A stretch of 64,000 nucleotides of DNA. Source: an uncultured virus (IMG/VR IMGVR_UViG_3300042867_001762) (taxonomy: Duplodnaviria > Heunggongvirae > Uroviricota > Caudoviricetes). Below are positions 1 through 64,000 of this stretch, piece after piece. Under the pieces are notes generated by a model that ran no database searches, had not been told where the DNA came from, and worked only from the letters and a program-made list of their open reading frames with translations. The stretch lies in IMG/VR virus record IMGVR_UViG_3300042867_001762; one strand, 5' to 3'. Every line of letters starts with the position of its first letter. Position 1 is the stretch's first letter. Position numbers and translations under genes: made by a program.

Positions 1-230
1 TTTGTTTGCTCAGATAGAGCTGACCACGCACCATAAAGATAGCAGCATACGGGAGAAGCGTTGAATGCAACTCTATCTTCTATATCGGTTGCTGCCTTTT
101 TAAGAAATTGGTGCGTAAGCGAATTAGAGCAAATCCCATTATTTAGCCTAGAGATAAGCAGGTGCGCTCTCTCTGCTTCTTCCCAAAACTTAGGATTTTT
201 GGCATGAGAAAAGAAAGCAGATAGTCTCAT
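1..230 (-). CDS. hypothetical protein, truncated at window edge (MRLSAFFSHAKNPKFWEE...)
   Basis: Manual translation: ATG at 230, frame open to base 1; downstream of element copy 1. Confidence 0.5.
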   Translation of the reverse strand, partial: MRLSAFFSHAKNPKFWEEAERAHLLISRLNNGICSNSLTHQFLKKAATDIEDRVAFNASPVCCYLYGAWSALSEQT

Positions 231-274
231 CAAAAGTGGTACTCTTTGCAATTGTCACTCCGGGCTGTGCCCAG

Positions 275-314
275 CAGGATCGGGGGCGGCCGGTTTTAGG
301 CCGGCCGCCTCCTG
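275..314 (-). promoter_or_regulatory. CCTAAA-N13-GATCC hairpin element, copy 1 (putative phage promoter)
   Basis: + strand CAGGATC-gggggcggccggt-TTTAGG; stem GGCGGCCGG/CCGGCCGCC. Confidence 0.7.
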
Positions 315-1067
315 TTACTTCACTTGCCGCAGCGGCTCTAAAGTGGTAGAGTCTACGATATCAGACGCGAAGTCTAGAGCGCCTTCTTTTACCACAGAGA
401 ACCGGCATACTACTGCTTCCCTATACGGATGCATATATACGCCAATTACATCAGCAGGATTTATCTTCACCACTAGTGTTTTGCCAACAAATCCAGAGTT
501 GGTATAAGCCTTGCCACCAGCCGACAATCCGCGCTCTGGACCTTTCTTGGAATGCCTAGAGATTTTGTTTCTCGGGTACTCAACTGTTTTGCCTGGCGAG
601 CAATCAAAGATTCCGTGATCCGCATCAAGGCCATCCACTGTTGCAAGCTTATACGCTAAGAAACATCCATCTTCCGTAATAGGCAGATTTTCGATACTTA
701 GCAGCGACTCGATCTCGCTATGTGCCCGTGTAGATGGATTTGCAAGGCAGTTGGTAGCGAATCGAGCTATTACTTCCCAGGGAAGACCTCGACTCATGCA
801 TGACTTGAGAAGCGACTCTAGCTTGCTGCCAAGGCGCAGCCCTTCAAATGAAAGGCTGCCGTCTTCTTCAAAGCTAAGCTCATTATTAGAGTATTTCTTA
901 ATGGCTCCTCGCGGATCCATTATCTCTCTAAGCGTTGAGATGTCACTGCTTTTAAGGGCATCAAGAGCTTCCTGGTATCTGGCAGAACTCTTGTGCAGCA
1001 TCTTTGGACCGTCGTCAAAGACAACGGTTATGCCTGAGTTGGAAACGATATGTGAAAGCATTTTCAA
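315..1067 (-). CDS. rIIB: rIIB-like lysis-inhibition/membrane protector protein
   Basis: LPITEDGCFLAYK, DCSPGKTVEYPR and VVKINPADV motifs typical of rIIB; coupled downstream of rIIA. Confidence 0.8.
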   Translation of the reverse strand: MKMLSHIVSNSGITVVFDDGPKMLHKSSARYQEALDALKSSDISTLREIMDPRGAIKKYSNNELSFEEDGSLSFEGLRLGSKLESLLKSCMSRGLPWEVIARFATNCLANPSTRAHSEIESLLSIENLPITEDGCFLAYKLATVDGLDADHGIFDCSPGKTVEYPRNKISRHSKKGPERGLSAGGKAYTNSGFVGKTLVVKINPADVIGVYMHPYREAVVCRFSVVKEGALDFASDIVDSTTLEPLRQVK

Positions 1068-3196
1068 TTACCCGCAGCAAGAACTGTTTTCATGTAATTT
1101 ACTACTGTTGGCTCGTGGCCGCCACGAGCCAAATCCCACATATTGACAAGTCGCAGCATCGGGAATGTCTCGAGGATAGCAATATAAGTCTCTTTTGGAA
1201 CGTCAGAAATGTACTCGCCTCGACCGATGCCAAGGCTACGACCCAGGCGAGACGATAGAAGAATGCCTAGCTTTTTCGAAGCAGCGCTGCCTTCTGTTGT
1301 CTCTGGGTCGAAGAACATTGGAGCGCCGGCCTTCTTGGCAAAGACCATTATGCGCTTTTGCTCGCCAGACATGTTGATTGAATCGAATAGGCCGGCCTGC
1401 TCCTGAAACCGCGTACCAGCCTCGCGCAATACGTCCGACAGCAGAAGGCAGCCGTCTTCCTTAGCCTTATCCAGATCTGCGGTGCGCACGCCAAGCAGGC
1501 ATGCGTTTACTGGAAGAACACCGGCTGTAACCAGGTGATCAAAGTCCGCTGCGAGATTGCGCGGCTCAGGATTATCTCCAAAACCTTTTGGTGCGAAACT
1601 CTCGATCTGGATAATAAGATTTAGCCTGTTGGCGTCGAACTCTACTGTATTCCAGTTCTTGCTTTTGGCCGAACGGTCAAAAGAGTTGCGAACAGGCGTC
1701 AGATAGATAGCGGCTCGCTTGGCCGCGTCTACCTTCGTAGGAGCACGCCGAGCGCGAACAAGTGGCTTGTCTTCGTCTTCGGTAGAGTCGGCGATCTCAG
1801 GATCTTCGCACTGGCTAGCAAGCACGAACAGATCGCCATTGATATTATTCTCCATCCACTTCTTGGCGCCATCTACCTTGGTAGGTGCTGGCACAAGAAT
1901 AGTTACGCTAGCGCGCGTCTGCGCCGCAAGGTACTTTGCGCGTGACACGCAAACAGCACGGTCAGTGTCCATGAGCACGATGAAATTGTTCAGAGGGTTG
2001 ATGCGCTCCTTACTCAGCACATCCATGGGACGAGCGGCGAAACGGCTGCCAGAACGATATACCTCGATAACAGAGGCAAAGCAATGATCATCAATGCATG
2101 GCCGAGCTTCCCACGTCTTGCCCTGCCAGATGATCTTGTCACTAGATACGATGCTCTCGATACCACTGTTCGAGATATACTGTAGCTCATTCGCCTTGCG
2201 CAGAGCTGCCTTAAGATTTGTCTCTGCGAGCACAGCGGCATTTACCTTGGCATTTGCGCGATCACGCACGCCAGTCAGCTTGCGGATGATGGCCTTAGTA
2301 GTAGAGTCCTTGTATTCCAGGGCTTCGCGGCTGGCGGCCATCTGTAGCTCGCCAATCTCAAAATGCATGACAAGGTTAGAACAGCGCCAACGCAGCCATT
2401 CGCTGTCCTGCTGATTCAGGCGATTAACATTTCCTTTTGTATCGTACTGATCAAAAAGCATCTTTGAGATATCTACGGGATAGCCAACGTTGCCCATGAT
2501 GGCCATCGGATCAGATTGGCGATCTTTTATGATCTTTACGTCACCAAGATCAATAGAAATAGTCGGCTGCTCAATGCTGACCTGGGCTCCAATAATCTCC
2601 GGTTTGATGCGAAACCAGCGATATAGATCGCGGGCGCGACTATGGAAGTCGCCTACGTCGGATGAATCTACCGGAATAACAATCTCGACACCGGTCTCTA
2701 GCGTCGGCTCACGAGCCAGCTCGCTAACTTCGCCGAGACCGCTCTCGTCCAGAAAAACGCTGTAGGAGATCTTCGTGCCGTTGCAGTGTGAATTGATCTG
2801 CCAGAAGTCCGTGTAAGCGAATGCCGACTTGCTACCGAATCCCATCTGACCATTGAATGCATTCGAGTTGCGCTTTGTTGAAGCGCCATACATGCAATAG
2901 ACTTCGCGGATACCCTCCTCGTCCAAACCTTTGCCGAAGTCACGAACCCGGAAGAACAGATCATTGTGATTGGGCAGCGTGATGCGAATAGGCTGATCAG
3001 GGATGCCAGCGTCAATATGCGCATCGCAAGCGTTGGTAGCATACTCGCGGCAAACCGCGAGCACCTTGTCAGAATAAAGCTTGCTACGGAGCACGGAAAA
3101 GATGTGCACCATATCTGACGCACTCTTGATGCCGAACTTTGAGGAGTTAAAGTTGCCGTTGCGCTCTACATCGAAACCATTGCTATCTTGCTTCAT
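1064..3196 (-). CDS. rIIA: rIIA-like protein with N-terminal GHKL/HSP90-type ATPase domain
   Basis: LYSDKVLAVCREYATNACDAH, VRDFGKGL, STKRNSN..GQMGFGSKSAFAY; adjacent rIIB. Confidence 0.88.
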   Translation of the reverse strand: MKQDSNGFDVERNGNFNSSKFGIKSASDMVHIFSVLRSKLYSDKVLAVCREYATNACDAHIDAGIPDQPIRITLPNHNDLFFRVRDFGKGLDEEGIREVYCMYGASTKRNSNAFNGQMGFGSKSAFAYTDFWQINSHCNGTKISYSVFLDESGLGEVSELAREPTLETGVEIVIPVDSSDVGDFHSRARDLYRWFRIKPEIIGAQVSIEQPTISIDLGDVKIIKDRQSDPMAIMGNVGYPVDISKMLFDQYDTKGNVNRLNQQDSEWLRWRCSNLVMHFEIGELQMAASREALEYKDSTTKAIIRKLTGVRDRANAKVNAAVLAETNLKAALRKANELQYISNSGIESIVSSDKIIWQGKTWEARPCIDDHCFASVIEVYRSGSRFAARPMDVLSKERINPLNNFIVLMDTDRAVCVSRAKYLAAQTRASVTILVPAPTKVDGAKKWMENNINGDLFVLASQCEDPEIADSTEDEDKPLVRARRAPTKVDAAKRAAIYLTPVRNSFDRSAKSKNWNTVEFDANRLNLIIQIESFAPKGFGDNPEPRNLAADFDHLVTAGVLPVNACLLGVRTADLDKAKEDGCLLLSDVLREAGTRFQEQAGLFDSINMSGEQKRIMVFAKKAGAPMFFDPETTEGSAASKKLGILLSSRLGRSLGIGRGEYISDVPKETYIAILETFPMLRLVNMWDLARGGHEPTVVNYMKTVLAAGN

Positions 3197-3200
3197 TTTG

Positions 3201-3527
3201 TCAAGTCCTCAGTTCATTAAAATCTGCAAAGTGTACAGGATTCCCATCACGATCAAAACACTCGGTAGTCATCGTGCCGGGGGCGGTTTGAGTTATTTGT
3301 GCTATTTGACCAGAATCATAAAACAGCGTTTCATGAGTCGCGTCGCTTGAGTATGTCTTTAGTTTGCGCAGTGCGCAGTAATATTTGGCAAAAGGACTGC
3401 CATCATCATTTAGCCATACAATAGCTTCGCGAACATGCTTCGGGTCCAGTGAAATATTGAGCCTTGTCGGCTTGCGGTTACAACTCTGCGTTATGCTTTC
3501 GATTAGCTCTGCCAGCCACAGCTTCAT
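3201..3527 (-). CDS. hypothetical protein (MKL N-terminus)
   Basis: ORF track; packed between GP88-like gene and rIIA. Confidence 0.6.
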   Translation of the reverse strand: MKLWLAELIESITQSCNRKPTRLNISLDPKHVREAIVWLNDDGSPFAKYYCALRKLKTYSSDATHETLFYDSGQIAQITQTAPGTMTTECFDRDGNPVHFADFNELRT

Positions 3528-4232
3528 TCAGTGTGCTCGGAATGCAACGTGGCGGGTCGTGCGATTATCAGTGCACAGACGGCACTTCTCGCACGCACCT
3601 GCCGTTTCCAGCTTGCCCACCGTCGCAGGGCAGAAGAATGAATTATCAGGCTTGTCTTCGCCTTTGTTGATCGGGCCGTATGCATGACGGAAGAAAGTGT
3701 GCGCGGCAACAAAAGCCGTGGCGGCTTCGCTGTTAGCTGAGTCCGTGCTGGCCCAACAAGTGACATTTGGCAGACTCTTCATTGCAGAGAAATTTAGATT
3801 AAACGAGCGAGTGTAGAACCAGAATTGCGTATTGGGGCGCGCAGCAATTGCCTCAGCCCACACATCTACATACCACTGTGAAAAGAAGTCGCCGGATTCG
3901 TGGATGCGGAACAACTGCTGCTTTTCTGGGATGATAGCGAGCAGCGCACGAACAGCGCCTTCATTGTCCCCGTTGCTCTCGAAGTGCCGGAGTAGCGCCC
4001 AATTCTTGGCAAGCAGATTCTGTACCGCTGGCCAGGTATGGTTGCCCTTTTTGGCATAGCACTTGCTGGCACAGACCTCGGTTTCGCCAATGCAGGCAAA
4101 AGCTTTGCCAGCAGGAATGGCGAATGCATTGTTTTTCTTTAGAGAAATCTTGGCAGGGCTAGAGGCCCGCAAGCCCTCGGGGAGATCGCCATTGTCAAGG
4201 ATTTTGAGGATGTTAGAGGTATACTTGCTCAT
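3528..4232 (-). CDS. phage GP88-like protein (Cys cluster, radical-SAM-like)
   Basis: C-IGETEV-C-ASK-CYA, FRIHESGDFFS, FWFYTR, C-terminal CP..C..C..C. Confidence 0.75.
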   Translation of the reverse strand: MSKYTSNILKILDNGDLPEGLRASSPAKISLKKNNAFAIPAGKAFACIGETEVCASKCYAKKGNHTWPAVQNLLAKNWALLRHFESNGDNEGAVRALLAIIPEKQQLFRIHESGDFFSQWYVDVWAEAIAARPNTQFWFYTRSFNLNFSAMKSLPNVTCWASTDSANSEAATAFVAAHTFFRHAYGPINKGEDKPDNSFFCPATVGKLETAGACEKCRLCTDNRTTRHVAFRAH

Positions 4233-4286
4233 GGGTTATCCGTGGTAAGGGGTAGGGTCAGGCTAGCAATAAACTGGAAAGAACGT

Positions 4287-4934
4287 ATGGATTTTGTGCT
4301 GTTTAAATCAGCGGCGGAAGCTCAGGAATGCTCTCAGTGTCACATTTCTTTTGTGCCTCGTCATTCTGCATTGTGGAAGCTGCGCAACGGTTTAACTAAA
4401 AAGCTGTTTTGTTCACGGGATTGCCGTGTCCTGAATTATCAGCGCCGGATCACTATGCCTTGCAAGATCTGCAATAAGCCTGTGACGCGACTGATGTCTG
4501 AGCACCGCAAGTCCAAGAGCGGCAATATCTTTTGCTCGCCAGAGTGCGGGACGATCTGGTCAAACTACGTAGGCAAGAAATTCAATACCCGCTCTATATT
4601 AGAGACTCAGCTAGAGGAATTTATTAAGGAGCAGTTTCCTGGGATCGAAGTTCTGTTCGGCGATAACAGTGCTATCGGAGCTGAGATCGACATCTATTTC
4701 CCTCAGCTAAAGCTCGGCATTGAGATCCACGGCGCTTACCACTACTATCCGGTACGTGGCGACTGGGGCAAGTTCATAAAGACTCTTAGGAATGATGCTC
4801 GTAAAACGCGCATGGCCAAGGATGCCGGCATCAAGCTTTATGTACTGAATGCCAGTCAGTTGCGGGGCAAGCGAGCCCTTGAGGCATATCGCCCACAAGT
4901 GGGCGACCTGCTGGTACAAATGCTGCCCAAATAA
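4287..4934 (+). CDS. putative free-standing endonuclease: Zn-binding repeats plus Vsr/DUF559-like PD-(D/E)XK domain
   Basis: Two CxxC...FCSxxC repeats, then EIDIYFPQLKLGIEIHGAYHY...D..K; opposite strand to neighbours; start moved to ATG 4287. Confidence 0.7.
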   Translation: MDFVLFKSAAEAQECSQCHISFVPRHSALWKLRNGLTKKLFCSRDCRVLNYQRRITMPCKICNKPVTRLMSEHRKSKSGNIFCSPECGTIWSNYVGKKFNTRSILETQLEEFIKEQFPGIEVLFGDNSAIGAEIDIYFPQLKLGIEIHGAYHYYPVRGDWGKFIKTLRNDARKTRMAKDAGIKLYVLNASQLRGKRALEAYRPQVGDLLVQMLPK

Positions 4935-4962
4935 AAAGAGCGCCTTGCAGCGCTCTTTTTTT
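4933..4962. terminator. bidirectional intrinsic terminator
   Basis: AAAAAGAGCGC-cttgca-GCGCTCTTTTTTT between convergent genes. Confidence 0.85.
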
Positions 4963-5735
4963 CACATTCCGCGCGGGGGCTTTGGCGGCCCTTTGCCCTC
5001 TACCTCTCCTGGCAAGAAATCCATTTCTCCAGGGGCTTTCGCTTTGAAATAGTCAGGCGGCAGCGACTTAAACTCATTATCGGCAACCATAGTGGTAGAA
5101 TCCTTGCCAAATGGATCCTTCTTCATATCAAGGGCGAATAGATGCGCATCGCCCTTGATTTCATTTAGGCGCGCAAACATATCACTCCAGCTTGCAAGCG
5201 GCCCGCCTTTACCGGCCTTATTTAAGAAGTCCAGAATCTGCTGACCAGTTGCCTGGCCAGAAGCCGGGACAGTAAATGGAGCTGGCCGACCTATATCAGT
5301 ATAGAGCTTTGCAATCTGCTCCATCTGCTGACGAGCTTTCTCGTGCTGATCTTTTACTGATGGAGCCTTGTTCGCATCCTGATAAACCTTCGTTTTGACA
5401 ACTGATTTAAAGGCGTCATCTACTTCTTTAGAAGTTGGAGGAACAAGATGGCCTTTGTCTTTAACGAAGTCGGGATTTGCTGCCAAGAACTTCTTCTTAT
5501 CCTCATCAGATAGTTTCTTGTACTCTTCGTACTTTCTGATGAACATTATGCCTCTGTTAGGCACAAAGACGGGTGGCGCTTCAAAATCTTTGATCATTGG
5601 AGCAACGGCTTCAGGGTCTCCGCCATCTGCTGCAAAAGTCTTGATTATTCCGTCAATCTGATTGGCTACTTCGGCGTGGCCGGCGGTGTCTGCTTCGTCT
5701 GCCAATGCAGCAAGCTTATTAAGGATTTCCTTCAT
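4962..5735 (-). CDS. hypothetical protein with shared N-terminal leader (putative virion-internal protein)
   Basis: MKEILNKLAALADEADTAGHAEVANQIDGII matches N-termini of the ORFs starting at 29429, 41616 and 44593. Confidence 0.7.
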   Translation of the reverse strand: MKEILNKLAALADEADTAGHAEVANQIDGIIKTFAADGGDPEAVAPMIKDFEAPPVFVPNRGIMFIRKYEEYKKLSDEDKKKFLAANPDFVKDKGHLVPPTSKEVDDAFKSVVKTKVYQDANKAPSVKDQHEKARQQMEQIAKLYTDIGRPAPFTVPASGQATGQQILDFLNKAGKGGPLASWSDMFARLNEIKGDAHLFALDMKKDPFGKDSTTMVADNEFKSLPPDYFKAKAPGEMDFLPGEVEGKGPPKPPRGM

Positions 5736-5763
5736 TTTTACCTCTGAGATAGTAAATATTGCC

Positions 5764-5916
5764 TCAAATTTTAGGCTTATTAGTAGCGACTAGGACAAAC
5801 ATTCTTGTGCTAGGGATATTCGTACTTACCCTGACTATCTCGTAAGACCGCGGAACTTCGTCATTTTTATTTAGTTTTTCACAAAACTTGCGTAGCTTTT
5901 TCAGCAGGCTGCTCAT
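5764..5916 (-). CDS. small hypothetical protein (50 aa, MSSLLKKLRKF...)
   Basis: Manual translation, below ORF-track cutoff, fills a gap. Confidence 0.35.
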   Translation of the reverse strand: MSSLLKKLRKFCEKLNKNDEVPRSYEIVRVSTNIPSTRMFVLVATNKPKI

Positions 5917-6039
5917 TATTCTTCAACCTATTCTTCTTCTTTTTACCCAGAAACACCACCGGAGGTATATCCCTCTTTGGTGCAAAACTCTTTATAATGG
6001 CAACCCAAAGCGTTGTATTAACTCTTGTAAAGCGAGATC

Positions 6040-6597
6040 TCAAAGGGTTATCCAATCTTTAAGCTTGGGGTTGCGAGTCCAGTCTATCAACGAGCGATGA
6101 CTAGTCCGCACATATTTTAGCCAGGGTGAATGTGCCATGCCGCCATATTCTAGGGCATCAATAACTCTAACCCAGTCGGCTCTGTCGCGCGAGTAGTCTG
6201 CGATCACATCTACATATATCTGTTCGTGATCGGGTGTGCGATACGTATACAGGCGCCTGCCGGGCCACATACGTGCCATATTCTCTATAATTTCATCACG
6301 TACTCTGCCTGGCCGCCAGCCTGATACAGCCAGCGATGGCAGAAAATACTCTGGATAGCTGCCGCGATCTGTTATAAGAAAGTCGGTGCAAAACAGCACA
6401 GGACCATTTTTGTCGGCAGCATCCCGCAGAGCTTTGAGGATAAGGCGATCATCGCCTAGATTTTTGCAAAAGAGCAGGCATTCTGGTTCTCCATAAGTTA
6501 CCGAGTATATGCCTGCTTCTAATGCAATTCCAAAAGCAGGGGGCTTGTTGCCAACTAGATATGCTAGCTGCCAAGCTGGGTGTCCGGTATTTGACAT
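6040..6597 (-). CDS. hypothetical protein
   Basis: 185-aa ORF in gene-dense minus-strand block. Confidence 0.6.
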   Translation of the reverse strand: MSNTGHPAWQLAYLVGNKPPAFGIALEAGIYSVTYGEPECLLFCKNLGDDRLILKALRDAADKNGPVLFCTDFLITDRGSYPEYFLPSLAVSGWRPGRVRDEIIENMARMWPGRRLYTYRTPDHEQIYVDVIADYSRDRADWVRVIDALEYGGMAHSPWLKYVRTSHRSLIDWTRNPKLKDWITL

Positions 6598-6615
6598 GCA
6601 ACAAGCCCCCTTGTC

Positions 6616-6825
6616 TCAGGTACGCTTTACGTCTTCAAGCTTCTCTTGCAGAGCCTTCTGCGCCCATGCAATATCCCGCTGGATAGCGGACAGATGGCCT
6701 GGATCAGCATTGCGCAGCTCCGCAAAGAGCTCCTTCTCCAGACGCTTAAGCTCATGAAACTGCATACCACGAAGATAAGATGTCTTCATTTTATTCCTAT
6801 TAAACAAGGCCTCTGCTGGCTGCAC
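6616..6825 (-). CDS. small coiled-coil hypothetical protein
   Basis: ORF track; first gene after element copy 2; start uncertain. Confidence 0.5.
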   Translation of the reverse strand: MQPAEALFNRNKMKTSYLRGMQFHELKRLEKELFAELRNADPGHLSAIQRDIAWAQKALQEKLEDVKRT

Positions 6826-6873
6826 AAGCAGAATTACTGTGCAACCCCGGTGGCTGGCCGCGCCGCCCGTAGT

Positions 6874-7620
6874 TCAGGATCGGGCGGGGTCGACTTTAGG
6901 CCCGGCCCGCCCATCCAATTCAGATATAGTTCGCTTTAACTCGGAGAAGGCCGCTTGACTCAGCTGCGAGTATAGCGCGGTACTGGTCCAGCGACTGCGC
7001 TGAATATGCTCGCCTGCAACATCGCTCCAGACCTGCTGCTTTTCCTTATACCAAATTCGCCCATATTTAAAGTCTTCGGGCATGCCATTGTAATCTATTC
7101 CCGCGTCTGCAAGCATCTGTAGCTTTTCCGCGCTGTTCCTGCAATGCAGAGACTTGGCAGAAAAGTGCTCGCCGGCTAGCTGACTAACACTATTCTTGAA
7201 GCCAGACTTCAGCCGGGAAGCAAGATAATCAGGCATTTGATCTGCTGTGCAGTCGAATGCTCGCCCATCAAACAGCGCGGATTTGCCTAGCGCGAGAGAA
7301 AATGCGGTGCCTGCCGCCGAAGCACCAATACTGCATACCTTGGATTCTTTGCCGCCAAACGGCAGCTGAGATCCGGCCTCTGGACGTGCTATAAAAAAAG
7401 CACTTATCTCGTCCGAAACTTGATACACAAAGTCAGGAGTAAGATGCTTGATTATGCAGTCGGTTGCTGCGTGCATGCTTTGACAGATGCTATTGTCAAA
7501 AGGGGCAACAAATTCAGGAGACCGAACAAGACGAGAGAAGCCTTTGCCATCAAACCTGGCAACAAAGCTGTTTCGAAATGTCCGTGCCCCTGCGCCTTCT
7601 GCGTCTGAATTCCAGGTCAT
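6874..7620 (-). CDS. tRNA(His) guanylyltransferase Thg1-like protein
   Basis: ARFDGKGFSRL, YQVSDEIS, FGGK..KV, FDGRAF motifs. Confidence 0.88.
   Translation of the reverse strand: MTWNSDAEGAGARTFRNSFVARFDGKGFSRLVRSPEFVAPFDNSICQSMHAATDCIIKHLTPDFVYQVSDEISAFFIARPEAGSQLPFGGKESKVCSIGASAAGTAFSLALGKSALFDGRAFDCTADQMPDYLASRLKSGFKNSVSQLAGEHFSAKSLHCRNSAEKLQMLADAGIDYNGMPEDFKYGRIWYKEKQQVWSDVAGEHIQRSRWTSTALYSQLSQAAFSELKRTISELDGRAGPKVDPARS
6875..6916 (-). promoter_or_regulatory. CCTAAA-N13-GATCC element, copy 2
   Basis: CAGGATC-gggcggggtcgac-TTTAGG; overlaps 3' end of the Thg1 ORF. Confidence 0.7.
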
Positions 7621-7623
7621 ACT

Positions 7624-8925
7624 TCACTCAAAATTCTTAAGATGATGGACATTGGACTCGGGATGGATGCCGTAGTCGCGTGAGCCGCCCTCTGTCAGGA
7701 ACCAGTGCCAGCGCTTTGGCTTTTCTGGTCGAACAGTATCGCCATAACCATCACTCAGTACCCAGACTGCATCGGGATAGCAAGTGCTCTTGTCAGCCAT
7801 TTCTTTTTGAATCCGTCTCTCGATAATAGAGAAAGCAGTACCACCGCCACCATAGACTTTGGCGCTCTTTAGATCTGTGTCATAAACTCTGGTATCGAAG
7901 CAGTATAGCTTGATGTCAAACTTGCGTGGATCCAGGGTACCAGCTGCACGAAAAAACCTGGTGGCATAGCTAATACAGCTACCGCTTGTATCCAGAAAAA
8001 ACGATACACGAATCCTGTTCTTTCCGTCGCCTTCCTGCTCGCCGGGAGAAGGCAAGATACAGTCACCCATCATATTGGGATCAAGCCTGCGCGAAGGCTG
8101 CGTCCAGCTAGGAACTTCTGCATATTCCTCTAGTGCTCGCATCGACCATTTCTTGACAACAGTCTCCCACTTTGGCTTGCGACGCAGATATTTAGCAGAA
8201 GTAATCTCGAGCACAGTATTGCCAGGATTGTTGCCGGGCTTAATGCCTTTGCTAACAGCAGCGGCTTTCTTCTTCATATCATCGCTGGCGTCATCTTGGG
8301 CCATATCTGCTAGGTCTTCTGTAGTACCAGAGTCAAGCGTGCGCTTTAGCATATCAGCTAGATCGCCGCCCGTAAAGTCGCCTAGTCCGCCGTGATCATC
8401 AACAGTCGTAGGATCTCCGTCGCCACTCTTTGACTGGCACTGCGGATTGTCTTTTAGCAGAGCCTCTACATAGTACTCAAAAGCTCGTCCAGCTTGTTCT
8501 CCGGGCAGTACCTCGTCTAACCAAATATAGCGCACGCCGGGCGGCTCTACTGCCGCGCGCTCGAAACCATAGTGACTCTCAAGATGAGAGTTGACTGCGA
8601 TATCCATCGCAACGTTAATGATCTGAGGATCTATGTTCTTAAGCATTTCGGTACTGCGCACGCCATGGCTAAAAACAACATGCATACACTCGTGCGCAAT
8701 TGCAAACAGCTTGCCATCGTCTGAAAGCGTTTCCCAGAAGTCAGGATTAACAGACCACATGATCTGCTGCCCGGCCTTGTCAAATGCTACCGCGCAAGTA
8801 GGGATGTCGCGAGTAACAGTCGGCTTGCCCATGGACCAGAACTTTGAAAAAACCGAGTGAAAATCCTCTAGCCTCTTGGCCAGCGAGTTCCACTCGTCAT
8901 CCGAAAATACTTCTTCCATGGGCAA
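7624..8925 (-). CDS. DUF2201-type metallopeptidase-like plus vWA domain protein (MoxR partner)
   Basis: HECMH HExxH motif, NVAMDIAVN, DTSGS MIDAS, GGGT, SDGY. Confidence 0.85.
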   Translation of the reverse strand: MPMEEVFSDDEWNSLAKRLEDFHSVFSKFWSMGKPTVTRDIPTCAVAFDKAGQQIMWSVNPDFWETLSDDGKLFAIAHECMHVVFSHGVRSTEMLKNIDPQIINVAMDIAVNSHLESHYGFERAAVEPPGVRYIWLDEVLPGEQAGRAFEYYVEALLKDNPQCQSKSGDGDPTTVDDHGGLGDFTGGDLADMLKRTLDSGTTEDLADMAQDDASDDMKKKAAAVSKGIKPGNNPGNTVLEITSAKYLRRKPKWETVVKKWSMRALEEYAEVPSWTQPSRRLDPNMMGDCILPSPGEQEGDGKNRIRVSFFLDTSGSCISYATRFFRAAGTLDPRKFDIKLYCFDTRVYDTDLKSAKVYGGGGTAFSIIERRIQKEMADKSTCYPDAVWVLSDGYGDTVRPEKPKRWHWFLTEGGSRDYGIHPESNVHHLKNFE

Positions 8926-8932
8926 GCTCCTG

Positions 8933-10207
8933 TCAGATAAGCGAGAGCGACCGTGCGACCTCGCTAATTAGTTCGCGATTGACGGCCACCTGCGTAGCGC
9001 GCAGGATCAGATCCTTCATTACCGGGTCAGCAGAGATGTCTTTCTTATGGGGCTCAAGCAGAGCAACAATCTCTTCCCGAGTAATGGTAGGCTGGAAAAG
9101 AACTCCTAGCTGGCGCTTAAGCGCTTCGGCGCCTGCATTCTGCTTGCGGGCTTCTGCCGTAATCTTGCGCTGGCGCGCTAGCTTGGCCTTTTCAAGCGCA
9201 GTGGCAAAAGCCTTAATGGCCTCGGCCAGCTCTTTGTCAGCGGCCTTGCTAGGAGGCGTCTTTGCTACGCCCTCTGCCATAGAAGTGAAGCGTGGATCGC
9301 CTTCGCTGATCCGTTCGCAAATAAACGTGCGAACACCAGGCTTGCTGCACTTGTTGACGATTTCCTCGTCACTCATGGCAGCGACCAACTCTACCGGGAA
9401 CTTAGTCTCAAGGATCTCCTGCATGACCAGGTCACGCAGATTGCCGTTGCCCTGAATCTCCTTGCGCAGATCCTCTACGCCCAACTTCTTGAGAGCAGGC
9501 AGCCGCGACATAAGTCCTGACTTATTGAGCTCGGTCTTAAGATCCTTTACGTTAACTTCTTTGGGCAGAACGTAATCAATATCAAGGCCCGCTTGATACG
9601 CCTGTAGCGCGTATTCTAGGCGCCGGGGAGAAACAATGCTGCTCTTACGCATCTTCTCATCAATCTTATTCCACCAACGGTGCGCTATCTCGCCAAGCAC
9701 TCCGTAGTTATCGCGGAAGTACTTGAGAGATGGGCCATTAGGCAGGACAACCTTGATTTGAAAGCGGTCTTCCTGAGCTGGGTCCAGGCGATCAACGTCG
9801 TAGGTATCCTCGTCATCATGAGGATTGACCATGGCCCAGATCATCTTTAGATTGGGCATCGGCACGCCATTGATCGACTTAAACTGGATTGCTTCCATTA
9901 GTGCATTGCGCACCTTCTTGGGAGCACGATTGAACTCGTCAACGATGATCACTTGCACATCATTGTTTGCAAAAATCTTTGGACGTACAAAGTCTAGCCA
10001 GCGGCCGGTCTTATCTTCGACTACCCGTGGCACACCAACGAAGTCAACGAACGGGTCCATGGTAGAGGCAGAGAAGTAGGCATACTTAATGCCGTTGCGC
10101 TTCATAGCAGCCAGTACTTGCTCGGTCTTGCCAATGCCATGCGGGCCGACAAGGAGTACATTCTGCGATGTACGAATCCAGTCATCTAGAAGTTTTTCAG
10201 TTAGCAT
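8933..10207 (-). CDS. MoxR-type AAA+ ATPase
   Basis: Walker A GPHGIGKT, Walker B IIVDEFNRA, LDPAQEDRF, SPRR. Confidence 0.88.
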   Translation of the reverse strand: MLTEKLLDDWIRTSQNVLLVGPHGIGKTEQVLAAMKRNGIKYAYFSASTMDPFVDFVGVPRVVEDKTGRWLDFVRPKIFANNDVQVIIVDEFNRAPKKVRNALMEAIQFKSINGVPMPNLKMIWAMVNPHDDEDTYDVDRLDPAQEDRFQIKVVLPNGPSLKYFRDNYGVLGEIAHRWWNKIDEKMRKSSIVSPRRLEYALQAYQAGLDIDYVLPKEVNVKDLKTELNKSGLMSRLPALKKLGVEDLRKEIQGNGNLRDLVMQEILETKFPVELVAAMSDEEIVNKCSKPGVRTFICERISEGDPRFTSMAEGVAKTPPSKAADKELAEAIKAFATALEKAKLARQRKITAEARKQNAGAEALKRQLGVLFQPTITREEIVALLEPHKKDISADPVMKDLILRATQVAVNRELISEVARSLSLI

Positions 10208-10234
10208 CTTTACTCCGTTGTGGGCGTCGCCGCT

Positions 10235-10274
10235 CAGGATCGGCGGACCCCGGCTTTAGGGCCGGGGTGGCCTG
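10235..10274 (-). promoter_or_regulatory. CCTAAA-N13-GATCC element, copy 3
   Basis: CAGGATC-ggcggaccccggc-TTTAGG; stem ACCCCGGC/GCCGGGGT; 28 nt from ATG 10207. Confidence 0.72.
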
Positions 10275-10760
10275 TCAAGCAAGAAGTGGGAGGACGTATT
10301 GCTTATTGAATTTACCAAAACTGCCCTTGCAAATGGTATGTGGACTGGTCCAGCAAACGCGCGCACCCTCGCTGTTGATACGCTCCGTCAAGTCGCCAAT
10401 TAGCTCTGCCCGGTAAATAAAAACAGCAATACCATTGACAGCAGCAATGCTTGCCAGCATTAGGTTGCAGACAGTAGCTTCCAGCTCCTCTACGGCCTCC
10501 CTGCAAGCGGCAGTGATTGGCGATTCTCCGGGCTCAATCTTGCCGCCGGGCAGCCCGAGGTCTGCGTGATTATCGCGGCGACTGACTGCAAGCAGCTGTC
10601 CATCCTGCTCGATAACAACGACCGCAGCGCTACCAGGTGGAAAATCGAATACGGAAAAGCTGTTCTTTTTTTTCAATTCTGTCTCCATACTGGAGAAGCC
10701 CCAACGAAAAGCTTCTGCCGCACTGCGCTGCTCAATGTATCGCAACATCGTATTACTCAT
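10275..10760 (-). CDS. NUDIX hydrolase
   Basis: LPGGKIEPGESPITAACREAVEE Nudix box. Confidence 0.88.
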   Translation of the reverse strand: MSNTMLRYIEQRSAAEAFRWGFSSMETELKKKNSFSVFDFPPGSAAVVVIEQDGQLLAVSRRDNHADLGLPGGKIEPGESPITAACREAVEELEATVCNLMLASIAAVNGIAVFIYRAELIGDLTERINSEGARVCWTSPHTICKGSFGKFNKQYVLPLLA

Positions 10761-10761
10761 G

Positions 10762-11613
10762 CTATTCCTCTAGATTCTTGGGGGCGCGATCAGATACAAA
10801 GGCCGCAGCATTTCTATGACCACCACCACCGTGACTCTCTGCTATCTCTGATACATCAAGACCTGCATTTGAAGAGCGCAGACTAATATACCATTTGCCG
10901 TCTGAGCCGCTAAATACCGCAGCAAACGGATTTTTCACTGCCAGGCGTCGCCCTAGCTCTGATTTAAAATCACATGAATTTATGGCTGGAACAATATGTC
11001 CGCCTATCTCGGTAAGAAATGATTTACCAAGCAATCGGTCGATTTTAGCAGAACGCCAGGCTGCAACAGCTCCTGCTCCAGCAAGCTCTTCTTCCATGTT
11101 GTTTTCAAGTCTAATGGCGAGGTCTAACCATGCCTCAGTCTCAAACGGCAGCACCTCTGCAAGAGTCATTACATCACGAGTAAATGGCAGCTCACACAGC
11201 CCTCGGTCCGCTTCGCCAACTGCCTGCAACAATATCGGCTGTGTTTGACCAGGAAAAAAGAAGTCCCAGCATACCTGGGCGCCAGACTTGTTTTGATCAA
11301 AAACACAATACGGCAGATGCTTGAGCGCCTTCTCTGCGCTGGCATGATGATCGAGCAGAACTACACTAGCGGCTCGCGAGGCAATATCTTGCATGACAGA
11401 TAGCGGATAGCTAAAGTCTGCGATCAATACTTCTTTGCCGTCAATCAGTTCTCGCGGTGGCGGGTTGAGCCGATCAGAAGCAGCATGCAGGCGTATACCA
11501 GGATGAGCAAGCGAAGCGACTATCGCGCTCATTATTCCGTCTGGGCAGTTTGCATGAAAAATACACGTATTCACTTGGCACCTACTGCAATACCGCCCAG
11601 CACAGCCGGCCAT
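10762..11613 (-). CDS. DHH/DHHA1-family phosphoesterase
   Basis: HANCPDG, ADFS, LDHH, SLRS, GGGGHRNAAAF; real start probably GTG 11574. Confidence 0.85.
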   Translation of the reverse strand: MAGCAGRYCSRCQVNTCIFHANCPDGIMSAIVASLAHPGIRLHAASDRLNPPPRELIDGKEVLIADFSYPLSVMQDIASRAASVVLLDHHASAEKALKHLPYCVFDQNKSGAQVCWDFFFPGQTQPILLQAVGEADRGLCELPFTRDVMTLAEVLPFETEAWLDLAIRLENNMEEELAGAGAVAAWRSAKIDRLLGKSFLTEIGGHIVPAINSCDFKSELGRRLAVKNPFAAVFSGSDGKWYISLRSSNAGLDVSEIAESHGGGGHRNAAAFVSDRAPKNLEE

Positions 11614-11737
11614 ACCGCTATCACTATAATTGCTTCCAATGGGCCGAAGCTGCCGTCTTTATTAGAGGCAGCTAGCCAGCAAGCTGTCGCAGCGCCTATG
11701 ATTACGTATGAACTCATAATTGGAGCTGCGATCCAGC

Positions 11738-13060
11738 TCAATCCTCCTTGCCAGGAACCTTTGTTACAACCGCCTGATCTACAATCCAGTCGGCTACTTT
11801 CTGGCGTTGAGAACGCTGGAGCCAGGAGGAATAGGCAGCAGGCTTTGAACGCTTTGCGGCAATCTCTTCTTCTGCTGTTACTCCGTGCTGTGCCTCGGCC
11901 GCGGCGTACTTCAAGATGTCAGCTTCCTTCAGCAACAGCTGCTGTGCGTGGCTGTCAAATACACGATCAAGGATTTCATTGTAGATAATTACTTCGCGCT
12001 GATCAGCACGGATAGACTCAGCAATCTCCGCTGTCTCGGGAGCCTTAAGTAAATCCTCGAACTTTACTCCAAATTGCTCTGCCGCAGCACCACAATAGTC
12101 TGCGAGCACTGCCTCGTCTACCGGCAGCGGATTCGCCTCTACAATCTTTTTACGAACTTGCTTGCGCTTGGCAGTGGCAATGTTTACTTCATTGCCAGCA
12201 TCCCACTCCCTGCCCACCGCTTCACGTAGTTCTGCAAGATCAGCGTATCCTGCTGTCTTTGCAAACTCGTCATTGATCTCGGGCACAACTGATTCCCGAA
12301 CCTCCCGCACGGTACAGGCAAAAGTTACTTTTTGTCCGCGCAGATATTTGTCATGGTGGTTGTCAGGGTAGTTCTCTTCAAACGAGAAGCTCTCTCCTGC
12401 CGACCGACCAACGGCAAGCTGATCTAGCTTGTCACTGAACCCTCGCCCGCCACGCATCTTAGGGCGGAAAACAAAGTCTGTGAACCGTGCGCCGTGCAGA
12501 AGATTACCTTCGCCATCAGTACCTTCAAGGTCAACTACAAGCACATCTTCGGCTGTTGCTGGACGCTCTACCAGCTTGTTGCTGCTAGTCTGTAGACGCA
12601 GGATTTGCAGCTGGCCTTCAATGGCAGCTTCCCTGTCGCCCTGTGCTACCTCTACAGAGATACCAATATAATCACGGATTTCTACGGCAGGTGGCCTTGG
12701 CCAACTAACCGAGAACTCCAGTCCGCCGTCATCAGCAAATGCACCGAGCCAACGCTTTGCAGGAGAGATGCGATACTGCTCGTCTAGCTGCGGATCTGCG
12801 CCGCTACGAAGACCGAGCGAATATACTGCTTCGCCAGTTGCCTTGCGAACAAGCTTCTCAGTGACGCCAGAGCGGAACTGGCTAGAGAACTTATTCAGAA
12901 TAATCTCAATAGGGACAGAACCCTTCGGATGAGGAGGCAAGGCCATTACTGCCTGCAACCCCCGCGCAGCCTCTTCCATGGCCGTCTTCACATCAGCAGC
13001 GTCCACCTTTACATGGACGCGGTGAGTTGTTTCGTCGCTGCGAAGATCAAACGTTGTCAT
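11738..13060 (-). CDS. tig: trigger factor-like chaperone
   Basis: N-domain, FKBP-like segment (VVDLEG...YPDNHH.KYLRGQKVTF..TV.EV) and PEINDEFAK; start moved to ATG 13060. Confidence 0.82.
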   Translation of the reverse strand: MTTFDLRSDETTHRVHVKVDAADVKTAMEEAARGLQAVMALPPHPKGSVPIEIILNKFSSQFRSGVTEKLVRKATGEAVYSLGLRSGADPQLDEQYRISPAKRWLGAFADDGGLEFSVSWPRPPAVEIRDYIGISVEVAQGDREAAIEGQLQILRLQTSSNKLVERPATAEDVLVVDLEGTDGEGNLLHGARFTDFVFRPKMRGGRGFSDKLDQLAVGRSAGESFSFEENYPDNHHDKYLRGQKVTFACTVREVRESVVPEINDEFAKTAGYADLAELREAVGREWDAGNEVNIATAKRKQVRKKIVEANPLPVDEAVLADYCGAAAEQFGVKFEDLLKAPETAEIAESIRADQREVIIYNEILDRVFDSHAQQLLLKEADILKYAAAEAQHGVTAEEEIAAKRSKPAAYSSWLQRSQRQKVADWIVDQAVVTKVPGKED

Positions 13061-13310
13061 TTTGCTTCCTATGTGAAATACGAATTGTGCCAGAGAGATG
13101 CGACATGGTACCAGAGCTGCATTTGCGAGAATCAAATGTTTCGCAGAACATCGACCACTTGCGTGTTGCAGCTGTTTGCGTATACCAGTCTACAAGATCT
13201 GGATCTGTGCTGGAAAGAATGTCTTCTGGATGGCCAATGTAGCTGACGGCTTTCTTGCCGCGCAACCAGACCTCGATGCAGTAGTCTTCCAAGATAAGCT
13301 CCTCAGTCAA
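13047..13310 (-). CDS. hypothetical protein
   Basis: ORF track, coupled to neighbours. Confidence 0.5.
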   Translation of the reverse strand: MTEELILEDYCIEVWLRGKKAVSYIGHPEDILSSTDPDLVDWYTQTAATRKWSMFCETFDSRKCSSGTMSHLSGTIRISHRKQNDNV

Positions 13311-13485
13311 TTGGTTCGCAGCCTACGGCGCCTTCGCATGGATTGCCGGCGGGATCGTCTTCTTCATCTTCATCGTCATCTTCATCGTCGCATGTGCCAC
13401 ACAACGAGAACAGTAGCAGGCCAGATAGCGCTACTACTATGAAGGGATTCTTGCTCAATAGCAGTTTTGCGTATTTAGCGTACAT
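13303..13485 (-). CDS. small membrane-anchored acidic protein
   Basis: Hydrophobic stretch, Cys, then D/E run. Confidence 0.45.
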   Translation of the reverse strand: MYAKYAKLLLSKNPFIVVALSGLLLFSLCGTCDDEDDDEDEEDDPAGNPCEGAVGCEPID

Positions 13486-13657
13486 TTCGCGTCCTTGGTC
13501 TTTTTATATTGAGTACAGCGGCATACAAGACAAGACCTACTAGAAAACAGTGATATGTGCCGCGCAGTAAACGATCTATCACTAGCACTCCGCCAGCAAG
13601 AAAAGTGCGACTAGTGCGACGGCTCCGATCAGCAGTATCTGGCAAATATCTTTCATA

Positions 13658-14227
13658 CTACTCCAGTGCTGCTCGCACTTCGCGATCACTGAGATACGAC
13701 TTGTTATAAAGCAGCTTCCCCAACCTGCGGATTTTGTCTGCATCCCGGACAATGTCTCTGGCTACTGAAATCAATGCGCCTCCCAAGATGCCCTGGGTAC
13801 GCGGCGACGTGCTTTGCGGAACGGCTGCCGATATAGCGGTCAGAGACATAGGCAGGAATTCTGACTCAATATAGTCATGAAGGATTGACTCCCTGCCAGA
13901 GATTAGCTCAATAGCATTTTCAACATCTCGTGCTGCACCGGCCCTGGAATAGTTGCCGAAAAAATACTGCTCTGCGGCAGCTCCGGCAATAGTCATTCTG
14001 GTAATCAGCCAGCCGGCTTCAGCGTCTGAGAACGACTCACGCTTGTTGTAGGCGCCTCGTGTGAGACCACCGCCGGCATTAAGACTGAGTCTTACGTTCT
14101 TCCAAAGAGGCGAGCGGGACATGAAGTACCCATGCCCCGCCTCGTGATAGGCTGTGCGCAGCCTAATCCGCGGAGGCATCTGTGACGAAATATGTGCATA
14201 GTGACAGCGCATAATGGCGTTAAACAT
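13658..14227 (-). CDS. stand-alone M41(FtsH)-like zinc peptidase domain
   Basis: RTAYHEAGH, AGAAAE, GAARD, C-terminal L...YLS..EV. Confidence 0.75.
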   Translation of the reverse strand: MFNAIMRCHYAHISSQMPPRIRLRTAYHEAGHGYFMSRSPLWKNVRLSLNAGGGLTRGAYNKRESFSDAEAGWLITRMTIAGAAAEQYFFGNYSRAGAARDVENAIELISGRESILHDYIESEFLPMSLTAISAAVPQSTSPRTQGILGGALISVARDIVRDADKIRRLGKLLYNKSYLSDREVRAALE

Positions 14228-14248
14228 GCGACCTCCGTTCCTGCACCA

Positions 14249-14288
14249 CCGGATCGGGCGGGGCCGGGTTTAGGCCCGGCCCCACCTG
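14249..14288 (-). promoter_or_regulatory. CCTAAA-N13-GATCC element, copy 4
   Basis: CCGGATC-gggcggggccggg-TTTAGG; stem GGGGCCGGG/CCCGGCCCC. Confidence 0.72.
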
Positions 14289-14292
14289 ACCA

Positions 14293-14697
14293 TCACTGCT
14301 TAAAGGTAAGCGAACGACGCGAACGACGGGTATCGCGCAGCGCCACGCCCGTTACTACTACCGCAACGCCGTCAGTGGCACGGGCACGACGCAGTGCCGG
14401 TACAAGCGAGCGACGGGCATCGGTAGAAAGAGCAAACCGCACCTCACCGTCGGCAATCGTGCGCTCGAGAACAAGGCCGCGATCAATGAGCGAGCGCAGT
14501 GAACGACGAGCACGAGGATGAACGGTTGCAAGCTCCTGTAGCGAGCGATCTCGTACAGCGAGTGAGCGAAGGAGCAGCGTAGCTACTGGTCCAAGCGTGC
14601 GTCGAGAATCGAAGCCGCTCGCAGTACGGGTACGACGCGCGCCCTTATCGGCAGTGGTTGAACGGGACTGTGAACGGGACGTATTCTTCTTAGCCAT
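14293..14697 (-). CDS. very basic putative nucleic-acid-binding protein (winged-HTH-like core)
   Basis: Arg-rich; SLQELA...RRSLRSLIDRGLV pattern; AAGGA RBS. Confidence 0.6.
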   Translation of the reverse strand: MAKKNTSRSQSRSTTADKGARRTRTASGFDSRRTLGPVATLLLRSLAVRDRSLQELATVHPRARRSLRSLIDRGLVLERTIADGEVRFALSTDARRSLVPALRRARATDGVAVVVTGVALRDTRRSRRSLTFKQ

Positions 14698-14795
14698 TTG
14701 TATCTATCCTTTTAGTCAGCTTTGTTGGTGAAATCCGGTGACCAGCGGATTTTGTTTGTAGTGCAACAACGAACCATTCGCCATTGCAGCATCTG

Positions 14796-15506
14796 TCAGC
14801 GCCGTACTAGACCTTTGTAGTTCTCGATCCAGTGTACGGCGCTTGTAATCTTAGCAGCGTCTTCTTGGGTTACCTTGCCGCCTTCAATCGCGGCCCTGCG
14901 GCAGACTACGCCGTAGTTAATTTGCTTCAGACTTACGCCATGCAGATCTGGCATTTCGCCATTGGAGGGCGGCACAGCGACAGCTGCTTCTGCCACGGCA
15001 ATGCTCTGCTTATATAAAGCGTCCTGTTTCTCGTACAGAATATCTTGCCTGGTCTTCTTGAGCTTGGCAGTTTTGTTGTCTATCTTGGCTTTGGCGGTAA
15101 TTCTGGTCTCTGTCCAAAACATAGGATAACTAGCATCAAGACCCAAGCCGCGCACTGCGTCAAGCAGCGCGTAATCAACTTCCGGAAAATAAGAGCTTGT
15201 CGGCTGTGAGCTTGCTGCAAAAGCCAGGGAGTAGCGCACACTGCGACCATCACAGTGCGGACAGAGGATGCTGTCCTGAGAATGGGCTTTGTTGCCCCAC
15301 GGCCTACAGATGCCAGTTCCGTTACAATGCAGACAACCACCGTTCTCGATCCAGGCATGGATGTCTTCTGAGATAAAACGAAATACCAGCTCGATTGCCT
15401 CTGATCCAAGAGAGAGCAACTCGTTGTCGATACGGGTTACCTCTGCATCAAAGTCTTGCAGTGCTTTTGCTTTTCCCACTATTATTCTCCTCAACAAAAA
15501 ACTCAT
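14796..15506 (-). CDS. hypothetical protein with DnaJ-type Zn-finger motif
   Basis: CLHCNGTG and CPHCDGR; start possibly GTG 15479. Confidence 0.55.
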   Translation of the reverse strand: MSFLLRRIIVGKAKALQDFDAEVTRIDNELLSLGSEAIELVFRFISEDIHAWIENGGCLHCNGTGICRPWGNKAHSQDSILCPHCDGRSVRYSLAFAASSQPTSSYFPEVDYALLDAVRGLGLDASYPMFWTETRITAKAKIDNKTAKLKKTRQDILYEKQDALYKQSIAVAEAAVAVPPSNGEMPDLHGVSLKQINYGVVCRRAAIEGGKVTQEDAAKITSAVHWIENYKGLVRR

Positions 15507-15939
15507 TAACTAACTTTAGGCCAAGCGAAGGGAAGTCTATCACAGAGCCTGGGTAAACAAGAGAGACATGCTTCGTCCCGTCCGGTTTCCTACTGATCCA
15601 GTCAAACGAAAACCTATTTGCGCCGCACCATGAACCTAGAGGCATCAGGTTAAATGCTACTTGCTTTCCAGCAAAGCGCCGCTCAAGAAAGTGCATACTT
15701 CGCAGTGGCCTGCGAGCAATCGCCGCGTCGCCCCGACCATCCAGAATAAAAAAGCTGGCATCAAGACTGTTGTCGAAGCTTGGTGATGCTCTTATGTCTA
15801 GGCAACAAATTCCTGGCGGATTTTGAAGCAGCCAGTCGACCGCATGCTCAAATAATGCCTCAAGGCACTGCATGTGCGGTTCTTTCAGAAAAGACAGATC
15901 AGAGATCTTGATTAGTGCTGCCGCTTCGTCCAGCTTCAT
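15448..15939 (-). CDS. hypothetical protein (MKL N-terminus)
   Basis: ORF track. Confidence 0.55.
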   Translation of the reverse strand: MKLDEAAALIKISDLSFLKEPHMQCLEALFEHAVDWLLQNPPGICCLDIRASPSFDNSLDASFFILDGRGDAAIARRPLRSMHFLERRFAGKQVAFNLMPLGSWCGANRFSFDWISRKPDGTKHVSLVYPGSVIDFPSLGLKLVNEFFVEENNSGKSKSTARL

Positions 15940-16174
15940 CAGGTAGCTCCTGCTCTACAGAAATAATCTCATTCATGACGATCCAGAATGTTGGTTCGCC
16001 TTCCCAGGTTATTGTGCCGGGCTCTAATCGCAGGAACCGATTGAAAATGGAGTTCTTGGCGTCTGCTTTTGATCGCGCAATGATGAAAACGGTTGCGTTT
16101 GCAGAGCCACTTGAAAGACTTGCCTTCCAGCAGTGCACGTTAGTCTTTCCTAGGTTCGGTAGCAGTATTCTCAT
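15899..16174 (-). CDS. hypothetical protein
   Basis: ORF track, overlapping chain. Confidence 0.5.
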   Translation of the reverse strand: MRILLPNLGKTNVHCWKASLSSGSANATVFIIARSKADAKNSIFNRFLRLEPGTITWEGEPTFWIVMNEIISVEQELPDEAGRSGSTNQDL

Positions 16175-16361
16175 AGTAATCCCGTACCGGACCTAGGAAC
16201 AGCTCTGCTGTAGCAATTCCTGTGAAATAAACCAAGTAGATGCTGCCAGTTAGACAGATCATGCTGCCGATCAGCTCGCCTGGCGGTTCTGTCTTTGAAA
16301 GGTAGTCGTTCCACCACAGAAATAGCGACCAGTAAGCAGAAGCAAGAAACAGTCTAATCAT
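16140..16361 (-). CDS. small membrane protein
   Basis: Two hydrophobic segments. Confidence 0.5.
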   Translation of the reverse strand: MIRLFLASAYWSLFLWWNDYLSKTEPPGELIGSMICLTGSIYLVYFTGIATAELFLGPVRDYYENTATEPRKD

Positions 16362-16693
16362 TTGCCACTCAGGATTCTGAAAAACTTCTGGGCAGATAGT
16401 GCGTAGTCGTCTGCATGTGGGAACAATTTGATAATAGTCCGATCACGGACCATCTGCTGAAATTCGGCCAAGTCAAGTTCAAGCGACTTTGATCTGACGC
16501 TAAGAAGTCTGCCTGCTGCGATCCTGCGTCCGGCTGCGCGACTTGGTACATCGCGCTTGCTTGCAATAGCAGCCGCTATACGAATCCGTCCGCTCTCTAG
16601 CGTCTTTGACGCAATCGTCAGGCACAGCCTGCCGGTTTCTGCACAATGAAAATGCTGATATCGAATGTCGCTATGCTCAACGGTCATGGGCAC
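16358..16693 (-). CDS. hypothetical protein
   Basis: First gene after element copy 5; AAGGA RBS. Confidence 0.6.
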   Translation of the reverse strand: MPMTVEHSDIRYQHFHCAETGRLCLTIASKTLESGRIRIAAAIASKRDVPSRAAGRRIAAGRLLSVRSKSLELDLAEFQQMVRDRTIIKLFPHADDYALSAQKFFRILSGK

Positions 16694-16724
16694 TTCCTTT
16701 CTCCGGCGGGGGCCGGACGCTCCA

Positions 16725-16764
16725 CCGGATCGGGCGGAGCGGGCTTTAGGCCCGCCCCGACCTG
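16725..16764 (-). promoter_or_regulatory. CCTAAA-N13-GATCC element, copy 5
   Basis: CCGGATC-gggcggagcgggc-TTTAGG. Confidence 0.72.
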
Positions 16765-17958
16765 CTATGGCGTGCAGCGCCCGGCAAAGCGCGCAATTAG
16801 AGAGGCAATCATACTAGGTCTAGATCCAAGATACTCTACCCAGCCGTTGCATCCTGTTACAATAGGATCATACGTCCACTCTTCTGAAGGAAGCGTGTAT
16901 ATGCCAAGCTGGACACTGCTTTCTGCACACATGTTTATGAAATTTGCTTCATCCGTAGTCGAGTAGTATTGCAGCTCTTCGTCCGAGAATATAACAACAC
17001 TCCGGTCACTGGTTGGCCACTGATTATCCTCAAGGAATATCAGACCGGCTCGCGCAGCGTACTCAGAGCCACTTGAGGGCGGATTTGCACGTCTCATTGC
17101 TCTGCACGCATCTGCGGCAGGAGAAAATGGCACGATCTCTAGGTATTCAAAAGTATTGCCGTTGTAGGATGCGCCAAATGCTCCAATGCCAAAGAAGTCA
17201 TCTGGTCGCGTTACTGACCAGTCGCAGAGGGCACTCTCTACGTTACTTATGTAGTCAGACATTGATCCACTGTAGTCTAGTAGCAGTAGGAAAGACCGAG
17301 GATCAGCTTGTCCTTCTCGCTCATCAGTTAGGCCATCGCAATCGTCATCAATATTATTGCCGCATTCTTCGGCTCGAGGCAGGACCATGCCCTCGTGCCT
17401 CTGAACGCCAGCTATACAACGAGCTGCCCCGATTTTGCAGGCACCAACATTAGCTGTGCTTATGTCGCCATCATATCTGAAGAGCGGTATGGTAAATACC
17501 ATGTCAGGATCTTCCTCATTGACAAGGCCGTCGCAATCCTCGTCTTCGAGTTCGTAATCGCAGACCTCAGTGGCCTTGCGTCTGTGGTCGCATACAAGTT
17601 CGCCGTTTACGCAGATCATGTATGATTTTTTACACACGCCTAGCTCAGTGTTGTCGCATGTATTGCTGTACCAGCCAGGTATAATCTCTATATCAGATTC
17701 TTTTGACGCTGGGTTGCAGTCATCGTCAGGAAAACTACCGCAAATCTCTTCTCGGGTTGGCGGCACATAATTAGGACAGGTGACCTCGCTCTCGCCCTCG
17801 CAGACCGACGTGCCGGGCCTACAAGTAGCTTCTAGTGCGTCATCATTTAGCAGTAGGCTGCCATCTACAACGGCGCAGGGCGCCCCGCACTTTTCCTGCG
17901 CTACTAGTATTTCTTCAGAACAGCCGATCAAGAGTAAAAGAGCCAGAGCCTTGCGCAT
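16765..17958 (-). CDS. putative lipoprotein with Cys-rich MopE-like metal-binding repeats and vWA domain
   Basis: Lipobox LLIGC; repeats E.C..DDDC(D/N)G..E; DYSGS MIDAS; IFSDE. Confidence 0.75.
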   Translation of the reverse strand: MRKALALLLLIGCSEEILVAQEKCGAPCAVVDGSLLLNDDALEATCRPGTSVCEGESEVTCPNYVPPTREEICGSFPDDDCNPASKESDIEIIPGWYSNTCDNTELGVCKKSYMICVNGELVCDHRRKATEVCDYELEDEDCDGLVNEEDPDMVFTIPLFRYDGDISTANVGACKIGAARCIAGVQRHEGMVLPRAEECGNNIDDDCDGLTDEREGQADPRSFLLLLDYSGSMSDYISNVESALCDWSVTRPDDFFGIGAFGASYNGNTFEYLEIVPFSPAADACRAMRRANPPSSGSEYAARAGLIFLEDNQWPTSDRSVVIFSDEELQYYSTTDEANFINMCAESSVQLGIYTLPSEEWTYDPIVTGCNGWVEYLGSRPSMIASLIARFAGRCTP

Positions 17959-17971
17959 ACATAGGGCCTTT

Positions 17972-18373
17972 CTAGGATGAGAAAAATTCTGAGGTCATCC
18001 TGTAACGCGGTGCGGCGCAGCAGTCGCTTTGCATAGCATTTATACGAGACTTGGTCACTGTTGCGGCTCCGCAGCTAGAACATCTGTATTCCCTGCTTAC
18101 AAGCAGAATCCCTTGCTCTACAAGAGAGTCAAGACAATAGTTGATGTCGCTGTTGCGGGCAAAGCCCAAGAAGTTTGTGCTATAATGACGGGTTGCGCCC
18201 TTCGCTTCACGGGCTGCTATTTCGGAGAGCACATGCTCTCGAAGCTCGTCATCGGCTAGTTCGCCGAACTCTGGCGCAGGCTCGTGTCGCAGTGTGGCAT
18301 AATTGGAGCTATGGACTCCCGCCCCGCGATTGCCTACTAAATGCATCGCCAAGTGACAGTTACGGTGTTTCAT
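17972..18373 (-). CDS. hypothetical protein with C-terminal Zn ribbon
   Basis: CSSCG...CC. Confidence 0.5.
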   Translation of the reverse strand: MKHRNCHLAMHLVGNRGAGVHSSNYATLRHEPAPEFGELADDELREHVLSEIAAREAKGATRHYSTNFLGFARNSDINYCLDSLVEQGILLVSREYRCSSCGAATVTKSRINAMQSDCCAAPRYRMTSEFFSS

Positions 18374-18376
18374 TAC

Positions 18377-18568
18377 TCAGCATTCCTTACGCTTTTTCTT
18401 TAGTGCGGTAATCTTGCGAACAAGCTCCTCGTAGTCGAGCTGCTCGTCACTATTAACCAGTGAGGCAACTTCTTCTATCTGGGCACGCTGCTGGTCGCAT
18501 GCATCCTTCACTAGAAAACCGAGGGTGCGCATGGCAGTGCGCCGAATTATATCGTCGATGCTCCTCAT
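18377..18568 (-). CDS. small hypothetical protein
   Basis: AAGGAGG RBS upstream. Confidence 0.6.
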   Translation of the reverse strand: MRSIDDIIRRTAMRTLGFLVKDACDQQRAQIEEVASLVNSDEQLDYEELVRKITALKKKRKEC

Positions 18569-18601
18569 CGGCCCTCCTTTTATATATAATTACATAATGC
18601 T

Positions 18602-18826
18602 TTATGTAGCTTTGTTATTAGCAGAATCGCGTTCAGCCTGTAGGATTGCTATGATATATGGCTGCAAAAGAGTATGCGGCACTACGTCCCCGCTCATCCA
18701 CTTTGCTATCGTACGCGCATCTACTCCTAGTAAGTCCGCAGTCTGCCCTATGTCTTTCTTGGTTTCGGCAAGAAAGCTCACTACTGATTTTTTAAAGGCT
18801 GTCTCTCGATTCAATATTGACCCCAT
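18602..18826 (-). CDS. small HTH (Cro/XRE-like) protein
   Basis: QTADLLGVDARTIAKWMSG. Confidence 0.7.
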   Translation of the reverse strand: MGSILNRETAFKKSVVSFLAETKKDIGQTADLLGVDARTIAKWMSGDVVPHTLLQPYIIAILQAERDSANNKAT

Positions 18827-19337
18827 TTAGTGATGCCGAATAAGATATGCTTGCGGCATAATGCTGGGCACTTTTTACAGCTGCGCGAACATCAGCCATA
18901 GCACGATGCACATTAGAGCGATTGCGGATAGATGATCCGCGGTCTTCAAGCATCATGTCTATTGTAGTTAGATCGAATACTCTGTGATTCAGCTTTTTTG
19001 CAAACTGCGGCAAATACCGCGCAATCCAGCTCCTATCCACATGAACAGACTGGCCGGCTAGCACTAAGTCGCCGCTCAGGCCTGAGCAAAATCGTAGCAA
19101 ATCTGCATCGATGTCACCGGCATCCCGCCCGTCACATATATCGTCTAGTAGACCTGATACTGCATGCCGCTCTTCGCTCCACTCGTTAAACTGAATCTCT
19201 TCCCAGTAAAACGTTGATGAGTAAGTCTTGATAGACTTAAAAGCCTTATCAGTTGCAATTATAGCTATCTCTAGCGGTCGGTGCAGCTCTATGTCTAGGC
19301 CGCTGAATTCCATATCAGCAAATAGGTAAGTCTTCAT
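18792..19337 (-). CDS. orn: oligoribonuclease (DEDDh)
   Basis: ADMEFSGLD, LEIA, LAGQSVHVDR, HRAMADV; start moved to ATG 19337. Confidence 0.85.
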   Translation of the reverse strand: MKTYLFADMEFSGLDIELHRPLEIAIIATDKAFKSIKTYSSTFYWEEIQFNEWSEERHAVSGLLDDICDGRDAGDIDADLLRFCSGLSGDLVLAGQSVHVDRSWIARYLPQFAKKLNHRVFDLTTIDMMLEDRGSSIRNRSNVHRAMADVRAAVKSAQHYAASISYSASLNGVNIESRDSL

Positions 19338-20085
19338 TGTTCTCTTTCTGGCGCCGGGCAGACACATAATCAGCCCCTGGCACCGAGGCATAATGAACCT
19401 TACCTCCTTCTATAACAGCAGCTGCTAGGCGGCCGCCCATTACGCATCCTAGGTCTAGGCCAGATGTATTTGACGTTAACCTGGGAACTGGCTGCATCCA
19501 TGGCTGATGGCCATAGAATACGTGTCCAAACCTGCCATCATACTGGTCGGCCCAAAAGGAGCAAGAGTCGTCTTCATCGCCCAGCCTAACCATTTTGCCA
19601 GCACGGACATAGCGACAGTATATCATCTGGCTAAAATGACCCAGTTCGCTGTCTTTTACTTTGCCGGTGGTAGGCAAGCTCCTAAGCCCAGGCTCTACAC
19701 CGGCATGCATCACAATTCCCGGATATCCTGATACAGGATGCCATAGTTTGGCTTCAGAAAGCCAATCTAGGTCGGCATCTCCTAGTGAGCTTAGTGTTCG
19801 CAGCATTTCCCTGCTGCTTTTGTGCTCCATTGCACTCTCGGGATCTTTACGATAGCGCGCAACGAATTTAAGGAACTTTACTTCGTGGTTGCCTTTTATA
19901 TGCACTAGTTGTCCGGCATCAGCTAGCTGTCGCAGATACTTAACTACTTGTGCAGATGCTGGTCCTTTGTCTACGCAATCAGATGCGCCTATGATTAGGT
20001 CGCCTGGGCCAAAGTCAACTTCGCTGAGAAGCGCCCTCAGCTCATCGTAGCACCCGTGTATGTCTGTGATTACTATTTCTCTCAT
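19315..20085 (-). CDS. calcineurin-like metallophosphoesterase (PrpE/ApaH-like)
   Basis: DIHGC, D.VDKGP, GNHE, HAG, YGH, LDLGCV.GG.L. Confidence 0.88.
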   Translation of the reverse strand: MREIVITDIHGCYDELRALLSEVDFGPGDLIIGASDCVDKGPASAQVVKYLRQLADAGQLVHIKGNHEVKFLKFVARYRKDPESAMEHKSSREMLRTLSSLGDADLDWLSEAKLWHPVSGYPGIVMHAGVEPGLRSLPTTGKVKDSELGHFSQMIYCRYVRAGKMVRLGDEDDSCSFWADQYDGRFGHVFYGHQPWMQPVPRLTSNTSGLDLGCVMGGRLAAAVIEGGKVHYASVPGADYVSARRQKENNEDLPIC

Positions 20086-20515
20086 ATGGCTCGACTGACG
20101 TTAGTGGTGGCATATTCACATACGCCTTCACACCTATACTCCGCAGTATGCGTGCAAATTTGGCAGATTCTGCTACCTTGCCCACACTAAAAACAGGCGT
20201 AGCCTTTATTTTTCCACTGCGGACTGCTTCGATTGCGCTATCATAGTGGAATCCAAAAAAACGATCCAGGCCGGCATCACGGAAGGCAGAGGTTATAGTA
20301 TGATGATAAAGCCACCGGTCTACGTCACCTTCATGTGGATAAGCCCATCCCCAACCAATGAAAATACCTTCTTTATTTTCATGCTCCGAAAACATTGGCA
20401 TTTGTTGATCGCAAGCGTTTAGTACGGCATGAAGACTTGGCCAGCGGGCGCCCGCTGGCAGCGCAGCATTTATCTGCACTATGCGCTGTTTCTCGATAAA
20501 GTACTCAAGCTTCAT
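20042..20515 (-). CDS. hypothetical protein (MKL N-terminus)
   Basis: ORF track. Confidence 0.55.
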   Translation of the reverse strand: MKLEYFIEKQRIVQINAALPAGARWPSLHAVLNACDQQMPMFSEHENKEGIFIGWGWAYPHEGDVDRWLYHHTITSAFRDAGLDRFFGFHYDSAIEAVRSGKIKATPVFSVGKVAESAKFARILRSIGVKAYVNMPPLTSVEPYERNSNHRHTRVLR

Positions 20516-20744
20516 CTCGGCAGATGCTTTCTTCTTGTACTACGGCAACGAGTCTGGTGCGATGGAATGCAACAAGCAGCCCACTCCCTTCAGGTCCAAT
20601 TATGCTGCCGCTATCCCCGGGTTCTGCCGCCACGAAAACATATTCAGTCTTAAACAGAGGACCTGGCCCGCTATCATCAGAGATAAAGATTCTGTGCTTG
20701 GCAGTTACATTGTTCACTCTAAGTACTCCTCTTGGCCAGGCCAA
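20505..20744 (-). CDS. small protein with trypsin-like GDSGS motif
   Basis: AAEPGDSGSII; too short for a complete protease. Confidence 0.4.
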   Translation of the reverse strand: MAWPRGVLRVNNVTAKHRIFISDDSGPGPLFKTEYVFVAAEPGDSGSIIGPEGSGLLVAFHRTRLVAVVQEESICRDEA

Positions 20745-21360
20745 GATATGCGACAGCTGTCACTACAAGGAAAATGGCCTCCAGCAAGAGGCTCATTGCT
20801 CGTGGATGCCCGGTGGCAGCAAGTGCCACCAGGAATAGGGACGAGTTAAATAGCGCTGAAACCAATGCCGAATGAGGGTCCATGCTAAGGAGATTATCTA
20901 GTGCCCTCATGTAAAATGAAGGCTTTGACACGAACAGGCACCGCGGATCGTCGGTGGGATTAAGGCACATGTTCGCTTTTGCTGCGCGCCTCCACTCTCG
21001 GGGAGGCAGAGAAAATAGCCAGCCTTCAGGCGGAGTGCCACCTGTAGCAGCCTCGAATGATTCCATGAATTGCGGCAGGTATACGCCGTTATAAGCCTCA
21101 ATTCTGGTTGCAAGAGCTGCACGCAGTAAAGCAATTGGCTTGCCAGCGGCAGAGGCAGCAGCAATATCTTTGAAGTCTGCTTTTATGTTGTTTAGCAGAT
21201 GGTTTCTGCTATCAACCCAAACCTTCATTGCAGCAGTCATGCATTCCTGAGAAATACCTGGTGGCGCCGGGAACAACCCATCGTGCAGGCCCTGTAGATA
21301 TGCCGTGCCAGCATTAATGTCAGCGAGCATCTCTGGGCTAGAGAAAAGCGATGGATTCAT
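20719..21360 (-). CDS. hypothetical membrane-anchored protein
   Basis: Two C-terminal hydrophobic segments. Confidence 0.55.
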   Translation of the reverse strand: MNPSLFSSPEMLADINAGTAYLQGLHDGLFPAPPGISQECMTAAMKVWVDSRNHLLNNIKADFKDIAAASAAGKPIALLRAALATRIEAYNGVYLPQFMESFEAATGGTPPEGWLFSLPPREWRRAAKANMCLNPTDDPRCLFVSKPSFYMRALDNLLSMDPHSALVSALFNSSLFLVALAATGHPRAMSLLLEAIFLVVTAVAYLGLAKRST

Positions 21361-21649
21361 CCTTGGTTTCCTTTTCCAAGTAAACGTTGACAGTGCTCTT
21401 GTTATATGCGATCACAAAAGCGTTGCCAGGGATATGGCGCGGCCACATTATATTTTTTTTGACTTCGCCTGCCCGGTTAATACTGGCGCAGGATTCTTCA
21501 GAAGTTCTATAGAATAAAGTGGCTTCGCAGGCCTCATAGAAGCGACCAATGATGGCCCGTGGCACACGCACATTGGCAGTATTTTCTATAGTAGCGCTTA
21601 ACAGGTCTGGATCACCGAATAGAACGATTTGCTTAAATCCTAGCTTCAT
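21338..21649 (-). CDS. hypothetical protein (MKL N-terminus)
   Basis: Start moved to ATG 21649 after GAGGA RBS. Confidence 0.5.
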   Translation of the reverse strand: MKLGFKQIVLFGDPDLLSATIENTANVRVPRAIIGRFYEACEATLFYRTSEESCASINRAGEVKKNIMWPRHIPGNAFVIAYNKSTVNVYLEKETKDESIAFL

Positions 21650-21800
21650 TGTTCTTTCCTCACCGCTTCCGTTAGCCAGATGGCCACAAAAAGACCCGCA
21701 GCAATTTTTATTAGTTCGGCACCTATGCTTGGCAGTAATCCGGTGCAGCAGCAAAGACAAAGCACCGTGAACTTCGCCAGCAACAGCAACCGGTCTGCCA

Positions 21801-22142
21801 CTAGCCTATCTCCATAGAAACATAAAGGAAATCAAACACCACTCGCTCGGGATATAGCTTTTTCAGTTCCTGTAGTCTGTCATCTCCCAAGCCAGAAAAG
21901 TGAAACGATATAAAATTGGGACTAATATTGCGATCAGAATAAACAAGTCCGCTGGCCAGATCTATGTACGCGTAATAAAATATACTTATATCTGGCGGGC
22001 TCGTCTCCCAGAAAATGGAGTTTCCGGTTGACAGTATCTGAATGGCATCTTCTTCTGTTAGAAAATCCGGGAAACGAAGAATTGGATCAAGCGCTATTAG
22101 CTGCTTAGGCGCAAATCTTGCTGTCCAGTTCGCCAGCTTCAC
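21801..22142 (-). CDS. hypothetical protein (M/VKL N-terminus)
   Basis: ORF track; start ATG 22145 or GTG 22142. Confidence 0.5.
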   Translation of the reverse strand: MKLANWTARFAPKQLIALDPILRFPDFLTEEDAIQILSTGNSIFWETSPPDISIFYYAYIDLASGLVYSDRNISPNFISFHFSGLGDDRLQELKKLYPERVVFDFLYVSMEIG

Positions 22143-22279
22143 CATTTACTGGTGAATTATTACATATGCGGTAAACGGCTTCGTTAGGACGATTAAACAA
22201 ATGACGGCATTCGCTCCATGCTCCTAACTCTGCCAGCTCTGTGCCAAGAGGGATGTCGTCAAAGCTAACCTGAATTTCA

Positions 22280-22681
22280 TCAAGGCAGATCAACATAAGC
22301 TTTTCTCCAAAAGAAAAATCTGCTGTTATTGGATAGTAGCGCGCGCGGATCTGCGTCAAAGGCAGCCCGCAGACGCCGATCTTCGTAGTAGTAAAACCAA
22401 AATGCCGGGTCAGATGAATGGGTTTTCTCGCAACCATCAGCATAATCTGTTTGTAGATATACTGACGGCTTATCTCCGGCAAGCTCAATATTGCATATAG
22501 CATAGGGCCGTTTGTACTCCATGCCGTCAAAGTAGCCCCATCCACAATTTATCGGTTGATACATTATATTGCGGACCATGTATGACCAAGCATCAACAAC
22601 TGTACGGGGCACGAACAGATTTTCATCTATTGTGCGCAGCATTTCTGGGAAATACAGAGCTGCGGCATCTACTAGCTTCAT
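22280..22681 (-). CDS. hypothetical protein (MKL N-terminus)
   Basis: ATG 22681 with GGAG RBS, 34 nt from element copy 6. Confidence 0.55.
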   Translation of the reverse strand: MKLVDAAALYFPEMLRTIDENLFVPRTVVDAWSYMVRNIMYQPINCGWGYFDGMEYKRPYAICNIELAGDKPSVYLQTDYADGCEKTHSSDPAFWFYYYEDRRLRAAFDADPRALLSNNSRFFFWRKAYVDLP

Positions 22682-22714
22682 TCTCTGTCTCCCTATGCGG
22701 GTTCCGGCGAGCAC

Positions 22715-22754
22715 CAGGATCGCCCGACACCGGCTTTAGGCCCGCCGCGACCTG
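22715..22754 (-). promoter_or_regulatory. CCTAAA-N13-GATCC element, copy 6
   Basis: CAGGATC-gcccgacaccggc-TTTAGG. Confidence 0.7.
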
Positions 22755-22845
22755 CTATTGCATGTCTTATGGTGGGAGCCGAACCTGTCGCCGACTGCCC
22801 GCTAAAATATCTAGGAAAGCTATCTGTGACTTATCAGCGGATGTT

Positions 22846-23244
22846 TTACTCATCAAGCGACGTAGAATACGCAAGCATCATTGTCTCATCCGGATAAAGA
22901 TATACTACATCGCCACAAACAACAGAAAGTATACTTGGAGAAGTAGGAGATCCTCCTATAGAGAACACAGATGAGTAATCGCTACAGAAAAAATCTGAAT
23001 GATCCCTTATATGTGGTAGGCGACCAATCCTAAGCGTCCTAAATGAACGTACTCCTAGGCAGAAATCTAGCTTTCCTCTAGTTAGGAACTTATCATGCAG
23101 AATGCTTTCTATCATGCCAACATATGCTGGCAGCACTTCTCCTCGCGCGCATCCATGTCTTTCGGCCGCAGTCATTTCCAGAGCAAGCATTAAACGCCGC
23201 TTTAAATCAGGCTCAAGTATTAGGGCCGCCGTGATTAGCTTCAT
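22846..23244 (-). CDS. hypothetical protein (MKL N-terminus)
   Basis: ORF track. Confidence 0.5.
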   Translation of the reverse strand: MKLITAALILEPDLKRRLMLALEMTAAERHGCARGEVLPAYVGMIESILHDKFLTRGKLDFCLGVRSFRTLRIGRLPHIRDHSDFFCSDYSSVFSIGGSPTSPSILSVVCGDVVYLYPDETMMLAYSTSLDE

Positions 23245-24055
23245 CTACAAAGTGGATTTTTAATCTGCTTATCTTTCTAGAAGATCCACTTTGAGCCATA
23301 TGCAACAACGAATCAAATTTATTCAAAGTCTGGTTTTTCTCGGCAGACGCTAAAAATACATGAGCCAAGCCAGGCTCGCACTTCCAGGCATTGCCTTCAA
23401 AAACACTTGAAATTAAATCTGCATCTGCTCGGCGGAACACCTTGCGTACCGCAAACTCTGGTCCACCACGCAAGCATCTGGCAACAAACCGCTGGCGGCG
23501 GGATGGAGATAGGTGCCGCATAAAGGTTGCTGACTTTCCAATGAAATCCAATTTGCGGATGAAATCCGCCCTGTCTGCCGCCATTGCACGCAGCGCATCT
23601 GGCATAGAGAAAGCCAGCGCCCAGCGCAAGCCCACTTTGGCCTGCCAGCTAGAGAAGGCAATAGAACTATCAACTAAAGCGAGCAGTTCCGAAATAGGTC
23701 GCAAACGGCTTGCATTGAATGCGGCCCACTTTGTAACCGCCCAGGCTAGTTGCGACCTATTTGCAGCATGAATTTTTCCTGGATGTCCGCCGCCCATCCA
23801 ACTATAAATTGTATCCGGCAGAGGGAAAGTCTTAGACTTTCCACTGGGGCCATATGCCTTCGCCTTGCTATCTGCCAATTCGGCTGGGAATGTGAATGCC
23901 CAGCGACAAGTTCTGGTAGACTTTGCATATGTCCACGCACCGGCATACTTGCCATATGGCACAAGAACCTGCGTAGCCTTTTTTGTGTTAAGCAAAAAGG
24001 CATCGCCGCGCTTAGCCATATCCCATAGTATTTTGCCTAAGCTATTCTTTGCCAA
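23213..24055 (-). CDS. basic hypothetical protein
   Basis: 280-aa ORF. Confidence 0.6.
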   Translation of the reverse strand: MAKNSLGKILWDMAKRGDAFLLNTKKATQVLVPYGKYAGAWTYAKSTRTCRWAFTFPAELADSKAKAYGPSGKSKTFPLPDTIYSWMGGGHPGKIHAANRSQLAWAVTKWAAFNASRLRPISELLALVDSSIAFSSWQAKVGLRWALAFSMPDALRAMAADRADFIRKLDFIGKSATFMRHLSPSRRQRFVARCLRGGPEFAVRKVFRRADADLISSVFEGNAWKCEPGLAHVFLASAEKNQTLNKFDSLLHMAQSGSSRKISRLKIHFVDEANHGGPNT

Positions 24056-24189
24056 GGAAGGTCTCCGCCATCAAAGAGCAGAATACAAATGCAGATGGCA
24101 GCAACATGACTGCAAGGAAGACATTGCTACCAGGATCGCTCGTGTTCATAAGCAGCACTATAACTGCTAAACATCCCAGAAGAAATGCA

Positions 24190-24696
24190 TCACTCAATCT
24201 TGAAGAATGCTTCATATATCTGCTCTATTGTACTATCTACCGTAATTGCCAGCTGCGGCTTTTTTAGATTACATGCGATACGGACGCCATGGCCAGTACC
24301 ACCGCCACCCAGCTTAGATTCGTCAACATGGTATACGACGATGTCAGCTACCGAAACAATGCTAGCATTTCGCGTAAGCATCTTTTTTGTACCCTGTGAA
24401 CAAGCGTTCCATGCAGGATGACAGCCAGCCGCAAGTTCAGCAAGAGCTGATGAATAAGAGGTGTGCACAACATTACTGGGATTGATTAATCCCGCATTAT
24501 AGCTACTCCAAGGCAAATGCAAATGGACTTGACCTGGTAGCTTGTTGCCGCCCTCAGCAAATGCAGCATCGGAACCAAGAGCGTTGCCGGTATGCAACTC
24601 GTAGCCGCGCATGACAATCATCTTGCCAAACAGACTAAGTTTGCGGCGCATTTCCTCGCTGATCTCTCGGGTACCGATACATGCAATCTTTTTCAT
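24190..24696 (-). CDS. DprA/SLOG-like Rossmann-fold protein
   Basis: IACIGTRE, LHTGNALGSDAAF, LPW..YN, RN, GGGTG. Confidence 0.75.
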   Translation of the reverse strand: MKKIACIGTREISEEMRRKLSLFGKMIVMRGYELHTGNALGSDAAFAEGGNKLPGQVHLHLPWSSYNAGLINPSNVVHTSYSSALAELAAGCHPAWNACSQGTKKMLTRNASIVSVADIVVYHVDESKLGGGGTGHGVRIACNLKKPQLAITVDSTIEQIYEAFFKIE

Positions 24697-25359
24697 CTAG
24701 CTCTCCAGAGTAAAACTCCAATAGCGGGAATCGTCTTTGCCTTGCAGCTTGTCCCAAAATATACAGCGTGCGACATATGACGACACTCCTGCTTTTGCGG
24801 CACCAGTTACCCAGTGATTCTCCATAAGACGATACTGCTTTACTTCTGCCGCATTTTTATAACGGCACTCTTCCATGCCATAGAAACGCAACTGATGAAT
24901 GTCGCCACAGACAACACGCGCAGAATTAGGATGAATCATTTCAAGGGCAAATGACACCTTAGCGAGGCCCAGGCCAGAAATGCGCTCAGCAATCTCGTTG
25001 CGCTTTGAAACATGATTCTTTTTAGAAGTGAAGCGGAAGCGCTGCGGGTCTGCCCAGTACTGTCTGCTAAACTGCATGATATACTTGGCTCGGTTATTGT
25101 GTAGCCCAGCCTTGCTGTCCTTTAGCAGCTCAAGAAGACGGTCGTGATTGTCGGCCCAAGTATTATAATCCTTGATGGCAAGGTAGCCATTCACATTACC
25201 TTTGAAGGTAGTGTGTACGCTGCAAAATGCAAACAGGTATCGCTGGAAAGACTCGTAGTCGTTTTTGGGTGCTACCGACTCCCAGTAATCCCGGTATCGG
25301 TTTGCCGTGTCTGCATCAATTGTCTTAAAGAAGTTACGAGCTGGTCCGTAATCTGGCAC
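24697..25359 (-). CDS. HhH-fold DNA glycosylase/AP lyase-like protein (Ogg2-like)
   Basis: HNNRAKYI, HhH ISGLGLAKVSFAL, CGDIH. Confidence 0.65.
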   Translation of the reverse strand: MPDYGPARNFFKTIDADTANRYRDYWESVAPKNDYESFQRYLFAFCSVHTTFKGNVNGYLAIKDYNTWADNHDRLLELLKDSKAGLHNNRAKYIMQFSRQYWADPQRFRFTSKKNHVSKRNEIAERISGLGLAKVSFALEMIHPNSARVVCGDIHQLRFYGMEECRYKNAAEVKQYRLMENHWVTGAAKAGVSSYVARCIFWDKLQGKDDSRYWSFTLES

Positions 25360-25434
25360 TGCTGCTCCAGGTTAATTGTCTGGGAAAAAAGGTCTCGGGG
25401 ATATTAAAATTGCCGCCGCAACCGGAAGGAAAGT

Positions 25435-25770
25435 TTAAATACCGGTATATACCGGTACTAAGTAGTAAGGGTACCGCTTAATACGGGTGAGTTTACCGTT
25501 TATAATTGATGTGACAGGGCACTGCAATCCAGACAGCTTTTTAGCTGACATTCCACTTAAGGCAACTACCTCTGATTCCGAGGCAGCTCGGGCTTTGCCG
25601 TCTACGCTTAAAGAATACCAGTATCGTTGTACATGTAATCTAGAGTCTAGCATAGACGGCAAGTCAGGAGTCATCCACATCAAAAATCTTTTTAAAAATA
25701 GCATCTTGCTTTGCCTTAAGAGATTGTTCTTCTCTGCGGAGTTCGTCCAATCCTCGACGTTGGTACTCAT
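25435..25770 (-). CDS. hypothetical protein
   Basis: ORF track; overlaps upstream ORF, start uncertain. Confidence 0.4.
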   Translation of the reverse strand: MSTNVEDWTNSAEKNNLLRQSKMLFLKRFLMWMTPDLPSMLDSRLHVQRYWYSLSVDGKARAASESEVVALSGMSAKKLSGLQCPVTSIINGKLTRIKRYPYYLVPVYTGI

Positions 25771-26023
25771 CTCGAGTTAGCGGAGAACCCCAATAATAGC
25801 CTTGATCAGCGCTTAGCCATGACTCTTGATACCACCAGCTTTTCTCTTGGCCAGACCTTGAACACGAGCGCACAGCATAAATAGGATAATCATCCATCCA
25901 ATCTAGGCTTATAACTTCGCCGCTACATCCGCAGTGGTCATCCATGTCTGATTCCCACGTCAAATAATAACCCATAGCTGGAGAGCTAATGATCACGACT
26001 GTGTCGCCAACTTTGAACTTCAT
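25664..26023 (-). CDS. hypothetical protein with SH3-like N-terminus
   Basis: MKFKVGDTV...WW..ESWL. Confidence 0.55.
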   Translation of the reverse strand: MKFKVGDTVVIISSPAMGYYLTWESDMDDHCGCSGEVISLDWMDDYPIYAVRSCSRSGQEKSWWYQESWLSADQGYYWGSPLTRDEYQRRGLDELRREEQSLKAKQDAIFKKIFDVDDS

Positions 26024-26025
26024 GG

Positions 26026-26337
26026 TTAATTCTTAATTATGATAAACTGTCGATATGGTAAAACCGATGGTACTACGCCAGGCGGACCTGCGTTTCTGTC
26101 AAATTCCCAGGCTATGCTACGTATTAGCGTTTCGCCACGAAACACAGACCAAGCATTTGATAGCATTATCATTGTAAAGATATGGTCAAGATTTGCGCTT
26201 GACTCGTAACCCCATTTTACTGAAGGGATTCTAGCAGAAAGCGGCTTGCCAATATTTTGCAAAACTAAAGAAGACAGCAGCGCTTTATTGCCATCTTGCC
26301 ATGCGTACCAGGCATCTGTAGCCCAAGTTAACTTCAT
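26026..26337 (-). CDS. hypothetical protein (MKL N-terminus)
   Basis: ATGA overlap with upstream stop at 26334-26337. Confidence 0.5.
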   Translation of the reverse strand: MKLTWATDAWYAWQDGNKALLSSLVLQNIGKPLSARIPSVKWGYESSANLDHIFTMIMLSNAWSVFRGETLIRSIAWEFDRNAGPPGVVPSVLPYRQFIIIKN

Positions 26338-26750
26338 GGCTGCCTTGGCGAGGCGCATTTACGCACCCAGTCAGCAGCACGCTGTTGTCTCAGGAGCTGC
26401 AAATCTTGCACAGGTAAGCAAGAATTTGTTGCTGCGTCATAAGGATAGTGCAGCGAAACCAAGTGTACTTTTTTCTTTTTTGTCATCAGTACTATCTGAA
26501 TAGACCAGATATATTCTCTATCTGGCATATACTTGGTTGGATCAGGCCATATGCGATTACAGTAGAAGGACTCGTGGAATTGTACTCGCTCTATTTTGAC
26601 ATTATGATGGTTGCAACCTACTATGTACTTCGCTACTCGCTGCCTGTCTACGGGCAGTAGTTTGCCATAAAGCTCTCGAGAAGCTACAAGAATTCTGTCT
26701 ATTGCTTCTACTGAGTTTGCAAGCCTGAGCGATACGTCTTCCAGCTTCAT
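26334..26750 (-). CDS. hypothetical protein (MKL N-terminus)
   Basis: ORF track, translationally coupled. Confidence 0.55.
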   Translation of the reverse strand: MKLEDVSLRLANSVEAIDRILVASRELYGKLLPVDRQRVAKYIVGCNHHNVKIERVQFHESFYCNRIWPDPTKYMPDREYIWSIQIVLMTKKKKVHLVSLHYPYDAATNSCLPVQDLQLLRQQRAADWVRKCASPRQP

Positions 26751-27085
26751 TAGATGCCTGAGCGGTTCTTGTAATCAGTTGCATCTGCTGTAACTACGCA
26801 AGCGCCGCTTGTCTTGCTGCGGTACTTTGAACATTGAATGGCATTATCATTCATGTTTGAACCTTTGTTTTTTAGCTTGGTAGCAGCAATAAGATACTGT
26901 GTCAGCTTAGGGTCTGCGTTAATCTGAAGTGTAGCGCCGCACTTGTGACCATAGACGGTAAAGCCGGTGTAACGCTGCACATCGCTTTCTTCTTCTGCGC
27001 ACTCGTCACAGATGGTGGCTCGACCGGGCTTTTTGGCACGGGAGCGACGGTCATACTCGGCATCACAGTTCTCGCAGGTATTCAT
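26750..27085 (-). CDS. Zn-ribbon protein
   Basis: CENC...CDEC; first gene after element copy 7. Confidence 0.6.
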   Translation of the reverse strand: MNTCENCDAEYDRRSRAKKPGRATICDECAEEESDVQRYTGFTVYGHKCGATLQINADPKLTQYLIAATKLKNKGSNMNDNAIQCSKYRSKTSGACVVTADATDYKNRSGI

Positions 27086-27119
27086 CGGGTGTCCTTTCTG
27101 GTGCGGGTGGTGCCCGCCT

Positions 27120-27156
27120 CAGGATCGGCCCAGCCCGGCTTTAGGCCCGGCGGGGA
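27120..27156 (-). promoter_or_regulatory. CCTAAA-N13-GATCC element, copy 7
   Basis: CAGGATC-ggcccagcccggc-TTTAGG. Confidence 0.7.
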
Positions 27157-27579
27157 CTATGTATTGAGCAGGCCATCGTTCAGCCGCCGCATATTTTTGG
27201 CCAATTCTTTGCCTTGCTTAAGGCTAAGATGACCGCCTACAATAGATGCACAAATGACGCGCACATCGGAACAGTAAAACTTATAATGGCCACCATGTCC
27301 AATATCAACATGGCAGTCTCTAAGTAAGCATAGCGTTATTAAATTTGCCGGATCAAGTTCTAGCTCGGGCTGCTCTTTAAAAGGCTTAATATGATGGACT
27401 TGAAGCAGGCGTTTTGTGCCGCAAGCAGCGCAGCGCGGATTGGCCGCAAGGTGCGCTTTTCTTACTTTGCTCCAGCCAGCAGATCGCCGAACGCTCTTTG
27501 CCGTCTCTCTCGCAATGCCGGTTATCTTATTTGTTATGCCCATGACAGGCTTGAGCATGATTAATTGCCCTGCCGTCAT
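27157..27579 (-). CDS. HNH endonuclease
   Basis: CAACG..LQVHHI...NLITLC...CH...GH. Confidence 0.85.
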   Translation of the reverse strand: MTAGQLIMLKPVMGITNKITGIARETAKSVRRSAGWSKVRKAHLAANPRCAACGTKRLLQVHHIKPFKEQPELELDPANLITLCLLRDCHVDIGHGGHYKFYCSDVRVICASIVGGHLSLKQGKELAKNMRRLNDGLLNT

Positions 27580-27949
27580 AATCCCAGTTTGTGCGATCTA
27601 CTCTTGTAAAATCACGATCATCTAGATATGTAGTGTTTGCATCTTTACTAGACCACAAGGTAATGTGTGGTCGACCCTTGCGACAAAGGCCAGCAAACTT
27701 TGTATAAAATGACAGAGTTTTGTTAAGAGGCTCTGCTGAATGCTCATACTTGAAATAAAGGCAAAACGAGTCTCCTGGCAAGTCTATCCATATTCCTGCT
27801 TCTTGGATGTCTGGATTAGACATTATCCAGCTGATGCATTCTTTTGATGGCATCGGCATTCCAAAAAGATTTGCACATTTAACGCATAGGTCTAGGCCTG
27901 TTTGGCAATTCTTTAGCTCGATTGCCGCGCTTAGGTCATTTAGCTTCAT
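27527..27949 (-). CDS. hypothetical protein, tandem paralog A (MKL N-terminus)
   Basis: Shares IMSNPDI..GIW.D, P.ITLW, DR.F...NWDY with next ORF. Confidence 0.7.
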   Translation of the reverse strand: MKLNDLSAAIELKNCQTGLDLCVKCANLFGMPMPSKECISWIMSNPDIQEAGIWIDLPGDSFCLYFKYEHSAEPLNKTLSFYTKFAGLCRKGRPHITLWSSKDANTTYLDDRDFTRVDRTNWDYDGRAINHAQACHGHNK

Positions 27950-28377
27950 GATCCAAAGTAGTCCCAGTTGTTTGAGAAGTCTCTGCAAAATCCGCGATCT
28001 TCTAGGAAGCGCGCGAGATCAAGGCTCAGCTCTAGGCTTGTAGTTATAGTTGTAGTCGTCCAAAGAGTGATTCTAGGTGGCATTCCGTATTTATATTTTG
28101 CAAGTGCGGCGAATATTTCACCCGCACTTTCGGCACTAGGCGGCAGCTCTACGCATTTCTGAAAAAAGTCTGCTATGTAATTATGGCGATCCCATTTCAA
28201 AGTAGCAAGCGTACCACAAGAATCTAGCCATATGCCTATCGTCATTATATCGGGATTAGACATTATCTCTGAGAAATGCTCCGGTGACGGAACCTTCATT
28301 TCGTAAAACTTTGCAAACCAAAGCAAAACTTGGTAAAAGTCTTCACAAAATAAAAGCTCAGCTACCTGGAGTTTCAC
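27946..28377 (-). CDS. hypothetical protein, tandem paralog B
   Basis: Shares motifs with 27527..27949. Confidence 0.7.
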   Translation of the reverse strand: MKLQVAELLFCEDFYQVLLWFAKFYEMKVPSPEHFSEIMSNPDIMTIGIWLDSCGTLATLKWDRHNYIADFFQKCVELPPSAESAGEIFAALAKYKYGMPPRITLWTTTTITTSLELSLDLARFLEDRGFCRDFSNNWDYFGS

Positions 28378-28395
28378 CAAGTATTTACGATTTAA

Positions 28396-28704
28396 TTACT
28401 CTCCGTAGTAAAGCCTGGAATGCATTTTTTTAATAAGCTTGATGATATTAAGCGGTAATCCAAAAAATGGGAAAATCAGCAGGCCCGCAAAGGCAGCCAG
28501 GTAATCGTCTGGTCCTGCTCTAATGGCAGCCCGCATCGCAACTTCTTTGTCTATGCCCAGTGAATAACTGTGCGCCCAGTGAATAAAATCCGAAGCCATA
28601 CTGCTATCACGTCGCATTCGATTACGCTTTTGCCATCGCTGTAGCGCATTTTGCTTTTTTTCAACAGTTGCTAGTGCAGTCGCAGAAGTAGCGGGTTCGT
28701 TCAT
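28396..28704 (-). CDS. hypothetical membrane protein
   Basis: C-terminal hydrophobic segment. Confidence 0.5.
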   Translation of the reverse strand: MNEPATSATALATVEKKQNALQRWQKRNRMRRDSSMASDFIHWAHSYSLGIDKEVAMRAAIRAGPDDYLAAFAGLLIFPFFGLPLNIIKLIKKMHSRLYYGE

Positions 28705-28712
28705 AAAATGGC

Positions 28713-28732
28713 GAAGGCGCCGTAGCGCCTTC
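28713..28732 (-). terminator. hairpin after gene 28734..29429 (possible terminator)
   Basis: GAAGGCGC-cgta-GCGCCTTC; weak U tract. Confidence 0.45.
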
Positions 28733-28733
28733 T

Positions 28734-29429
28734 TTAATCCTCTTCTGTTACTAGTTCCATTCCGCCTAGGGTCACATTTATCTGCTCTAGTAAGTCAACA
28801 TCTTTATTCTCAAGAGCAGTGTTCAGCTTGACAGCAAGCTCTCCCACGTTTTCATGCAATTCATCGGCAGGTCCGCGTTGAGCGGGCAGAGCATTTAGCT
28901 TGGACTGTAGATCGGCGATATCTTTTACGCGATACTTGTCCTGATCTTTTGGATCATAAAGTTCTGAAACAAGGCTGTCCCAAGCTTCCAATACCTCGGA
29001 AGCTTTCGCCTCGAACGCAGTTTGGGCCTCTGCTGTTTTTTCATCAAGGGCCGCAATTTCTTTTTCGATCAGGGCTAGTAGCTGCCTGTAGTTTTTAAAG
29101 GCTACCGGCTTGGTAAAATCTCTGTCCTCAAACCATTCAGGAAATTGTACTTGGATGGCGGTCCACGTAGTGCGATCTCCCGCTTTGCCATTTACTGGAA
29201 CGGCATCCTCAAAAGATCTGCCTTCTACCGTAAAGGTACCGCCTGCCATACTAACGTATTTGTTAAAAGCCGCCTGAACCTGCGCCATCTCTTGATTACC
29301 TGGCAAGAGATCATTGTCGTCTGCGGCCAGCTGATTTACTACGCTGTCTAGCGCGTCGGCCTCTTTGTCCAGGCCAATAGAGTCGAGATCAGAGGCGATG
29401 CTTAGCAGTTTCTTAAGAATGCGTTTCAT
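28734..29429 (-). CDS. hypothetical protein with shared N-terminal leader
   Basis: MKRILKKLLSIASDLDSIGLDKEADALDSVV. Confidence 0.7.
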   Translation of the reverse strand: MKRILKKLLSIASDLDSIGLDKEADALDSVVNQLAADDNDLLPGNQEMAQVQAAFNKYVSMAGGTFTVEGRSFEDAVPVNGKAGDRTTWTAIQVQFPEWFEDRDFTKPVAFKNYRQLLALIEKEIAALDEKTAEAQTAFEAKASEVLEAWDSLVSELYDPKDQDKYRVKDIADLQSKLNALPAQRGPADELHENVGELAVKLNTALENKDVDLLEQINVTLGGMELVTEED

Positions 29430-29438
29430 GAATTTTCT

Positions 29439-29723
29439 TTATACGATTAGTAGGTAATTGCTATCTCTGGAAAGAGGCTCATTCCAGTCCCAGGGGAAAA
29501 AGGTAGGGCTGTTGTTGCTAAAATCAGTCGTAAGGAAAGAATAGCTGCGGTGTTCTTTGACCAATACAAGAACAGCTTTGCAGGCGCTCTTGCCTCGCGG
29601 CACCTCACATTTGATTTCAAATGGGACGTCGCCCAGTTTAAAGTAACCTATTATAAGAGCCCCGACTTCTGTCCAATTTCTTTCGGCCAGAGCCTGCTCT
29701 GCAAGAAAAGCATCTATTTTCAT
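29439..29723 (-). CDS. MKL/DW-helix paralog family protein
   Basis: MKIDAFLAEQALAERNWTEVGALIIGYFKL. Confidence 0.6.
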   Translation of the reverse strand: MKIDAFLAEQALAERNWTEVGALIIGYFKLGDVPFEIKCEVPRGKSACKAVLVLVKEHRSYSFLTTDFSNNSPTFFPWDWNEPLSRDSNYLLIV

Positions 29724-29725
29724 AT

Positions 29726-30007
29726 CTAAGTAAATAGAAGATATGGATAGTCATGCGGGTCTGTCACACTAAAAGACCAGCAACTAAAACCCCAGTGCTT
29801 TTTGTTTGGTCCGACTAGCTCGCCAAAGGCATACGACATGAACTTGTCTGGTACGACAATCACACCCGCTCTAGGCGTAACTATGCCTCTGATTACTGTT
29901 TTTAGTTCGAGTGGCAGTACTCCGAAATGATAAAATATGCGACTTGCTAAGGCAGGGGCGTCTTGCGCCTGCAATGCTAGCATTGCATCTACGATCTCAA
30001 GTTTCAT
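29726..30007 (-). CDS. MKL/DW-helix paralog family protein (divergent)
   Basis: MKLEIVDAMLALQAQDAPALASRIFYHFGV. Confidence 0.55.
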   Translation of the reverse strand: MKLEIVDAMLALQAQDAPALASRIFYHFGVLPLELKTVIRGIVTPRAGVIVVPDKFMSYAFGELVGPNKKHWGFSCWSFSVTDPHDYPYLLFT

Positions 30008-30012
30008 ATTAT

Positions 30013-30489
30013 TCAATCCCAGTGCATATATAGGCAGACCAGCAGTGGCTCGACAGAGCCGACTAGATGGTCGAGGTTTTCGTTTTTCTGGGGTGTAGTT
30101 GAAATGAGATGCAGCTCCTGTACAATCGCCCTGGTAACTACGGTATCCCGTATGTATTCAGAAAAAATTAAATGACGCTTGCTGTCATCCATATGCAGTG
30201 CATCAAGACCACTAATCCAGGTCGTCTTAATCTTCTGAGTAGCTTCTCCGATAAACTTCATTTCGAAAAAATTTGAGTTAGCTAGCGGGACGAACTCCAC
30301 CTTGGACCTAGTCATCTCTTCTTCGTATTTCTTAGGATCATCTACGCAAGAAGCTTGATGCCACTTCATTAAGCGGGGCAAGGCTTGGCTGGCATAGTCT
30401 TCGCTAATGCCAAGGCAAATGCGTACGTGGAAGTGCCCCGACTCGGGATTTTTGGGCTCGGTAACAGCTACGCTTTCAATTAGTGCCAT
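30013..30489 (-). CDS. hypothetical protein
   Basis: ORF track. Confidence 0.55.
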   Translation of the reverse strand: MALIESVAVTEPKNPESGHFHVRICLGISEDYASQALPRLMKWHQASCVDDPKKYEEEMTRSKVEFVPLANSNFFEMKFIGEATQKIKTTWISGLDALHMDDSKRHLIFSEYIRDTVVTRAIVQELHLISTTPQKNENLDHLVGSVEPLLVCLYMHWD

Positions 30490-30668
30490 GTTTCACCATT
30501 GACCTAGAAGGCCAGCCGCCAAAAGTAATACGGCGCCTGCAAATAGCGCGCCACCAATAACATACGAAACGACTTTAAAGACTATCTCGCCGATATTAAA
30601 AGCTGCTGCAATCGAGCTGGGAAGCAAAATTAGAAATGCCAAAAACAAAATAGCAGACATAATTGCCT

Positions 30669-31046
30669 TCATATTCTAGAGTAAAGGGGTTCTGAAAACA
30701 GCTGCAAGCCGTTCTCCCAATATTCTTCTCGCCTATAGTCTGTGCCATATAGTGTTACGGCAGGGCCATCGCAAGCCGGCCTGTGCAGGTAGGAGCTGCG
30801 CCAATATTCTTCGCCTAGAACAGAGCCGTCTGCATCATAGTAAATTTTGGCTGGGCCGTTCGCAGCATCACGGTCTGCGTCGCCTGAACCATTATAATAT
30901 TCTATGGAGCGCATAGAGTAGTTATGTTCGCGGAAAGATATCTTGACGCGCCTGTCCTCGGCCGTTGCAAAAATAATTCCCCAGCCTACTCCATCTATAG
31001 AGTAGGCATCCAGCCCTAGGATAAGTTTGGCTAGACCTAGTTTCAC
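30669..31046 (-). CDS. LHRxxGPA (MORN-variant-like) repeat protein
   Basis: DRDAANGPAKIYY and LHRPACDGPAV repeats; start moved to GTG 31046 (VKLG). Confidence 0.65.
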   Translation of the reverse strand: MKLGLAKLILGLDAYSIDGVGWGIIFATAEDRRVKISFREHNYSMRSIEYYNGSGDADRDAANGPAKIYYDADGSVLGEEYWRSSYLHRPACDGPAVTLYGTDYRREEYWENGLQLFSEPLYSRI

Positions 31047-31059
31047 ATAAGGCTTTACA

Positions 31060-31362
31060 TTATTCTGGAACAGCCTGAACAATGAGCGGGTGTCCAGCGG
31101 CCTGTGCACGATCAACGGCGACGCCAGCTTTCGTCTCTGCAATGTCTCGCGTATAGACTCCGGCAAGGCCAAAACCACTAGCATGAATTTGCAGAGTGAT
31201 TGCGTTTGCCGCTTGCTGGTCTTTTCGGAAAACTGATTTCAAGATATCCACTACGAACTCGTATGGCGTGAAATCATCATTGAGAATAATAACTTTAAAC
31301 CGGCGCGGCTCTTCTACGCGATTCTTGCTTGCTGTTGCGTCTTTTGTACCTGAATCAGACAT
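31060..31362 (-). CDS. clpS: ATP-dependent Clp protease adaptor ClpS
   Basis: KVIILNDDFTPYEFVV, LQIH..G, YTRDIAETK, HPL. Confidence 0.93.
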   Translation of the reverse strand: MSDSGTKDATASKNRVEEPRRFKVIILNDDFTPYEFVVDILKSVFRKDQQAANAITLQIHASGFGLAGVYTRDIAETKAGVAVDRAQAAGHPLIVQAVPE

Positions 31363-31783
31363 GTGAGTCTCCAGAGATAATTGCGACGCCCAGTAGCACT
31401 ATCAATCCACCGATCAGCATATTTGCAGTAATAGGCGTTCGCATGAATAGCGCAGACAGTACTACCACAAAAATTGGATAACTGATTTCCAGTAGCGAAG
31501 CGCGACTGGCACCAATACGGGTTATTGCTGTCATAATAGCTAACGTAGCGGCTGTCGAAAAAAATGTTTCAATTCCAATTAGTCCCACTGACTTCATGCT
31601 GAGCTGGGATATTTTGTCTCTGGCAAATAGTGCAAATAAGCAAGTGAACCATAGCAACCGGAATACACTGGCTATAGGCAGCATCACTAGCGGCTCTACG
31701 CCTTTTAGAACTTTGGCAGAAAGAGTATAGCTTGCGCCCCAAAGCAAGGCAGCTGTCAGCGCCAGAATAAATCCGCTATTCAT
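31355..31783 (-). CDS. EamA/DMT-family small membrane transporter
   Basis: Five hydrophobic helices; AALLWG, ASLL...YPIF. Confidence 0.8.
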   Translation of the reverse strand: MNSGFILALTAALLWGASYTLSAKVLKGVEPLVMLPIASVFRLLWFTCLFALFARDKISQLSMKSVGLIGIETFFSTAATLAIMTAITRIGASRASLLEISYPIFVVVLSALFMRTPITANMLIGGLIVLLGVAIISGDSHV

Positions 31784-32043
31784 TCTATTAAGATCCTATC
31801 GAAAGAATGGATAGTGCCGTCCCATTCCCACCATTCTAATACAAGGCTGCGTGCTTCAAAGCAATATGTGCGGCGCTCTTTGCCCAGCACTATCTTTAAC
31901 ATGCGCGGGGCTTCGTATGTTATAAAAAACATAGGGGCAGCCTCTGGATGGCGTGCCCCCATTTGATCGCATATGATGCGGACTGCTAGATCATAGTTGC
32001 CAGCAACAAAGGCCCCTTGTGCCGCCAACTTAAACAGCTTCAC
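31780..32043 (-). CDS. MKL/DW-helix paralog family protein
   Basis: MKLFKLAAQGAFVAGNYDLAVRIICDQMG. Confidence 0.6.
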   Translation of the reverse strand: MKLFKLAAQGAFVAGNYDLAVRIICDQMGARHPEAAPMFFITYEAPRMLKIVLGKERRTYCFEARSLVLEWWEWDGTIHSFDRILIE

Positions 32044-32321
32044 TTACTAATGCTGCGGCGGGCAGCGGCCCAACGCTCAGAAAAGAATTTTCGTGCCGCG
32101 CCAACAACATAGATAAGAAAGGCGATCTGCCACGGCAGTACAATCAAGTTGAATGCGTTGGCGAGAGCAGGACTGCCACTCGATGAAGCAAAATACAAGC
32201 ATACGGTTACTGTTACGGTTACAATGAACCAACCGCTACCAGCCGAATAAAAAGTAGAATAAAACGAGCGCAGCAGGTCGGTAACAAATCGCAGCGCAAT
32301 TCGAGGAGTGTTATTGCTCAT
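32040..32321 (-). CDS. small membrane protein
   Basis: Two TM-like segments. Confidence 0.5.
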   Translation of the reverse strand: MSNNTPRIALRFVTDLLRSFYSTFYSAGSGWFIVTVTVTVCLYFASSSGSPALANAFNLIVLPWQIAFLIYVVGAARKFFSERWAAARRSISK

Positions 32322-32841
32322 GGTAATCCTTTGTCGCAATTAAAAAAGCAGACTGGCTATCTGCCATTGATAAGTCGTGGTGTTCGCAATACATTAGTAT
32401 TTGCCGAGCAGCTTCGGGGAGTAGCTCGATATCGCTGCACTTTATGAGGTCTATGGCATTACTGTTAAATCCTGCTGCAAGCAGACAGCGGAAGAAGGGT
32501 ACTGGATCAAAGCGCTTCCTGCCGTGGAACAGAGATCTGATTAGTACGCTGCCGCCAGGCAGTAGCCAGTCATAACCGTGTAGGAGTGTTTCAGCAAGCT
32601 GATCTGGATCAATTACTGATTCTCTATTCATGCCGACTGAAAAATGAAACAATATGTTTTCTACCGAACAGGGAGGTAGTCGTAGGTCCGAGGCGGATGA
32701 CCAAATATGAGGATCTGGATCATACGACGCCGTAAACCAATTCTTAGACCGTGGTCCACGCTTGTTTACCGTTAAAGAATCTGGCAGTGAAAAATATACC
32801 GGATTGCGTCCAGATCCTATATCAAGCCAGCGCACTGGCAT
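32311..32841 (-). CDS. class I SAM-methyltransferase-like protein
   Basis: WLDIGSG motif I; LP..SV; WLLPGGSVLI. Confidence 0.55.
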   Translation of the reverse strand: MPVRWLDIGSGRNPVYFSLPDSLTVNKRGPRSKNWFTASYDPDPHIWSSASDLRLPPCSVENILFHFSVGMNRESVIDPDQLAETLLHGYDWLLPGGSVLIRSLFHGRKRFDPVPFFRCLLAAGFNSNAIDLIKCSDIELLPEAARQILMYCEHHDLSMADSQSAFLIATKDYHEQ

Positions 32842-33440
32842 TATCGTGCCGAGGCGCTTCCCAGCGGACCATATCTGCTGGTCACGTAGTTACCGCCCCC
32901 GCCTTCGCATTCATTGTCCCTGTTGTATTCGTCATTACCAACGATAACCCCGCCTGTGCCACGGACCCAGTTGATACGCTCCAGATGTGCGAAGAAGCGC
33001 CTTGCAATCGGATGTTCGCGAGCATGTTCGCGGGCGTGGTTATTTTCCCGTACGCTCCAAGTAACTGACCGCGCCTCCTCGACAAAAGAGATGCTAGCAT
33101 CTTCTAGATGCAGGACACATGCCCGGGAGATCGGCTTTAGCCCAATATCTTTCTTCTTGGGAGAGCAGAATACCAGCTTATCGCCCTCGCGCTTCATGAT
33201 TAGAGCAAGCAACTCATGTGGATCTTTCCAGTAATTAGCAGCGTTCTTCTCCGCAATGTCTTGTGCCTCCCAGCCTCGCTTGCGAGCGCAAGCGGACCGG
33301 ATTACGGGAAGAGAAGTGCTTGCTGCGTTCAGCAGATCTAGTTGCCTAGAGTTCCATGCCTCAATGATGTTCTTGCGAAATGCTACATAGTCTTGCGCAG
33401 GCAGGCGAATAGTGCCCCGCTCCCACTCATAACAGCTCAT
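32841..33440 (-). CDS. hypothetical phage protein
   Basis: 199-aa ORF, translationally coupled. Confidence 0.65.
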   Translation of the reverse strand: MSCYEWERGTIRLPAQDYVAFRKNIIEAWNSRQLDLLNAASTSLPVIRSACARKRGWEAQDIAEKNAANYWKDPHELLALIMKREGDKLVFCSPKKKDIGLKPISRACVLHLEDASISFVEEARSVTWSVRENNHAREHAREHPIARRFFAHLERINWVRGTGGVIVGNDEYNRDNECEGGGGNYVTSRYGPLGSASAR

Positions 33441-33842
33441 TCAGTACCTCTCGGAATATCGGTTTTCGTTATATTCTATGTATGCTTCCTCTTCGTTCCA
33501 GTGCTCGTATGGGCGCATCATGCGCGCGCCAATCTGAGCCAACTGGCCCTCGATAGTCTCTTGCTCAAGACGAAGAGAAAGCTCACGCTGGGCCTTGCTC
33601 GCAAGATAGGCATTTACTGCGGCCTGACCTGCTTCATCATCCTCTGCCTCAGACAGGATGCTTTCAAGAAAATCCTGCTCGCGCTCTGCATAGTAGTCGT
33701 CTTGAGCTTGCCAAGACTTGTGCTCAAGCTCTTCATCAATCTGGTTCCACCTATCAGTCAGGCGTTGCGCTAGAGACTCGGCAGCGCTCTGCTGTAGCTC
33801 GTCGTCAATCGGATGCTCGAAAGTAAAATTTCTAATCGACAT
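33441..33842 (-). CDS. acidic hypothetical protein
   Basis: ATG 33842 with AGGAG RBS, 33 nt from element copy 8. Confidence 0.65.
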   Translation of the reverse strand: MSIRNFTFEHPIDDELQQSAAESLAQRLTDRWNQIDEELEHKSWQAQDDYYAEREQDFLESILSEAEDDEAGQAAVNAYLASKAQRELSLRLEQETIEGQLAQIGARMMRPYEHWNEEEAYIEYNENRYSERY

Positions 33843-33874
33843 AGTTCTCCTTTTGGCGCGGCGCCAACGCCGCA

Positions 33875-33911
33875 CGGGATCGGGCGAGACCGGGTTTAGG
33901 GCCGTTCGCCT
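33875..33911 (-). promoter_or_regulatory. CCTAAA-N13-GATCC element, copy 8
   Basis: CGGGATC-gggcgagaccggg-TTTAGG. Confidence 0.7.
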
Positions 33912-34463
33912 CTAGCGACTGCAATTTGGCTGTCCCGGTGGACCGCGCCATAAAGCGCGCCCATAGCCTTTTAGTGCTGTTTGTGTATCTGTGCCAGAGA
34001 ACAACCAGTGCCACGGTTCCTTTGGTGCAGAATTATGCCAGCCGTATGCCGGTGCATTTTCCTGTAACCACGCGAATAATGCGCTTTTGCAAAGTCTCCG
34101 ACGCTTAGCTCGACAGCGCACGCGGGTTCCAGCAATGTCAACTGCTCTTCCGCTTTGATGCATGCTATAGCCTACCTGCGCAGCCCAGCGCCGCCGCTGT
34201 CGCATCATTCTATGTTGATCAGCAGTACTGCGATAAGCAGAATTAAGAATTAGATTAAAGCCTGCTGCCTTGGCTGCTTTTCGTAACTCTATATAAGAAG
34301 CAGCGGCATCATCCATTAGGATGAAATCACCTTTCCTGTCGCTGTCAACTACTTCGCCAATAAACGGCACAGAGTAGCCACCTAGGTAGGCATCCTCTAT
34401 GTATTTGCTCGCCAAGGAAGCGGTCGATATAAACAAGGACAAGATTACGAAAAGACCACGCAT
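33912..34463 (-). CDS. M15B D-Ala-D-Ala peptidase-like cell-wall enzyme with signal peptide
   Basis: SAYRS..DQ, SMHQSGRAVD, EPWHW; N-terminal signal peptide. Confidence 0.85.
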   Translation of the reverse strand: MRGLFVILSLFISTASLASKYIEDAYLGGYSVPFIGEVVDSDRKGDFILMDDAAASYIELRKAAKAAGFNLILNSAYRSTADQHRMMRQRRRWAAQVGYSMHQSGRAVDIAGTRVRCRAKRRRLCKSALFAWLQENAPAYGWHNSAPKEPWHWLFSGTDTQTALKGYGRALWRGPPGQPNCSR

Positions 34464-34473
34464 AACTACTCCG

Positions 34474-34506
34474 CTTTGTCCGGCTGCGCCGGTTTTAGGC
34501 TAGGCG
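34474..34506 (-). promoter_or_regulatory. degenerate element, copy 9 (CCTAAA-N13-GACA)
   Basis: TGTC-cggctgcgccggt-TTTAGG; same spacing and GC spacer, 11 nt from ATG 34463. Confidence 0.45.
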
Positions 34507-34757
34507 TGTTTAGCGTTCTCTGGAAAACGTACCATCACGCAGCTATTATCAGAATGGATCCACGCCTCAGCGATGCCTGAAGATGCAAGCAACTCTCGCA
34601 GGATTTGTGTCCACTCTGGACAGACCGTGTAGACAAAAGCATATGGCGAACCGTCTGCACGTAGATCCGTCATCTGTTTTACAATTGAATGAGCCCAGGA
34701 ATAAGGTTCCATCAACTTCCTAGAATTTCCAAGGTTTGATGTTGGCGTAGACAGCAA
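34500..34757 (-). CDS. hypothetical protein
   Basis: ORF track; start probably ATG 34712. Confidence 0.5.
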   Translation of the reverse strand: MLSTPTSNLGNSRKLMEPYSWAHSIVKQMTDLRADGSPYAFVYTVCPEWTQILRELLASSGIAEAWIHSDNSCVMVRFPENAKHA

Positions 34758-34992
34758 TAGAAAAAGGCTGGTTATTTGTGTGCAAATATTCTTTAAAGCC
34801 GCTGTACATACTCCAGCAGTACTCGTTCGTCTTGGTGCATGCTACTATCTCGGGACAGTGGTCAACATCTCTGTGAACCGAGAGAACGCAGGCATCAAGG
34901 TCAATGCCAAATACTGACTGCAAAGCGCGCACAGCAACCTCCCAGTCCTCAGTCTCGAATGCCTCGCGCATCAGGATGCTGTCGAGCTTCAT
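34720..34992 (-). CDS. MKL/DW-helix paralog family protein
   Basis: MKLDSILMREAFETEDWEVAVRALQSVFGI...YCWS.YSGF. Confidence 0.7.
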   Translation of the reverse strand: MKLDSILMREAFETEDWEVAVRALQSVFGIDLDACVLSVHRDVDHCPEIVACTKTNEYCWSMYSGFKEYLHTNNQPFSIAVYANIKPWKF

Positions 34993-35375
34993 AGCTCTCT
35001 AGGGCCGTACTGCTTAAGGCTTTCGGCAATTCCCGCTAGCGCACCAGCTATTACCCACAGCGGCAAGCTGGCAATTATAATGCAACATCCCAGGAAATAA
35101 AACATTTGCTCTCCGGCAGCCCAATGATTGACAGATCAAATCATTCTATTTATAGCGTTGGCTTAAGCAGTTCCATAGCCCTGCGCAGCACAAAGCACGA
35201 ATAGTCGTGCTCGGGTTTCACTCCCTGCAAATTACGGCAGGTAGAGTCAAGATAGAATTGCAAGTAACTAAAGGCCAGTCTCTGGAGTGCGGCTGTTTTT
35301 GCAGCATCGCTCATGCCTTCGGTAAAGCCGATAAGTCCTAGCATCAGCTGCGCTTTGCGATCCAGCTCTGCTGCG

Positions 35376-35858
35376 TCATCCATTGGCAGTTCCTGCGAGG
35401 CGTGCCTCGATCTCTGCGGTGCGGGCACGCAGGCGCTGCAACTCGGCAGCGTCGTTATCGGCTTTCTTCTTAGCGGCTGCCGCTTCCCGGGCTGCTGCCG
35501 CTACGCAGTCGGCTTCCCGTTTTTGCTTTAGCCTTCTATTGAACAGCGCCTTGCTAGGGAATGGATCGCCATATACACACTCAAATGGCAGCTCATTGCC
35601 ATCAAGCCAGTAAGAAGTGTACTGATAGTCTCCGCGGCATCGCAGTCGAAAGACTACGCCAGTAAACTTCTTTGAGATCTCACGGGCGATACCATCTCCG
35701 CCGTGCCACTTTGACTCTGGCGAAAAACGTCGCCACATCCAGCCGCCAAAATCTGCGCCTTTGAAGTCGGGCAGGCTATTGCCAAAAGCGATAATCTCCG
35801 CATCACTAATGCCTGCGCTGGAGCTGATATCAAGACAAAATGAACTATGGCTGCCCAT
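35376..35858 (-). CDS. hypothetical protein
   Basis: AGGAG RBS; 160 aa. Confidence 0.6.
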   Translation of the reverse strand: MGSHSSFCLDISSSAGISDAEIIAFGNSLPDFKGADFGGWMWRRFSPESKWHGGDGIAREISKKFTGVVFRLRCRGDYQYTSYWLDGNELPFECVYGDPFPSKALFNRRLKQKREADCVAAAAREAAAAKKKADNDAAELQRLRARTAEIEARLAGTANG

Positions 35859-35860
35859 GG

Positions 35861-36346
35861 CTAACTCCTTTTATGAAGAACATTTTTAAAAAAATCAGCA
35901 TAAAGAGAAGAGCCTTCAGCCTTGCTCCATCTTGCTGTCAACGGAATTCGATACAGCTCTTCTGTATTGCAGCGGGCGCAACTACATGCCATTGCAACGC
36001 AATCGCCGCAATGATAATCTGCAAGAGCCAGCTCTTGCTTTGCCTTGAATGCAGCTAGACCAGAAACGCCGCTCTCTGCCTTTGGCCAGAACGCATCCCA
36101 TGTTTCTGCATCAGGATTTTCACTGGGCATAGAGAATAGCTTTTTAAGCAAGCGCTTAAGCACTGCATCGCGTTCATGCGCCAGTGATCTACCCGAAGAG
36201 CCAAGTCCAGAAAACGAGCCGTCGTCAATCATGCTGATATGCAGCAGATGATTATCGCATATCTCGCGCAAGCACCATCGCAGGTAGGCGATCTCGTGCT
36301 CTGCTTCAGTCGGCATATAGGCAGGAGGTTGAATGGGATGACTCAT
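35861..36346 (-). CDS. hypothetical protein with H-C-rich motif
   Basis: HCGDC.AMACSC.RC; start moved to ATG 36346. Confidence 0.6.
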   Translation of the reverse strand: MSHPIQPPAYMPTEAEHEIAYLRWCLREICDNHLLHISMIDDGSFSGLGSSGRSLAHERDAVLKRLLKKLFSMPSENPDAETWDAFWPKAESGVSGLAAFKAKQELALADYHCGDCVAMACSCARCNTEELYRIPLTARWSKAEGSSLYADFFKNVLHKRS

Positions 36347-36597
36347 GTTCTTATCAGCAATTCTGTATCTGGAGTATCTGTGGCTCGTGGCTCTTCCCAC
36401 CCGACAGCAGAATTCCAGGAATATGTGTAGCCGTCTTGCCAAAGGATAGCGTATTTTGAATAACCGATTGCCGGATAAACATCTATATAGATTCTATCCA
36501 GCACCTGTAGATGAAAGTGGCTACAGATGAGGTCATACACCGCATCATAGTCGCCTTCGCTTATTGCTTCCGATATCGCAATAGAGCTAAGTTTCAT
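36343..36597 (-). CDS. MKL/DW-helix paralog family protein
   Basis: MKLSSIAISEAISEGDYDAVYDLICSHFHL...YSWNSAVGW. Confidence 0.68.
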   Translation of the reverse strand: MKLSSIAISEAISEGDYDAVYDLICSHFHLQVLDRIYIDVYPAIGYSKYAILWQDGYTYSWNSAVGWEEPRATDTPDTELLIRT

Positions 36598-36599
36598 GG

Positions 36600-36998
36600 C
36601 TATACTTTAAAGAAAAAAGATTTATAATCCCAATAATGGTACACATAGATTGCAACCGATTTGCTAGCAGAAACCTCTTGCACAACGGCAGGCGGTAGTC
36701 GATGGTTGGCCAGATTCCCTAGCGTTTCTCTGGTGTCGATATCTTTGTGAACTGATGTTTTGCATGAGCTATTATAGTCCCAGAGAGTCCATCGAATCCT
36801 CAGGTTATGATCCTCCGCCGCCATTAGCTTAGCATTATCCCAGTGGGGATTAACAAGGTATTTATTAAACCAATGGATAAGCCGCTTAGCCCGTGCTTTT
36901 TCAAGTTGAATTAGTGGCAAGGAATTGCCAGTAAAAAAGCCAGACAGCGCTGCATTAATCAGCGTAACGCGGTTTTCAGGAAAGCTGGAAATCTTCAA
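36600..36998 (-). CDS. hypothetical protein
   Basis: TTG start with GGAG RBS, 31 nt from element copy 10. Confidence 0.55.
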   Translation of the reverse strand: MKISSFPENRVTLINAALSGFFTGNSLPLIQLEKARAKRLIHWFNKYLVNPHWDNAKLMAAEDHNLRIRWTLWDYNSSCKTSVHKDIDTRETLGNLANHRLPPAVVQEVSASKSVAIYVYHYWDYKSFFFKV

Positions 36999-37028
36999 GA
37001 CTACTCCGGCGGTTCGGGTTACGCCCTT

Positions 37029-37070
37029 CAGGATCGGGCGACACCGGCTTTAGGCCCGCCCCGACCTACA
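37029..37070 (-). promoter_or_regulatory. CCTAAA-N13-GATCC element, copy 10 (divergent intergenic region)
   Basis: CAGGATC-gggcgacaccggc-TTTAGG; no minus-strand gene ends immediately upstream. Confidence 0.75.
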
Positions 37071-37165
37071 ATATTAACGATTTCTTGTGCAATCAGCAAA
37101 TGAATAATTTGCAAGTAGCTAGTCAAACAGATGCCAATGTAAGCTTTTCCGGAGTTCCTGCGCAC

Positions 37166-38161
37166 ATGAGCAAAAAGATCAAAAACATACAGAAGGCCGG
37201 CAGGAGCATAGGGCGCTCCCTCCGAGATCAGATTAGGCAGTCAATCAAGGATCACGAGATAGGTCGACTTATGCGCGAGTATCCGGAGTGGGTAGAGGTG
37301 GGAGTAGCTTCTGCTACGCGGGCAGCTCCCCGTGCCTGCGCTCTGTTACTAGGCATAGCAGAGGGTGCTGGTATAAGTTTTCAAGAAGCGTTTTGCATGT
37401 GGTATGAGGAGTTGACGTTTGCAGACACAGTAGATGCCCGCCTCCTTAAAGATACTGGCTGTACAGATATAGTTATTCGCACTGCCGCAGGAACTATAAT
37501 AGGGCATACAAACGACGAAGGCGAGGGAGCAGGTTCGCGCCTATTTAAGATTGGCATCAAGGGATTGCCAAGTCTTTTCATGGTATTTACCCGAGGCGGA
37601 CCCTCTATTGGTTTAAATAGCGCGGGGATTGTTATATCGGGCAATCAAATTGATGCAGCTGATACTCGCCCCGGCGTTCCGCGTATGGTTCTTTACGTAG
37701 AGGCATGCTGGTCGCAGACTATAGAAGAAGCAGAAAAAATACTGCTACACGAAGATCGTGCCAGCTCATTCAATAATATAATTGCTGACGCATCCGGTGA
37801 AGTAGTGAGCTTGGAGGCCAGCGCTAGGAAGTCTGTTAAGCTTACGCATCCCATGGGCGCAGCTGCTCATTCAAATCACTTTATATTCTTACCGGGAGTA
37901 GAGGCGCGAGAAGGCAGCTCCCTTGCCGGTTCAAGAGCCAGACTGGAGCGAGCTATAGAAGAAATAAAGACTGCTGGCGGGCAAATAGGCGTTACCCAGA
38001 TACTGCAAATGATGCGTACGCATGGCCTAGGCGGACTTTGTCGGCACGGAGATAACGAATCTCATACGGTATTTTCTACTGTGTTTTTGCCGACAGAGCG
38101 CGCTTTTATATATGCTGCTGGCAATCCATGCCGAGCGCAATTTAAGCTATACAGGTACTAA
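37166..38161 (+). CDS. C45-family (AAT) N-terminal-nucleophile cysteine hydrolase
   Basis: DTG/CTD autoprocessing site, GHTND, GLNSAG, AHSNHF, S..RL.R, GNPC; start moved to ATG 37166. Confidence 0.8.
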   Translation: MSKKIKNIQKAGRSIGRSLRDQIRQSIKDHEIGRLMREYPEWVEVGVASATRAAPRACALLLGIAEGAGISFQEAFCMWYEELTFADTVDARLLKDTGCTDIVIRTAAGTIIGHTNDEGEGAGSRLFKIGIKGLPSLFMVFTRGGPSIGLNSAGIVISGNQIDAADTRPGVPRMVLYVEACWSQTIEEAEKILLHEDRASSFNNIIADASGEVVSLEASARKSVKLTHPMGAAAHSNHFIFLPGVEAREGSSLAGSRARLERAIEEIKTAGGQIGVTQILQMMRTHGLGGLCRHGDNESHTVFSTVFLPTERAFIYAAGNPCRAQFKLYRY

Positions 38162-38730
38162 ACACTTGGTTGGCGTTTGCAGTTGTCGCAAAGCACTCTA
38201 ATCCAGCCGCTACGGGTCTTGCTGCCTGGTGCCCCACAGCCTTCGCAAATGACGCCGCTCATTGCTTCTGCAAGAGCCACCATGCCGGCTACCTGTTCGT
38301 CTCCGCCGTTATAGTAAAAGCGCAGGGTACCAAACTTCTCTTTTATCTGCATGACATAGACTTGCTTAACCAGTTGAGCCGGTTCGCGTATCTTGCCAGC
38401 CTGTAGCTCCATGTGTGCTCTATCGACAACCCATGGCTCTACTTTGTAGCTTTTTACTCCAAACTGAAAGTAGTTATAGAGGTATCGAAAGTTACCGGCC
38501 TGTGCGGCCTTGAGCGCGCGATTATATCGCATGTCACGTGCTCGCTGATTGCGGCCAGACTTGACGTGCTCATTTATTGAAAAAAGTAGCCGATCAATAA
38601 GGTTATACCAGCCATCTCTGCACTCTATTGCGTAGACTGACGGGGCAACAGGTGTGCCAGAGTAATCGCACCGAGTCTGGAATATGCGTTTGTACTTTAG
38701 GAATAGTTGTTGCTCAAGCTCAGGACTCAT
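38158..38730 (-). CDS. phage protein with QIKEKFG motif and Zn ribbon
   Basis: ECRDGWY, QIKEKFGTLRFY, CEGCGAPG...LCDNC. Confidence 0.7.
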   Translation of the reverse strand: MSPELEQQLFLKYKRIFQTRCDYSGTPVAPSVYAIECRDGWYNLIDRLLFSINEHVKSGRNQRARDMRYNRALKAAQAGNFRYLYNYFQFGVKSYKVEPWVVDRAHMELQAGKIREPAQLVKQVYVMQIKEKFGTLRFYYNGGDEQVAGMVALAEAMSGVICEGCGAPGSKTRSGWIRVLCDNCKRQPSV

Positions 38731-38957
38731 GGCTTTATTACCTCTCGTCGTAGATTGATTTCTTCAGAAATGCGATCCGCGTCCCAGTGTACTCGTTCCC
38801 ATTCACCGCTGGGCAGACGGATAAAAACAAGCAACTCGCCAGTGATCAGCAGCTTTGTTATCTTCCAGATAGTGAGGTCGCAGTCAGCAGCTACGTGTGC
38901 GTCACGCAGGGTATAGAATTCATCTGTACCGTTCTGCTCACTGCGGGTTATGTACAT
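38727..38957 (-). CDS. hypothetical protein
   Basis: Coupled ORF. Confidence 0.55.
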   Translation of the reverse strand: MYITRSEQNGTDEFYTLRDAHVAADCDLTIWKITKLLITGELLVFIRLPSGEWERVHWDADRISEEINLRREVIKP

Positions 38958-39178
38958 CAGCCCCCTGAGCGAGCCTTTGTATAATTAAGAGCGAAGTCCA
39001 TGGCAGCCTGGCTGCCTATATATACCATGCTAAGCTGCATCCACTCTGCTCCGCTAAGAAAGCCTAGTGGAACGCCTACCGTGGCAACTGCCCATACCAG
39101 TAGCTTGCGACTAACTACTTTTTCAAGGCCTTTGTCAATTATGGATGCTTTTATGCGCGCGCGTGTTTCTTCAGTCAT
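38957..39178 (-). CDS. small two-TM membrane protein, holin-like
   Basis: SRKLLVWAVAT...LSGAEW...YIGSQA. Confidence 0.5.
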   Translation of the reverse strand: MTEETRARIKASIIDKGLEKVVSRKLLVWAVATVGVPLGFLSGAEWMQLSMVYIGSQAAMDFALNYTKARSGG

Positions 39179-39181
39179 AAG

Positions 39182-40219
39182 TCATTCGCCTATTTTTAGT
39201 AGATAGGCGTTGCTGATTACCTTGAATGATGCACGGGCGGGCGAGCCGCAATAAGCAGATAGCGCTGGGCTGATCCTCTCAGCAACAGGCCTAATAACAA
39301 GACCCTCTCTTGGATGGCCGCCTTGATAAGTGCCGTCAGCCATAGCTAGCACTCCTGCTAGGTCTATGTCAAGTGCCCCTCTCCATTCTACGGGCACAGT
39401 AGGGATACTACGGGCAGAGCAAAACTGTACAAATTCATCGTAACCTAAATAGCGCTGCTTGCTGATGTCGAATACCTGGAAAGCATAAAAAGCCTTGTCT
39501 CGAAGAGCTAGTCGATTGCTCTGAATAGAAGGACCGCAAAACTCACCTTGTATCGCAAAGCCGGCTGGTAGCAATTCAATCAAATTAAGCCGACGAGCGA
39601 CCTCCCAATGAGGTGAGTCAGGCAAATCTTTCAGAGAATAATTGCGGGTGCATACAAGCAGCCGCGAGCCAGACTCATCAGCAATCTTTGCAATACTTAG
39701 GCTTTGTCCGTCTAGTTTAACTGCGGCATAGCAGTCTACTCCGCGCAGCTCTTCTAGGATCTCCGGCGCGCTTTGTACTCGTAGCTCGTCTGTCTTTGGA
39801 AATAGATGCTTCGGAAAGGCGCCCGCGATCTCTCTAGCAGAAGAAGAGACAACCGGCTCCCACTTGCTTACACCTAGCGCAGCAGTTACGTCCTGACCTT
39901 CGACCGCTTCGCAGCCGGCAGGCAGAACGGAGATAGGCAGGGCAAGACCCTGGCTAAGCACGCCACGCATGCGTTTAGAGCGCAGCCTCCAACCAGACGG
40001 TCGCGGTATAACCTCTCCCGGCTTAGACCAGAGAAAAGCATATTGCTCTGTATCTGGCGGCACTGAGTCGAGCTCAAAATAAGTGCAAAGATTGCCCGCA
40101 GAGAACTCGCCACGCTTTGCAACTAGCTGCCAGCCTAGCACGCTGATCTTTTCGATTTTATCTGCGCCTTCAATTGGCTCAACCGCAAGTACCCGCTGAA
40201 TGCTTGCAAGCTTTCTCAT
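39182..40219 (-). CDS. RNA ligase, DRB0094 (Rnl5) family
   Basis: MRKLASIQ OB-like N-terminus, RGVLSQGL, PKTDE.RVQ, KLDG, QGE, EGLV, SFKVIS..YL. Confidence 0.92.
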   Translation of the reverse strand: MRKLASIQRVLAVEPIEGADKIEKISVLGWQLVAKRGEFSAGNLCTYFELDSVPPDTEQYAFLWSKPGEVIPRPSGWRLRSKRMRGVLSQGLALPISVLPAGCEAVEGQDVTAALGVSKWEPVVSSSAREIAGAFPKHLFPKTDELRVQSAPEILEELRGVDCYAAVKLDGQSLSIAKIADESGSRLLVCTRNYSLKDLPDSPHWEVARRLNLIELLPAGFAIQGEFCGPSIQSNRLALRDKAFYAFQVFDISKQRYLGYDEFVQFCSARSIPTVPVEWRGALDIDLAGVLAMADGTYQGGHPREGLVIRPVAERISPALSAYCGSPARASFKVISNAYLLKIGE

Positions 40220-40220
40220 G

Positions 40221-40406
40221 CTACTTGCCTTTCTTTTCTACATGGTTCTCGATAGCTTCTATTACAAATCGGGACACAAGTTCTTCGGTCAGTACTTGCT
40301 CATTGTACAGCCCAAGTATAGTTGCCTCGGCTTCATCATCCATCTCGACAGAGAGCTGCATGGAGCCATCAGGCAACTCTTTCTCTGCAATAACGCGGAT
40401 ATTCAT
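40221..40406 (-). CDS. small acidic protein
   Basis: ATG 40406 with AGGA RBS. Confidence 0.5.
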   Translation of the reverse strand: MNIRVIAEKELPDGSMQLSVEMDDEAEATILGLYNEQVLTEELVSRFVIEAIENHVEKKGK

Positions 40407-40407
40407 G

Positions 40408-40785
40408 TTACTTCCTAGGTGCTGAATAGGGCCTGACAACTACGCGCTTGCCGGGCACCGCTCGCAGAATATCTGCAATGGCGGCAGCACCGACAGGATT
40501 GTGTGAATGCACAAGAATGCTATCTGGAAAATGCTGAGGATTGTCTACAAGCCAGCGGGCTGCATCTTGTCCAGTTAGTTCTCTAGCTTGGCCATTGTCA
40601 ATCATTTGCTCGCCATCTACTTCTATTCCAAGATCATGATCAAGGCAAATAATATCAAATGTTTGTGATTTAGCAGCCGCAACGAAATCGGTATAGCTAT
40701 AAGCATGAACTACTTTGTGGCCGGGCAGTAGGAAGTCAAAGCCCTCGTGTCGAGAGGCATCGTCATCCAGTATAAGAAATCTCAT
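40408..40785 (-). CDS. cyclic-phosphate-processing receiver-domain protein
   Basis: ILDDD..R, CLDHDLG, TG.D, VHSHNPVGA. Confidence 0.8.
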   Translation of the reverse strand: MRFLILDDDASRHEGFDFLLPGHKVVHAYSYTDFVAAAKSQTFDIICLDHDLGIEVDGEQMIDNGQARELTGQDAARWLVDNPQHFPDSILVHSHNPVGAAAIADILRAVPGKRVVVRPYSAPRK

Positions 40786-41616
40786 TTATTCTTCCGCCGT
40801 TTTCCAAAGAAACCAGGTAATTGCTTGAACTTCCTGTACGCTTAGGCCAGTATCTGCGGCAGCGCGCTTATAGTCTGATATCATTGCCGCTCGTTCTGCA
40901 TCAGTAGGACTCTTTAGTCCTTTTAGTGGAACACGAACGCCGCGCCAAATGTTTATGGCATGGCCATCAAGCACCATATGATCGCGAGCGTGCTCGGGAT
41001 GTACCAAGCTGTCGTAGAATATAGTTACTTTTGGCCCAGTCAAATGATCAGCTACGTTTCCGGTGATCAATATGTTACGAGCCTTCTCTGCATTGGCAGG
41101 ATAAGCGGCAATATTGCGGTATCTGACATTAACAGGCGCTTCTTCTTCAGCTATTTGCCTGTGTATGTCAGAAGTATCGTATGATTTATCTTTCTTAGGG
41201 CCGGAGCCGACCGCGCCCTTTCCGCCGTCATGAACCTCTAGCAATAGGTTTTCTGCCGCCCGCAAATTAGATTTCCAATTGTTTCCAGGGCTTAGTACCG
41301 CTACTGTTGCTGCTACTAGGTCAAAAGGCTCGTTATATTTAACCGCCAATGCCTGCACATCTTGTCTAGCATTAGCATACCAATTGCGCCAGTAATCTAT
41401 TTCTTCTGGGCTGGCTGTTTTCAGTAGGGCCATAATATTATTATAGCCTCCGCCCATTTCCCAGTTAGGGATTTCGCTTAACTTGGCAGCGGGAGATTTT
41501 TTAGTTTCATCTATAACGGAAAGCGTTAGGTCATCAATATCATTTGCTAGCTTTTCCAAGCCAGCAGTATCAGCGGCATTAGCTGCCGCGACAAGGCTAT
41601 CTAATATCTTTTTCAT
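40786..41616 (-). CDS. shared N-terminal leader fused to HhH-like phage domain
   Basis: Leader MKKILDSLVAAANAADTAGLEKLANDID, then WY..A, AVLSP..W..N, GPKV, LDGHA, QAITW. Confidence 0.7.
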   Translation of the reverse strand: MKKILDSLVAAANAADTAGLEKLANDIDDLTLSVIDETKKSPAAKLSEIPNWEMGGGYNNIMALLKTASPEEIDYWRNWYANARQDVQALAVKYNEPFDLVAATVAVLSPGNNWKSNLRAAENLLLEVHDGGKGAVGSGPKKDKSYDTSDIHRQIAEEEAPVNVRYRNIAAYPANAEKARNILITGNVADHLTGPKVTIFYDSLVHPEHARDHMVLDGHAINIWRGVRVPLKGLKSPTDAERAAMISDYKRAAADTGLSVQEVQAITWFLWKTAEE

Positions 41617-41634
41617 AGAGCTATCCTAGAGCAT

Positions 41635-41835
41635 TCATAGTCGGTATTTGCGATGCAGCTCTGCTATCTGATCTTCTGTAAGAGGAATTGCTTTATCATG
41701 CCCCCGCTCTACTATTTGCAGAGCTGGAAGCGCCCTATCATCGGGAGACAGCGGCTTTGCTGATTCCTCAGCAATATAACCGTCTCGAATTACCTGAACG
41801 CTAGCAGGGGAGATATCAAGTATTATTACGGCCAT
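41635..41835 (-). CDS. small hypothetical protein
   Basis: AGGAGG RBS. Confidence 0.55.
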   Translation of the reverse strand: MAVIILDISPASVQVIRDGYIAEESAKPLSPDDRALPALQIVERGHDKAIPLTEDQIAELHRKYRL

Positions 41836-41894
41836 AGTCCCTCCTGTCTTACTTCAGAATTAAGCCCATATGAATATGGGGCGCCCGGAAGCGC

Positions 41895-43025
41895 TTATTC
41901 AGCGTACTTGGCGCCGATCTTTTCTAGAAGCCTTGGTTTAAGCAACTTGCAGAAAGCCGTTTCATTCATCGCGGCAATAGCTGCCCCTATGCTGGTAACC
42001 TTGCCTGCTCGCAGAGAAAACAGCGCCGCTGTACACTCTAGTCCCTCAGCGGCAATAGCAATTGCGAAATCTTTTTGAGAAGACACATCTCTGTGCCTTT
42101 GGAAGGCTGCCTCGTGCCTGGAAACTAGCTCTTCGATAATGGCGGTAGCTGCGTCTAAGTCTTCCTTGTATTCAGGAAAATGTACTACGATTTCTTCGTA
42201 GTCATTTGAGCGAGCCAGCAGCAGAATATTATTGGCGCTACGCAAGCCGTCTTTGGCCCGGTGGAGGGCAACGTACTGATCGCTCTTAATCTTTATGCGA
42301 TTAAAAGCAGCGTCCACTACTACAAAGCCCTCTAGCTCTGTAGCAGGATGTGCATTTGCAAATGCAGCCACTTCATCGGCATTAGCAAAGGCATAGTTCT
42401 TAGGACCATAATGGTTGGTGGCAACGGACCTCTCTTCTAGAGATCGGATGTTTTTGATTGCCAGTAGTCGTGCAAAGAAAGCAGCATGTCGCACAACAAC
42501 CATATTATGCGGCGAGCATACCTCGAAAGTCCAAGTCTCGTCCTTTGGCTGAGACTCTAAAAACGCCGTGTCAAGCGATGCCATGCATCGGCGAATCATA
42601 TCGCCCCACTTCATCATGCCGGAATTAACGGCAGAGCTTTCTAGGCCAGCCGGCAACTGAAACCGGGTACTATATTCAAAACGTTCGGTATGCGGACTCC
42701 ACCAACGGTTGACCATTGTGCCATCAATCTTTTCAAAGACCGTGGCAGAACTCCAGTCGATAGTATCTGCATAGTGCTCGCCCGCGTTGAAAAACTTTTT
42801 GATTGGCGCAGCAATCACGTCAAACGTAACCGCATCGAGCACAAGGCCACGACAGGCATAGGCATAAGGCTCGGTCCACTTGACAGTGATCTGGTCATAA
42901 TCCAGAATGAGGTGCTGTCCGTCGCTCTTGCCGGCAATACCATGCTCGCTCTCAAACCTTTCTAGCGAACCTCCTTCGCGGAGATATGCTTGTGTTGCAG
43001 CGAGAGATTCATGAAAGCCAACCAT
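41895..43025 (-). CDS. RNA ligase, T4 Rnl1-like
   Basis: CRGLV, KFFN.GE, EKIDG, TFE..SP.N..VV, EGFVV, RIKIK...Y. Confidence 0.88.
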   Translation of the reverse strand: MVGFHESLAATQAYLREGGSLERFESEHGIAGKSDGQHLILDYDQITVKWTEPYAYACRGLVLDAVTFDVIAAPIKKFFNAGEHYADTIDWSSATVFEKIDGTMVNRWWSPHTERFEYSTRFQLPAGLESSAVNSGMMKWGDMIRRCMASLDTAFLESQPKDETWTFEVCSPHNMVVVRHAAFFARLLAIKNIRSLEERSVATNHYGPKNYAFANADEVAAFANAHPATELEGFVVVDAAFNRIKIKSDQYVALHRAKDGLRSANNILLLARSNDYEEIVVHFPEYKEDLDAATAIIEELVSRHEAAFQRHRDVSSQKDFAIAIAAEGLECTAALFSLRAGKVTSIGAAIAAMNETAFCKLLKPRLLEKIGAKYAE

Positions 43026-43543
43026 TAGCAACTCCGCGCGAACTGTTTCGCATATTCGTAAAGCATGATATTACCGGACTGAGCAGCATTAAGCGAGTAG
43101 CCAAAGCCTGGCATTGGGATCTGCACTACGTCGCCGTGATGCAGGATGTCAACTGGAACGCCCAGCTGCTCGTGACCAATAACAATACAGGTGATTGCGC
43201 TATGGTCAAAGGCATAGTCATGCAAGCTTGTGGCATCATTTGCCAGCTCCGCGCAGACAATTCTCCTATTGTTGTCGCGGCAGAATTGCAGGAAGTCTCC
43301 AGGCGAGGAAAAATTACGAATCGTAACTAAGTCCGAAGTAGTGCCCGAAAGTTCACGCAGTAATCCGGGAGGAGGACAGGAGCCGATTACATTTACGGCT
43401 GATGCGCCAAAGCAAGCTGCTGCACGGATGAGGTAAGCGATATTCTCTTCGCAGCGGAAGTTGACGCTAGTTACCTCCACGGGCAATAGGTCTGCCGTAG
43501 GCAGCTTGCGTCGATAGCGCTCAGTCCTTGATTCTGCTCGCAT
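43025..43543 (-). CDS. SpoU/TrmH-family RNA 2'-O-methyltransferase
   Basis: ENIAYLIRAAACFG, IGHEQLGV, IPMPG..SLNAA. Confidence 0.9.
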   Translation of the reverse strand: MRAESRTERYRRKLPTADLLPVEVTSVNFRCEENIAYLIRAAACFGASAVNVIGSCPPPGLLRELSGTTSDLVTIRNFSSPGDFLQFCRDNNRRIVCAELANDATSLHDYAFDHSAITCIVIGHEQLGVPVDILHHGDVVQIPMPGFGYSLNAAQSGNIMLYEYAKQFARSC

Positions 43544-43904
43544 CTAGTTCTCCGAGAAAGCAATGTATACGGGCGGCCAGCTTTTCTCCGGCCATAGAAT
43601 GAATTCTGCTATAAGCACTAAAGCCGGAGTGAGTCTCTAGTTGACCTAGCGCCTCTGCGAGTAGGGCGGTAGCGTTACGCAGTTGTGTCACAGTAGTGGT
43701 TGCCCGCTCAATTATACGGACATCATCTGGCACAACAAGGACATAGCCCATACCTAGTGCCTTCGCTACGCCTTCTGCCAGGTCTCCACACTGCTGTGCA
43801 CAGTCGGCAGCATATGCCTCTGACTTGTCTAGCGCCCGGATAAGCCGGTCGTTATCGGCACGTTCTGCCCGCAAGGCGTCTAGTACCTCGTCTAGTTTTT
43901 GCAT
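43521..43904 (-). CDS. coiled-coil hypothetical protein
   Basis: First gene after element copy 11. Confidence 0.6.
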   Translation of the reverse strand: MQKLDEVLDALRAERADNDRLIRALDKSEAYAADCAQQCGDLAEGVAKALGMGYVLVVPDDVRIIERATTTVTQLRNATALLAEALGQLETHSGFSAYSRIHSMAGEKLAARIHCFLGELDASRIKD

Positions 43905-43915
43905 CTTCGCTCCGT

Positions 43916-43952
43916 CAGGATCGGCCCGACCGGTCTTTAGGTCCGGCCAGCT
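43916..43952 (-). promoter_or_regulatory. CCTAAA-N13-GATCC element, copy 11
   Basis: CAGGATC-ggcccgaccggtc-TTTAGG. Confidence 0.7.
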
Positions 43953-44267
43953 CTAGTAAGTAAGTAGCACGCTGCCGTCATCTTTTTTTACCACGCCGTA
44001 GTGGCCAGCGGGACTGGCAGCAGGCAGTCCAGCAAAAAAGTATTTCTCATAAACCTGATCGCCGACCCACCAAATATAAGCTGGCCCGTTGACAGGGTCG
44101 CGGTGCAGCTCTCCTTCTAGGAAATGTGAAATACTGATTAAGTTGTTGCCGCTGAATTCATGCTGTACTGCTGCGTCTCCCATCTGATACAAAATGATAT
44201 CGCCATCGTATTGCAGCTCCCAGCCGTCAGGTAGTCCGGCAATCACCGCCGCTTTATTCAGCTTCAT
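43953..44267 (-). CDS. LHRxxGPA repeat protein (MKL N-terminus)
   Basis: MKLNKAAVIAGLPDGW; LHRDPVNGPAYI. Confidence 0.65.
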   Translation of the reverse strand: MKLNKAAVIAGLPDGWELQYDGDIILYQMGDAAVQHEFSGNNLISISHFLEGELHRDPVNGPAYIWWVGDQVYEKYFFAGLPAASPAGHYGVVKKDDGSVLLTY

Positions 44268-44553
44268 CCTTGTAGCACTTTCTGTTTAACAGCTTTCCCT
44301 GACAGTAGAAAAGCTCTTCTGCAGTATTACCGCACTCGCTATATACAGTTACTGCTGGGCCGTCTTCGCGGTGGAAGATGCCGTTTTCGTAGTAGTCTTT
44401 ATAGATTAAAGATCCATCTTTTCGCAGTGTAAAAACTATTTCGCAGTTCGGATGTTTACCATGAGGACTTAGTAGGATTAGCTGCCTGCCGATGTTACGC
44501 ACCGCCCAGCCTTCGGGCGCATCAAGTATGATTCTGGCCAGGTTCAGCTTCAT
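44254..44553 (-). CDS. LHRxxGPA repeat protein (MKL N-terminus)
   Basis: MKLNLARIILDAPEGW; FHREDGPAV. Confidence 0.65.
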   Translation of the reverse strand: MKLNLARIILDAPEGWAVRNIGRQLILLSPHGKHPNCEIVFTLRKDGSLIYKDYYENGIFHREDGPAVTVYSECGNTAEELFYCQGKLLNRKCYKDEAE

Positions 44554-44592
44554 GTCTTACTATGAATTTATTGGATATGGAGCGAGGATGCT

Positions 44593-44973
44593 ATGCTAAA
44601 AGACCTGATAAAAATCGCAAACTTTCTGGACGAGCGCGGCCATACTGAAGCCGCCAGTGCCTTGGATGGCGTTATTATGCGCCTGGCTCAGGACAAGCCA
44701 GACTGGATTGCCAGCCCAAACGCAGGATTAAAAGCGGGCGAGGTGGCAGCAGTAGGCTATGCAGATATCCAAGGCAGCGATGTAGATCGCGGAGTTACGG
44801 TTGCCAAAGAGCAGGCCAAGGCCAAGCTACGCGCAGAAATGGGTACTGCAACCGGATATGAGATCCGGTTTGATCAGGAAGAAGAATACTACGAGCCTAA
44901 CATCGCAGAGATGCCGGAAAAGGTCTGGGTGCGCGCAGTTGCGGAAAAACCCGATCAAGGTTCACAGGCATAA
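44593..44973 (+). CDS. hypothetical protein with shared N-terminal leader
   Basis: MLKDLIKIANFLDERGHTEAASALDGVIMRLAQ; GAGGA RBS. Confidence 0.72.
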   Translation: MLKDLIKIANFLDERGHTEAASALDGVIMRLAQDKPDWIASPNAGLKAGEVAAVGYADIQGSDVDRGVTVAKEQAKAKLRAEMGTATGYEIRFDQEEEYYEPNIAEMPEKVWVRAVAEKPDQGSQA

Positions 44974-45188
44974 GAACGGGAGCATTGCAAACCGCCGGTC
45001 TCTACCGGATCTGTCACACGCCGCAGAAAATGGACCTGGGACTCAGTGTAATTGAACTCTGGCACAGGCGGATCAGGCTTCTCTTCGTCATCGTCTAGAC
45101 CGAGCGCTGGAACAGCGATGGCAAAAAACATAGCAATGTTAACTGCCGTAGCAGCAAGTAGTGCAATTCCAAGGATATCGTTCTTCAT
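44955..45188 (-). CDS. small membrane-anchored protein
   Basis: N-terminal hydrophobic helix. Confidence 0.5.
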   Translation of the reverse strand: MKNDILGIALLAATAVNIAMFFAIAVPALGLDDDEEKPDPPVPEFNYTESQVHFLRRVTDPVETGGLQCSRSYACEP

Positions 45189-45745
45189 TAACTTCTCCGC
45201 ACTTTCTTATAACTAGATTCAAAAAACTCTAATGGCTGATCATAATCTTTTAGGATTGGCCCTTCGAACTCTGCAATGCAGATGCCATCCTCCCAAAAGC
45301 CAAAGTAAATATCACCGCTGCCGCGCTCATAATAAAGAGCCGGTCCTCGCTTCCTTGGACGATGCAGTCGCCCGCCATTCCGATACTCAGCAGAATACAT
45401 ATCTCCATCTTTGTGATACTTTACCAGTGCTGGACCATTGCTGCTGTCACGATGAATCTCGCCCTCGCGTGCCCACGCCTGCGAAGAAGGGGAGCCATCC
45501 TGATAGTACACTAGGATAGCCGGCCCTCTGGATACAGAGCTGTCTGGGGTCAGTCGCCCGCCATCAGTCTTGGCCATGTAGCCATATTCTTTTGAATAAA
45601 GTGAGCCGTCTTGCAGTAAGAAGATTCTTATGTATTCTCGATTGCGTACAAATATCTTGGTACGATAATTATATGGATCTCCTATCTTAGCTGGCCTGAA
45701 GTCATCAGGAATTCCAACTAGGGCAGCGGCAGCAGAAAGCTTCAA
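45188..45745 (-). CDS. LHRxxGPA repeat protein (three repeats)
   Basis: RGPAILVYY, IHRDSSNGPALVKY, LHRPRKRGPALYY. Confidence 0.7.
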   Translation of the reverse strand: MKLSAAAALVGIPDDFRPAKIGDPYNYRTKIFVRNREYIRIFLLQDGSLYSKEYGYMAKTDGGRLTPDSSVSRGPAILVYYQDGSPSSQAWAREGEIHRDSSNGPALVKYHKDGDMYSAEYRNGGRLHRPRKRGPALYYERGSGDIYFGFWEDGICIAEFEGPILKDYDQPLEFFESSYKKVRRS

Positions 45746-46398
45746 GGCAGCTCCACGGTGCCGCCAGGATTGTCTGCGGCATTGCTAAATATAATACCCA
45801 TCCTTCGCATCTGGCAGTACTTTTCCTGGTGTACGTGACCGAAAAGCACAGCCTTGAAAGCGTGGTTCCTATATTGAAGGGCATTGCTCAGTGCGCTGAT
45901 ACCGTAATGGAAAAGGCCATTAGGGCTGGCATCAAATACACCGGCGGGTGGAGAGTGACACACCAGTACGTCGCCCTCTGGGGCAGAGAGTGAACTATCG
46001 CAGTCGAAGATGCTTTCGATTATATCCTGCATGTCTGGCGCATGTATTTCACCCGCCCACTCCCCGCGAATCCATGGTATCTGGCGAAATCCTCGCCAGG
46101 ACTTGCCTGCCACATGAATAGGGTCTGTATCAATTCGGTGCGCAGGTAGGAAGTCTGCAAACTCGATATAGTCATGATTACCCGGTACATAAATGAATGG
46201 GCGACCATTCAACCATGTCCGTATTGGTTCTACAAACTGTTTAAGCCAGCCGGACTGATATACCTGCTCGGTTGCAACATGACCACGAGTAGAGTTAGGA
46301 AAGGCATCGCCGCTATGAACAACAACATCGATGTCTGCTCCTAGCGGCGTATCCCAGAAGCCTGAGCCGTGCGTATCAGAAATATGAAATATCTTCAC
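45742..46398 (-). CDS. metallophosphoesterase
   Basis: HISDTH, HSGD, PGNHD, CHSPP, FGHVH. Confidence 0.88.
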   Translation of the reverse strand: MKIFHISDTHGSGFWDTPLGADIDVVVHSGDAFPNSTRGHVATEQVYQSGWLKQFVEPIRTWLNGRPFIYVPGNHDYIEFADFLPAHRIDTDPIHVAGKSWRGFRQIPWIRGEWAGEIHAPDMQDIIESIFDCDSSLSAPEGDVLVCHSPPAGVFDASPNGLFHYGISALSNALQYRNHAFKAVLFGHVHQEKYCQMRRMGIIFSNAADNPGGTVELP

Positions 46399-46411
46399 AC
46401 GGCCTCCGGTT

Positions 46412-46552
46412 TCATTTTGACGAAAGGTAGGTGATAACCACCTCTGACTCGATCACCTTTACTTCGGGGATTGGGCTCTGCCGAGGAGCTGGCTCCTGCA
46501 CTTGACCACAGGCAACAGAAAGAATACAGATAATAAAAATGCTACGAATCAT
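46412..46552 (-). CDS. small putative lipoprotein (46 aa)
   Basis: Manual translation MIRSIFIICILSVACGQVQEP...; lipobox SVAC; fills the gap. Confidence 0.5.
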   Translation of the reverse strand: MIRSIFIICILSVACGQVQEPAPRQSPIPEVKVIESEVVITYLSSK

Positions 46553-46553
46553 A

Positions 46554-46931
46554 TCACCACCAAGAAGAATAAAAAACAGCGCTGCCATTTACGATCAGCT
46601 CACGCGCCTGTCGAATGAATTGAAGATCCCGCTCTTGTTCGTCTTCGTCGTTGCGGGATGAACCAAAAAAGAAACCATTGGTATGCGGCAGAGCGCCGCG
46701 TAAGATATCCAGTTCAAGCTCAGAAAGATCGGCCTCAGTCAGCAGGACAGGAACGCAATTGAATTCCTCTTTGCCGCCCTTGGCTTCATAAAGCCGACGC
46801 ATCCAACCCTGAAGGTTTGGGTGCTTGCGCCAGTAAAAGAAATCTTTTGCATCCTCGGGCTGCCCGAAGTCTACGACTGCTGTCCCGATGCTTTGCGGCT
46901 TGCAGTAATAAGCATTTTGATCAAGTCCCAT
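46554..46931 (-). CDS. phage protein with MGLD...YWRKH motif
   Basis: MGLDQ, YWRKHPNLQGWM, FNC, GFFFG, YSSWW; AGGAG RBS. Confidence 0.75.
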   Translation of the reverse strand: MGLDQNAYYCKPQSIGTAVVDFGQPEDAKDFFYWRKHPNLQGWMRRLYEAKGGKEEFNCVPVLLTEADLSELELDILRGALPHTNGFFFGSSRNDEDEQERDLQFIRQARELIVNGSAVFYSSWW

Positions 46932-46963
46932 AAAAGGTTCTCCTACAGTTCGTTTTCGGGCTT

Positions 46964-47000
46964 CAGGATCGAGCGACGCGGGCTTTAGGCCCGCCCGGTT
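46964..47000 (-). promoter_or_regulatory. CCTAAA-N13-GATCC element, copy 12 (divergent intergenic region)
   Basis: CAGGATC-gagcgacgcgggc-TTTAGG; stem GCGGGC/GCCCGC. Confidence 0.75.
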
Positions 47001-47012
47001 GTACAAGACTCC

Positions 47013-47810
47013 ATGGACAGCCCTCGGTATAACGATCAAGAGATCATAAGCAGAACTGGTGCCGGTGCTGTGCTAGGAGAAGGCGCGCATGGAAAGGTAT
47101 ATGCCGCTTCATGGCACGACTCGCCGGCAGCGCTAAAAATAATAGGCAGGTCTGTTGCAGATCAAGAGTTGCGGGCTACTAGAAAAATACAAAGTATAAA
47201 AAGCACAATAAGTCCATTCGCGGCCGCCATCCTGCCAGACATATACGAAGCAGATTGGCTCGTGGGTCACGGTGGCTATGTGCTAATGGAAGCATTAGAG
47301 CCACTCAGCCCAGCGGCTTCAGAGCGGTTGTTTGCTCCGCTATGCAACAGAAGCAAGAAAGAGCAGCGGGCATGCCTAAACAATGAGCCTTTTCTTCATA
47401 TGATTGCATCCAGTCTTTATCAGATGGCGAGCAGCAATCTGCTAGCAGACAGCGTAGTACGCTGTGTAGCCCAACGGCTAGCAGCCCGCGGTATACCAGA
47501 GACATATGACGGCGAGTGCGTACAGCGTATAGCAGAAGAGGTGGTGCGTACTACGGCCGGTACCCATGTCGATACCGCAAGGCATTTGGCCAACCTGGCA
47601 GTCACTAGAATAGCAGGCGCAAAAAGCATACCTGCAAGCAGTCGACATGTACACCTCTGCGATGAGGTCGGCGAAGATATCAGGCAAGCGCTGTGCGATC
47701 TCCTAGAGAATGGCGTGTCATGGAACGATCTTCACGAAGAGAACCTGATGTCTAGAGGCGGGCAACCGGTGCTCATAGATTTTGCAGAATACGAACTCAC
47801 TGACCCCTGA
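47013..47810 (+). CDS. protein kinase-like protein
   Basis: LGEGAHGKVY, ALK, YVLME, DLHEENLM, LIDF. Confidence 0.75.
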   Translation: MDSPRYNDQEIISRTGAGAVLGEGAHGKVYAASWHDSPAALKIIGRSVADQELRATRKIQSIKSTISPFAAAILPDIYEADWLVGHGGYVLMEALEPLSPAASERLFAPLCNRSKKEQRACLNNEPFLHMIASSLYQMASSNLLADSVVRCVAQRLAARGIPETYDGECVQRIAEEVVRTTAGTHVDTARHLANLAVTRIAGAKSIPASSRHVHLCDEVGEDIRQALCDLLENGVSWNDLHEENLMSRGGQPVLIDFAEYELTDP

Positions 47811-47979
47811 TAACGCCACGCTGCAATAGGTAGATTGCAGTACGTCCATACCAGCCTTGCAGGCTGTATGCGGCTCCGCTATCATGCAGATATTGCCAGG
47901 CAGAAACAACCTCTTCCTCGCTCTCAGCCTCTGCGTCTCCTTCAACAAGAGAAACCGCTCGTAACAAATTCATGAGCAC
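47797..47979 (-). CDS. small phage protein
   Basis: AWQYL.DSG...LQGWYGRTA motif. Confidence 0.6.
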   Translation of the reverse strand: MLMNLLRAVSLVEGDAEAESEEEVVSAWQYLHDSGAAYSLQGWYGRTAIYLLQRGVIRGQ

Positions 47980-48239
47980 GCTTCCGGAGATTCAGAACAT
48001 ACAAACGGGCGCATATGCCGGGCACTTTCGCACTCGGCAATATGGGCAATCATTGCGGCCTCATAGTGCTCGATCATGGCGATATGTTCTCGTGGTAGGC
48101 GCGACATATCTGTGCTGCTGACAACAAGCTGGCTGTGCTCCGCAGAATACCAAGTTGGCGCAGGTCGTACCCTGCTATCGCCGAAATCAAGAACCCATCC
48201 AAAGTCAGGTACGCTGGGTACAAGTGCAAGATAAATCAT
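47970..48239 (-). CDS. hypothetical protein
   Basis: ORF track, coupled. Confidence 0.5.
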   Translation of the reverse strand: MIYLALVPSVPDFGWVLDFGDSRVRPAPTWYSAEHSQLVVSSTDMSRLPREHIAMIEHYEAAMIAHIAECESARHMRPFVCSESPEACS

Positions 48240-48559
48240 TCGCTCTCCTTTGCAGGCTGTACAATCTCGAGTGTCTTTTCCCAGCCTAGCAACGGGAACA
48301 CTTCGCTTTCACCAGGCGACAGATAGCAATCCGTTCCAGGCAAACACTTTACATTTATCTGTCCGCGATCACCGTCACTCGGCTCTATAACGCCTGTTAC
48401 CGTTGCCAGCAGCTGGCCCCCGCGCTTGGCAAAGAAAGAGTCGGGGGCAAAGCGCACGGTGCATCCTACATGAGGCTCGCTGCTTGCGATTGAAGCCAGG
48501 ATGGCCTTCTCATCTTCGCCATCATAAAATCCGTCGTTCTCATTAATGAATTCACTCAA
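48236..48559 (-). CDS. hypothetical protein
   Basis: ORF track, coupled. Confidence 0.55.
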   Translation of the reverse strand: MSEFINENDGFYDGEDEKAILASIASSEPHVGCTVRFAPDSFFAKRGGQLLATVTGVIEPSDGDRGQINVKCLPGTDCYLSPGESEVFPLLGWEKTLEIVQPAKESE

Positions 48560-48934
48560 TCGCTGCTCCGATCTTGCTCAAGTTCGTCTGCAAAGGGGTC
48601 GTCATCTGACAGGTCATCATCTAGTGTGTATATCATGAAGAAAGGAATGGATACTATACTGATCACTCCGATCAGGATAAATGCAACGAAGAATAGACCA
48701 GCAAGAGTGCTCATTTGTCCCTCGAAAGAACTGCGTTGTGTAGCGGAGAAGTATTGCCCAATAGAGATTGCAGGACATGGATCATGCGCGCCGTCATTGT
48801 GCCTATGGTTGTTTTGCCGCGATCATCTATGTGATAATAAGTATAGTCATCCCATATGGCTATGACAATCTCTTTGTCGAATGAATGTATGCTGGTCCTA
48901 GCAGCAGGAGCAGAAGACTGTCCAAAGGTTTGCA

Positions 48935-49150
48935 TCAATCCTCTTCCGTCAGAATAAGAATTGCGTCAAGAGATACTTTAGGTTTGATCTCGCTGGCGGG
49001 CAGCGCTAACCAGGTGTCTAGAGATATTGCCAAGCGCCCGCCGGCAGCATCTAATGCAAGCAGATAGCGGTCGTCGTTATCGTCAAGGAATACATCACCG
49101 GGACTGGGTGTATAGCCTTTGCGCTTTCTTGTCCTGATATCTAGTGCCAA
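48935..49150 (-). CDS. hypothetical protein
   Basis: ORF track. Confidence 0.45.
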   Translation of the reverse strand: MALDIRTRKRKGYTPSPGDVFLDDNDDRYLLALDAAGGRLAISLDTWLALPASEIKPKVSLDAILILTEED

Positions 49151-49410
49151 CGCTTCACCTGTGAAGATCCTAGTATGAAATCAAGATCCCATTTTAATTC
49201 TTGTGGCCCAATCTGAAAATAAAAGTCCAGGGTTCCAGAGCAGTCGATGAGCGACATATCTTCTGAAAAGAAAAGATATATTGCACCTAACCCCGGCTTG
49301 CTATAGCGAGCCCGATACCTGGCTCCTCGCGTAGCTGCCTCAGTAAACTCGGCTATCCATCCATCAAATGTTGGATAGCGATCTAGTATTTCATACTGCC
49401 AGAATTTCAT
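49141..49410 (-). CDS. hypothetical protein
   Basis: ORF track. Confidence 0.5.
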   Translation of the reverse strand: MKFWQYEILDRYPTFDGWIAEFTEAATRGARYRARYSKPGLGAIYLFFSEDMSLIDCSGTLDFYFQIGPQELKWDLDFILGSSQVKRWH

Positions 49411-49784
49411 TTATTTCCCTAGCAGCACTTCGGCGGCTAGTTAGTCTTACCACTCAAATGACAGTCCGCAGTACCAGCCGGGAACGTCCCACCAATATTC
49501 CCAGACAGGTCCTTCTTGTATGATGCCCTCGTAATCTACTAGGCGACACCAATCAGAAAATGGTGCTGCGCTGGTTACGAAGGCATGCTCATCCTCCTGA
49601 GTCGAGCGCACCGCAAGAGCAGGCGTGCCAGTCGCTCCACCACGGGCAGTCATCTGCATGCTCCATCTCTTGAGGCTGTTGCTTTTCGTCGCTCAAGAAA
49701 GTGCATGGTATCCGCGCTTCTCGGGTGTCGCAGACTACACATCGTCCGTCCCGTGTCCAACCAGGATGATTGTTCATATAGTTT

Positions 49785-50048
49785 TTACCACCCAGATATA
49801 AGAGCAGAGACACAGCCATCGTTTTTTATTCTGCGAATGAATCCATCTGTATAAAGTATATGGATGGTATCTCCGCAGGGAATCTCTATCCTTGTCCAAT
49901 CCCGCAGGTCTATTAAGTATCTGCTTCTTTTAACTTCTAGACTGGCGGCATTAGCATTAAGGCCCATGTATCGCGCAGCTATGCGCACCATGTCCAAAGT
50001 AGAGCCTGCGGTCGCAGCTTCGCCTATCTCATAATCAAGTAGTTTCAC
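49785..50048 (-). CDS. MKL/DW-helix paralog family protein (divergent)
   Basis: GTG 50048 after GGAG RBS: VKLLDYEIGEAATAG...AARYMGL...YTDGF. Confidence 0.55.
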   Translation of the reverse strand: MKLLDYEIGEAATAGSTLDMVRIAARYMGLNANAASLEVKRSRYLIDLRDWTRIEIPCGDTIHILYTDGFIRRIKNDGCVSALISGW

Positions 50049-50083
50049 AATAGGCTCCGGCATAGGGCGCGGCGGTCGCCACA

Positions 50084-50120
50084 CGGGATCGGGCGGGTCC
50101 GGCTTTAGGGCCGCCCCCGC
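50084..50120 (-). promoter_or_regulatory. CCTAAA-N13-GATCC element, copy 13 (just after a terminator)
   Basis: CGGGATC-gggcgggtccggc-TTTAGG. Confidence 0.75.
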
Positions 50121-50134
50121 TGCCAAGTGCAAAT

Positions 50135-50164
50135 AAAAAGGCGGCGGACTAGCCGCCGCCTTTT
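50135..50164 (-). terminator. intrinsic terminator of the LamG gene
   Basis: AAAAAGGCGGCGG-actag-CCGCCGCCTTTT; U run on minus strand. Confidence 0.85.
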
Positions 50165-50180
50165 AGTAATCAGCTTGGCT

Positions 50181-53100
50181 TCACTGGCCGCCAGATAGCG
50201 TAACCGTACCAGTTGTTTCGACCGGATCTGCATCCGATGCCGAAGCAACCGCCAGCGCAGCAAATGGCGCGTTCGCATTAAGTGCCGTTACCAGGTCTGC
50301 CGAAACTGTGCCGGCAGGAACCGATACAGATACTGCATTTCCTACTACAGCAATTCCTAGAACTCCTGGCACCTGGTCTGCGCCTCCAGCTAGACCAAGA
50401 GGTCCGCTTGATACTGGAGCGCTACCAGCTGGATCGACAAGGTCTATGATGCCGCTGGCACCAGCAATGCTCTCTACGCCCTCTAGGAAGGATTTGAGTT
50501 CAACATTTGTTGTGCCGACCGGTACGGATATGGATACTGCGTCGCCACTTGCCGAGGCTGCGAGGACTCCTGCACTTGCGTTGACGCCACCAGACAGGAA
50601 TGTCTTAGCAGCAGCGCTTGCTGACTCGACAGAGGGAGTAGCAGAGACAAGAGCAGCAGTGCTAGCAGTATTTGTCAGCAGAGTGCAAACCTCGGCTGAC
50701 GTCGAACCTGATGCCGACAGAGTTATGCTTATGTCGCTGCCGGTGACTGCCACTGACAGAGGAGCCGCAGAAGATCCGCCAGATGTCGTTGCTCCTGGGT
50801 TTGATGCAGGATCAGTGAACGATAGAGTCGCTGTGCTTGGCGTAGCACTAATGCTTACCCGCGATGATACATTGGTGCCGCCATCTCCAACTACTGCTAG
50901 AATCTGGTTGACGCTTGTATTATTTGGGAAGCGAACAATTTCTGTGCTGCCGCTAAGCTCACGCGTAACAGAGGTAGCACCCTCGTATCGCGCGACACCG
51001 ACCGTCACTCGCAAGTCTTCAATACGCCCTGTGAAGTAACCATTAGGCTCTATGGCAGCTGATTGCCAGTAGCCACCAGAGGTTGCTGGGTGCAATGGGT
51101 CTGACGTCAGAGTATAAGCTGTAGTCGAAGAAGCCTCAAGTACACCATTGACATATAGGTACGTGTTAGAGCCAGACCTTGAGACAGCAATATGCGTCCA
51201 TGTATTTAGGGCAATGTCTGAGGTAGAGGTTACGACATCAGTCGACGGGTAGACATAGAATGCGGCTTTATTTGTGGGTCCTATTATTCTAAGTAGGTGG
51301 GCACCGCTACGGGATCCGCCATAGTTAGCATATAGGGCCGGGAATCCGCTGCCACCAGCAGTTCTATAAATCCACGCCTCAATTGTAAAGTCTGCCGTGC
51401 CAATCGCAAGGTGCGGATTGTTTACGGGGCCAATCGATAGGTAATCTCCAACGCCGTCAAAGTAGACGCTCTTTGAGTTGTACTTATTACCAATAGACCA
51501 CGAAATTGTGCTACCAGCTGTTTCAATATTTGATAAACCGCCCAGATTCTGTATCTCTGCGTTTGCAAAGCTAAGCAGCAGAGCAGTCGAGGGAGCAACA
51601 GTAAGAGGAGCTGTCGGCACAGCGAAGGCAGCAGTATAAGCAGCAGAGCCATTTATCACACGGAAATCGCTCACGTAGCCTTTTAGATAAAAGGTCTCTG
51701 TCGAGGTCCTGTAGCCAAGGGTCAGGTTGCTTGTGCTATTGTTAAGTGCCGATGCGCTAAAACCGGAAGCAACCTGTCTGCCATTGGCAAAAAGGCGTAT
51801 GCTGCCGCTTGAGCGAGTTACTGCCACATGGTTCCATGCGCTTGAGCGCAGCGAGCCAGCAGCACCAGTTAGCGTTGCAGTAGTTGATCCGACTGCGTAC
51901 GTGAACTTAACGCCCGTTGTAGAGGTAGTGGCAAGGATGAACGAAGATGCAATCGCAGAAGCACTTAGCCAATGAGCAGCAATAGTCTGCTCTGCTGCCG
52001 CACCCGTTGATAGATCGGCGTAGATCCATGCCTCAATTGTGAAGTTGCCAGATAGGGTAAATGCATTGTTATCTGATATGGCAGCCAGATCACCAACTCC
52101 ATCAAAGTACGCGCTGGCGCCATTAGTGGCGACAGTGTACTCTGGGCTAGCGAAAGGACCGATTGGCAATACCTTGGCATAAGATGCCGTAATCGTAAAT
52201 CCATTGCTTGATCGATCAAATACGTTGTTGCTCTGGCAGGTCAGTAGCGAGGTGCCTGAGACAGCAGTCAAAGGAGACGTCGGTACACTAAAGGCGCCAG
52301 TGTAGACAGCAGTGCCTTTGACAAGGCGCAGGTTCGAAATATATCCTCTAAAAAAATCGGTTGTTGTGGTTCCAATATACAGTGGGTTAGGGCAATTGTT
52401 AAGAGACCCTGATGCCGTGGTGCTGTTAACTAGCTGACCATTTACGAACATCATGAGAGATGTTCCGCTGCGTGAGACCGCAACATGGCTCCACTGATTG
52501 AGGGTTATTGCGGAGGCCGCGCTCTCAATGGCAAGGTTAGTCGGCCCAATCCCGTACGAAAAGCGAAGAGCATTCGTTGCCGTTAGATGAAGAGCAAAAG
52601 AGCAACCGGTGGCCAGGCCTGATTGCCAGTGGGATACTATCGACTGAGATGCAGCAACAGTAGGACTGATCCAGGCTTCAATTGTAAAGTCGCCAGTAAA
52701 CGTGAAGGCCACATTATCTGTGACCGACATATAGTCGCTACTCGAGCTAAAGAAAGTGCTCCAGTATCCATCGGGCTTTGTATGCGGAGAGAAGGTACCC
52801 TGCTGTACGTTTCCTGTTCTAGAAACTGTCAGCGCATTGGTGCTGGAATCGCGAAAGGTATTGTTGTTAATTACGGTGGACGTTGACCCGGCCCGAACCA
52901 GTATCGGAGTATTTGCGAAATACGGATCGTTCACGCCAGTTGCAGGCAGAGCGGCAGAGGGCGTCTCTATGCTGCTGCCCATGAGGCGAACAGTTGTTGG
53001 TACGCCATAGTAAGCCGGCTTATCAGTGATGGTGAATGGCCAATCTACTCCCAGAGAAGGAATGCTTCTATTTAGGGTGGCGGTGCCGGCAACAGCAGCA

Positions 53101-53471
53101 GAGCCTAGCGATGCGGTTACTGATATATTATTACCAGCAGCGCCAGAGCTTATTGCGGTATAAGCGATGCCGCCTATGGTGGCGCCTGCTGCAATTGCTG
53201 CAATGGCCGCAGAGCTGTGTTGAACCGTTATAGAGTTGCCGCCCACTCCAGCGTTGCGGGCGCGGTAGGTCATGCCGTCAATGCTTAGCGAGGCCGCTAC
53301 AGCAGAGGTGGCGGGCGCTAGGTTATGCGTAACGCCAATTAGGTTGCCATCGCTACCAGCCATAGCCGCAGTATACAGCATATTGCCAATGCTGCCGCTG
53401 GCATAGGCAGGTCCGCCAGACCGGTCTCCTGGCATGGGATCTAGCATTACCGGATCAAAAATCATAGTCAT
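50181..53471 (-). CDS. large putative virion protein with three LamG/ConA-like domains
   Basis: Three FTIEAWI...W.H.AV.RS....F/YxNG...G.I...R repeats; S/T/G/A-rich; GN.I.V and LSGG motifs. Confidence 0.85.
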   Translation of the reverse strand: MTMIFDPVMLDPMPGDRSGGPAYASGSIGNMLYTAAMAGSDGNLIGVTHNLAPATSAVAASLSIDGMTYRARNAGVGGNSITVQHSSAAIAAIAAGATIGGIAYTAISSGAAGNNISVTASLGSAAVAGTATLNRSIPSLGVDWPFTITDKPAYYGVPTTVRLMGSSIETPSAALPATGVNDPYFANTPILVRAGSTSTVINNNTFRDSSTNALTVSRTGNVQQGTFSPHTKPDGYWSTFFSSSSDYMSVTDNVAFTFTGDFTIEAWISPTVAASQSIVSHWQSGLATGCSFALHLTATNALRFSYGIGPTNLAIESAASAITLNQWSHVAVSRSGTSLMMFVNGQLVNSTTASGSLNNCPNPLYIGTTTTDFFRGYISNLRLVKGTAVYTGAFSVPTSPLTAVSGTSLLTCQSNNVFDRSSNGFTITASYAKVLPIGPFASPEYTVATNGASAYFDGVGDLAAISDNNAFTLSGNFTIEAWIYADLSTGAAAEQTIAAHWLSASAIASSFILATTSTTGVKFTYAVGSTTATLTGAAGSLRSSAWNHVAVTRSSGSIRLFANGRQVASGFSASALNNSTSNLTLGYRTSTETFYLKGYVSDFRVINGSAAYTAAFAVPTAPLTVAPSTALLLSFANAEIQNLGGLSNIETAGSTISWSIGNKYNSKSVYFDGVGDYLSIGPVNNPHLAIGTADFTIEAWIYRTAGGSGFPALYANYGGSRSGAHLLRIIGPTNKAAFYVYPSTDVVTSTSDIALNTWTHIAVSRSGSNTYLYVNGVLEASSTTAYTLTSDPLHPATSGGYWQSAAIEPNGYFTGRIEDLRVTVGVARYEGATSVTRELSGSTEIVRFPNNTSVNQILAVVGDGGTNVSSRVSISATPSTATLSFTDPASNPGATTSGGSSAAPLSVAVTGSDISITLSASGSTSAEVCTLLTNTASTAALVSATPSVESASAAAKTFLSGGVNASAGVLAASASGDAVSISVPVGTTNVELKSFLEGVESIAGASGIIDLVDPAGSAPVSSGPLGLAGGADQVPGVLGIAVVGNAVSVSVPAGTVSADLVTALNANAPFAALAVASASDADPVETTGTVTLSGGQ

Positions 53472-53642
53472 GGCGCCTCCAGGTGCATCTTTCTGATATC
53501 AGTCTTTTTATACAACTAATATTAGAAGCAGTCTGGAAGCTTTACATAGAAGGCAAGTGTACCAACGAATCGCTATTTGCCAATGGGCAAAATTGTCGAC
53601 AGGGCTAGCCGAGCCATCTCTGTCGACCACGGCTCAACTATG

Positions 53643-54284
53643 TCACCGCCCTGTTCGGCGATTAGCCGCAGAACTCGCACGGCTTCCTGAAGCGCCACGT
53701 CTTCGACTGTTACGTTTTCTTCTGCCATCTGCCACCTCATCTATAATGCCAGCGATCTCTGCGACCTGCTTGTTATGAGCGCGATGCTTTAGTTGCACCA
53801 TCTTGTTCAGCTTGCCACCGCAGTACACAGCGAGCATCAGAGTATAAGTATTGGAAGGATAGTCTGGCGGACCAGTTAGCGCTTTTGCAAGGATGCCGCG
53901 GTACCTAACTACTAGATTCACATTGCCATTGTCATCATTCCATGTTCCTAGACAAAGATCGGCACTGCGCGGCAAATCGGCTTTTCCACTTCCTAGTTCT
54001 TCTAGTCGCACAAGTCCTTGTGCAAATGCACATATAGCGCCGTCCATGTAGACGGACCTGCCTGTATCAATCGAACGGGTCAAGCCTGCTCTGTAGTACT
54101 CCTTGCGAGCGGACTTGGTCATGCGACAGCTGCCAGCCCAACTGTTGCCGCGTCCATAAATAGTCACGGCCTTAGTACTGCGCCAGCGGGCATTGGCTAG
54201 CGAATTGTCGCGCTCGCAAGATATGCGAATAAGACCATTACTGTCTTCAGCGATATAGATATCGGTGTACTTCTTTTTTCCCAT
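53643..54284 (-). CDS. basic hypothetical protein
   Basis: 213-aa ORF with GAGGG RBS. Confidence 0.6.
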   Translation of the reverse strand: MGKKKYTDIYIAEDSNGLIRISCERDNSLANARWRSTKAVTIYGRGNSWAGSCRMTKSARKEYYRAGLTRSIDTGRSVYMDGAICAFAQGLVRLEELGSGKADLPRSADLCLGTWNDDNGNVNLVVRYRGILAKALTGPPDYPSNTYTLMLAVYCGGKLNKMVQLKHRAHNKQVAEIAGIIDEVADGRRKRNSRRRGASGSRASSAANRRTGR

Positions 54285-54304
54285 GACTAATCAAATCCCT
54301 CACT

Positions 54305-54604
54305 TCAAAGATCTAGAACCTCACTATGCCTTACTGATGACGGGTACCATAGGCTGACCGTGGGGCAGGTAACCGGTCCACAGATCTCACTGATGAAAGA
54401 ATCCTCTGGCATCCAAGAATAGCCCTGATGACCAGGCAAAGTAAGAAATATTTCTCGGTAACCTGGAAAACGAACAACAGGATAATGCTCTAGCTGTACC
54501 TGGCTAATGCCTGTAAGCTTGAACTGATCCACTAGGATCGCGACAGCACTTTTCCAGTCTTTGCTCTCGAACGCGCAAATCATCCGGTAATGGTTGAGTT
54601 TCAT
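54305..54604 (-). CDS. MKL/DW-helix paralog family protein
   Basis: MKLNHYRMICAFESKDWKSAVAILVDQFKL...YSW. Confidence 0.72.
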   Translation of the reverse strand: MKLNHYRMICAFESKDWKSAVAILVDQFKLTGISQVQLEHYPVVRFPGYREIFLTLPGHQGYSWMPEDSFISEICGPVTCPTVSLWYPSSVRHSEVLDL

Positions 54605-54867
54605 TTGGTTTTCGGTATCTTGATCCATGCTCGCGGTCGACCACTGGTCCATCCATCAGAACATTTCCAGCCAAAGCCCTCTGTCCACGAGTAAATGCGA
54701 TTGCCGTCGTGGTAGGCCACACTAGGGCGCCTGGCGACATACTCTTCTATGAAAATAGAAGAGGCACCGTTAGGATCGAGATTAAAATTAAGAAACAGTA
54801 TTCGCAGAGCTTCCTGCCATGACCTGCGGGAGAGTGCATCTGCTACAGCATAGTCAAGTATTTTCAT
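54601..54867 (-). CDS. MKL/DW-helix paralog family protein
   Basis: MKILDYAVADALSRRSWQEALRILFLNFNL...YSWTEGF. Confidence 0.72.
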   Translation of the reverse strand: MKILDYAVADALSRRSWQEALRILFLNFNLDPNGASSIFIEEYVARRPSVAYHDGNRIYSWTEGFGWKCSDGWTSGRPRAWIKIPKTK

Positions 54868-55138
54868 TGCGGCACTCTATAAAAATGCTAGGAACTTCTC
54901 GTGGGTAGCGCAGGAGGCCGCCCTCAAAGCATCCGCCCTCTTCCCAATAATAGATGCGATGCCCAACTGATATACTCATGCAGCATACGTTGCCCGTATC
55001 GCAATCCACCTTTAGCTTTATCTGCTCAAGAGGCGGGAGAGAGCCAGTTATGCCAAAATGATCTGCGAGGCATCTCGCTGCGCCTAGCCAGTCTCTTCTC
55101 TCAATAGCATCGGCTATCGCATAAGATGCTAGCTTCAT
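54854..55138 (-). CDS. MKL/DW-helix paralog family protein
   Basis: MKLASYAIADAIERRDWLGAARCLADHFGI...YYWEEG. Confidence 0.72.
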   Translation of the reverse strand: MKLASYAIADAIERRDWLGAARCLADHFGITGSLPPLEQIKLKVDCDTGNVCCMSISVGHRIYYWEEGGCFEGGLLRYPREVPSIFIECRNENT

Positions 55139-55434
55139 TTGCTAACCGTGTGAGGGACGTCGCCTATCCCCTTGGCAATACACACGAATGCGTCAAGGCC
55201 TGAGCTATTAAATACAATACCGCGATAAAAGCCACAATAGGAATTCCAGCAGTATTTCGATTTGCCCATGTAGATAAATGCAGTGTCCCAGTAACCAGTA
55301 CCTAGTTTAGGCGCCGAAGATTGGATTAGTTGTGTTGCGCTTTGTAAGCCGAAATGATCTATTAAAATAGAAATTACACTGTCCCAGTCTTGGGCATCAA
55401 AGGCTTCTCGCATGAGATACGATGCCAGCTTCAC
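55135..55434 (-). CDS. MKL/DW-helix paralog family protein
   Basis: VKLASYLMREAFDAQDWDSVISILIDHFGL...YCWNSYCGF. Confidence 0.72.
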   Translation of the reverse strand: MKLASYLMREAFDAQDWDSVISILIDHFGLQSATQLIQSSAPKLGTGYWDTAFIYMGKSKYCWNSYCGFYRGIVFNSSGLDAFVCIAKGIGDVPHTVSK

Positions 55435-55805
55435 TTGGAAAAAGAAGCGCCGCAACCACATGTGCGCCGGATCTCGTCAGAACGGAACTTGAAGCCGCTT
55501 TCTTGTAGTGTGCGCAGATAGTCAACCGTAGTGCCTTTTAAATACGGCTCGCTGAAGCAGTCGATTACAAAGTGTAGCCCGCCCACAAGATAAATGGAAT
55601 CTTCTTCCGGGTCGACATCCGCCCGTTTGATGAACTCAAGATTGTGCATGAATCCAGAGCAACCACCGCCCTTTACGCCGATCCTAATGCCAAAGACATC
55701 GGGACCTGGGTCCGCAGAATAGGCTGCCCGGAATTGCAGCAGAGCTTCTTCCGTAACTGTAACAGGGCACAAATCTGCGCTTTTAATGTCCTCTGCTGTC
55801 ATCAC
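55431..55805 (-). CDS. A-type Fe-S cluster carrier (IscA/ErpA/HesB family)
   Basis: IRIGVKGGGCSGF, YLKGTTVDY, GFKF, TCGCGASF. Confidence 0.92.
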   Translation of the reverse strand: MMTAEDIKSADLCPVTVTEEALLQFRAAYSADPGPDVFGIRIGVKGGGCSGFMHNLEFIKRADVDPEEDSIYLVGGLHFVIDCFSEPYLKGTTVDYLRTLQESGFKFRSDEIRRTCGCGASFSK

Positions 55806-55859
55806 ATTACCTCGCTGGTTCGCAATAGTACGCGCACCAAACTGTTGCTGTTACTTACT

Positions 55860-56120
55860 CTACGGCGGCCTGCAATATATAAGCGTTGCATTCGTTGTCG
55901 GTAGCTTGCGTGAATTCGTAAACCCATCGCATTCATGCCAATAATAGATCACGTTATCCTGTCTGATCTCTACGCACTCAGCATGGTGTTCGTGCTCTAG
56001 CACCTCGTAGCAAAGATGCGGGGGCGATTCCAGACAGAAGTGCTGCCTCAGCATAGCTATGGCGCTCCGCCAGTTCTCTTCGTGAAATGCCTCAAGCATT
56101 TGATAATTATCGAGCTTCAT
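55860..56120 (-). CDS. MKL/DW-helix paralog family protein
   Basis: MKLDNYQMLEAFHEENWRSAIAMLRQHFCL...YYWHECDGF. Confidence 0.72.
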   Translation of the reverse strand: MKLDNYQMLEAFHEENWRSAIAMLRQHFCLESPPHLCYEVLEHEHHAECVEIRQDNVIYYWHECDGFTNSRKLPTTNATLIYCRPP

Positions 56121-56252
56121 ATTTTACTTAAGGAACACATAAGCAGAGTATAGCTCGTGAGATCTGGATAATAATGTGGTTTCGCCAGTTTCAAACCAAC
56201 AGGCTTCTTTAAGCCCGGCATGCAGTCTGTCCAGCGACTTTCGCCTAGGGCT

Positions 56253-56558
56253 TCAGCGATTCCAAAGTTGTGGAGTTCCATAGATTATTGGCACGCTGCT
56301 TTTGACTGTTATGTCTGCATAAGGTGAAATTTTCAGCCTTGTTTTATAAAGGAGCATTGCTCCAGAGTGCGGATTCCAGCCATACATGCTATCATGCGCG
56401 CACATGCGAATATCCGGGTCATTGAATATGACGCCTAGTACTCTTATCCTTGTGGCAGACGGCAGCTCTAGGCCAAAGCTGTTGAGCAGCAATTGCAAGG
56501 AATCTTCCCAGCGCGCCTCGTCTATGGCAGACTTGATAGCATAGCTCAGCAGCTTCAA
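56253..56558 (-). CDS. MKL/DW-helix paralog family protein
   Basis: TTG start after GAGG: LKLLSYAIKSAIDEARWEDSLQLLLNSFGL...YGWNPHSG. Confidence 0.68.
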   Translation of the reverse strand: MKLLSYAIKSAIDEARWEDSLQLLLNSFGLELPSATRIRVLGVIFNDPDIRMCAHDSMYGWNPHSGAMLLYKTRLKISPYADITVKSSVPIIYGTPQLWNR

Positions 56559-56574
56559 TGGCAACCTCGGCGCA

Positions 56575-57261
56575 TCATGATCGCGACCCGGCGGTTTTAG
56601 GCCCGACCGCCCCCGTCTGCTCGGCAAGTATTTCCTGCCAGCGAGCAGAGATCAGATCCATGTAGGCTCGCGGCTTCATGTCGCCCCAGCGGTAGTAGCC
56701 AATAGACCAGCCGTCGTTTACCTCTACGAGCAGCGTCTTGCCGCCGCAAATACCTACATCAAGCGCATACCCGCAAGGGGCATCGGCATAATCACGAACC
56801 ATTGCCTGCACCACTGCCGGATCAGGCTCAGCCGGCTCATCTCCGGCGTCATACCTGGAGTGGCCAATAATCCTGCCGTCTAATATGTAGTATCGAAACT
56901 CTGCATCAAATGCTACGGATTCTGCTGCCAAGACGATCTCTTCGTCAGGCACAGTCTCCGTAATGGTAGAGCGGATGCCGCCGGTAAAAAGTTTTGTTCG
57001 CAGTGGTTTGCAAAAGGCATCCGCTGGTACGTCAGCATACCGACAGCGCCATACTAGCCGACCTAGATAATGGTTTAGTGCGGCAGGATAGGTAGGTAGC
57101 TGCGGCAGAACAACATCATTTATCTCTGCGTAGCGCCGGACAAACTCTACTGATCCGACAGGTACTGTTTCGCTCCTGACGGCAACGCGATGCAGGTCTG
57201 CGTACGGAACATGGCTGTACCTGTTGTCAGATGCGGCAATAAGTATTTTTTCTTCACTCAT
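56575..57261 (-). CDS. ATP-grasp protein (R2K clade)
   Basis: VPVGSVEFV, FCKP..KLFTG, EFRYYI, YALDVG, LVEVNDG.S.G.Y. Confidence 0.8.
   Translation of the reverse strand: MSEEKILIAASDNRYSHVPYADLHRVAVRSETVPVGSVEFVRRYAEINDVVLPQLPTYPAALNHYLGRLVWRCRYADVPADAFCKPLRTKLFTGGIRSTITETVPDEEIVLAAESVAFDAEFRYYILDGRIIGHSRYDAGDEPAEPDPAVVQAMVRDYADAPCGYALDVGICGGKTLLVEVNDGWSIGYYRWGDMKPRAYMDLISARWQEILAEQTGAVGPKTAGSRS
56576..56614 (-). promoter_or_regulatory. CCTAAA-N13-GATC element, copy 14 (variant)
   Basis: CATGATC-gcgacccggcggt-TTTAGG; overlaps 3' end of the ATP-grasp ORF. Confidence 0.62.
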
Positions 57262-57661
57262 CACCCCGCCGGCTTGCATCAGGTAGTGCGGACCCATGTT
57301 GCTCCAATATCCAGGCGACTGCCTCGCCCTCGCTGTTAAAATATTCTTCTACCGTATCTGCACGATTAGATACAATCCACCTGCCAGTAGGACTGGTACA
57401 AGAACCGCAGCGACAGCCGGCATCCATTTCGTATTCTGGATCAAGCAGGTACTTATAGCCCATGACTGCTTCTGCCGCAGCAAAAGCTTCTATGTAATCT
57501 GACACAGTCCCGCCTGCTACCTGCCCGCCATCCGCAATGCCGAATACTGCCCAGCTGTAGTCTCGCGCAATCTGTACTGCCACTTTGCCGATATGTTGCG
57601 CGGATGCAAGCACCCATTCGCCGTTGCGTTTTGCCCATTCAGGATTGAATAGCGTGCTCAT
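57254..57661 (-). CDS. hypothetical protein
   Basis: ATG 57661 with AAGGA RBS; CRCGSC. Confidence 0.55.
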   Translation of the reverse strand: MSTLFNPEWAKRNGEWVLASAQHIGKVAVQIARDYSWAVFGIADGGQVAGGTVSDYIEAFAAAEAVMGYKYLLDPEYEMDAGCRCGSCTSPTGRWIVSNRADTVEEYFNSEGEAVAWILEQHGSALPDASRRGDE

Positions 57662-57663
57662 GG

Positions 57664-57951
57664 TTATTCCTTCTTCCAGCCTGCGGGCAATCGGCATATG
57701 CCATGCGAGCCTACCGGAATGTTGGCTGGCCACGGACCCCAGAAGCCACCGCTATCAGCAACCCAGTCATAATAGTAGCCGGCATGATAAAGGCTGATGC
57801 CAAAATCATCGGGTTCATCCGCCTCTATAAAATTGATTTTTAGCGGATAGTCTAGCTCAGGAAGCGAATGAACTTCTGCCAGCAGCCTAAGTGCATCTTG
57901 CCACTCTCCAGCATTCAATAGTTGTCGCATCCGATAGTCGTCTAGCTTCAT
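57664..57951 (-). CDS. MKL/DW-helix paralog family protein
   Basis: MKLDDYRMRQLLNAGEWQDALRLLAEVHSL...YDWVADSGGF. Confidence 0.7.
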   Translation of the reverse strand: MKLDDYRMRQLLNAGEWQDALRLLAEVHSLPELDYPLKINFIEADEPDDFGISLYHAGYYYDWVADSGGFWGPWPANIPVGSHGICRLPAGWKKE

Positions 57952-57989
57952 GCAGACACCGATCCCATTCTCTATCGCTGGAATTTACA

Positions 57990-58244
57990 ATGTCAATGCT
58001 GTGCCTCAAAGCCGTCGGAATTCTTGTTCTAAGTTGTGCCGCCAATGCAGTATGGGCATACACCATTCGGCGTATAGGCGAAGGCGATGCTATAAAGGCT
58101 GCGCTATCAAGCGGCCTATTGGGCCTGGTTAACTCAGGGATTACCCTGGCATATGTAGGCGATAATCGCATGCTGCCGTTCAGTGTAGTTGGCAGCATCA
58201 TAGGAACATACATCCTGCTTAAGATAAGCGAGAAGAAGCGCTAG
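57990..58244 (+). CDS. small membrane protein
   Basis: Three hydrophobic segments in C-terminal part of ORF 57891..58244; start uncertain. Confidence 0.5.
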   Translation: MSMLCLKAVGILVLSCAANAVWAYTIRRIGEGDAIKAALSSGLLGLVNSGITLAYVGDNRMLPFSVVGSIIGTYILLKISEKKR

Positions 58245-58245
58245 C

Positions 58246-58536
58246 CTATAGGCAGCCAGGCGCGAATATCAGTACCATGGGCGTGACATAGTTAACAGGA
58301 TAGTGGTAGAATCCCGTCTTGCCATTCTGCCAAAAGATAACATCATGTCGGTACCGGATCTGTACCTCGAGCAGCTTGCCAGCGTTAGGCGTAGTGCAGA
58401 AGCTTGCACCATCTATTGCGCTCTCACAATTAAATTGTGGGAATTTTTCTGCGAATGCGCCGGCTAGTAAGCGAGCAGCCTCATCCCATGAGTGCTCAGC
58501 AAGTGCCGACCGGATTTGGAAGTCAAGCAGCTTCAT
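58246..58536 (-). CDS. MKL/DW-helix paralog family protein
   Basis: MKLLDFQIRSALAEHSWDEAARLLAGAF...FWQNGKTGF. Confidence 0.7.
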   Translation of the reverse strand: MKLLDFQIRSALAEHSWDEAARLLAGAFAEKFPQFNCESAIDGASFCTTPNAGKLLEVQIRYRHDVIFWQNGKTGFYHYPVNYVTPMVLIFAPGCL

Positions 58537-58834
58537 CAGTTTTTCGCCAGATTCTTATAAGAGGAGTATTGCGGTAGGCGGCGGATGCAAGAAGTCCTGG
58601 TACCCTGACAGAGAAGAAGCCCTCGTACTCATACCAAACATAACGCATTCTTCGTATGCCATTGTCTAGGAAGATATCAATCGCGTAATTAAAGATAGTA
58701 CCAGTGTAGATAGCTGCATTTGCCTTTGCGCTTGCCGGAGCAGTAATTTGAAAAACCTTTTCCGCGGTACTTATGACAGCAGCTATGTCGTTGGCAAGGA
58801 ATGCTTGTCGCATTTCATATGATTCTAGTTTCAT
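58523..58834 (-). CDS. MKL/DW-helix paralog family protein
   Basis: MKLESYEMRQAFLANDIAAVISTAEKVFQI...YVWYEYEGF. Confidence 0.7.
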   Translation of the reverse strand: MKLESYEMRQAFLANDIAAVISTAEKVFQITAPASAKANAAIYTGTIFNYAIDIFLDNGIRRMRYVWYEYEGFFSVRVPGLLASAAYRNTPLIRIWRKTDEAA

Positions 58835-58842
58835 CTGCCCTA

Positions 58843-59154
58843 CTAGGTAAAAGCTCGCTCTGCGATAAGCGGATCACCCCAGCCGTCATCATCAAGAGAG
58901 GCATCTATTATCATTCGGCCAACCTTTGCGATAGATTCTGCCGTAATCTTATCCAGACTGGGTACAAAGTAACTGCCTAGCAGGCCATCTACCCCTATGC
59001 AGATCTCGTCGCCTTTCTGATAGATCGTGAAACCAGGACGCACAATCCACTTGCGCACATTCAAGCTGCTGCTGGCTATTCCGAGATAGGCGTCTTCCTC
59101 TGCTCCTAGTAAGGCGGTGAGGAGCTGCGTCGTCTCCCAGTCTCTAAGCTTCAC
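58843..59154 (-). CDS. hypothetical protein (MKL N-terminus), possibly related to next ORF
   Basis: ICIGVDG...KITAESI resembles FCFGING...KLTAANL in 59144..59455. Confidence 0.55.
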   Translation of the reverse strand: MKLRDWETTQLLTALLGAEEDAYLGIASSSLNVRKWIVRPGFTIYQKGDEICIGVDGLLGSYFVPSLDKITAESIAKVGRMIIDASLDDDGWGDPLIAERAFT

Positions 59155-59455
59155 GGGTCGGGTCCACTACGCAGCCAAACTTACTGGCCAGCTCATCCGC
59201 CACCGTCCAACTAAAGCCGGTGCTCCAGGCAATACTCCGGAGATTTGCAGCCGTTAGCTTGCTATAATCGGCACGAAAAGCAAAGCCGCGATTACCATTT
59301 ATGCCGAAGCAGAACAGGCCATCAGGCCGCAGGATTAGCTCTATGCCACAATCATTGCGGGATGGCCGCCACGCAGTCCACGCAGTACATTCAAACGCAG
59401 GACGCCCGAACTGCTCTAGCGCATGACTGCGTGCTTCGAAGTGATCTAATTTCAT
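59144..59455 (-). CDS. hypothetical protein (MKL N-terminus)
   Basis: Start moved to ATG 59455. Confidence 0.55.
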   Translation of the reverse strand: MKLDHFEARSHALEQFGRPAFECTAWTAWRPSRNDCGIELILRPDGLFCFGINGNRGFAFRADYSKLTAANLRSIAWSTGFSWTVADELASKFGCVVDPTREA

Positions 59456-59481
59456 TGCCGTTCCACTAAGCAATCCAGATA

Positions 59482-59520
59482 ACCAGTAGAGAAGAAGTAG
59501 ATAGCCTCTTCTCTACTGGT
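59482..59520 (-). terminator. 14-bp hairpin after the M16 peptidase gene
   Basis: ACCAGTAGAGAAGA-N11-TCTTCTCTACTGGT; poor U tract. Confidence 0.55.
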
Positions 59521-59526
59521 CGCTCA

Positions 59527-60642
59527 TCAGCTCATCTGACGGACATCTCGGTCATCTACCTGCTCCCATGCGACGTTGCGCGGATTCAGGTTCCGGTTGA
59601 AGTAATCAAGCGTAGACTCATAAGTAATCCTGTCAATGTTCTTCAGGAATGACACCCGCTCGTTTGCCGAATTCAGATGCTTGCGGTATGCATGAGCAGC
59701 AAGGTTCTGCTCGGCAATCTTATTAGCGATGCGGCGATTCTGCATCATCATGTCAAATCGATCACGGGTAAGATGGCGCTCGGGATTCGAGAGAACGTCC
59801 AGTGTCAATTCCTTGATGCGAGCCACATTTGTATCTTTCGTAGACGTAGATACGACCATAATATGATCGTCGTTCATCTTATAGCCACCCGCAGATACCC
59901 AATAACAGAGCGAAGCCTTCTCGCGCAGCTCCTGATAAAGCGGGCTCTTAAGGCCGTATCCCAGAACAGACTGAACGATATGCAGGTGATATACCCCGTC
60001 CAACGGCAGTAGCGGCGAAGCGCTCAGAACATTAATGCTGCTAGGCACAACTGGTGCTTCGTGATTAACGTGCTTATAACCGGTATACGACGAGGCGCTA
60101 GTGTCCGCAAAATCGGTCTGTACATCTACGTCATTCTGGTCTACAACGATAACCTTTGATGGCCGCGAGAAAGCCCGTGCATGCAGATCACAAATCTGCT
60201 CGAACGTTACGCTCTCGATTGCAGAGCGAACGCCAATCGGACCTACATAACCAAAGCGAACGCTTGAATAATTAGCAAAGCTGGAGAAGCCACTCTCGCT
60301 ATAGGCATCGTCATACTCCTGCAAGACGATATTCTTTTCCTTGTTGAAGTGCTCCAGCGTAGGACGGTAGCTCAGGATGCGCTCGAAGAAAAGCTCACGG
60401 AACTTGGCCAGCTCGCTGCTCAGGCCGGACAGATAGAATACTACTTCATCACCACCGGTATAAGCATTATACGTCAAGCAGTGCTGATCAAGCCGCTCCT
60501 CTACATCGTCCAGCGAGCAGCAGATCATGTGCTCAAGCAGGTGCGACATACCTTTCAGATGTGGGTCTTCGTTCTTGACAGGCGACTCGTAGACGATATA
60601 AATAGAACCGAGATCGTTATTGGACTTCTCAAAAATCTTCAT
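59527..60642 (-). CDS. M16 (pitrilysin/insulinase) family zinc peptidase
   Basis: GMSHLLEHM (HxxEH), NAYT, EK.IV.QE, SPLYQELREK..LCY. Confidence 0.9.
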   Translation of the reverse strand: MKIFEKSNNDLGSIYIVYESPVKNEDPHLKGMSHLLEHMICCSLDDVEERLDQHCLTYNAYTGGDEVVFYLSGLSSELAKFRELFFERILSYRPTLEHFNKEKNIVLQEYDDAYSESGFSSFANYSSVRFGYVGPIGVRSAIESVTFEQICDLHARAFSRPSKVIVVDQNDVDVQTDFADTSASSYTGYKHVNHEAPVVPSSINVLSASPLLPLDGVYHLHIVQSVLGYGLKSPLYQELREKASLCYWVSAGGYKMNDDHIMVVSTSTKDTNVARIKELTLDVLSNPERHLTRDRFDMMMQNRRIANKIAEQNLAAHAYRKHLNSANERVSFLKNIDRITYESTLDYFNRNLNPRNVAWEQVDDRDVRQMS

Positions 60643-60992
60643 TTTGTTCCTGGGTAAAATAGAGTGATGCAGCAGCCACAAGAGTGAGGCATGGTGCGTC
60701 CAGAGAAGCTCTCGCTGAAAATCTTTTTAGTAGCGCAGGGCACATTCTCTTTAAAGGTTATCCTTACTGACGTAGGCGGGCTAGCCTCCCGGTAGCTTAC
60801 AAATGGCTCCTCGGCATCTTCTGCCGAATACTTGGCAACCATCAGGTAGCCGCAATTCCAGTTGACTACTTCTATCTCGTCAGTAGCAATGTCTTCGGTC
60901 GCTTCCCTCCATAATGGCGGCATCGGTAGCGGCAAATGTTCAGCCCAGTCAGCTGGCGGATATACTTTAAAAACCTGATCTAATAGCTTCAT
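60639..60992 (-). CDS. hypothetical protein (MKL N-terminus)
   Basis: AGGAG RBS, coupled to M16 gene. Confidence 0.55.
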   Translation of the reverse strand: MKLLDQVFKVYPPADWAEHLPLPMPPLWREATEDIATDEIEVVNWNCGYLMVAKYSAEDAEEPFVSYREASPPTSVRITFKENVPCATKKIFSESFSGRTMPHSCGCCITLFYPGTK

Positions 60993-61006
60993 CCGGGCTC
61001 CTAATA

Positions 61007-61041
61007 TAAAAAAGGGGAGGGCGGAGCAACCCGCCCTCCCC
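61007..61041 (-). terminator. intrinsic terminator
   Basis: Minus strand GGGGAGGGCGG-gttgct-CCGCCCTCCCC-TTTTTT. Confidence 0.88.
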
Positions 61042-61048
61042 GCGAGGA

Positions 61049-61306
61049 TCAGCTGACTGCGTGCGTAATCACATTAAAGTCGTGATCACAGAGCACATCA
61101 GTAAGCCGATCAAAGTCAATCACCTTCTCAGGCGGCACGAGGCCGCGCAGCGTATTGACTTCAGTAAATACCCGAACGGGCTGGCCGTTATAAACAAGCG
61201 CCTCTCCGCTGCCCATTTGGGCATGGTAGGTTGGCGCTGTTGTCAGTTCACCACGAGCGAGCATTTCACGAATGATACCATAGAGAGTCATATTCAATCC
61301 TTCCAC
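61049..61306 (-). CDS. small hypothetical protein
   Basis: ORF track; start probably ATG 61291. Confidence 0.55.
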   Translation of the reverse strand: MEGLNMTLYGIIREMLARGELTTAPTYHAQMGSGEALVYNGQPVRVFTEVNTLRGLVPPEKVIDFDRLTDVLCDHDFNVITHAVS

Positions 61307-62460
61307 TTCACATTGACAACATCACCAAAGGGCGCCTTGAAGCCATCGTTGTTTACGACAACCCAGAGCGTAGTAATCGGACAGGTCGGTTCGCGGTACA
61401 GGTAGCCGTCAGTAAAGCATACCACGCCACGATAACCATCTGCGATAGCAAGATCAAAGCCGGGCTGCATGTCCGTGCCGCCACGACCAGGGAAGGCAAG
61501 CTGCGCCGAGGGGCGAAACTTCTTAATCTTCCCGTGAACATCTGCATCGCAGAAGACGACATCAATTTGCATGATGCGCGTCATCAGGTTAAGCTGACCG
61601 CCGATGTGAGCGAGATATGAATCGCTCATCGAGCCAGAGGTATCGACAATAGCAAGAATCTTATTCTTGACAGTTGTCTTCTCGCCCTGGAACGGGAACC
61701 CGTACCGCTTGCTGAAGCGCTTCCAAGTGAGGCGGCGCTTAGGGTCTGCGATACGAGCCATCCACATGCGGGCCTTGGCTCGCCAGTCGATATCATGCGA
61801 TTCAACCGAAAGAATTTCTTCAATCATTGAATCGGCCATGCTACCGGCCTTAAGCGTGCGGCCACGGTCAGCGTTACGACCCATCAGGTAGCGGCGAGCC
61901 ATTTCCTTCACAACTCGCGTGCCTGTGGTGTCATCTTCCTCCGACCAACCGGAGTGATCGTCCATGCCATCGCCGAACTGATCGGCGACCTCCTGCTCGG
62001 TGAACTTCTGCTTCATCAGAGCATAATACTCTTCCGCAGAAAGACCGGCAGGGAAGTTGAAGCGCGGATCGGTATGGGAGATACAACCCTCGGGCAGATC
62101 CCAGTTGCCATGCTGGGGATCTGTGATGAGCTGATTGATTGCCATGTCCTTGGCAATGTTCTCCGTCCTGCGGCGATCAGGCTCCATGGTAAGACGAGTA
62201 GTGCAGTGGCTCAGTGCCACGTGCAGATACTCGTGCACGATAACGCCAATCTTTTCACGGACCGAGAATGAGTTCATCATCTTCGGGTTCATGAGCAGCG
62301 TTGGCTTGCCGTGCTTGACAAAGACGCCGGCAGCAAACTTCATTTCTTCGTCTTCGATAATTGAAGACTGGTGAAAGAAGTAAGCGATGAACGGCTCTTG
62401 GTCAGTCATCTCTACAATTTCGCCGGTAGAGAGTGACTTGAGATTAAGTAGCGAGGTCAT
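61294..62460 (-). CDS. DUF2201-type metallopeptidase-like plus vWA domain protein (second MoxR partner)
   Basis: HEYLH, NIAKDMAIN, DDHSGW, DTSGSM, GRGGTD, FTDGY. Confidence 0.88.
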   Translation of the reverse strand: MTSLLNLKSLSTGEIVEMTDQEPFIAYFFHQSSIIEDEEMKFAAGVFVKHGKPTLLMNPKMMNSFSVREKIGVIVHEYLHVALSHCTTRLTMEPDRRRTENIAKDMAINQLITDPQHGNWDLPEGCISHTDPRFNFPAGLSAEEYYALMKQKFTEQEVADQFGDGMDDHSGWSEEDDTTGTRVVKEMARRYLMGRNADRGRTLKAGSMADSMIEEILSVESHDIDWRAKARMWMARIADPKRRLTWKRFSKRYGFPFQGEKTTVKNKILAIVDTSGSMSDSYLAHIGGQLNLMTRIMQIDVVFCDADVHGKIKKFRPSAQLAFPGRGGTDMQPGFDLAIADGYRGVVCFTDGYLYREPTCPITTLWVVVNNDGFKAPFGDVVNVKWKD

Positions 62461-62489
62461 AATCTTCCTTGGTTAAGGGTTTAGTAAAT

Positions 62490-62519
62490 CTGAATACCGG
62501 CGACCTGACCGGTATTCAG
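62490..62519 (-). other. intergenic 11-bp hairpin between AAA and vWA genes
   Basis: CTGAATACCGG-cgacctga-CCGGTATTCAG. Confidence 0.55.
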
Positions 62520-62541
62520 TATATGCCTGGTACCAATTAGA

Positions 62542-63705
62542 TCAGACGCTCTTCTTCTTGCGACCCTTCTTGGCCGCATCGCTAGCGTCAGCCGTAGTCG
62601 CGTCGGCCGTAGCAGCGGTCGCATCAGCGGCAGCAGCCTCTGGCTTGGCGTAGATCTTAGCCTTCGCATCAAGCAGGGCACGGACGGCAGCCTTCAGGTC
62701 GGCGCTCTTGTTGATGATATCACCGTGGCGATCATCAAGCGCCTCGAAGAAGGCCGAGAATGGCTCGTGACCCATGCGGCTGTAGAACAGGGCAGCATTG
62801 ATACGCTGCTCGTCCTTGATGTCATCGCGGTTCATCACCTCCATGACATCGCGCAGAGCCTGGATAACCTGCGTCAGCTGGAAGCCCTTGGGGCTCTTCA
62901 GCTTGCCGTTGAAGATATCCATGATATCCAGCGGCTTGAAGTTATCACGAACCCAGCTAGAGAACGTGTTGGCTGCAACCTCGCCGATGAATGGCGCGGA
63001 GTAAACCATCAGACGGTTATCACGACCAGCAACCTCTGGCAGCGACTCGCGGGTATCCTCGCGATTCATGAGGGTACGACCGAGGAACGTCCAGCTACGA
63101 CGGCTCGTAACAGGCTCGTTCGGCACGCCGCGCTTACCCTCTGGAATATCCAGAAGATTCTTGTGTTGCGTGATGAACTGAACAACGGCAGAGTGAACGC
63201 CGTTGGCAGGATCGCTGGCCCAGCTGACCCACTCCGAAGCGGTCGGAGTAAAGTCGACAATCGCAAAACGATTGCAGAGCGCCTGGTCAAGCGTGGCAGT
63301 CTGGTACTTCAGACCGTTACCGGCAGCGAACACGATGGTGCTGTCGGGAAGGTTGCGACCACCGGCACGACGGTCGAGAGTCAGCTGCATGGCGAGAGGC
63401 TGCATGTCCTCGCGAGCACGGTCGATCTCGTCGAGGAAGAGAACAGCGTTCTCGAGATCGTACCACCACGTCGGGGCAGCGTAGCGGGTAACAGCAGTGC
63501 CGTCCGCCAGCTTATCGACGAAAGGCATACCGACAAGATCGGCGGGCTCAAGCTCCGAGAGACGGAGGTCGACAACCCGCATGCCGCGCTTCTGAGCGAT
63601 CATTCGCACAATACTCGACTTGCCGAGACCAGCGTCGCCAGTAAGCAGGCGGGCCTGGGTGTTCGGGAGAAGTGCGTCGAAATCAACAAGCTGCGAGATA
63701 TCCAT
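62542..63705 (-). CDS. MoxR-type AAA+ ATPase (second copy)
   Basis: GDAGLGKS, DLVGMP, LFLDEIDRA, AGN, LDQALCNRF, SRRSW; Ala/Lys-rich tail. Confidence 0.9.
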   Translation of the reverse strand: MDISQLVDFDALLPNTQARLLTGDAGLGKSSIVRMIAQKRGMRVVDLRLSELEPADLVGMPFVDKLADGTAVTRYAAPTWWYDLENAVLFLDEIDRAREDMQPLAMQLTLDRRAGGRNLPDSTIVFAAGNGLKYQTATLDQALCNRFAIVDFTPTASEWVSWASDPANGVHSAVVQFITQHKNLLDIPEGKRGVPNEPVTSRRSWTFLGRTLMNREDTRESLPEVAGRDNRLMVYSAPFIGEVAANTFSSWVRDNFKPLDIMDIFNGKLKSPKGFQLTQVIQALRDVMEVMNRDDIKDEQRINAALFYSRMGHEPFSAFFEALDDRHGDIINKSADLKAAVRALLDAKAKIYAKPEAAAADATAATADATTADASDAAKKGRKKKSV

Positions 63706-63741
63706 CTGACTATCCTTGGTTAGTGTTACTCTGCGTCATAG

Positions 63742-63836
63742 ACGGTCGGGTTAAGAGACTTGCACTTCCGACCCGGTGCAAGCCGTAGAGGAGAACGCTG
63801 GGTACGACCCAGTATAGCAGCCTCGCTGCGTTCTCC
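63742..63836 (-). ncRNA. candidate structured RNA leader (three-way junction plus H-type pseudoknot)
   Basis: Five complementary pairings visible in ~95 nt between element copy 15 and the AAA gene RBS. Confidence 0.5.
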
Positions 63837-63858
63837 GTGGTGGCCGCCGGTCGCCGCT

Positions 63859-63897
63859 CAGGATCGGCCCGGCCCGGCTTTAGGCCCGGCGCCGCCT
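63859..63897 (-). promoter_or_regulatory. CCTAAA-N13-GATCC element, copy 15
   Basis: CAGGATC-ggcccggcccggc-TTTAGG. Confidence 0.72.
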
Positions 63898-64000
63898 AGC
63901 AGCTGGCCGGTGCCTGATGAATTCAGACTATTCAGGCATCATTGCGACCAATGCTTGCTCGCAGCGTATCGATCTCTGCAACGAGAGGCGCGACATGATG

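Follow-up and report, generated by a model that had tools for sequence, protein, structure and literature searches.

In T4-like phages, promoter-early stem-loop (PeSL) cassettes combine a promoter with a stem-loop and occur in tens of copies before small orphan genes in variable genome regions (Arbiol et al. 2010, PMC2839356; Comeau et al. 2014, PMC4122927). As these accounts describe them, the stem-loop lies upstream of the promoter boxes or overlaps them, depending on the subclass, their 3' ends carry a Shine-Dalgarno (SD) sequence and a start codon, and relatives differ in cassette order and content, the breakpoints falling at the motif. The promoters are strong, sigma-70-like and read by the host holoenzyme. 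A second precedent is the MotA-dependent middle promoter of T4, in which a phage-specific box near -30 lies 12 +/- 1 bp upstream of an excellent sigma-70 -10 element (TAtaaT) and marks a class of pre-replicative genes (PMC2988021).

We analyzed a two-box signal of about 30 bases that occurs 75 times on the same strand of an uncultured lake phage (record of 371,675 bp). The phage belongs to a different lineage from the PeSL carriers: its capsid protein is nearest to that of Bacillus phage G (44.8% identity), and its replicase is a DnaE-type polymerase. The signal shares with PeSLs the copy number, the association with small genes and stem-loops, the SD and start codon downstream, and the variable cassette order. 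However, its boxes resemble neither TTGACA nor TATAAT, and its activity is predicted from sequence, whereas PeSL promoter, terminator and mini-circle activities were shown by experiment. We consider it likely that the element is a promoter peculiar to the phage, in many cases enclosed by a hairpin, and organized like the PeSL promoter/terminator cassettes.

The initial annotation described CCTAAA-N13-GATCC as a repeated element of one orientation and fixed gap in a 64,000-nt stretch of this genome (the window), and this description stands. Exact GGATC-N13-TTTAGG matches on the + strand number 13 in the window, all in a single orientation, compared with 0.03 expected from 100 shuffles. Over the entire record the exact pattern occurs 65 times forward and once in reverse, and a reversed control pattern does not occur. 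A weight matrix scan gave 75 forward sites, one reverse and none in a shuffled genome. Spacing is exclusive: CCTAAA-Nx-GATCC with x = 11, 12, 14 or 15 is absent from the genome. All 48 forward occurrences of CCGGNCCTAAA lead to GATC at N13. The 75 relaxed copies all lie inside one 144-kb arc (350.8 through 371.6 to 123.2 kb); the remaining 227 kb holds only three relaxed matches, which are intragenic and without the flanking consensus.

The conserved block exceeds the pattern noted earlier, with the core consensus CCGG-N-CCTAAA-NN-C-N10-GATCC(TG) and a conserved purine 6-7 nt downstream of GATCC. Because the upstream block, CCGGNCCTAAANNC, spans 11-14 conserved nt, CCGGNC lies 17-18 bp from GATCCT. 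This is the normal -35/-10 distance, and a short-spaced upstream box has a precedent in T4 MotA promoters as described (PMC2988021), so the earlier suggestion of an unusual geometry is not supported in the form given. Like the T4 middle promoters, the element pairs a phage-specific upstream box, centered near -30, with a -10-like element at a short fixed distance, here 13 bp, and would mark a class of pre-replicative genes. It differs in having GATCC(T) as its downstream box, in tolerating no +/-1 change in spacing, and in that Pfam and PHROGs searches, together scanning 463 of our 519 called genes, revealed no MotA or AsiA homologue. An ordinary sigma-70 promoter (TTGACA, 16-18 nt, TATAAT) was also considered and rejected, as GATCCT matches TATAAT at only three of six positions (A2, T3 and T6).

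Window copies are listed in Table 1; their exact starts lie 2 nt beyond the coordinates first given. Of the fifteen copies first counted, 13 are exact; another carries GATCA in place of GATCC, and the last is a half-site that scores below 14 bits in the weight matrix scan. Two further relaxed matches in the window, at 2509 and 29174, wholly lack the flanking consensus and look like chance. The + strand ORF beside the 37031 copy (37085-38161) encodes an AAT acyltransferase domain.

Table 1. Positions of the element and an adjoining terminator-like hairpin in the window, with the corresponding record positions
Feature	Window	Strand	Record	Remarks
Copy, GC-spacer class	277..300	-	106182	9-bp stem around CCTAAAA
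Copy	6877..6900	-	99582	overlaps upstream ORF 3' end; leader ~88 nt
Copy	10237..10260	-	96222	30 nt ahead of ATG, 424-aa AAA ATPase gene
Copy	14251..14274	-	92208	strongest hairpin, -34 kcal/mol, z -3.8
Copy	16727..16750	-	89732	
Copy	22717..22740	-	83742	
Copy	27122..27145	-	79337	
Copy	33877..33900	-	72582	
Half-site	34476..34499	-		CCTAAA at 34499-34494, GACAA instead of GATCC; ~13 nt to ATG at 34462
Copy	37031..37054	-	69428	divergent intergenic region
Copy	43918..43941	-	62541	ATG 14 nt downstream
Copy	46966..46989	-	59493	divergent intergenic region
Copy	50086..50109	-	56373	terminator 27 nt upstream
Intrinsic-terminator-like hairpin + T-run	50137..50163	-		ends 1096-aa laminin-G-domain gene
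Variant copy, GATCA	56578..56601	-	49881	within upstream ORF 3' end
Copy	63861..63884	-	42598	structured leader, 156 nt to next called gene

Genome-wide, the copies form two classes. Class A (27 of 75) has an AT-rich spacer and the box words TAAAAA and TTTTGATCC; class G (48 of 75) has a GC-rich spacer with TAAAg and CCGATCC. All window copies are class G, but the GC-rich spacer noted earlier is not a general feature of the element.

The copies are positioned with respect to genes as promoters would be. By our own, crude gene calls, 54 of the 75 are intergenic with co-directional genes on either side and 6 have divergent neighbors, in a genome that is only 9.4% intergenic. ORF overlaps account for nine more, chiefly with the final ~25 nt of the gene upstream or with a small call of doubtful status; five precede a doubtful minus-strand ORF in an ORF-free array, and one is at the record end. 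An SD, a start codon and an ORF of at least 40 aa follow within 60 nt in 52 of 75 copies, compared with 13% of 2000 random arc positions, and the median distance from copy to SD plus start codon is 39 nt. In the window, the statement that fourteen copies lie 11-50 nt from a start proved slightly too strong: GATC is 14-47 nt from the start in 12 of 14 full copies, the other two being at 88 and 156 nt. The reported placement of two copies between divergent genes and of one behind a terminator is accurate. Nearly every gene of the whole genome is on one strand; orientation alone therefore cannot discriminate between readings. At least 12 copies are grouped in arrays devoid of ORFs at intervals of 59-310 nt, an unusual arrangement for mRNA promoters.

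Confinement of the copies to an arc of small, mostly unknown genes also supports, in silico, the regulon that had been proposed. The genes directly downstream mostly encode proteins of 55-200 aa that have no family assignment. A 1-kb repeat-rich non-coding stretch directly precedes the first class A copy, which suggests that the arc is the early region.

What lies upstream differs between the classes. A strict hairpin plus T-run occurs 5-90 nt upstream of 11 of 27 class A copies, where terminator density predicts ~3%, and of only 2 of 48 class G copies; in about 20 class G cases, a stop codon lies 13-26 nt before the copy. Strict terminators precede 13 copies, and at 12 of these just 14-38 nt separate the stem from CCTAAA, too little to accommodate another promoter in between. 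We found no other conserved element from terminator to start codon, and a sigma-70 consensus scan of the class A coding strand returned one weak site, not at the motif, and none preceding a class A gene. With copies following stops or terminators and preceding SD and start codons, the sequence evidence favors initiation over termination, as the initial annotation had argued. We also considered whether the element is itself an intrinsic terminator and rejected this: class G hairpins carry no T-run, and a terminator-like site starts within 90 nt downstream in only 2 of 75 copies.

Relatives retain the same design. Of 61 metagenome loci, 38 are relatives (63-90% identity) and supply 72 further unique copies. 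A spacing scan over 96.6 kb of relatives' loci gave 71 unique copies with x = 13 and none with x = 9-12 or 14-18. The genome and relatives scan that the initial annotation had called for thus returned a single spacing in both. In a fragment of ~75% identity, six syntenic copies keep both boxes, while spacer and arms are altered. Conservation across 58 orthologous pairs extends beyond the search pattern, reaching 70-90% for CCGG, ~90% for the spacer C and 60-80% for CTG, against ~30% in the flanks. In the orthologous early region, relatives have GC-rich spacers where the present phage has AT-rich ones, with boxes and gap the same. This exchange of spacer composition around unchanged boxes fits a protein reading double-stranded DNA, not an RNA fold.

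We weighed the possibility that the signal acts in read-through transcripts, as a CCUAAAG-loop hairpin with a GAUCC tail that serves as a processing site, a 3'-end stabilizer or a binding site for a phage RNA-binding protein. Many class G copies do carry an inverted repeat over the upstream box, often with CCTAAA(G) in the loop. Against arm-shuffled controls, the folding z is < -2 for 13 of the 48 class G copies (about 1 expected), and compensatory changes preserve stems between orthologues at record positions 96222 and 106182, the latter shown by the orthologue in relative G001. The frequent position just behind a stop codon, with T-run terminators so rare in class G, also suits an RNA role. 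However, class A copies have no stem around CCTAAA, yet keep both boxes and the exact gap, and both classes average a folding z of only about -1. The wholesale change of spacers in relatives, the class A copies directly behind terminators, and the copies between divergent genes, where no upstream transcript of the same strand is expected, also argue against it. We therefore regard an exclusively RNA-level element as improbable, although given the class G inverted repeats and their compensatory changes, single-strand structure may also matter.

The boxes might instead form an operator, bound by a phage regulator that switches the gene class on or off at a weak core promoter nearby. A rigid spacing of about two helical turns (TCCT...TCCT, 21 bp) suits a DNA-binding protein, and the phage encodes two small proteins with a sigma-region-4-type helix-turn-helix (HTH). 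One of them, a Zn-ribbon plus sigma4-like protein (record 22499-23071), could be such a regulator, and one of the two genes ends within a motif copy. Against it, neither a second conserved element between terminator and start codon nor, on the class A coding strand, a sigma-70-like site ahead of a gene was found. Moreover, if the regulator were an activator replacing -35 recognition, as MotA does, the operator would merge with the promoter we favor. As a separate explanation, it has only a slim chance of being correct.

Borrowed host promoters of the sigma-28 (FliA/SigD) type, as at class 3 flagellar genes, are very unlikely. The resemblance that was pointed out earlier is confined to the class G words, TAAAG and CCGAT, which do occur in FliA promoters (PMC4203485). 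However, the boxes are 5 bp closer, TAAA-N10-(G/C)CCGAT compared with TAAA-N15-GCCGATAA, so that T of TAAA to C of CGAT measures 16 nt instead of the 21 nt of E. coli FliA motifs such as tar (PMC4203485). The spacing is also invariant, class A replaces CCGAT altogether, and the conserved CCGG and the CC ahead of TAAA lack a FliA counterpart.

Cassette boundaries do coincide with the element. In one relative contig, to which this comparison refers (loci L087-L090), the start of a homology block falls 19 nt past CCTAAA at two junctions and 34 nt past it at another; block order differs, with one cassette relocated and others missing, and copies flank paralogous small genes. A role confined to spreading gene cassettes, as a linker for recombination or a short selfish repeat, is nonetheless scarcely credible, since ~20 conserved positions of ~30 around a free spacer are ill suited to homologous exchange when set beside the ~100-bp PeSLs (PMC2839356), and strict orientation and the distance to SD and ATG would go unexplained.

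If the element is a promoter, something must read it. Six-frame searches with PF00940, PF00562 and PF00623 gave no match at E <= 1, although the PF00940 search is weak, as control genomes were blank too. The catalytic word D-x-D-G/x-D is absent from all large unknown proteins. The 2696-aa and 2378-aa proteins have no RNA polymerase match in Pfam or PHROGs, nor the former among PDB sequences. With no encoded polymerase detected in profile searches, we rejected promoters of T7-like single-subunit or multisubunit phage enzymes. We also set aside N4-type hairpin promoters with a giant virion polymerase; class A is hairpin-free at the box, and PF00940 had no match. Because no phage RNA polymerase is detectable, we infer a reader composed of the host core enzyme and a phage-specified specificity factor.

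Phage-encoded and ECF-type sigma factors (SPO1 gp28, phiEco32 gp36, bacterial group 4) use tight-spaced two-box promoters, which are read by a dedicated small sigma with domains 2 and 4 only; the usual ECF boxes are AAC and CGT words. The phage encodes a candidate of this kind, a divergent ECF-like protein of 262 aa that carries a Zn-ribbon insert (record 177957-178742). Its residues 50-248 match TIGR02937 at E 3e-6 and 26.9 bits, below the cut-off of 42.9, and Pfam Sigma70_r2 scores 19.9-22.2 bits, also under the cut-off. Ten homologues, some named sigma24 family in their source, align with it (11 sequences) to show conserved sigma2 and sigma4 motifs on either side of a CxxC...CxxC insert; both domains thus appear to be present in one small protein. 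About 30 of the 46 matches listed by Foldseek against the PDB are sigma factors, ECF types included, with weak E values (best 6e-5) from a mediocre model (pLDDT 68, 11 sequences).

The earlier proposal of a phage sigma factor or RNA polymerase is therefore supported in part, by the presence of this candidate sigma. Its proposed link to the motif has a single basis, that both are two-part. CCTAAA and CGATCC do not match the usual ECF words, and the Zn-ribbon insert between the domains is also atypical. Furthermore, the gene lies ~55 kb past the 123-kb arc end, outside the arc and with no motif copy in front, so if the arc is early, something must supply the sigma first. We tentatively rank this protein as the leading candidate, possible but short of probable. 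A MotA-like route through one of the two sigma-region-4-type HTH proteins comes second and is doubtful; an unrecognized or virion-delivered factor, or a host alternative sigma, makes up the remainder.

Taken together, the statistics, positions and conservation of the copies lead us to propose the following course of initiation. Transcription would start a few bases past GATCC, near the conserved purine, giving leaders of ~10-50 nt that carry the SD sequence. Class A copies would each head a single gene that ends in its own hairpin-plus-T terminator, and class G copies would head operons of 1-8 kb directly after an upstream stop codon. The element, whose consensus is new, most likely drives the small accessory genes of the phage. 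A bolder version, which we think rather unlikely in its entirety, has the accessory arc of these phages, which lack an RNA polymerase of their own, run wholly from a promoter class without host counterpart. Its reader would be the Zn-ribbon ECF-like sigma or a virion-delivered factor, its upstream box would often be displayed in a hairpin loop, rigidly 13 bp from GATCC, and the same cassettes would be gene-shuffling joints. Such geometry and early-takeover strategy would be undescribed for host-polymerase-dependent phages.

The element provides a ready transcription map of ~75 units across 144 kb for a clade of jumbo phages from fresh water, uncultured and related to phage G. This group, defined by its Pol III-type polymerase, lacks both sigma factors and RNA polymerase according to a survey of jumbo phages (PMC7824862). 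The candidate promoter and factor form a pair that is testable in E. coli or in vitro and requires no host, and if the ECF-like sigma does read the element, the two together would make a compact module for orthogonal expression. The PeSL-like behavior of the element widens the concept of mobile regulatory cassettes past T4-like phages and sigma-70 promoters.

The initial annotation described CCTAAA-N13-GATCC as a two-box motif dispersed through the window in a single orientation, and this description holds. Within the window, the exact pattern GGATC-N13-TTTAGG has 13 matches, all on a single strand, compared to 0.03 expected by chance. These are 13 of the 15 copies first listed; the fourteenth is a GATCA variant, and the fifteenth, a half-site with no GATCC box, could not be upheld. 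Across the whole virus record, the exact pattern is found 65 times in the forward direction and once in reverse, and a reversed control pattern is absent, extending the common orientation to the genome. Relaxing the pattern to CTAAA-N13-GATC gave 78 forward matches, 75 of them within one arc of 144 kb that starts at record 350.8 kb, passes over the record ends and closes at 123.2 kb. The remaining three (record 172.7, 175.2 and 289.4 kb) are intragenic and carry none of the flanking consensus. When the 75 were turned into a weight matrix, it recovered at 14 bits or more only those copies and the single reverse copy, and it matched nothing in a shuffled genome. The 13-nt gap between the boxes is indeed fixed: spacings of 11, 12, 14 and 15 nt do not occur in the genome, and all 48 forward CCGGNCCTAAA words have GATC 13 nt further on. 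A Dam-linked effect was rejected, as GATC is not depleted in the genome (observed/expected 0.96).

The record (371,675 bp, G+C 51%, terminal overlap of 127 bp) is a myovirus-like jumbo phage by its gene content. It encodes a DnaE-type polymerase, gyrase, Lon, GroEL/ES, DnaJ and two trigger-factor-like proteins; sheath and baseplate proteins and 5 tRNAs; and a tubulin homologue, rIIA/rIIB, ribonucleotide reductase, ThyA/DHFR and a gpA-type terminase. The nearest counterpart of the major head protein is in Bacillus phage G (44.8% identity), and a megablast search with 4 kb of window sequence found no close relatives in a phage collection. The DNA sequencing runs that contain the phage are metagenomes from lakes and rivers, and none of the 24 runs listed is RNA. 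Our own crude gene calls place 519 genes in the record, 90.6% of which is coding. Nearly all genes lie on the + strand of the record; the window, which covers record bases 42481-106480 in reverse, has them on its minus strand.

Placement of motif copies relative to neighbouring gene calls, and coordinates of individual features
Feature	Position	Description
Copies between co-directional genes		54 of 75
Copies between divergent genes	includes window 37031 and 46966	6 of 75
Copies overlapping an ORF		9 of 75, mostly in the upstream gene's final 25 nt or a doubtful small call
Copies in ORF-free array		5 of 75, beside a doubtful minus-strand ORF
Copy at record end		1 of 75
Sigma-related protein 1	record 177957-178742	262 aa, ECF-like
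Sigma-related protein 2	record 22499-23071	191 aa; N-terminal Zn-ribbon-like CxxC...C..C and region-4-type helix-turn-helix
Sigma-related protein 3	record 205986-206375	130 aa; solely region-4-type helix-turn-helix
rIIA-like and rIIB-like genes	window 315-3196 (minus)	710 aa and 248 aa, in tandem, downstream of copy 6877
Thg1-like gene	window 6874-7620	tRNA-His guanylyltransferase
RNA-repair-type cluster	window 39182-43543 (minus; record 62.9-67.3 kb)	SpoU methylase, two RNA ligases, cyclic-phosphate receiver domain, DUF7178; within one motif-headed operon
GC-rich intergenic stretch	record 130339-130954	616 nt, extremely GC-rich, 28-nt repeats
CTATTAA(T/A), examples	record 170782, 208573, 235822, 238519	

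The boxes themselves were correctly reported, although the conserved block is longer than described: cCGG-y-CCTAAA-r-n-C ... y-GATCC-TG-w-w-r-g. Copies form two classes, distinguished by their spacers. Class A comprises 27 copies, located at record 350.8-361.7 kb plus a few in arrays, with an AT-rich spacer that is itself conserved (CCGGTCCTAAAAACAttmTcTTTTGATCCTGTTAG). They are spaced 250-700 nt apart with one small gene after each. A strict GC hairpin with a T-run lies 5-90 nt upstream of 11 of the 27, compared to the roughly 3% predicted from terminator density, and 14-38 nt separate the terminator stem from CCTAAA in 12 of the 13 copies that have such a terminator. Class G contains the remaining 48 copies, including every copy in the window, and has a GC-rich spacer (CCGGcCCTAAAGCCGG...CCGATCCTGAAGG). 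These usually lie 13-26 nt past the upstream stop codon, and just 2 of the 48 have a T-run terminator.

A Shine-Dalgarno sequence, start codon and ORF of at least 40 aa follow within 60 nt of 52 of the 75 copies, compared to 13% of random positions in the arc, with GATCC a median of 39 nt from the start codon. Our gene calls also confirm the divergent intergenic placement claimed for two window copies. In the class A region, a scan of the coding strand for the sigma-70 consensus found no site ahead of class A genes.

At the beginning of the arc, immediately before the first class A copy, is a non-coding, C/A-rich stretch of 1.08 kb with tandem repeats of about 70 nt (record 349801-350876), which may be an origin or the first-entering genome end. 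The first 10 kb behind it consist of one-gene units, and the arc start looks like an early region. Further on, record 361.6-363.7 kb holds at least 12 motif copies 59-310 nt apart with no intervening ORFs; GTCAACGGGACAACCGGGGGCGGG occurs there five times, each behind a copy. Searches of these arrays for tRNAs and Rfam families had no match. The sole reverse copy (record 361865-361888) faces a forward copy at 361766, making short sense/antisense RNAs possible. Outside the arc, we observed another word, CTATTAA(T/A), that is present 13 times in the genome. Eight of these are intergenic, all at record 124-350 kb, often directly after terminators and in two cases in hairpin loops. This may be a second promoter word, perhaps a late one.

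Relatives of the phage retain the motif. A pattern scan of IMG/VR yielded two related fragments: the first shares about 75% identity and has 6 copies in syntenic places, and the second, nearly identical, has 3 copies. Among JGI metagenome contigs, the pattern was found at 61 loci: 38 belong to relatives (63-90% nucleotide identity), contributing 72 further unique copies, and the remaining 23 are isolated matches in unrelated sequence, attributed to chance. Over 96.6 kb of the relatives' loci, all 71 unique copies keep the 13-nt gap. Among 58 orthologous pairs, positions outside the search pattern are also conserved (CCGG 70-90%, the spacer C about 90%, and CTG behind GATC 60-80%), compared to about 30% for the flanks in an ungapped comparison. 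We conclude that the motif is real, strongly non-random and conserved in the clade. A scan of bacterial genome contigs used CCTAAAGCCGG-N9-GATCC, equivalent to a 14-nt spacer, and its single match (L132, an Armatimonadota MAG) is uninformative on the host.

These comparisons bear on whether selection acts on an RNA fold instead of on the DNA. (T)AGCAGG or TGACAGG is present upstream of about half of the class G copies, at a distance of some 13-16 nt; this word is complementary to the CCTG behind GATC. At two orthologous sites (record 96222 and 106182), stems are kept by two-sided changes. We judged the hairpin by folding each copy against arm-shuffled controls, as bulges differ among copies and do not suit column-wise covariation. 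In class G, 13 of 48 copies have z < -2 and the mean z is only -1.0, with the class A average no different; the hairpin is therefore frequent and not obligatory. When six orthologous sites are aligned, both boxes are unchanged while the spacer and upstream arm are altered. Class A counterparts in the relatives read aCCGGGCCTAAAGCCGGTG..aaCGATCC, and therefore the spacer has switched between GC-rich and AT-rich in one orthologous region with the boxes and gap held constant. This argues against the fold as the selected feature and is the behavior expected of a protein that would read two boxes on duplex DNA.

How such a protein would engage the boxes depends on which word is read as the upstream element. 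Taking GATCCT as the -10 hexamer, with A at position 2 and T at position 6, puts CCGGyC at the ordinary -35 distance of 17-18 bp upstream and TAAA in the upstream spacer. The other possibility is that CCTAAA forms a box with its centre near -30, separated by 13 bp from the -10. This would match T4 MotA-dependent middle promoters, for which a passage in PMC2988021 gives a box-to--10 distance of '12 bp +/- 1'. On either reading, the unusual geometry originally proposed is not established. A sigma-28 promoter is disfavoured: E. coli FliA motifs, as excerpted from PMC4203485, consist of TAAA, 15 nt, then GCCGATAA, whereas the corresponding distance in our motif is 5 bp shorter and invariant, and CCGAT is missing from class A.

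The motif had been tentatively assigned to a phage-encoded sigma factor or RNA polymerase. Our searches (Pfam, PHROGs and six-frame) recovered three sigma-related proteins and no RNA polymerase. For the polymerase, there was no match by Pfam among the 272 called proteins that reach 120 aa or by PHROGs among 191 proteins, which together cover 463 of the 519 called genes. Six-frame searches with PF00940, PF00562 and PF00623 had no match, the first run without a positive control, and a regular expression for the catalytic D-x-D-x-D word found it in none of the large unknown proteins. For a 2696-aa protein, neither family, PHROG nor PDB sequence searches gave a match; the ORF that encodes it is overlapped at its start by the ECF-like sigma gene (record 177957-186804).

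This 262-aa ECF-like protein is the leading candidate for a reader of the motif. Residues 50-248 match the NCBIfam ECF superfamily model (E 3e-6, below cut-off), and the Pfam region 2 score is slightly under its cut-off. Ten homologues share 45-93% identity, several with the source name 'sigma24 family'; the available fragments of distant relatives that carry them are about 50 kb or less and cannot include the arc. The family alignment contains, in order, an ECF-like region 2, an invariant CxxC...CxxC insert and a region 4 helix-turn-helix. All three parts appear in the AlphaFold model (pLDDT 68), for which sigma factors make up about 30 of the 46 PDB matches listed by Foldseek, with weak scores. 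The 191-aa protein lacks region 2, and the end of its gene falls within a copy of the motif. A two-domain sigma factor would be compatible with a rigidly spaced two-box promoter, making this a putative pairing. The ECF-like gene lies outside the arc with no motif copy ahead of it. Because the arc start looks early, this sigma factor, as reader, would need prior synthesis or delivery. Within the survey passages of PMC7824862, the Pol III-type group of jumbo phages, typified by phage G, is without RNA polymerase or sigma factors; in contrast, the present clade has a sigma-like gene.

Comparison with one relative's contig placed the start of homology blocks 19 nt inside a copy of the motif, or 34 nt inside at one junction; one cassette is relocated and others are absent. 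Four paralogous copies of one small gene (record 358003, 361197, 362601 and 12131), 65-73% identical to a relative's copy, each have a motif copy before them. On a metagenome contig fragment of one relative (L092), about 400 nt separate the orthologue of the copy at record 11890 from sequence homologous to the structural region at record 221 kb, a junction that reflects either rearrangement or chimeric assembly.

Literature searches, judged from listings and selected passages, found no published description of the motif. The closest parallel is the promoter-early stem-loop (PeSL) cassettes of T4-like phages. Passages of PMC2839356 describe about 100 strong sigma-70-like promoters per phage pair, coupled to stem-loops acting as terminators, that precede orphan genes of hyperplastic regions and mediate gene shuffling. 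The stem-loop lies upstream of, between or over the boxes, in five subclasses. Judged against these passages, the architecture is alike while the promoter words differ. From sequence comparison, we think it likely that the motif is a phage-specific promoter with a PeSL-like cassette organization, at which transcription is predicted to initiate.
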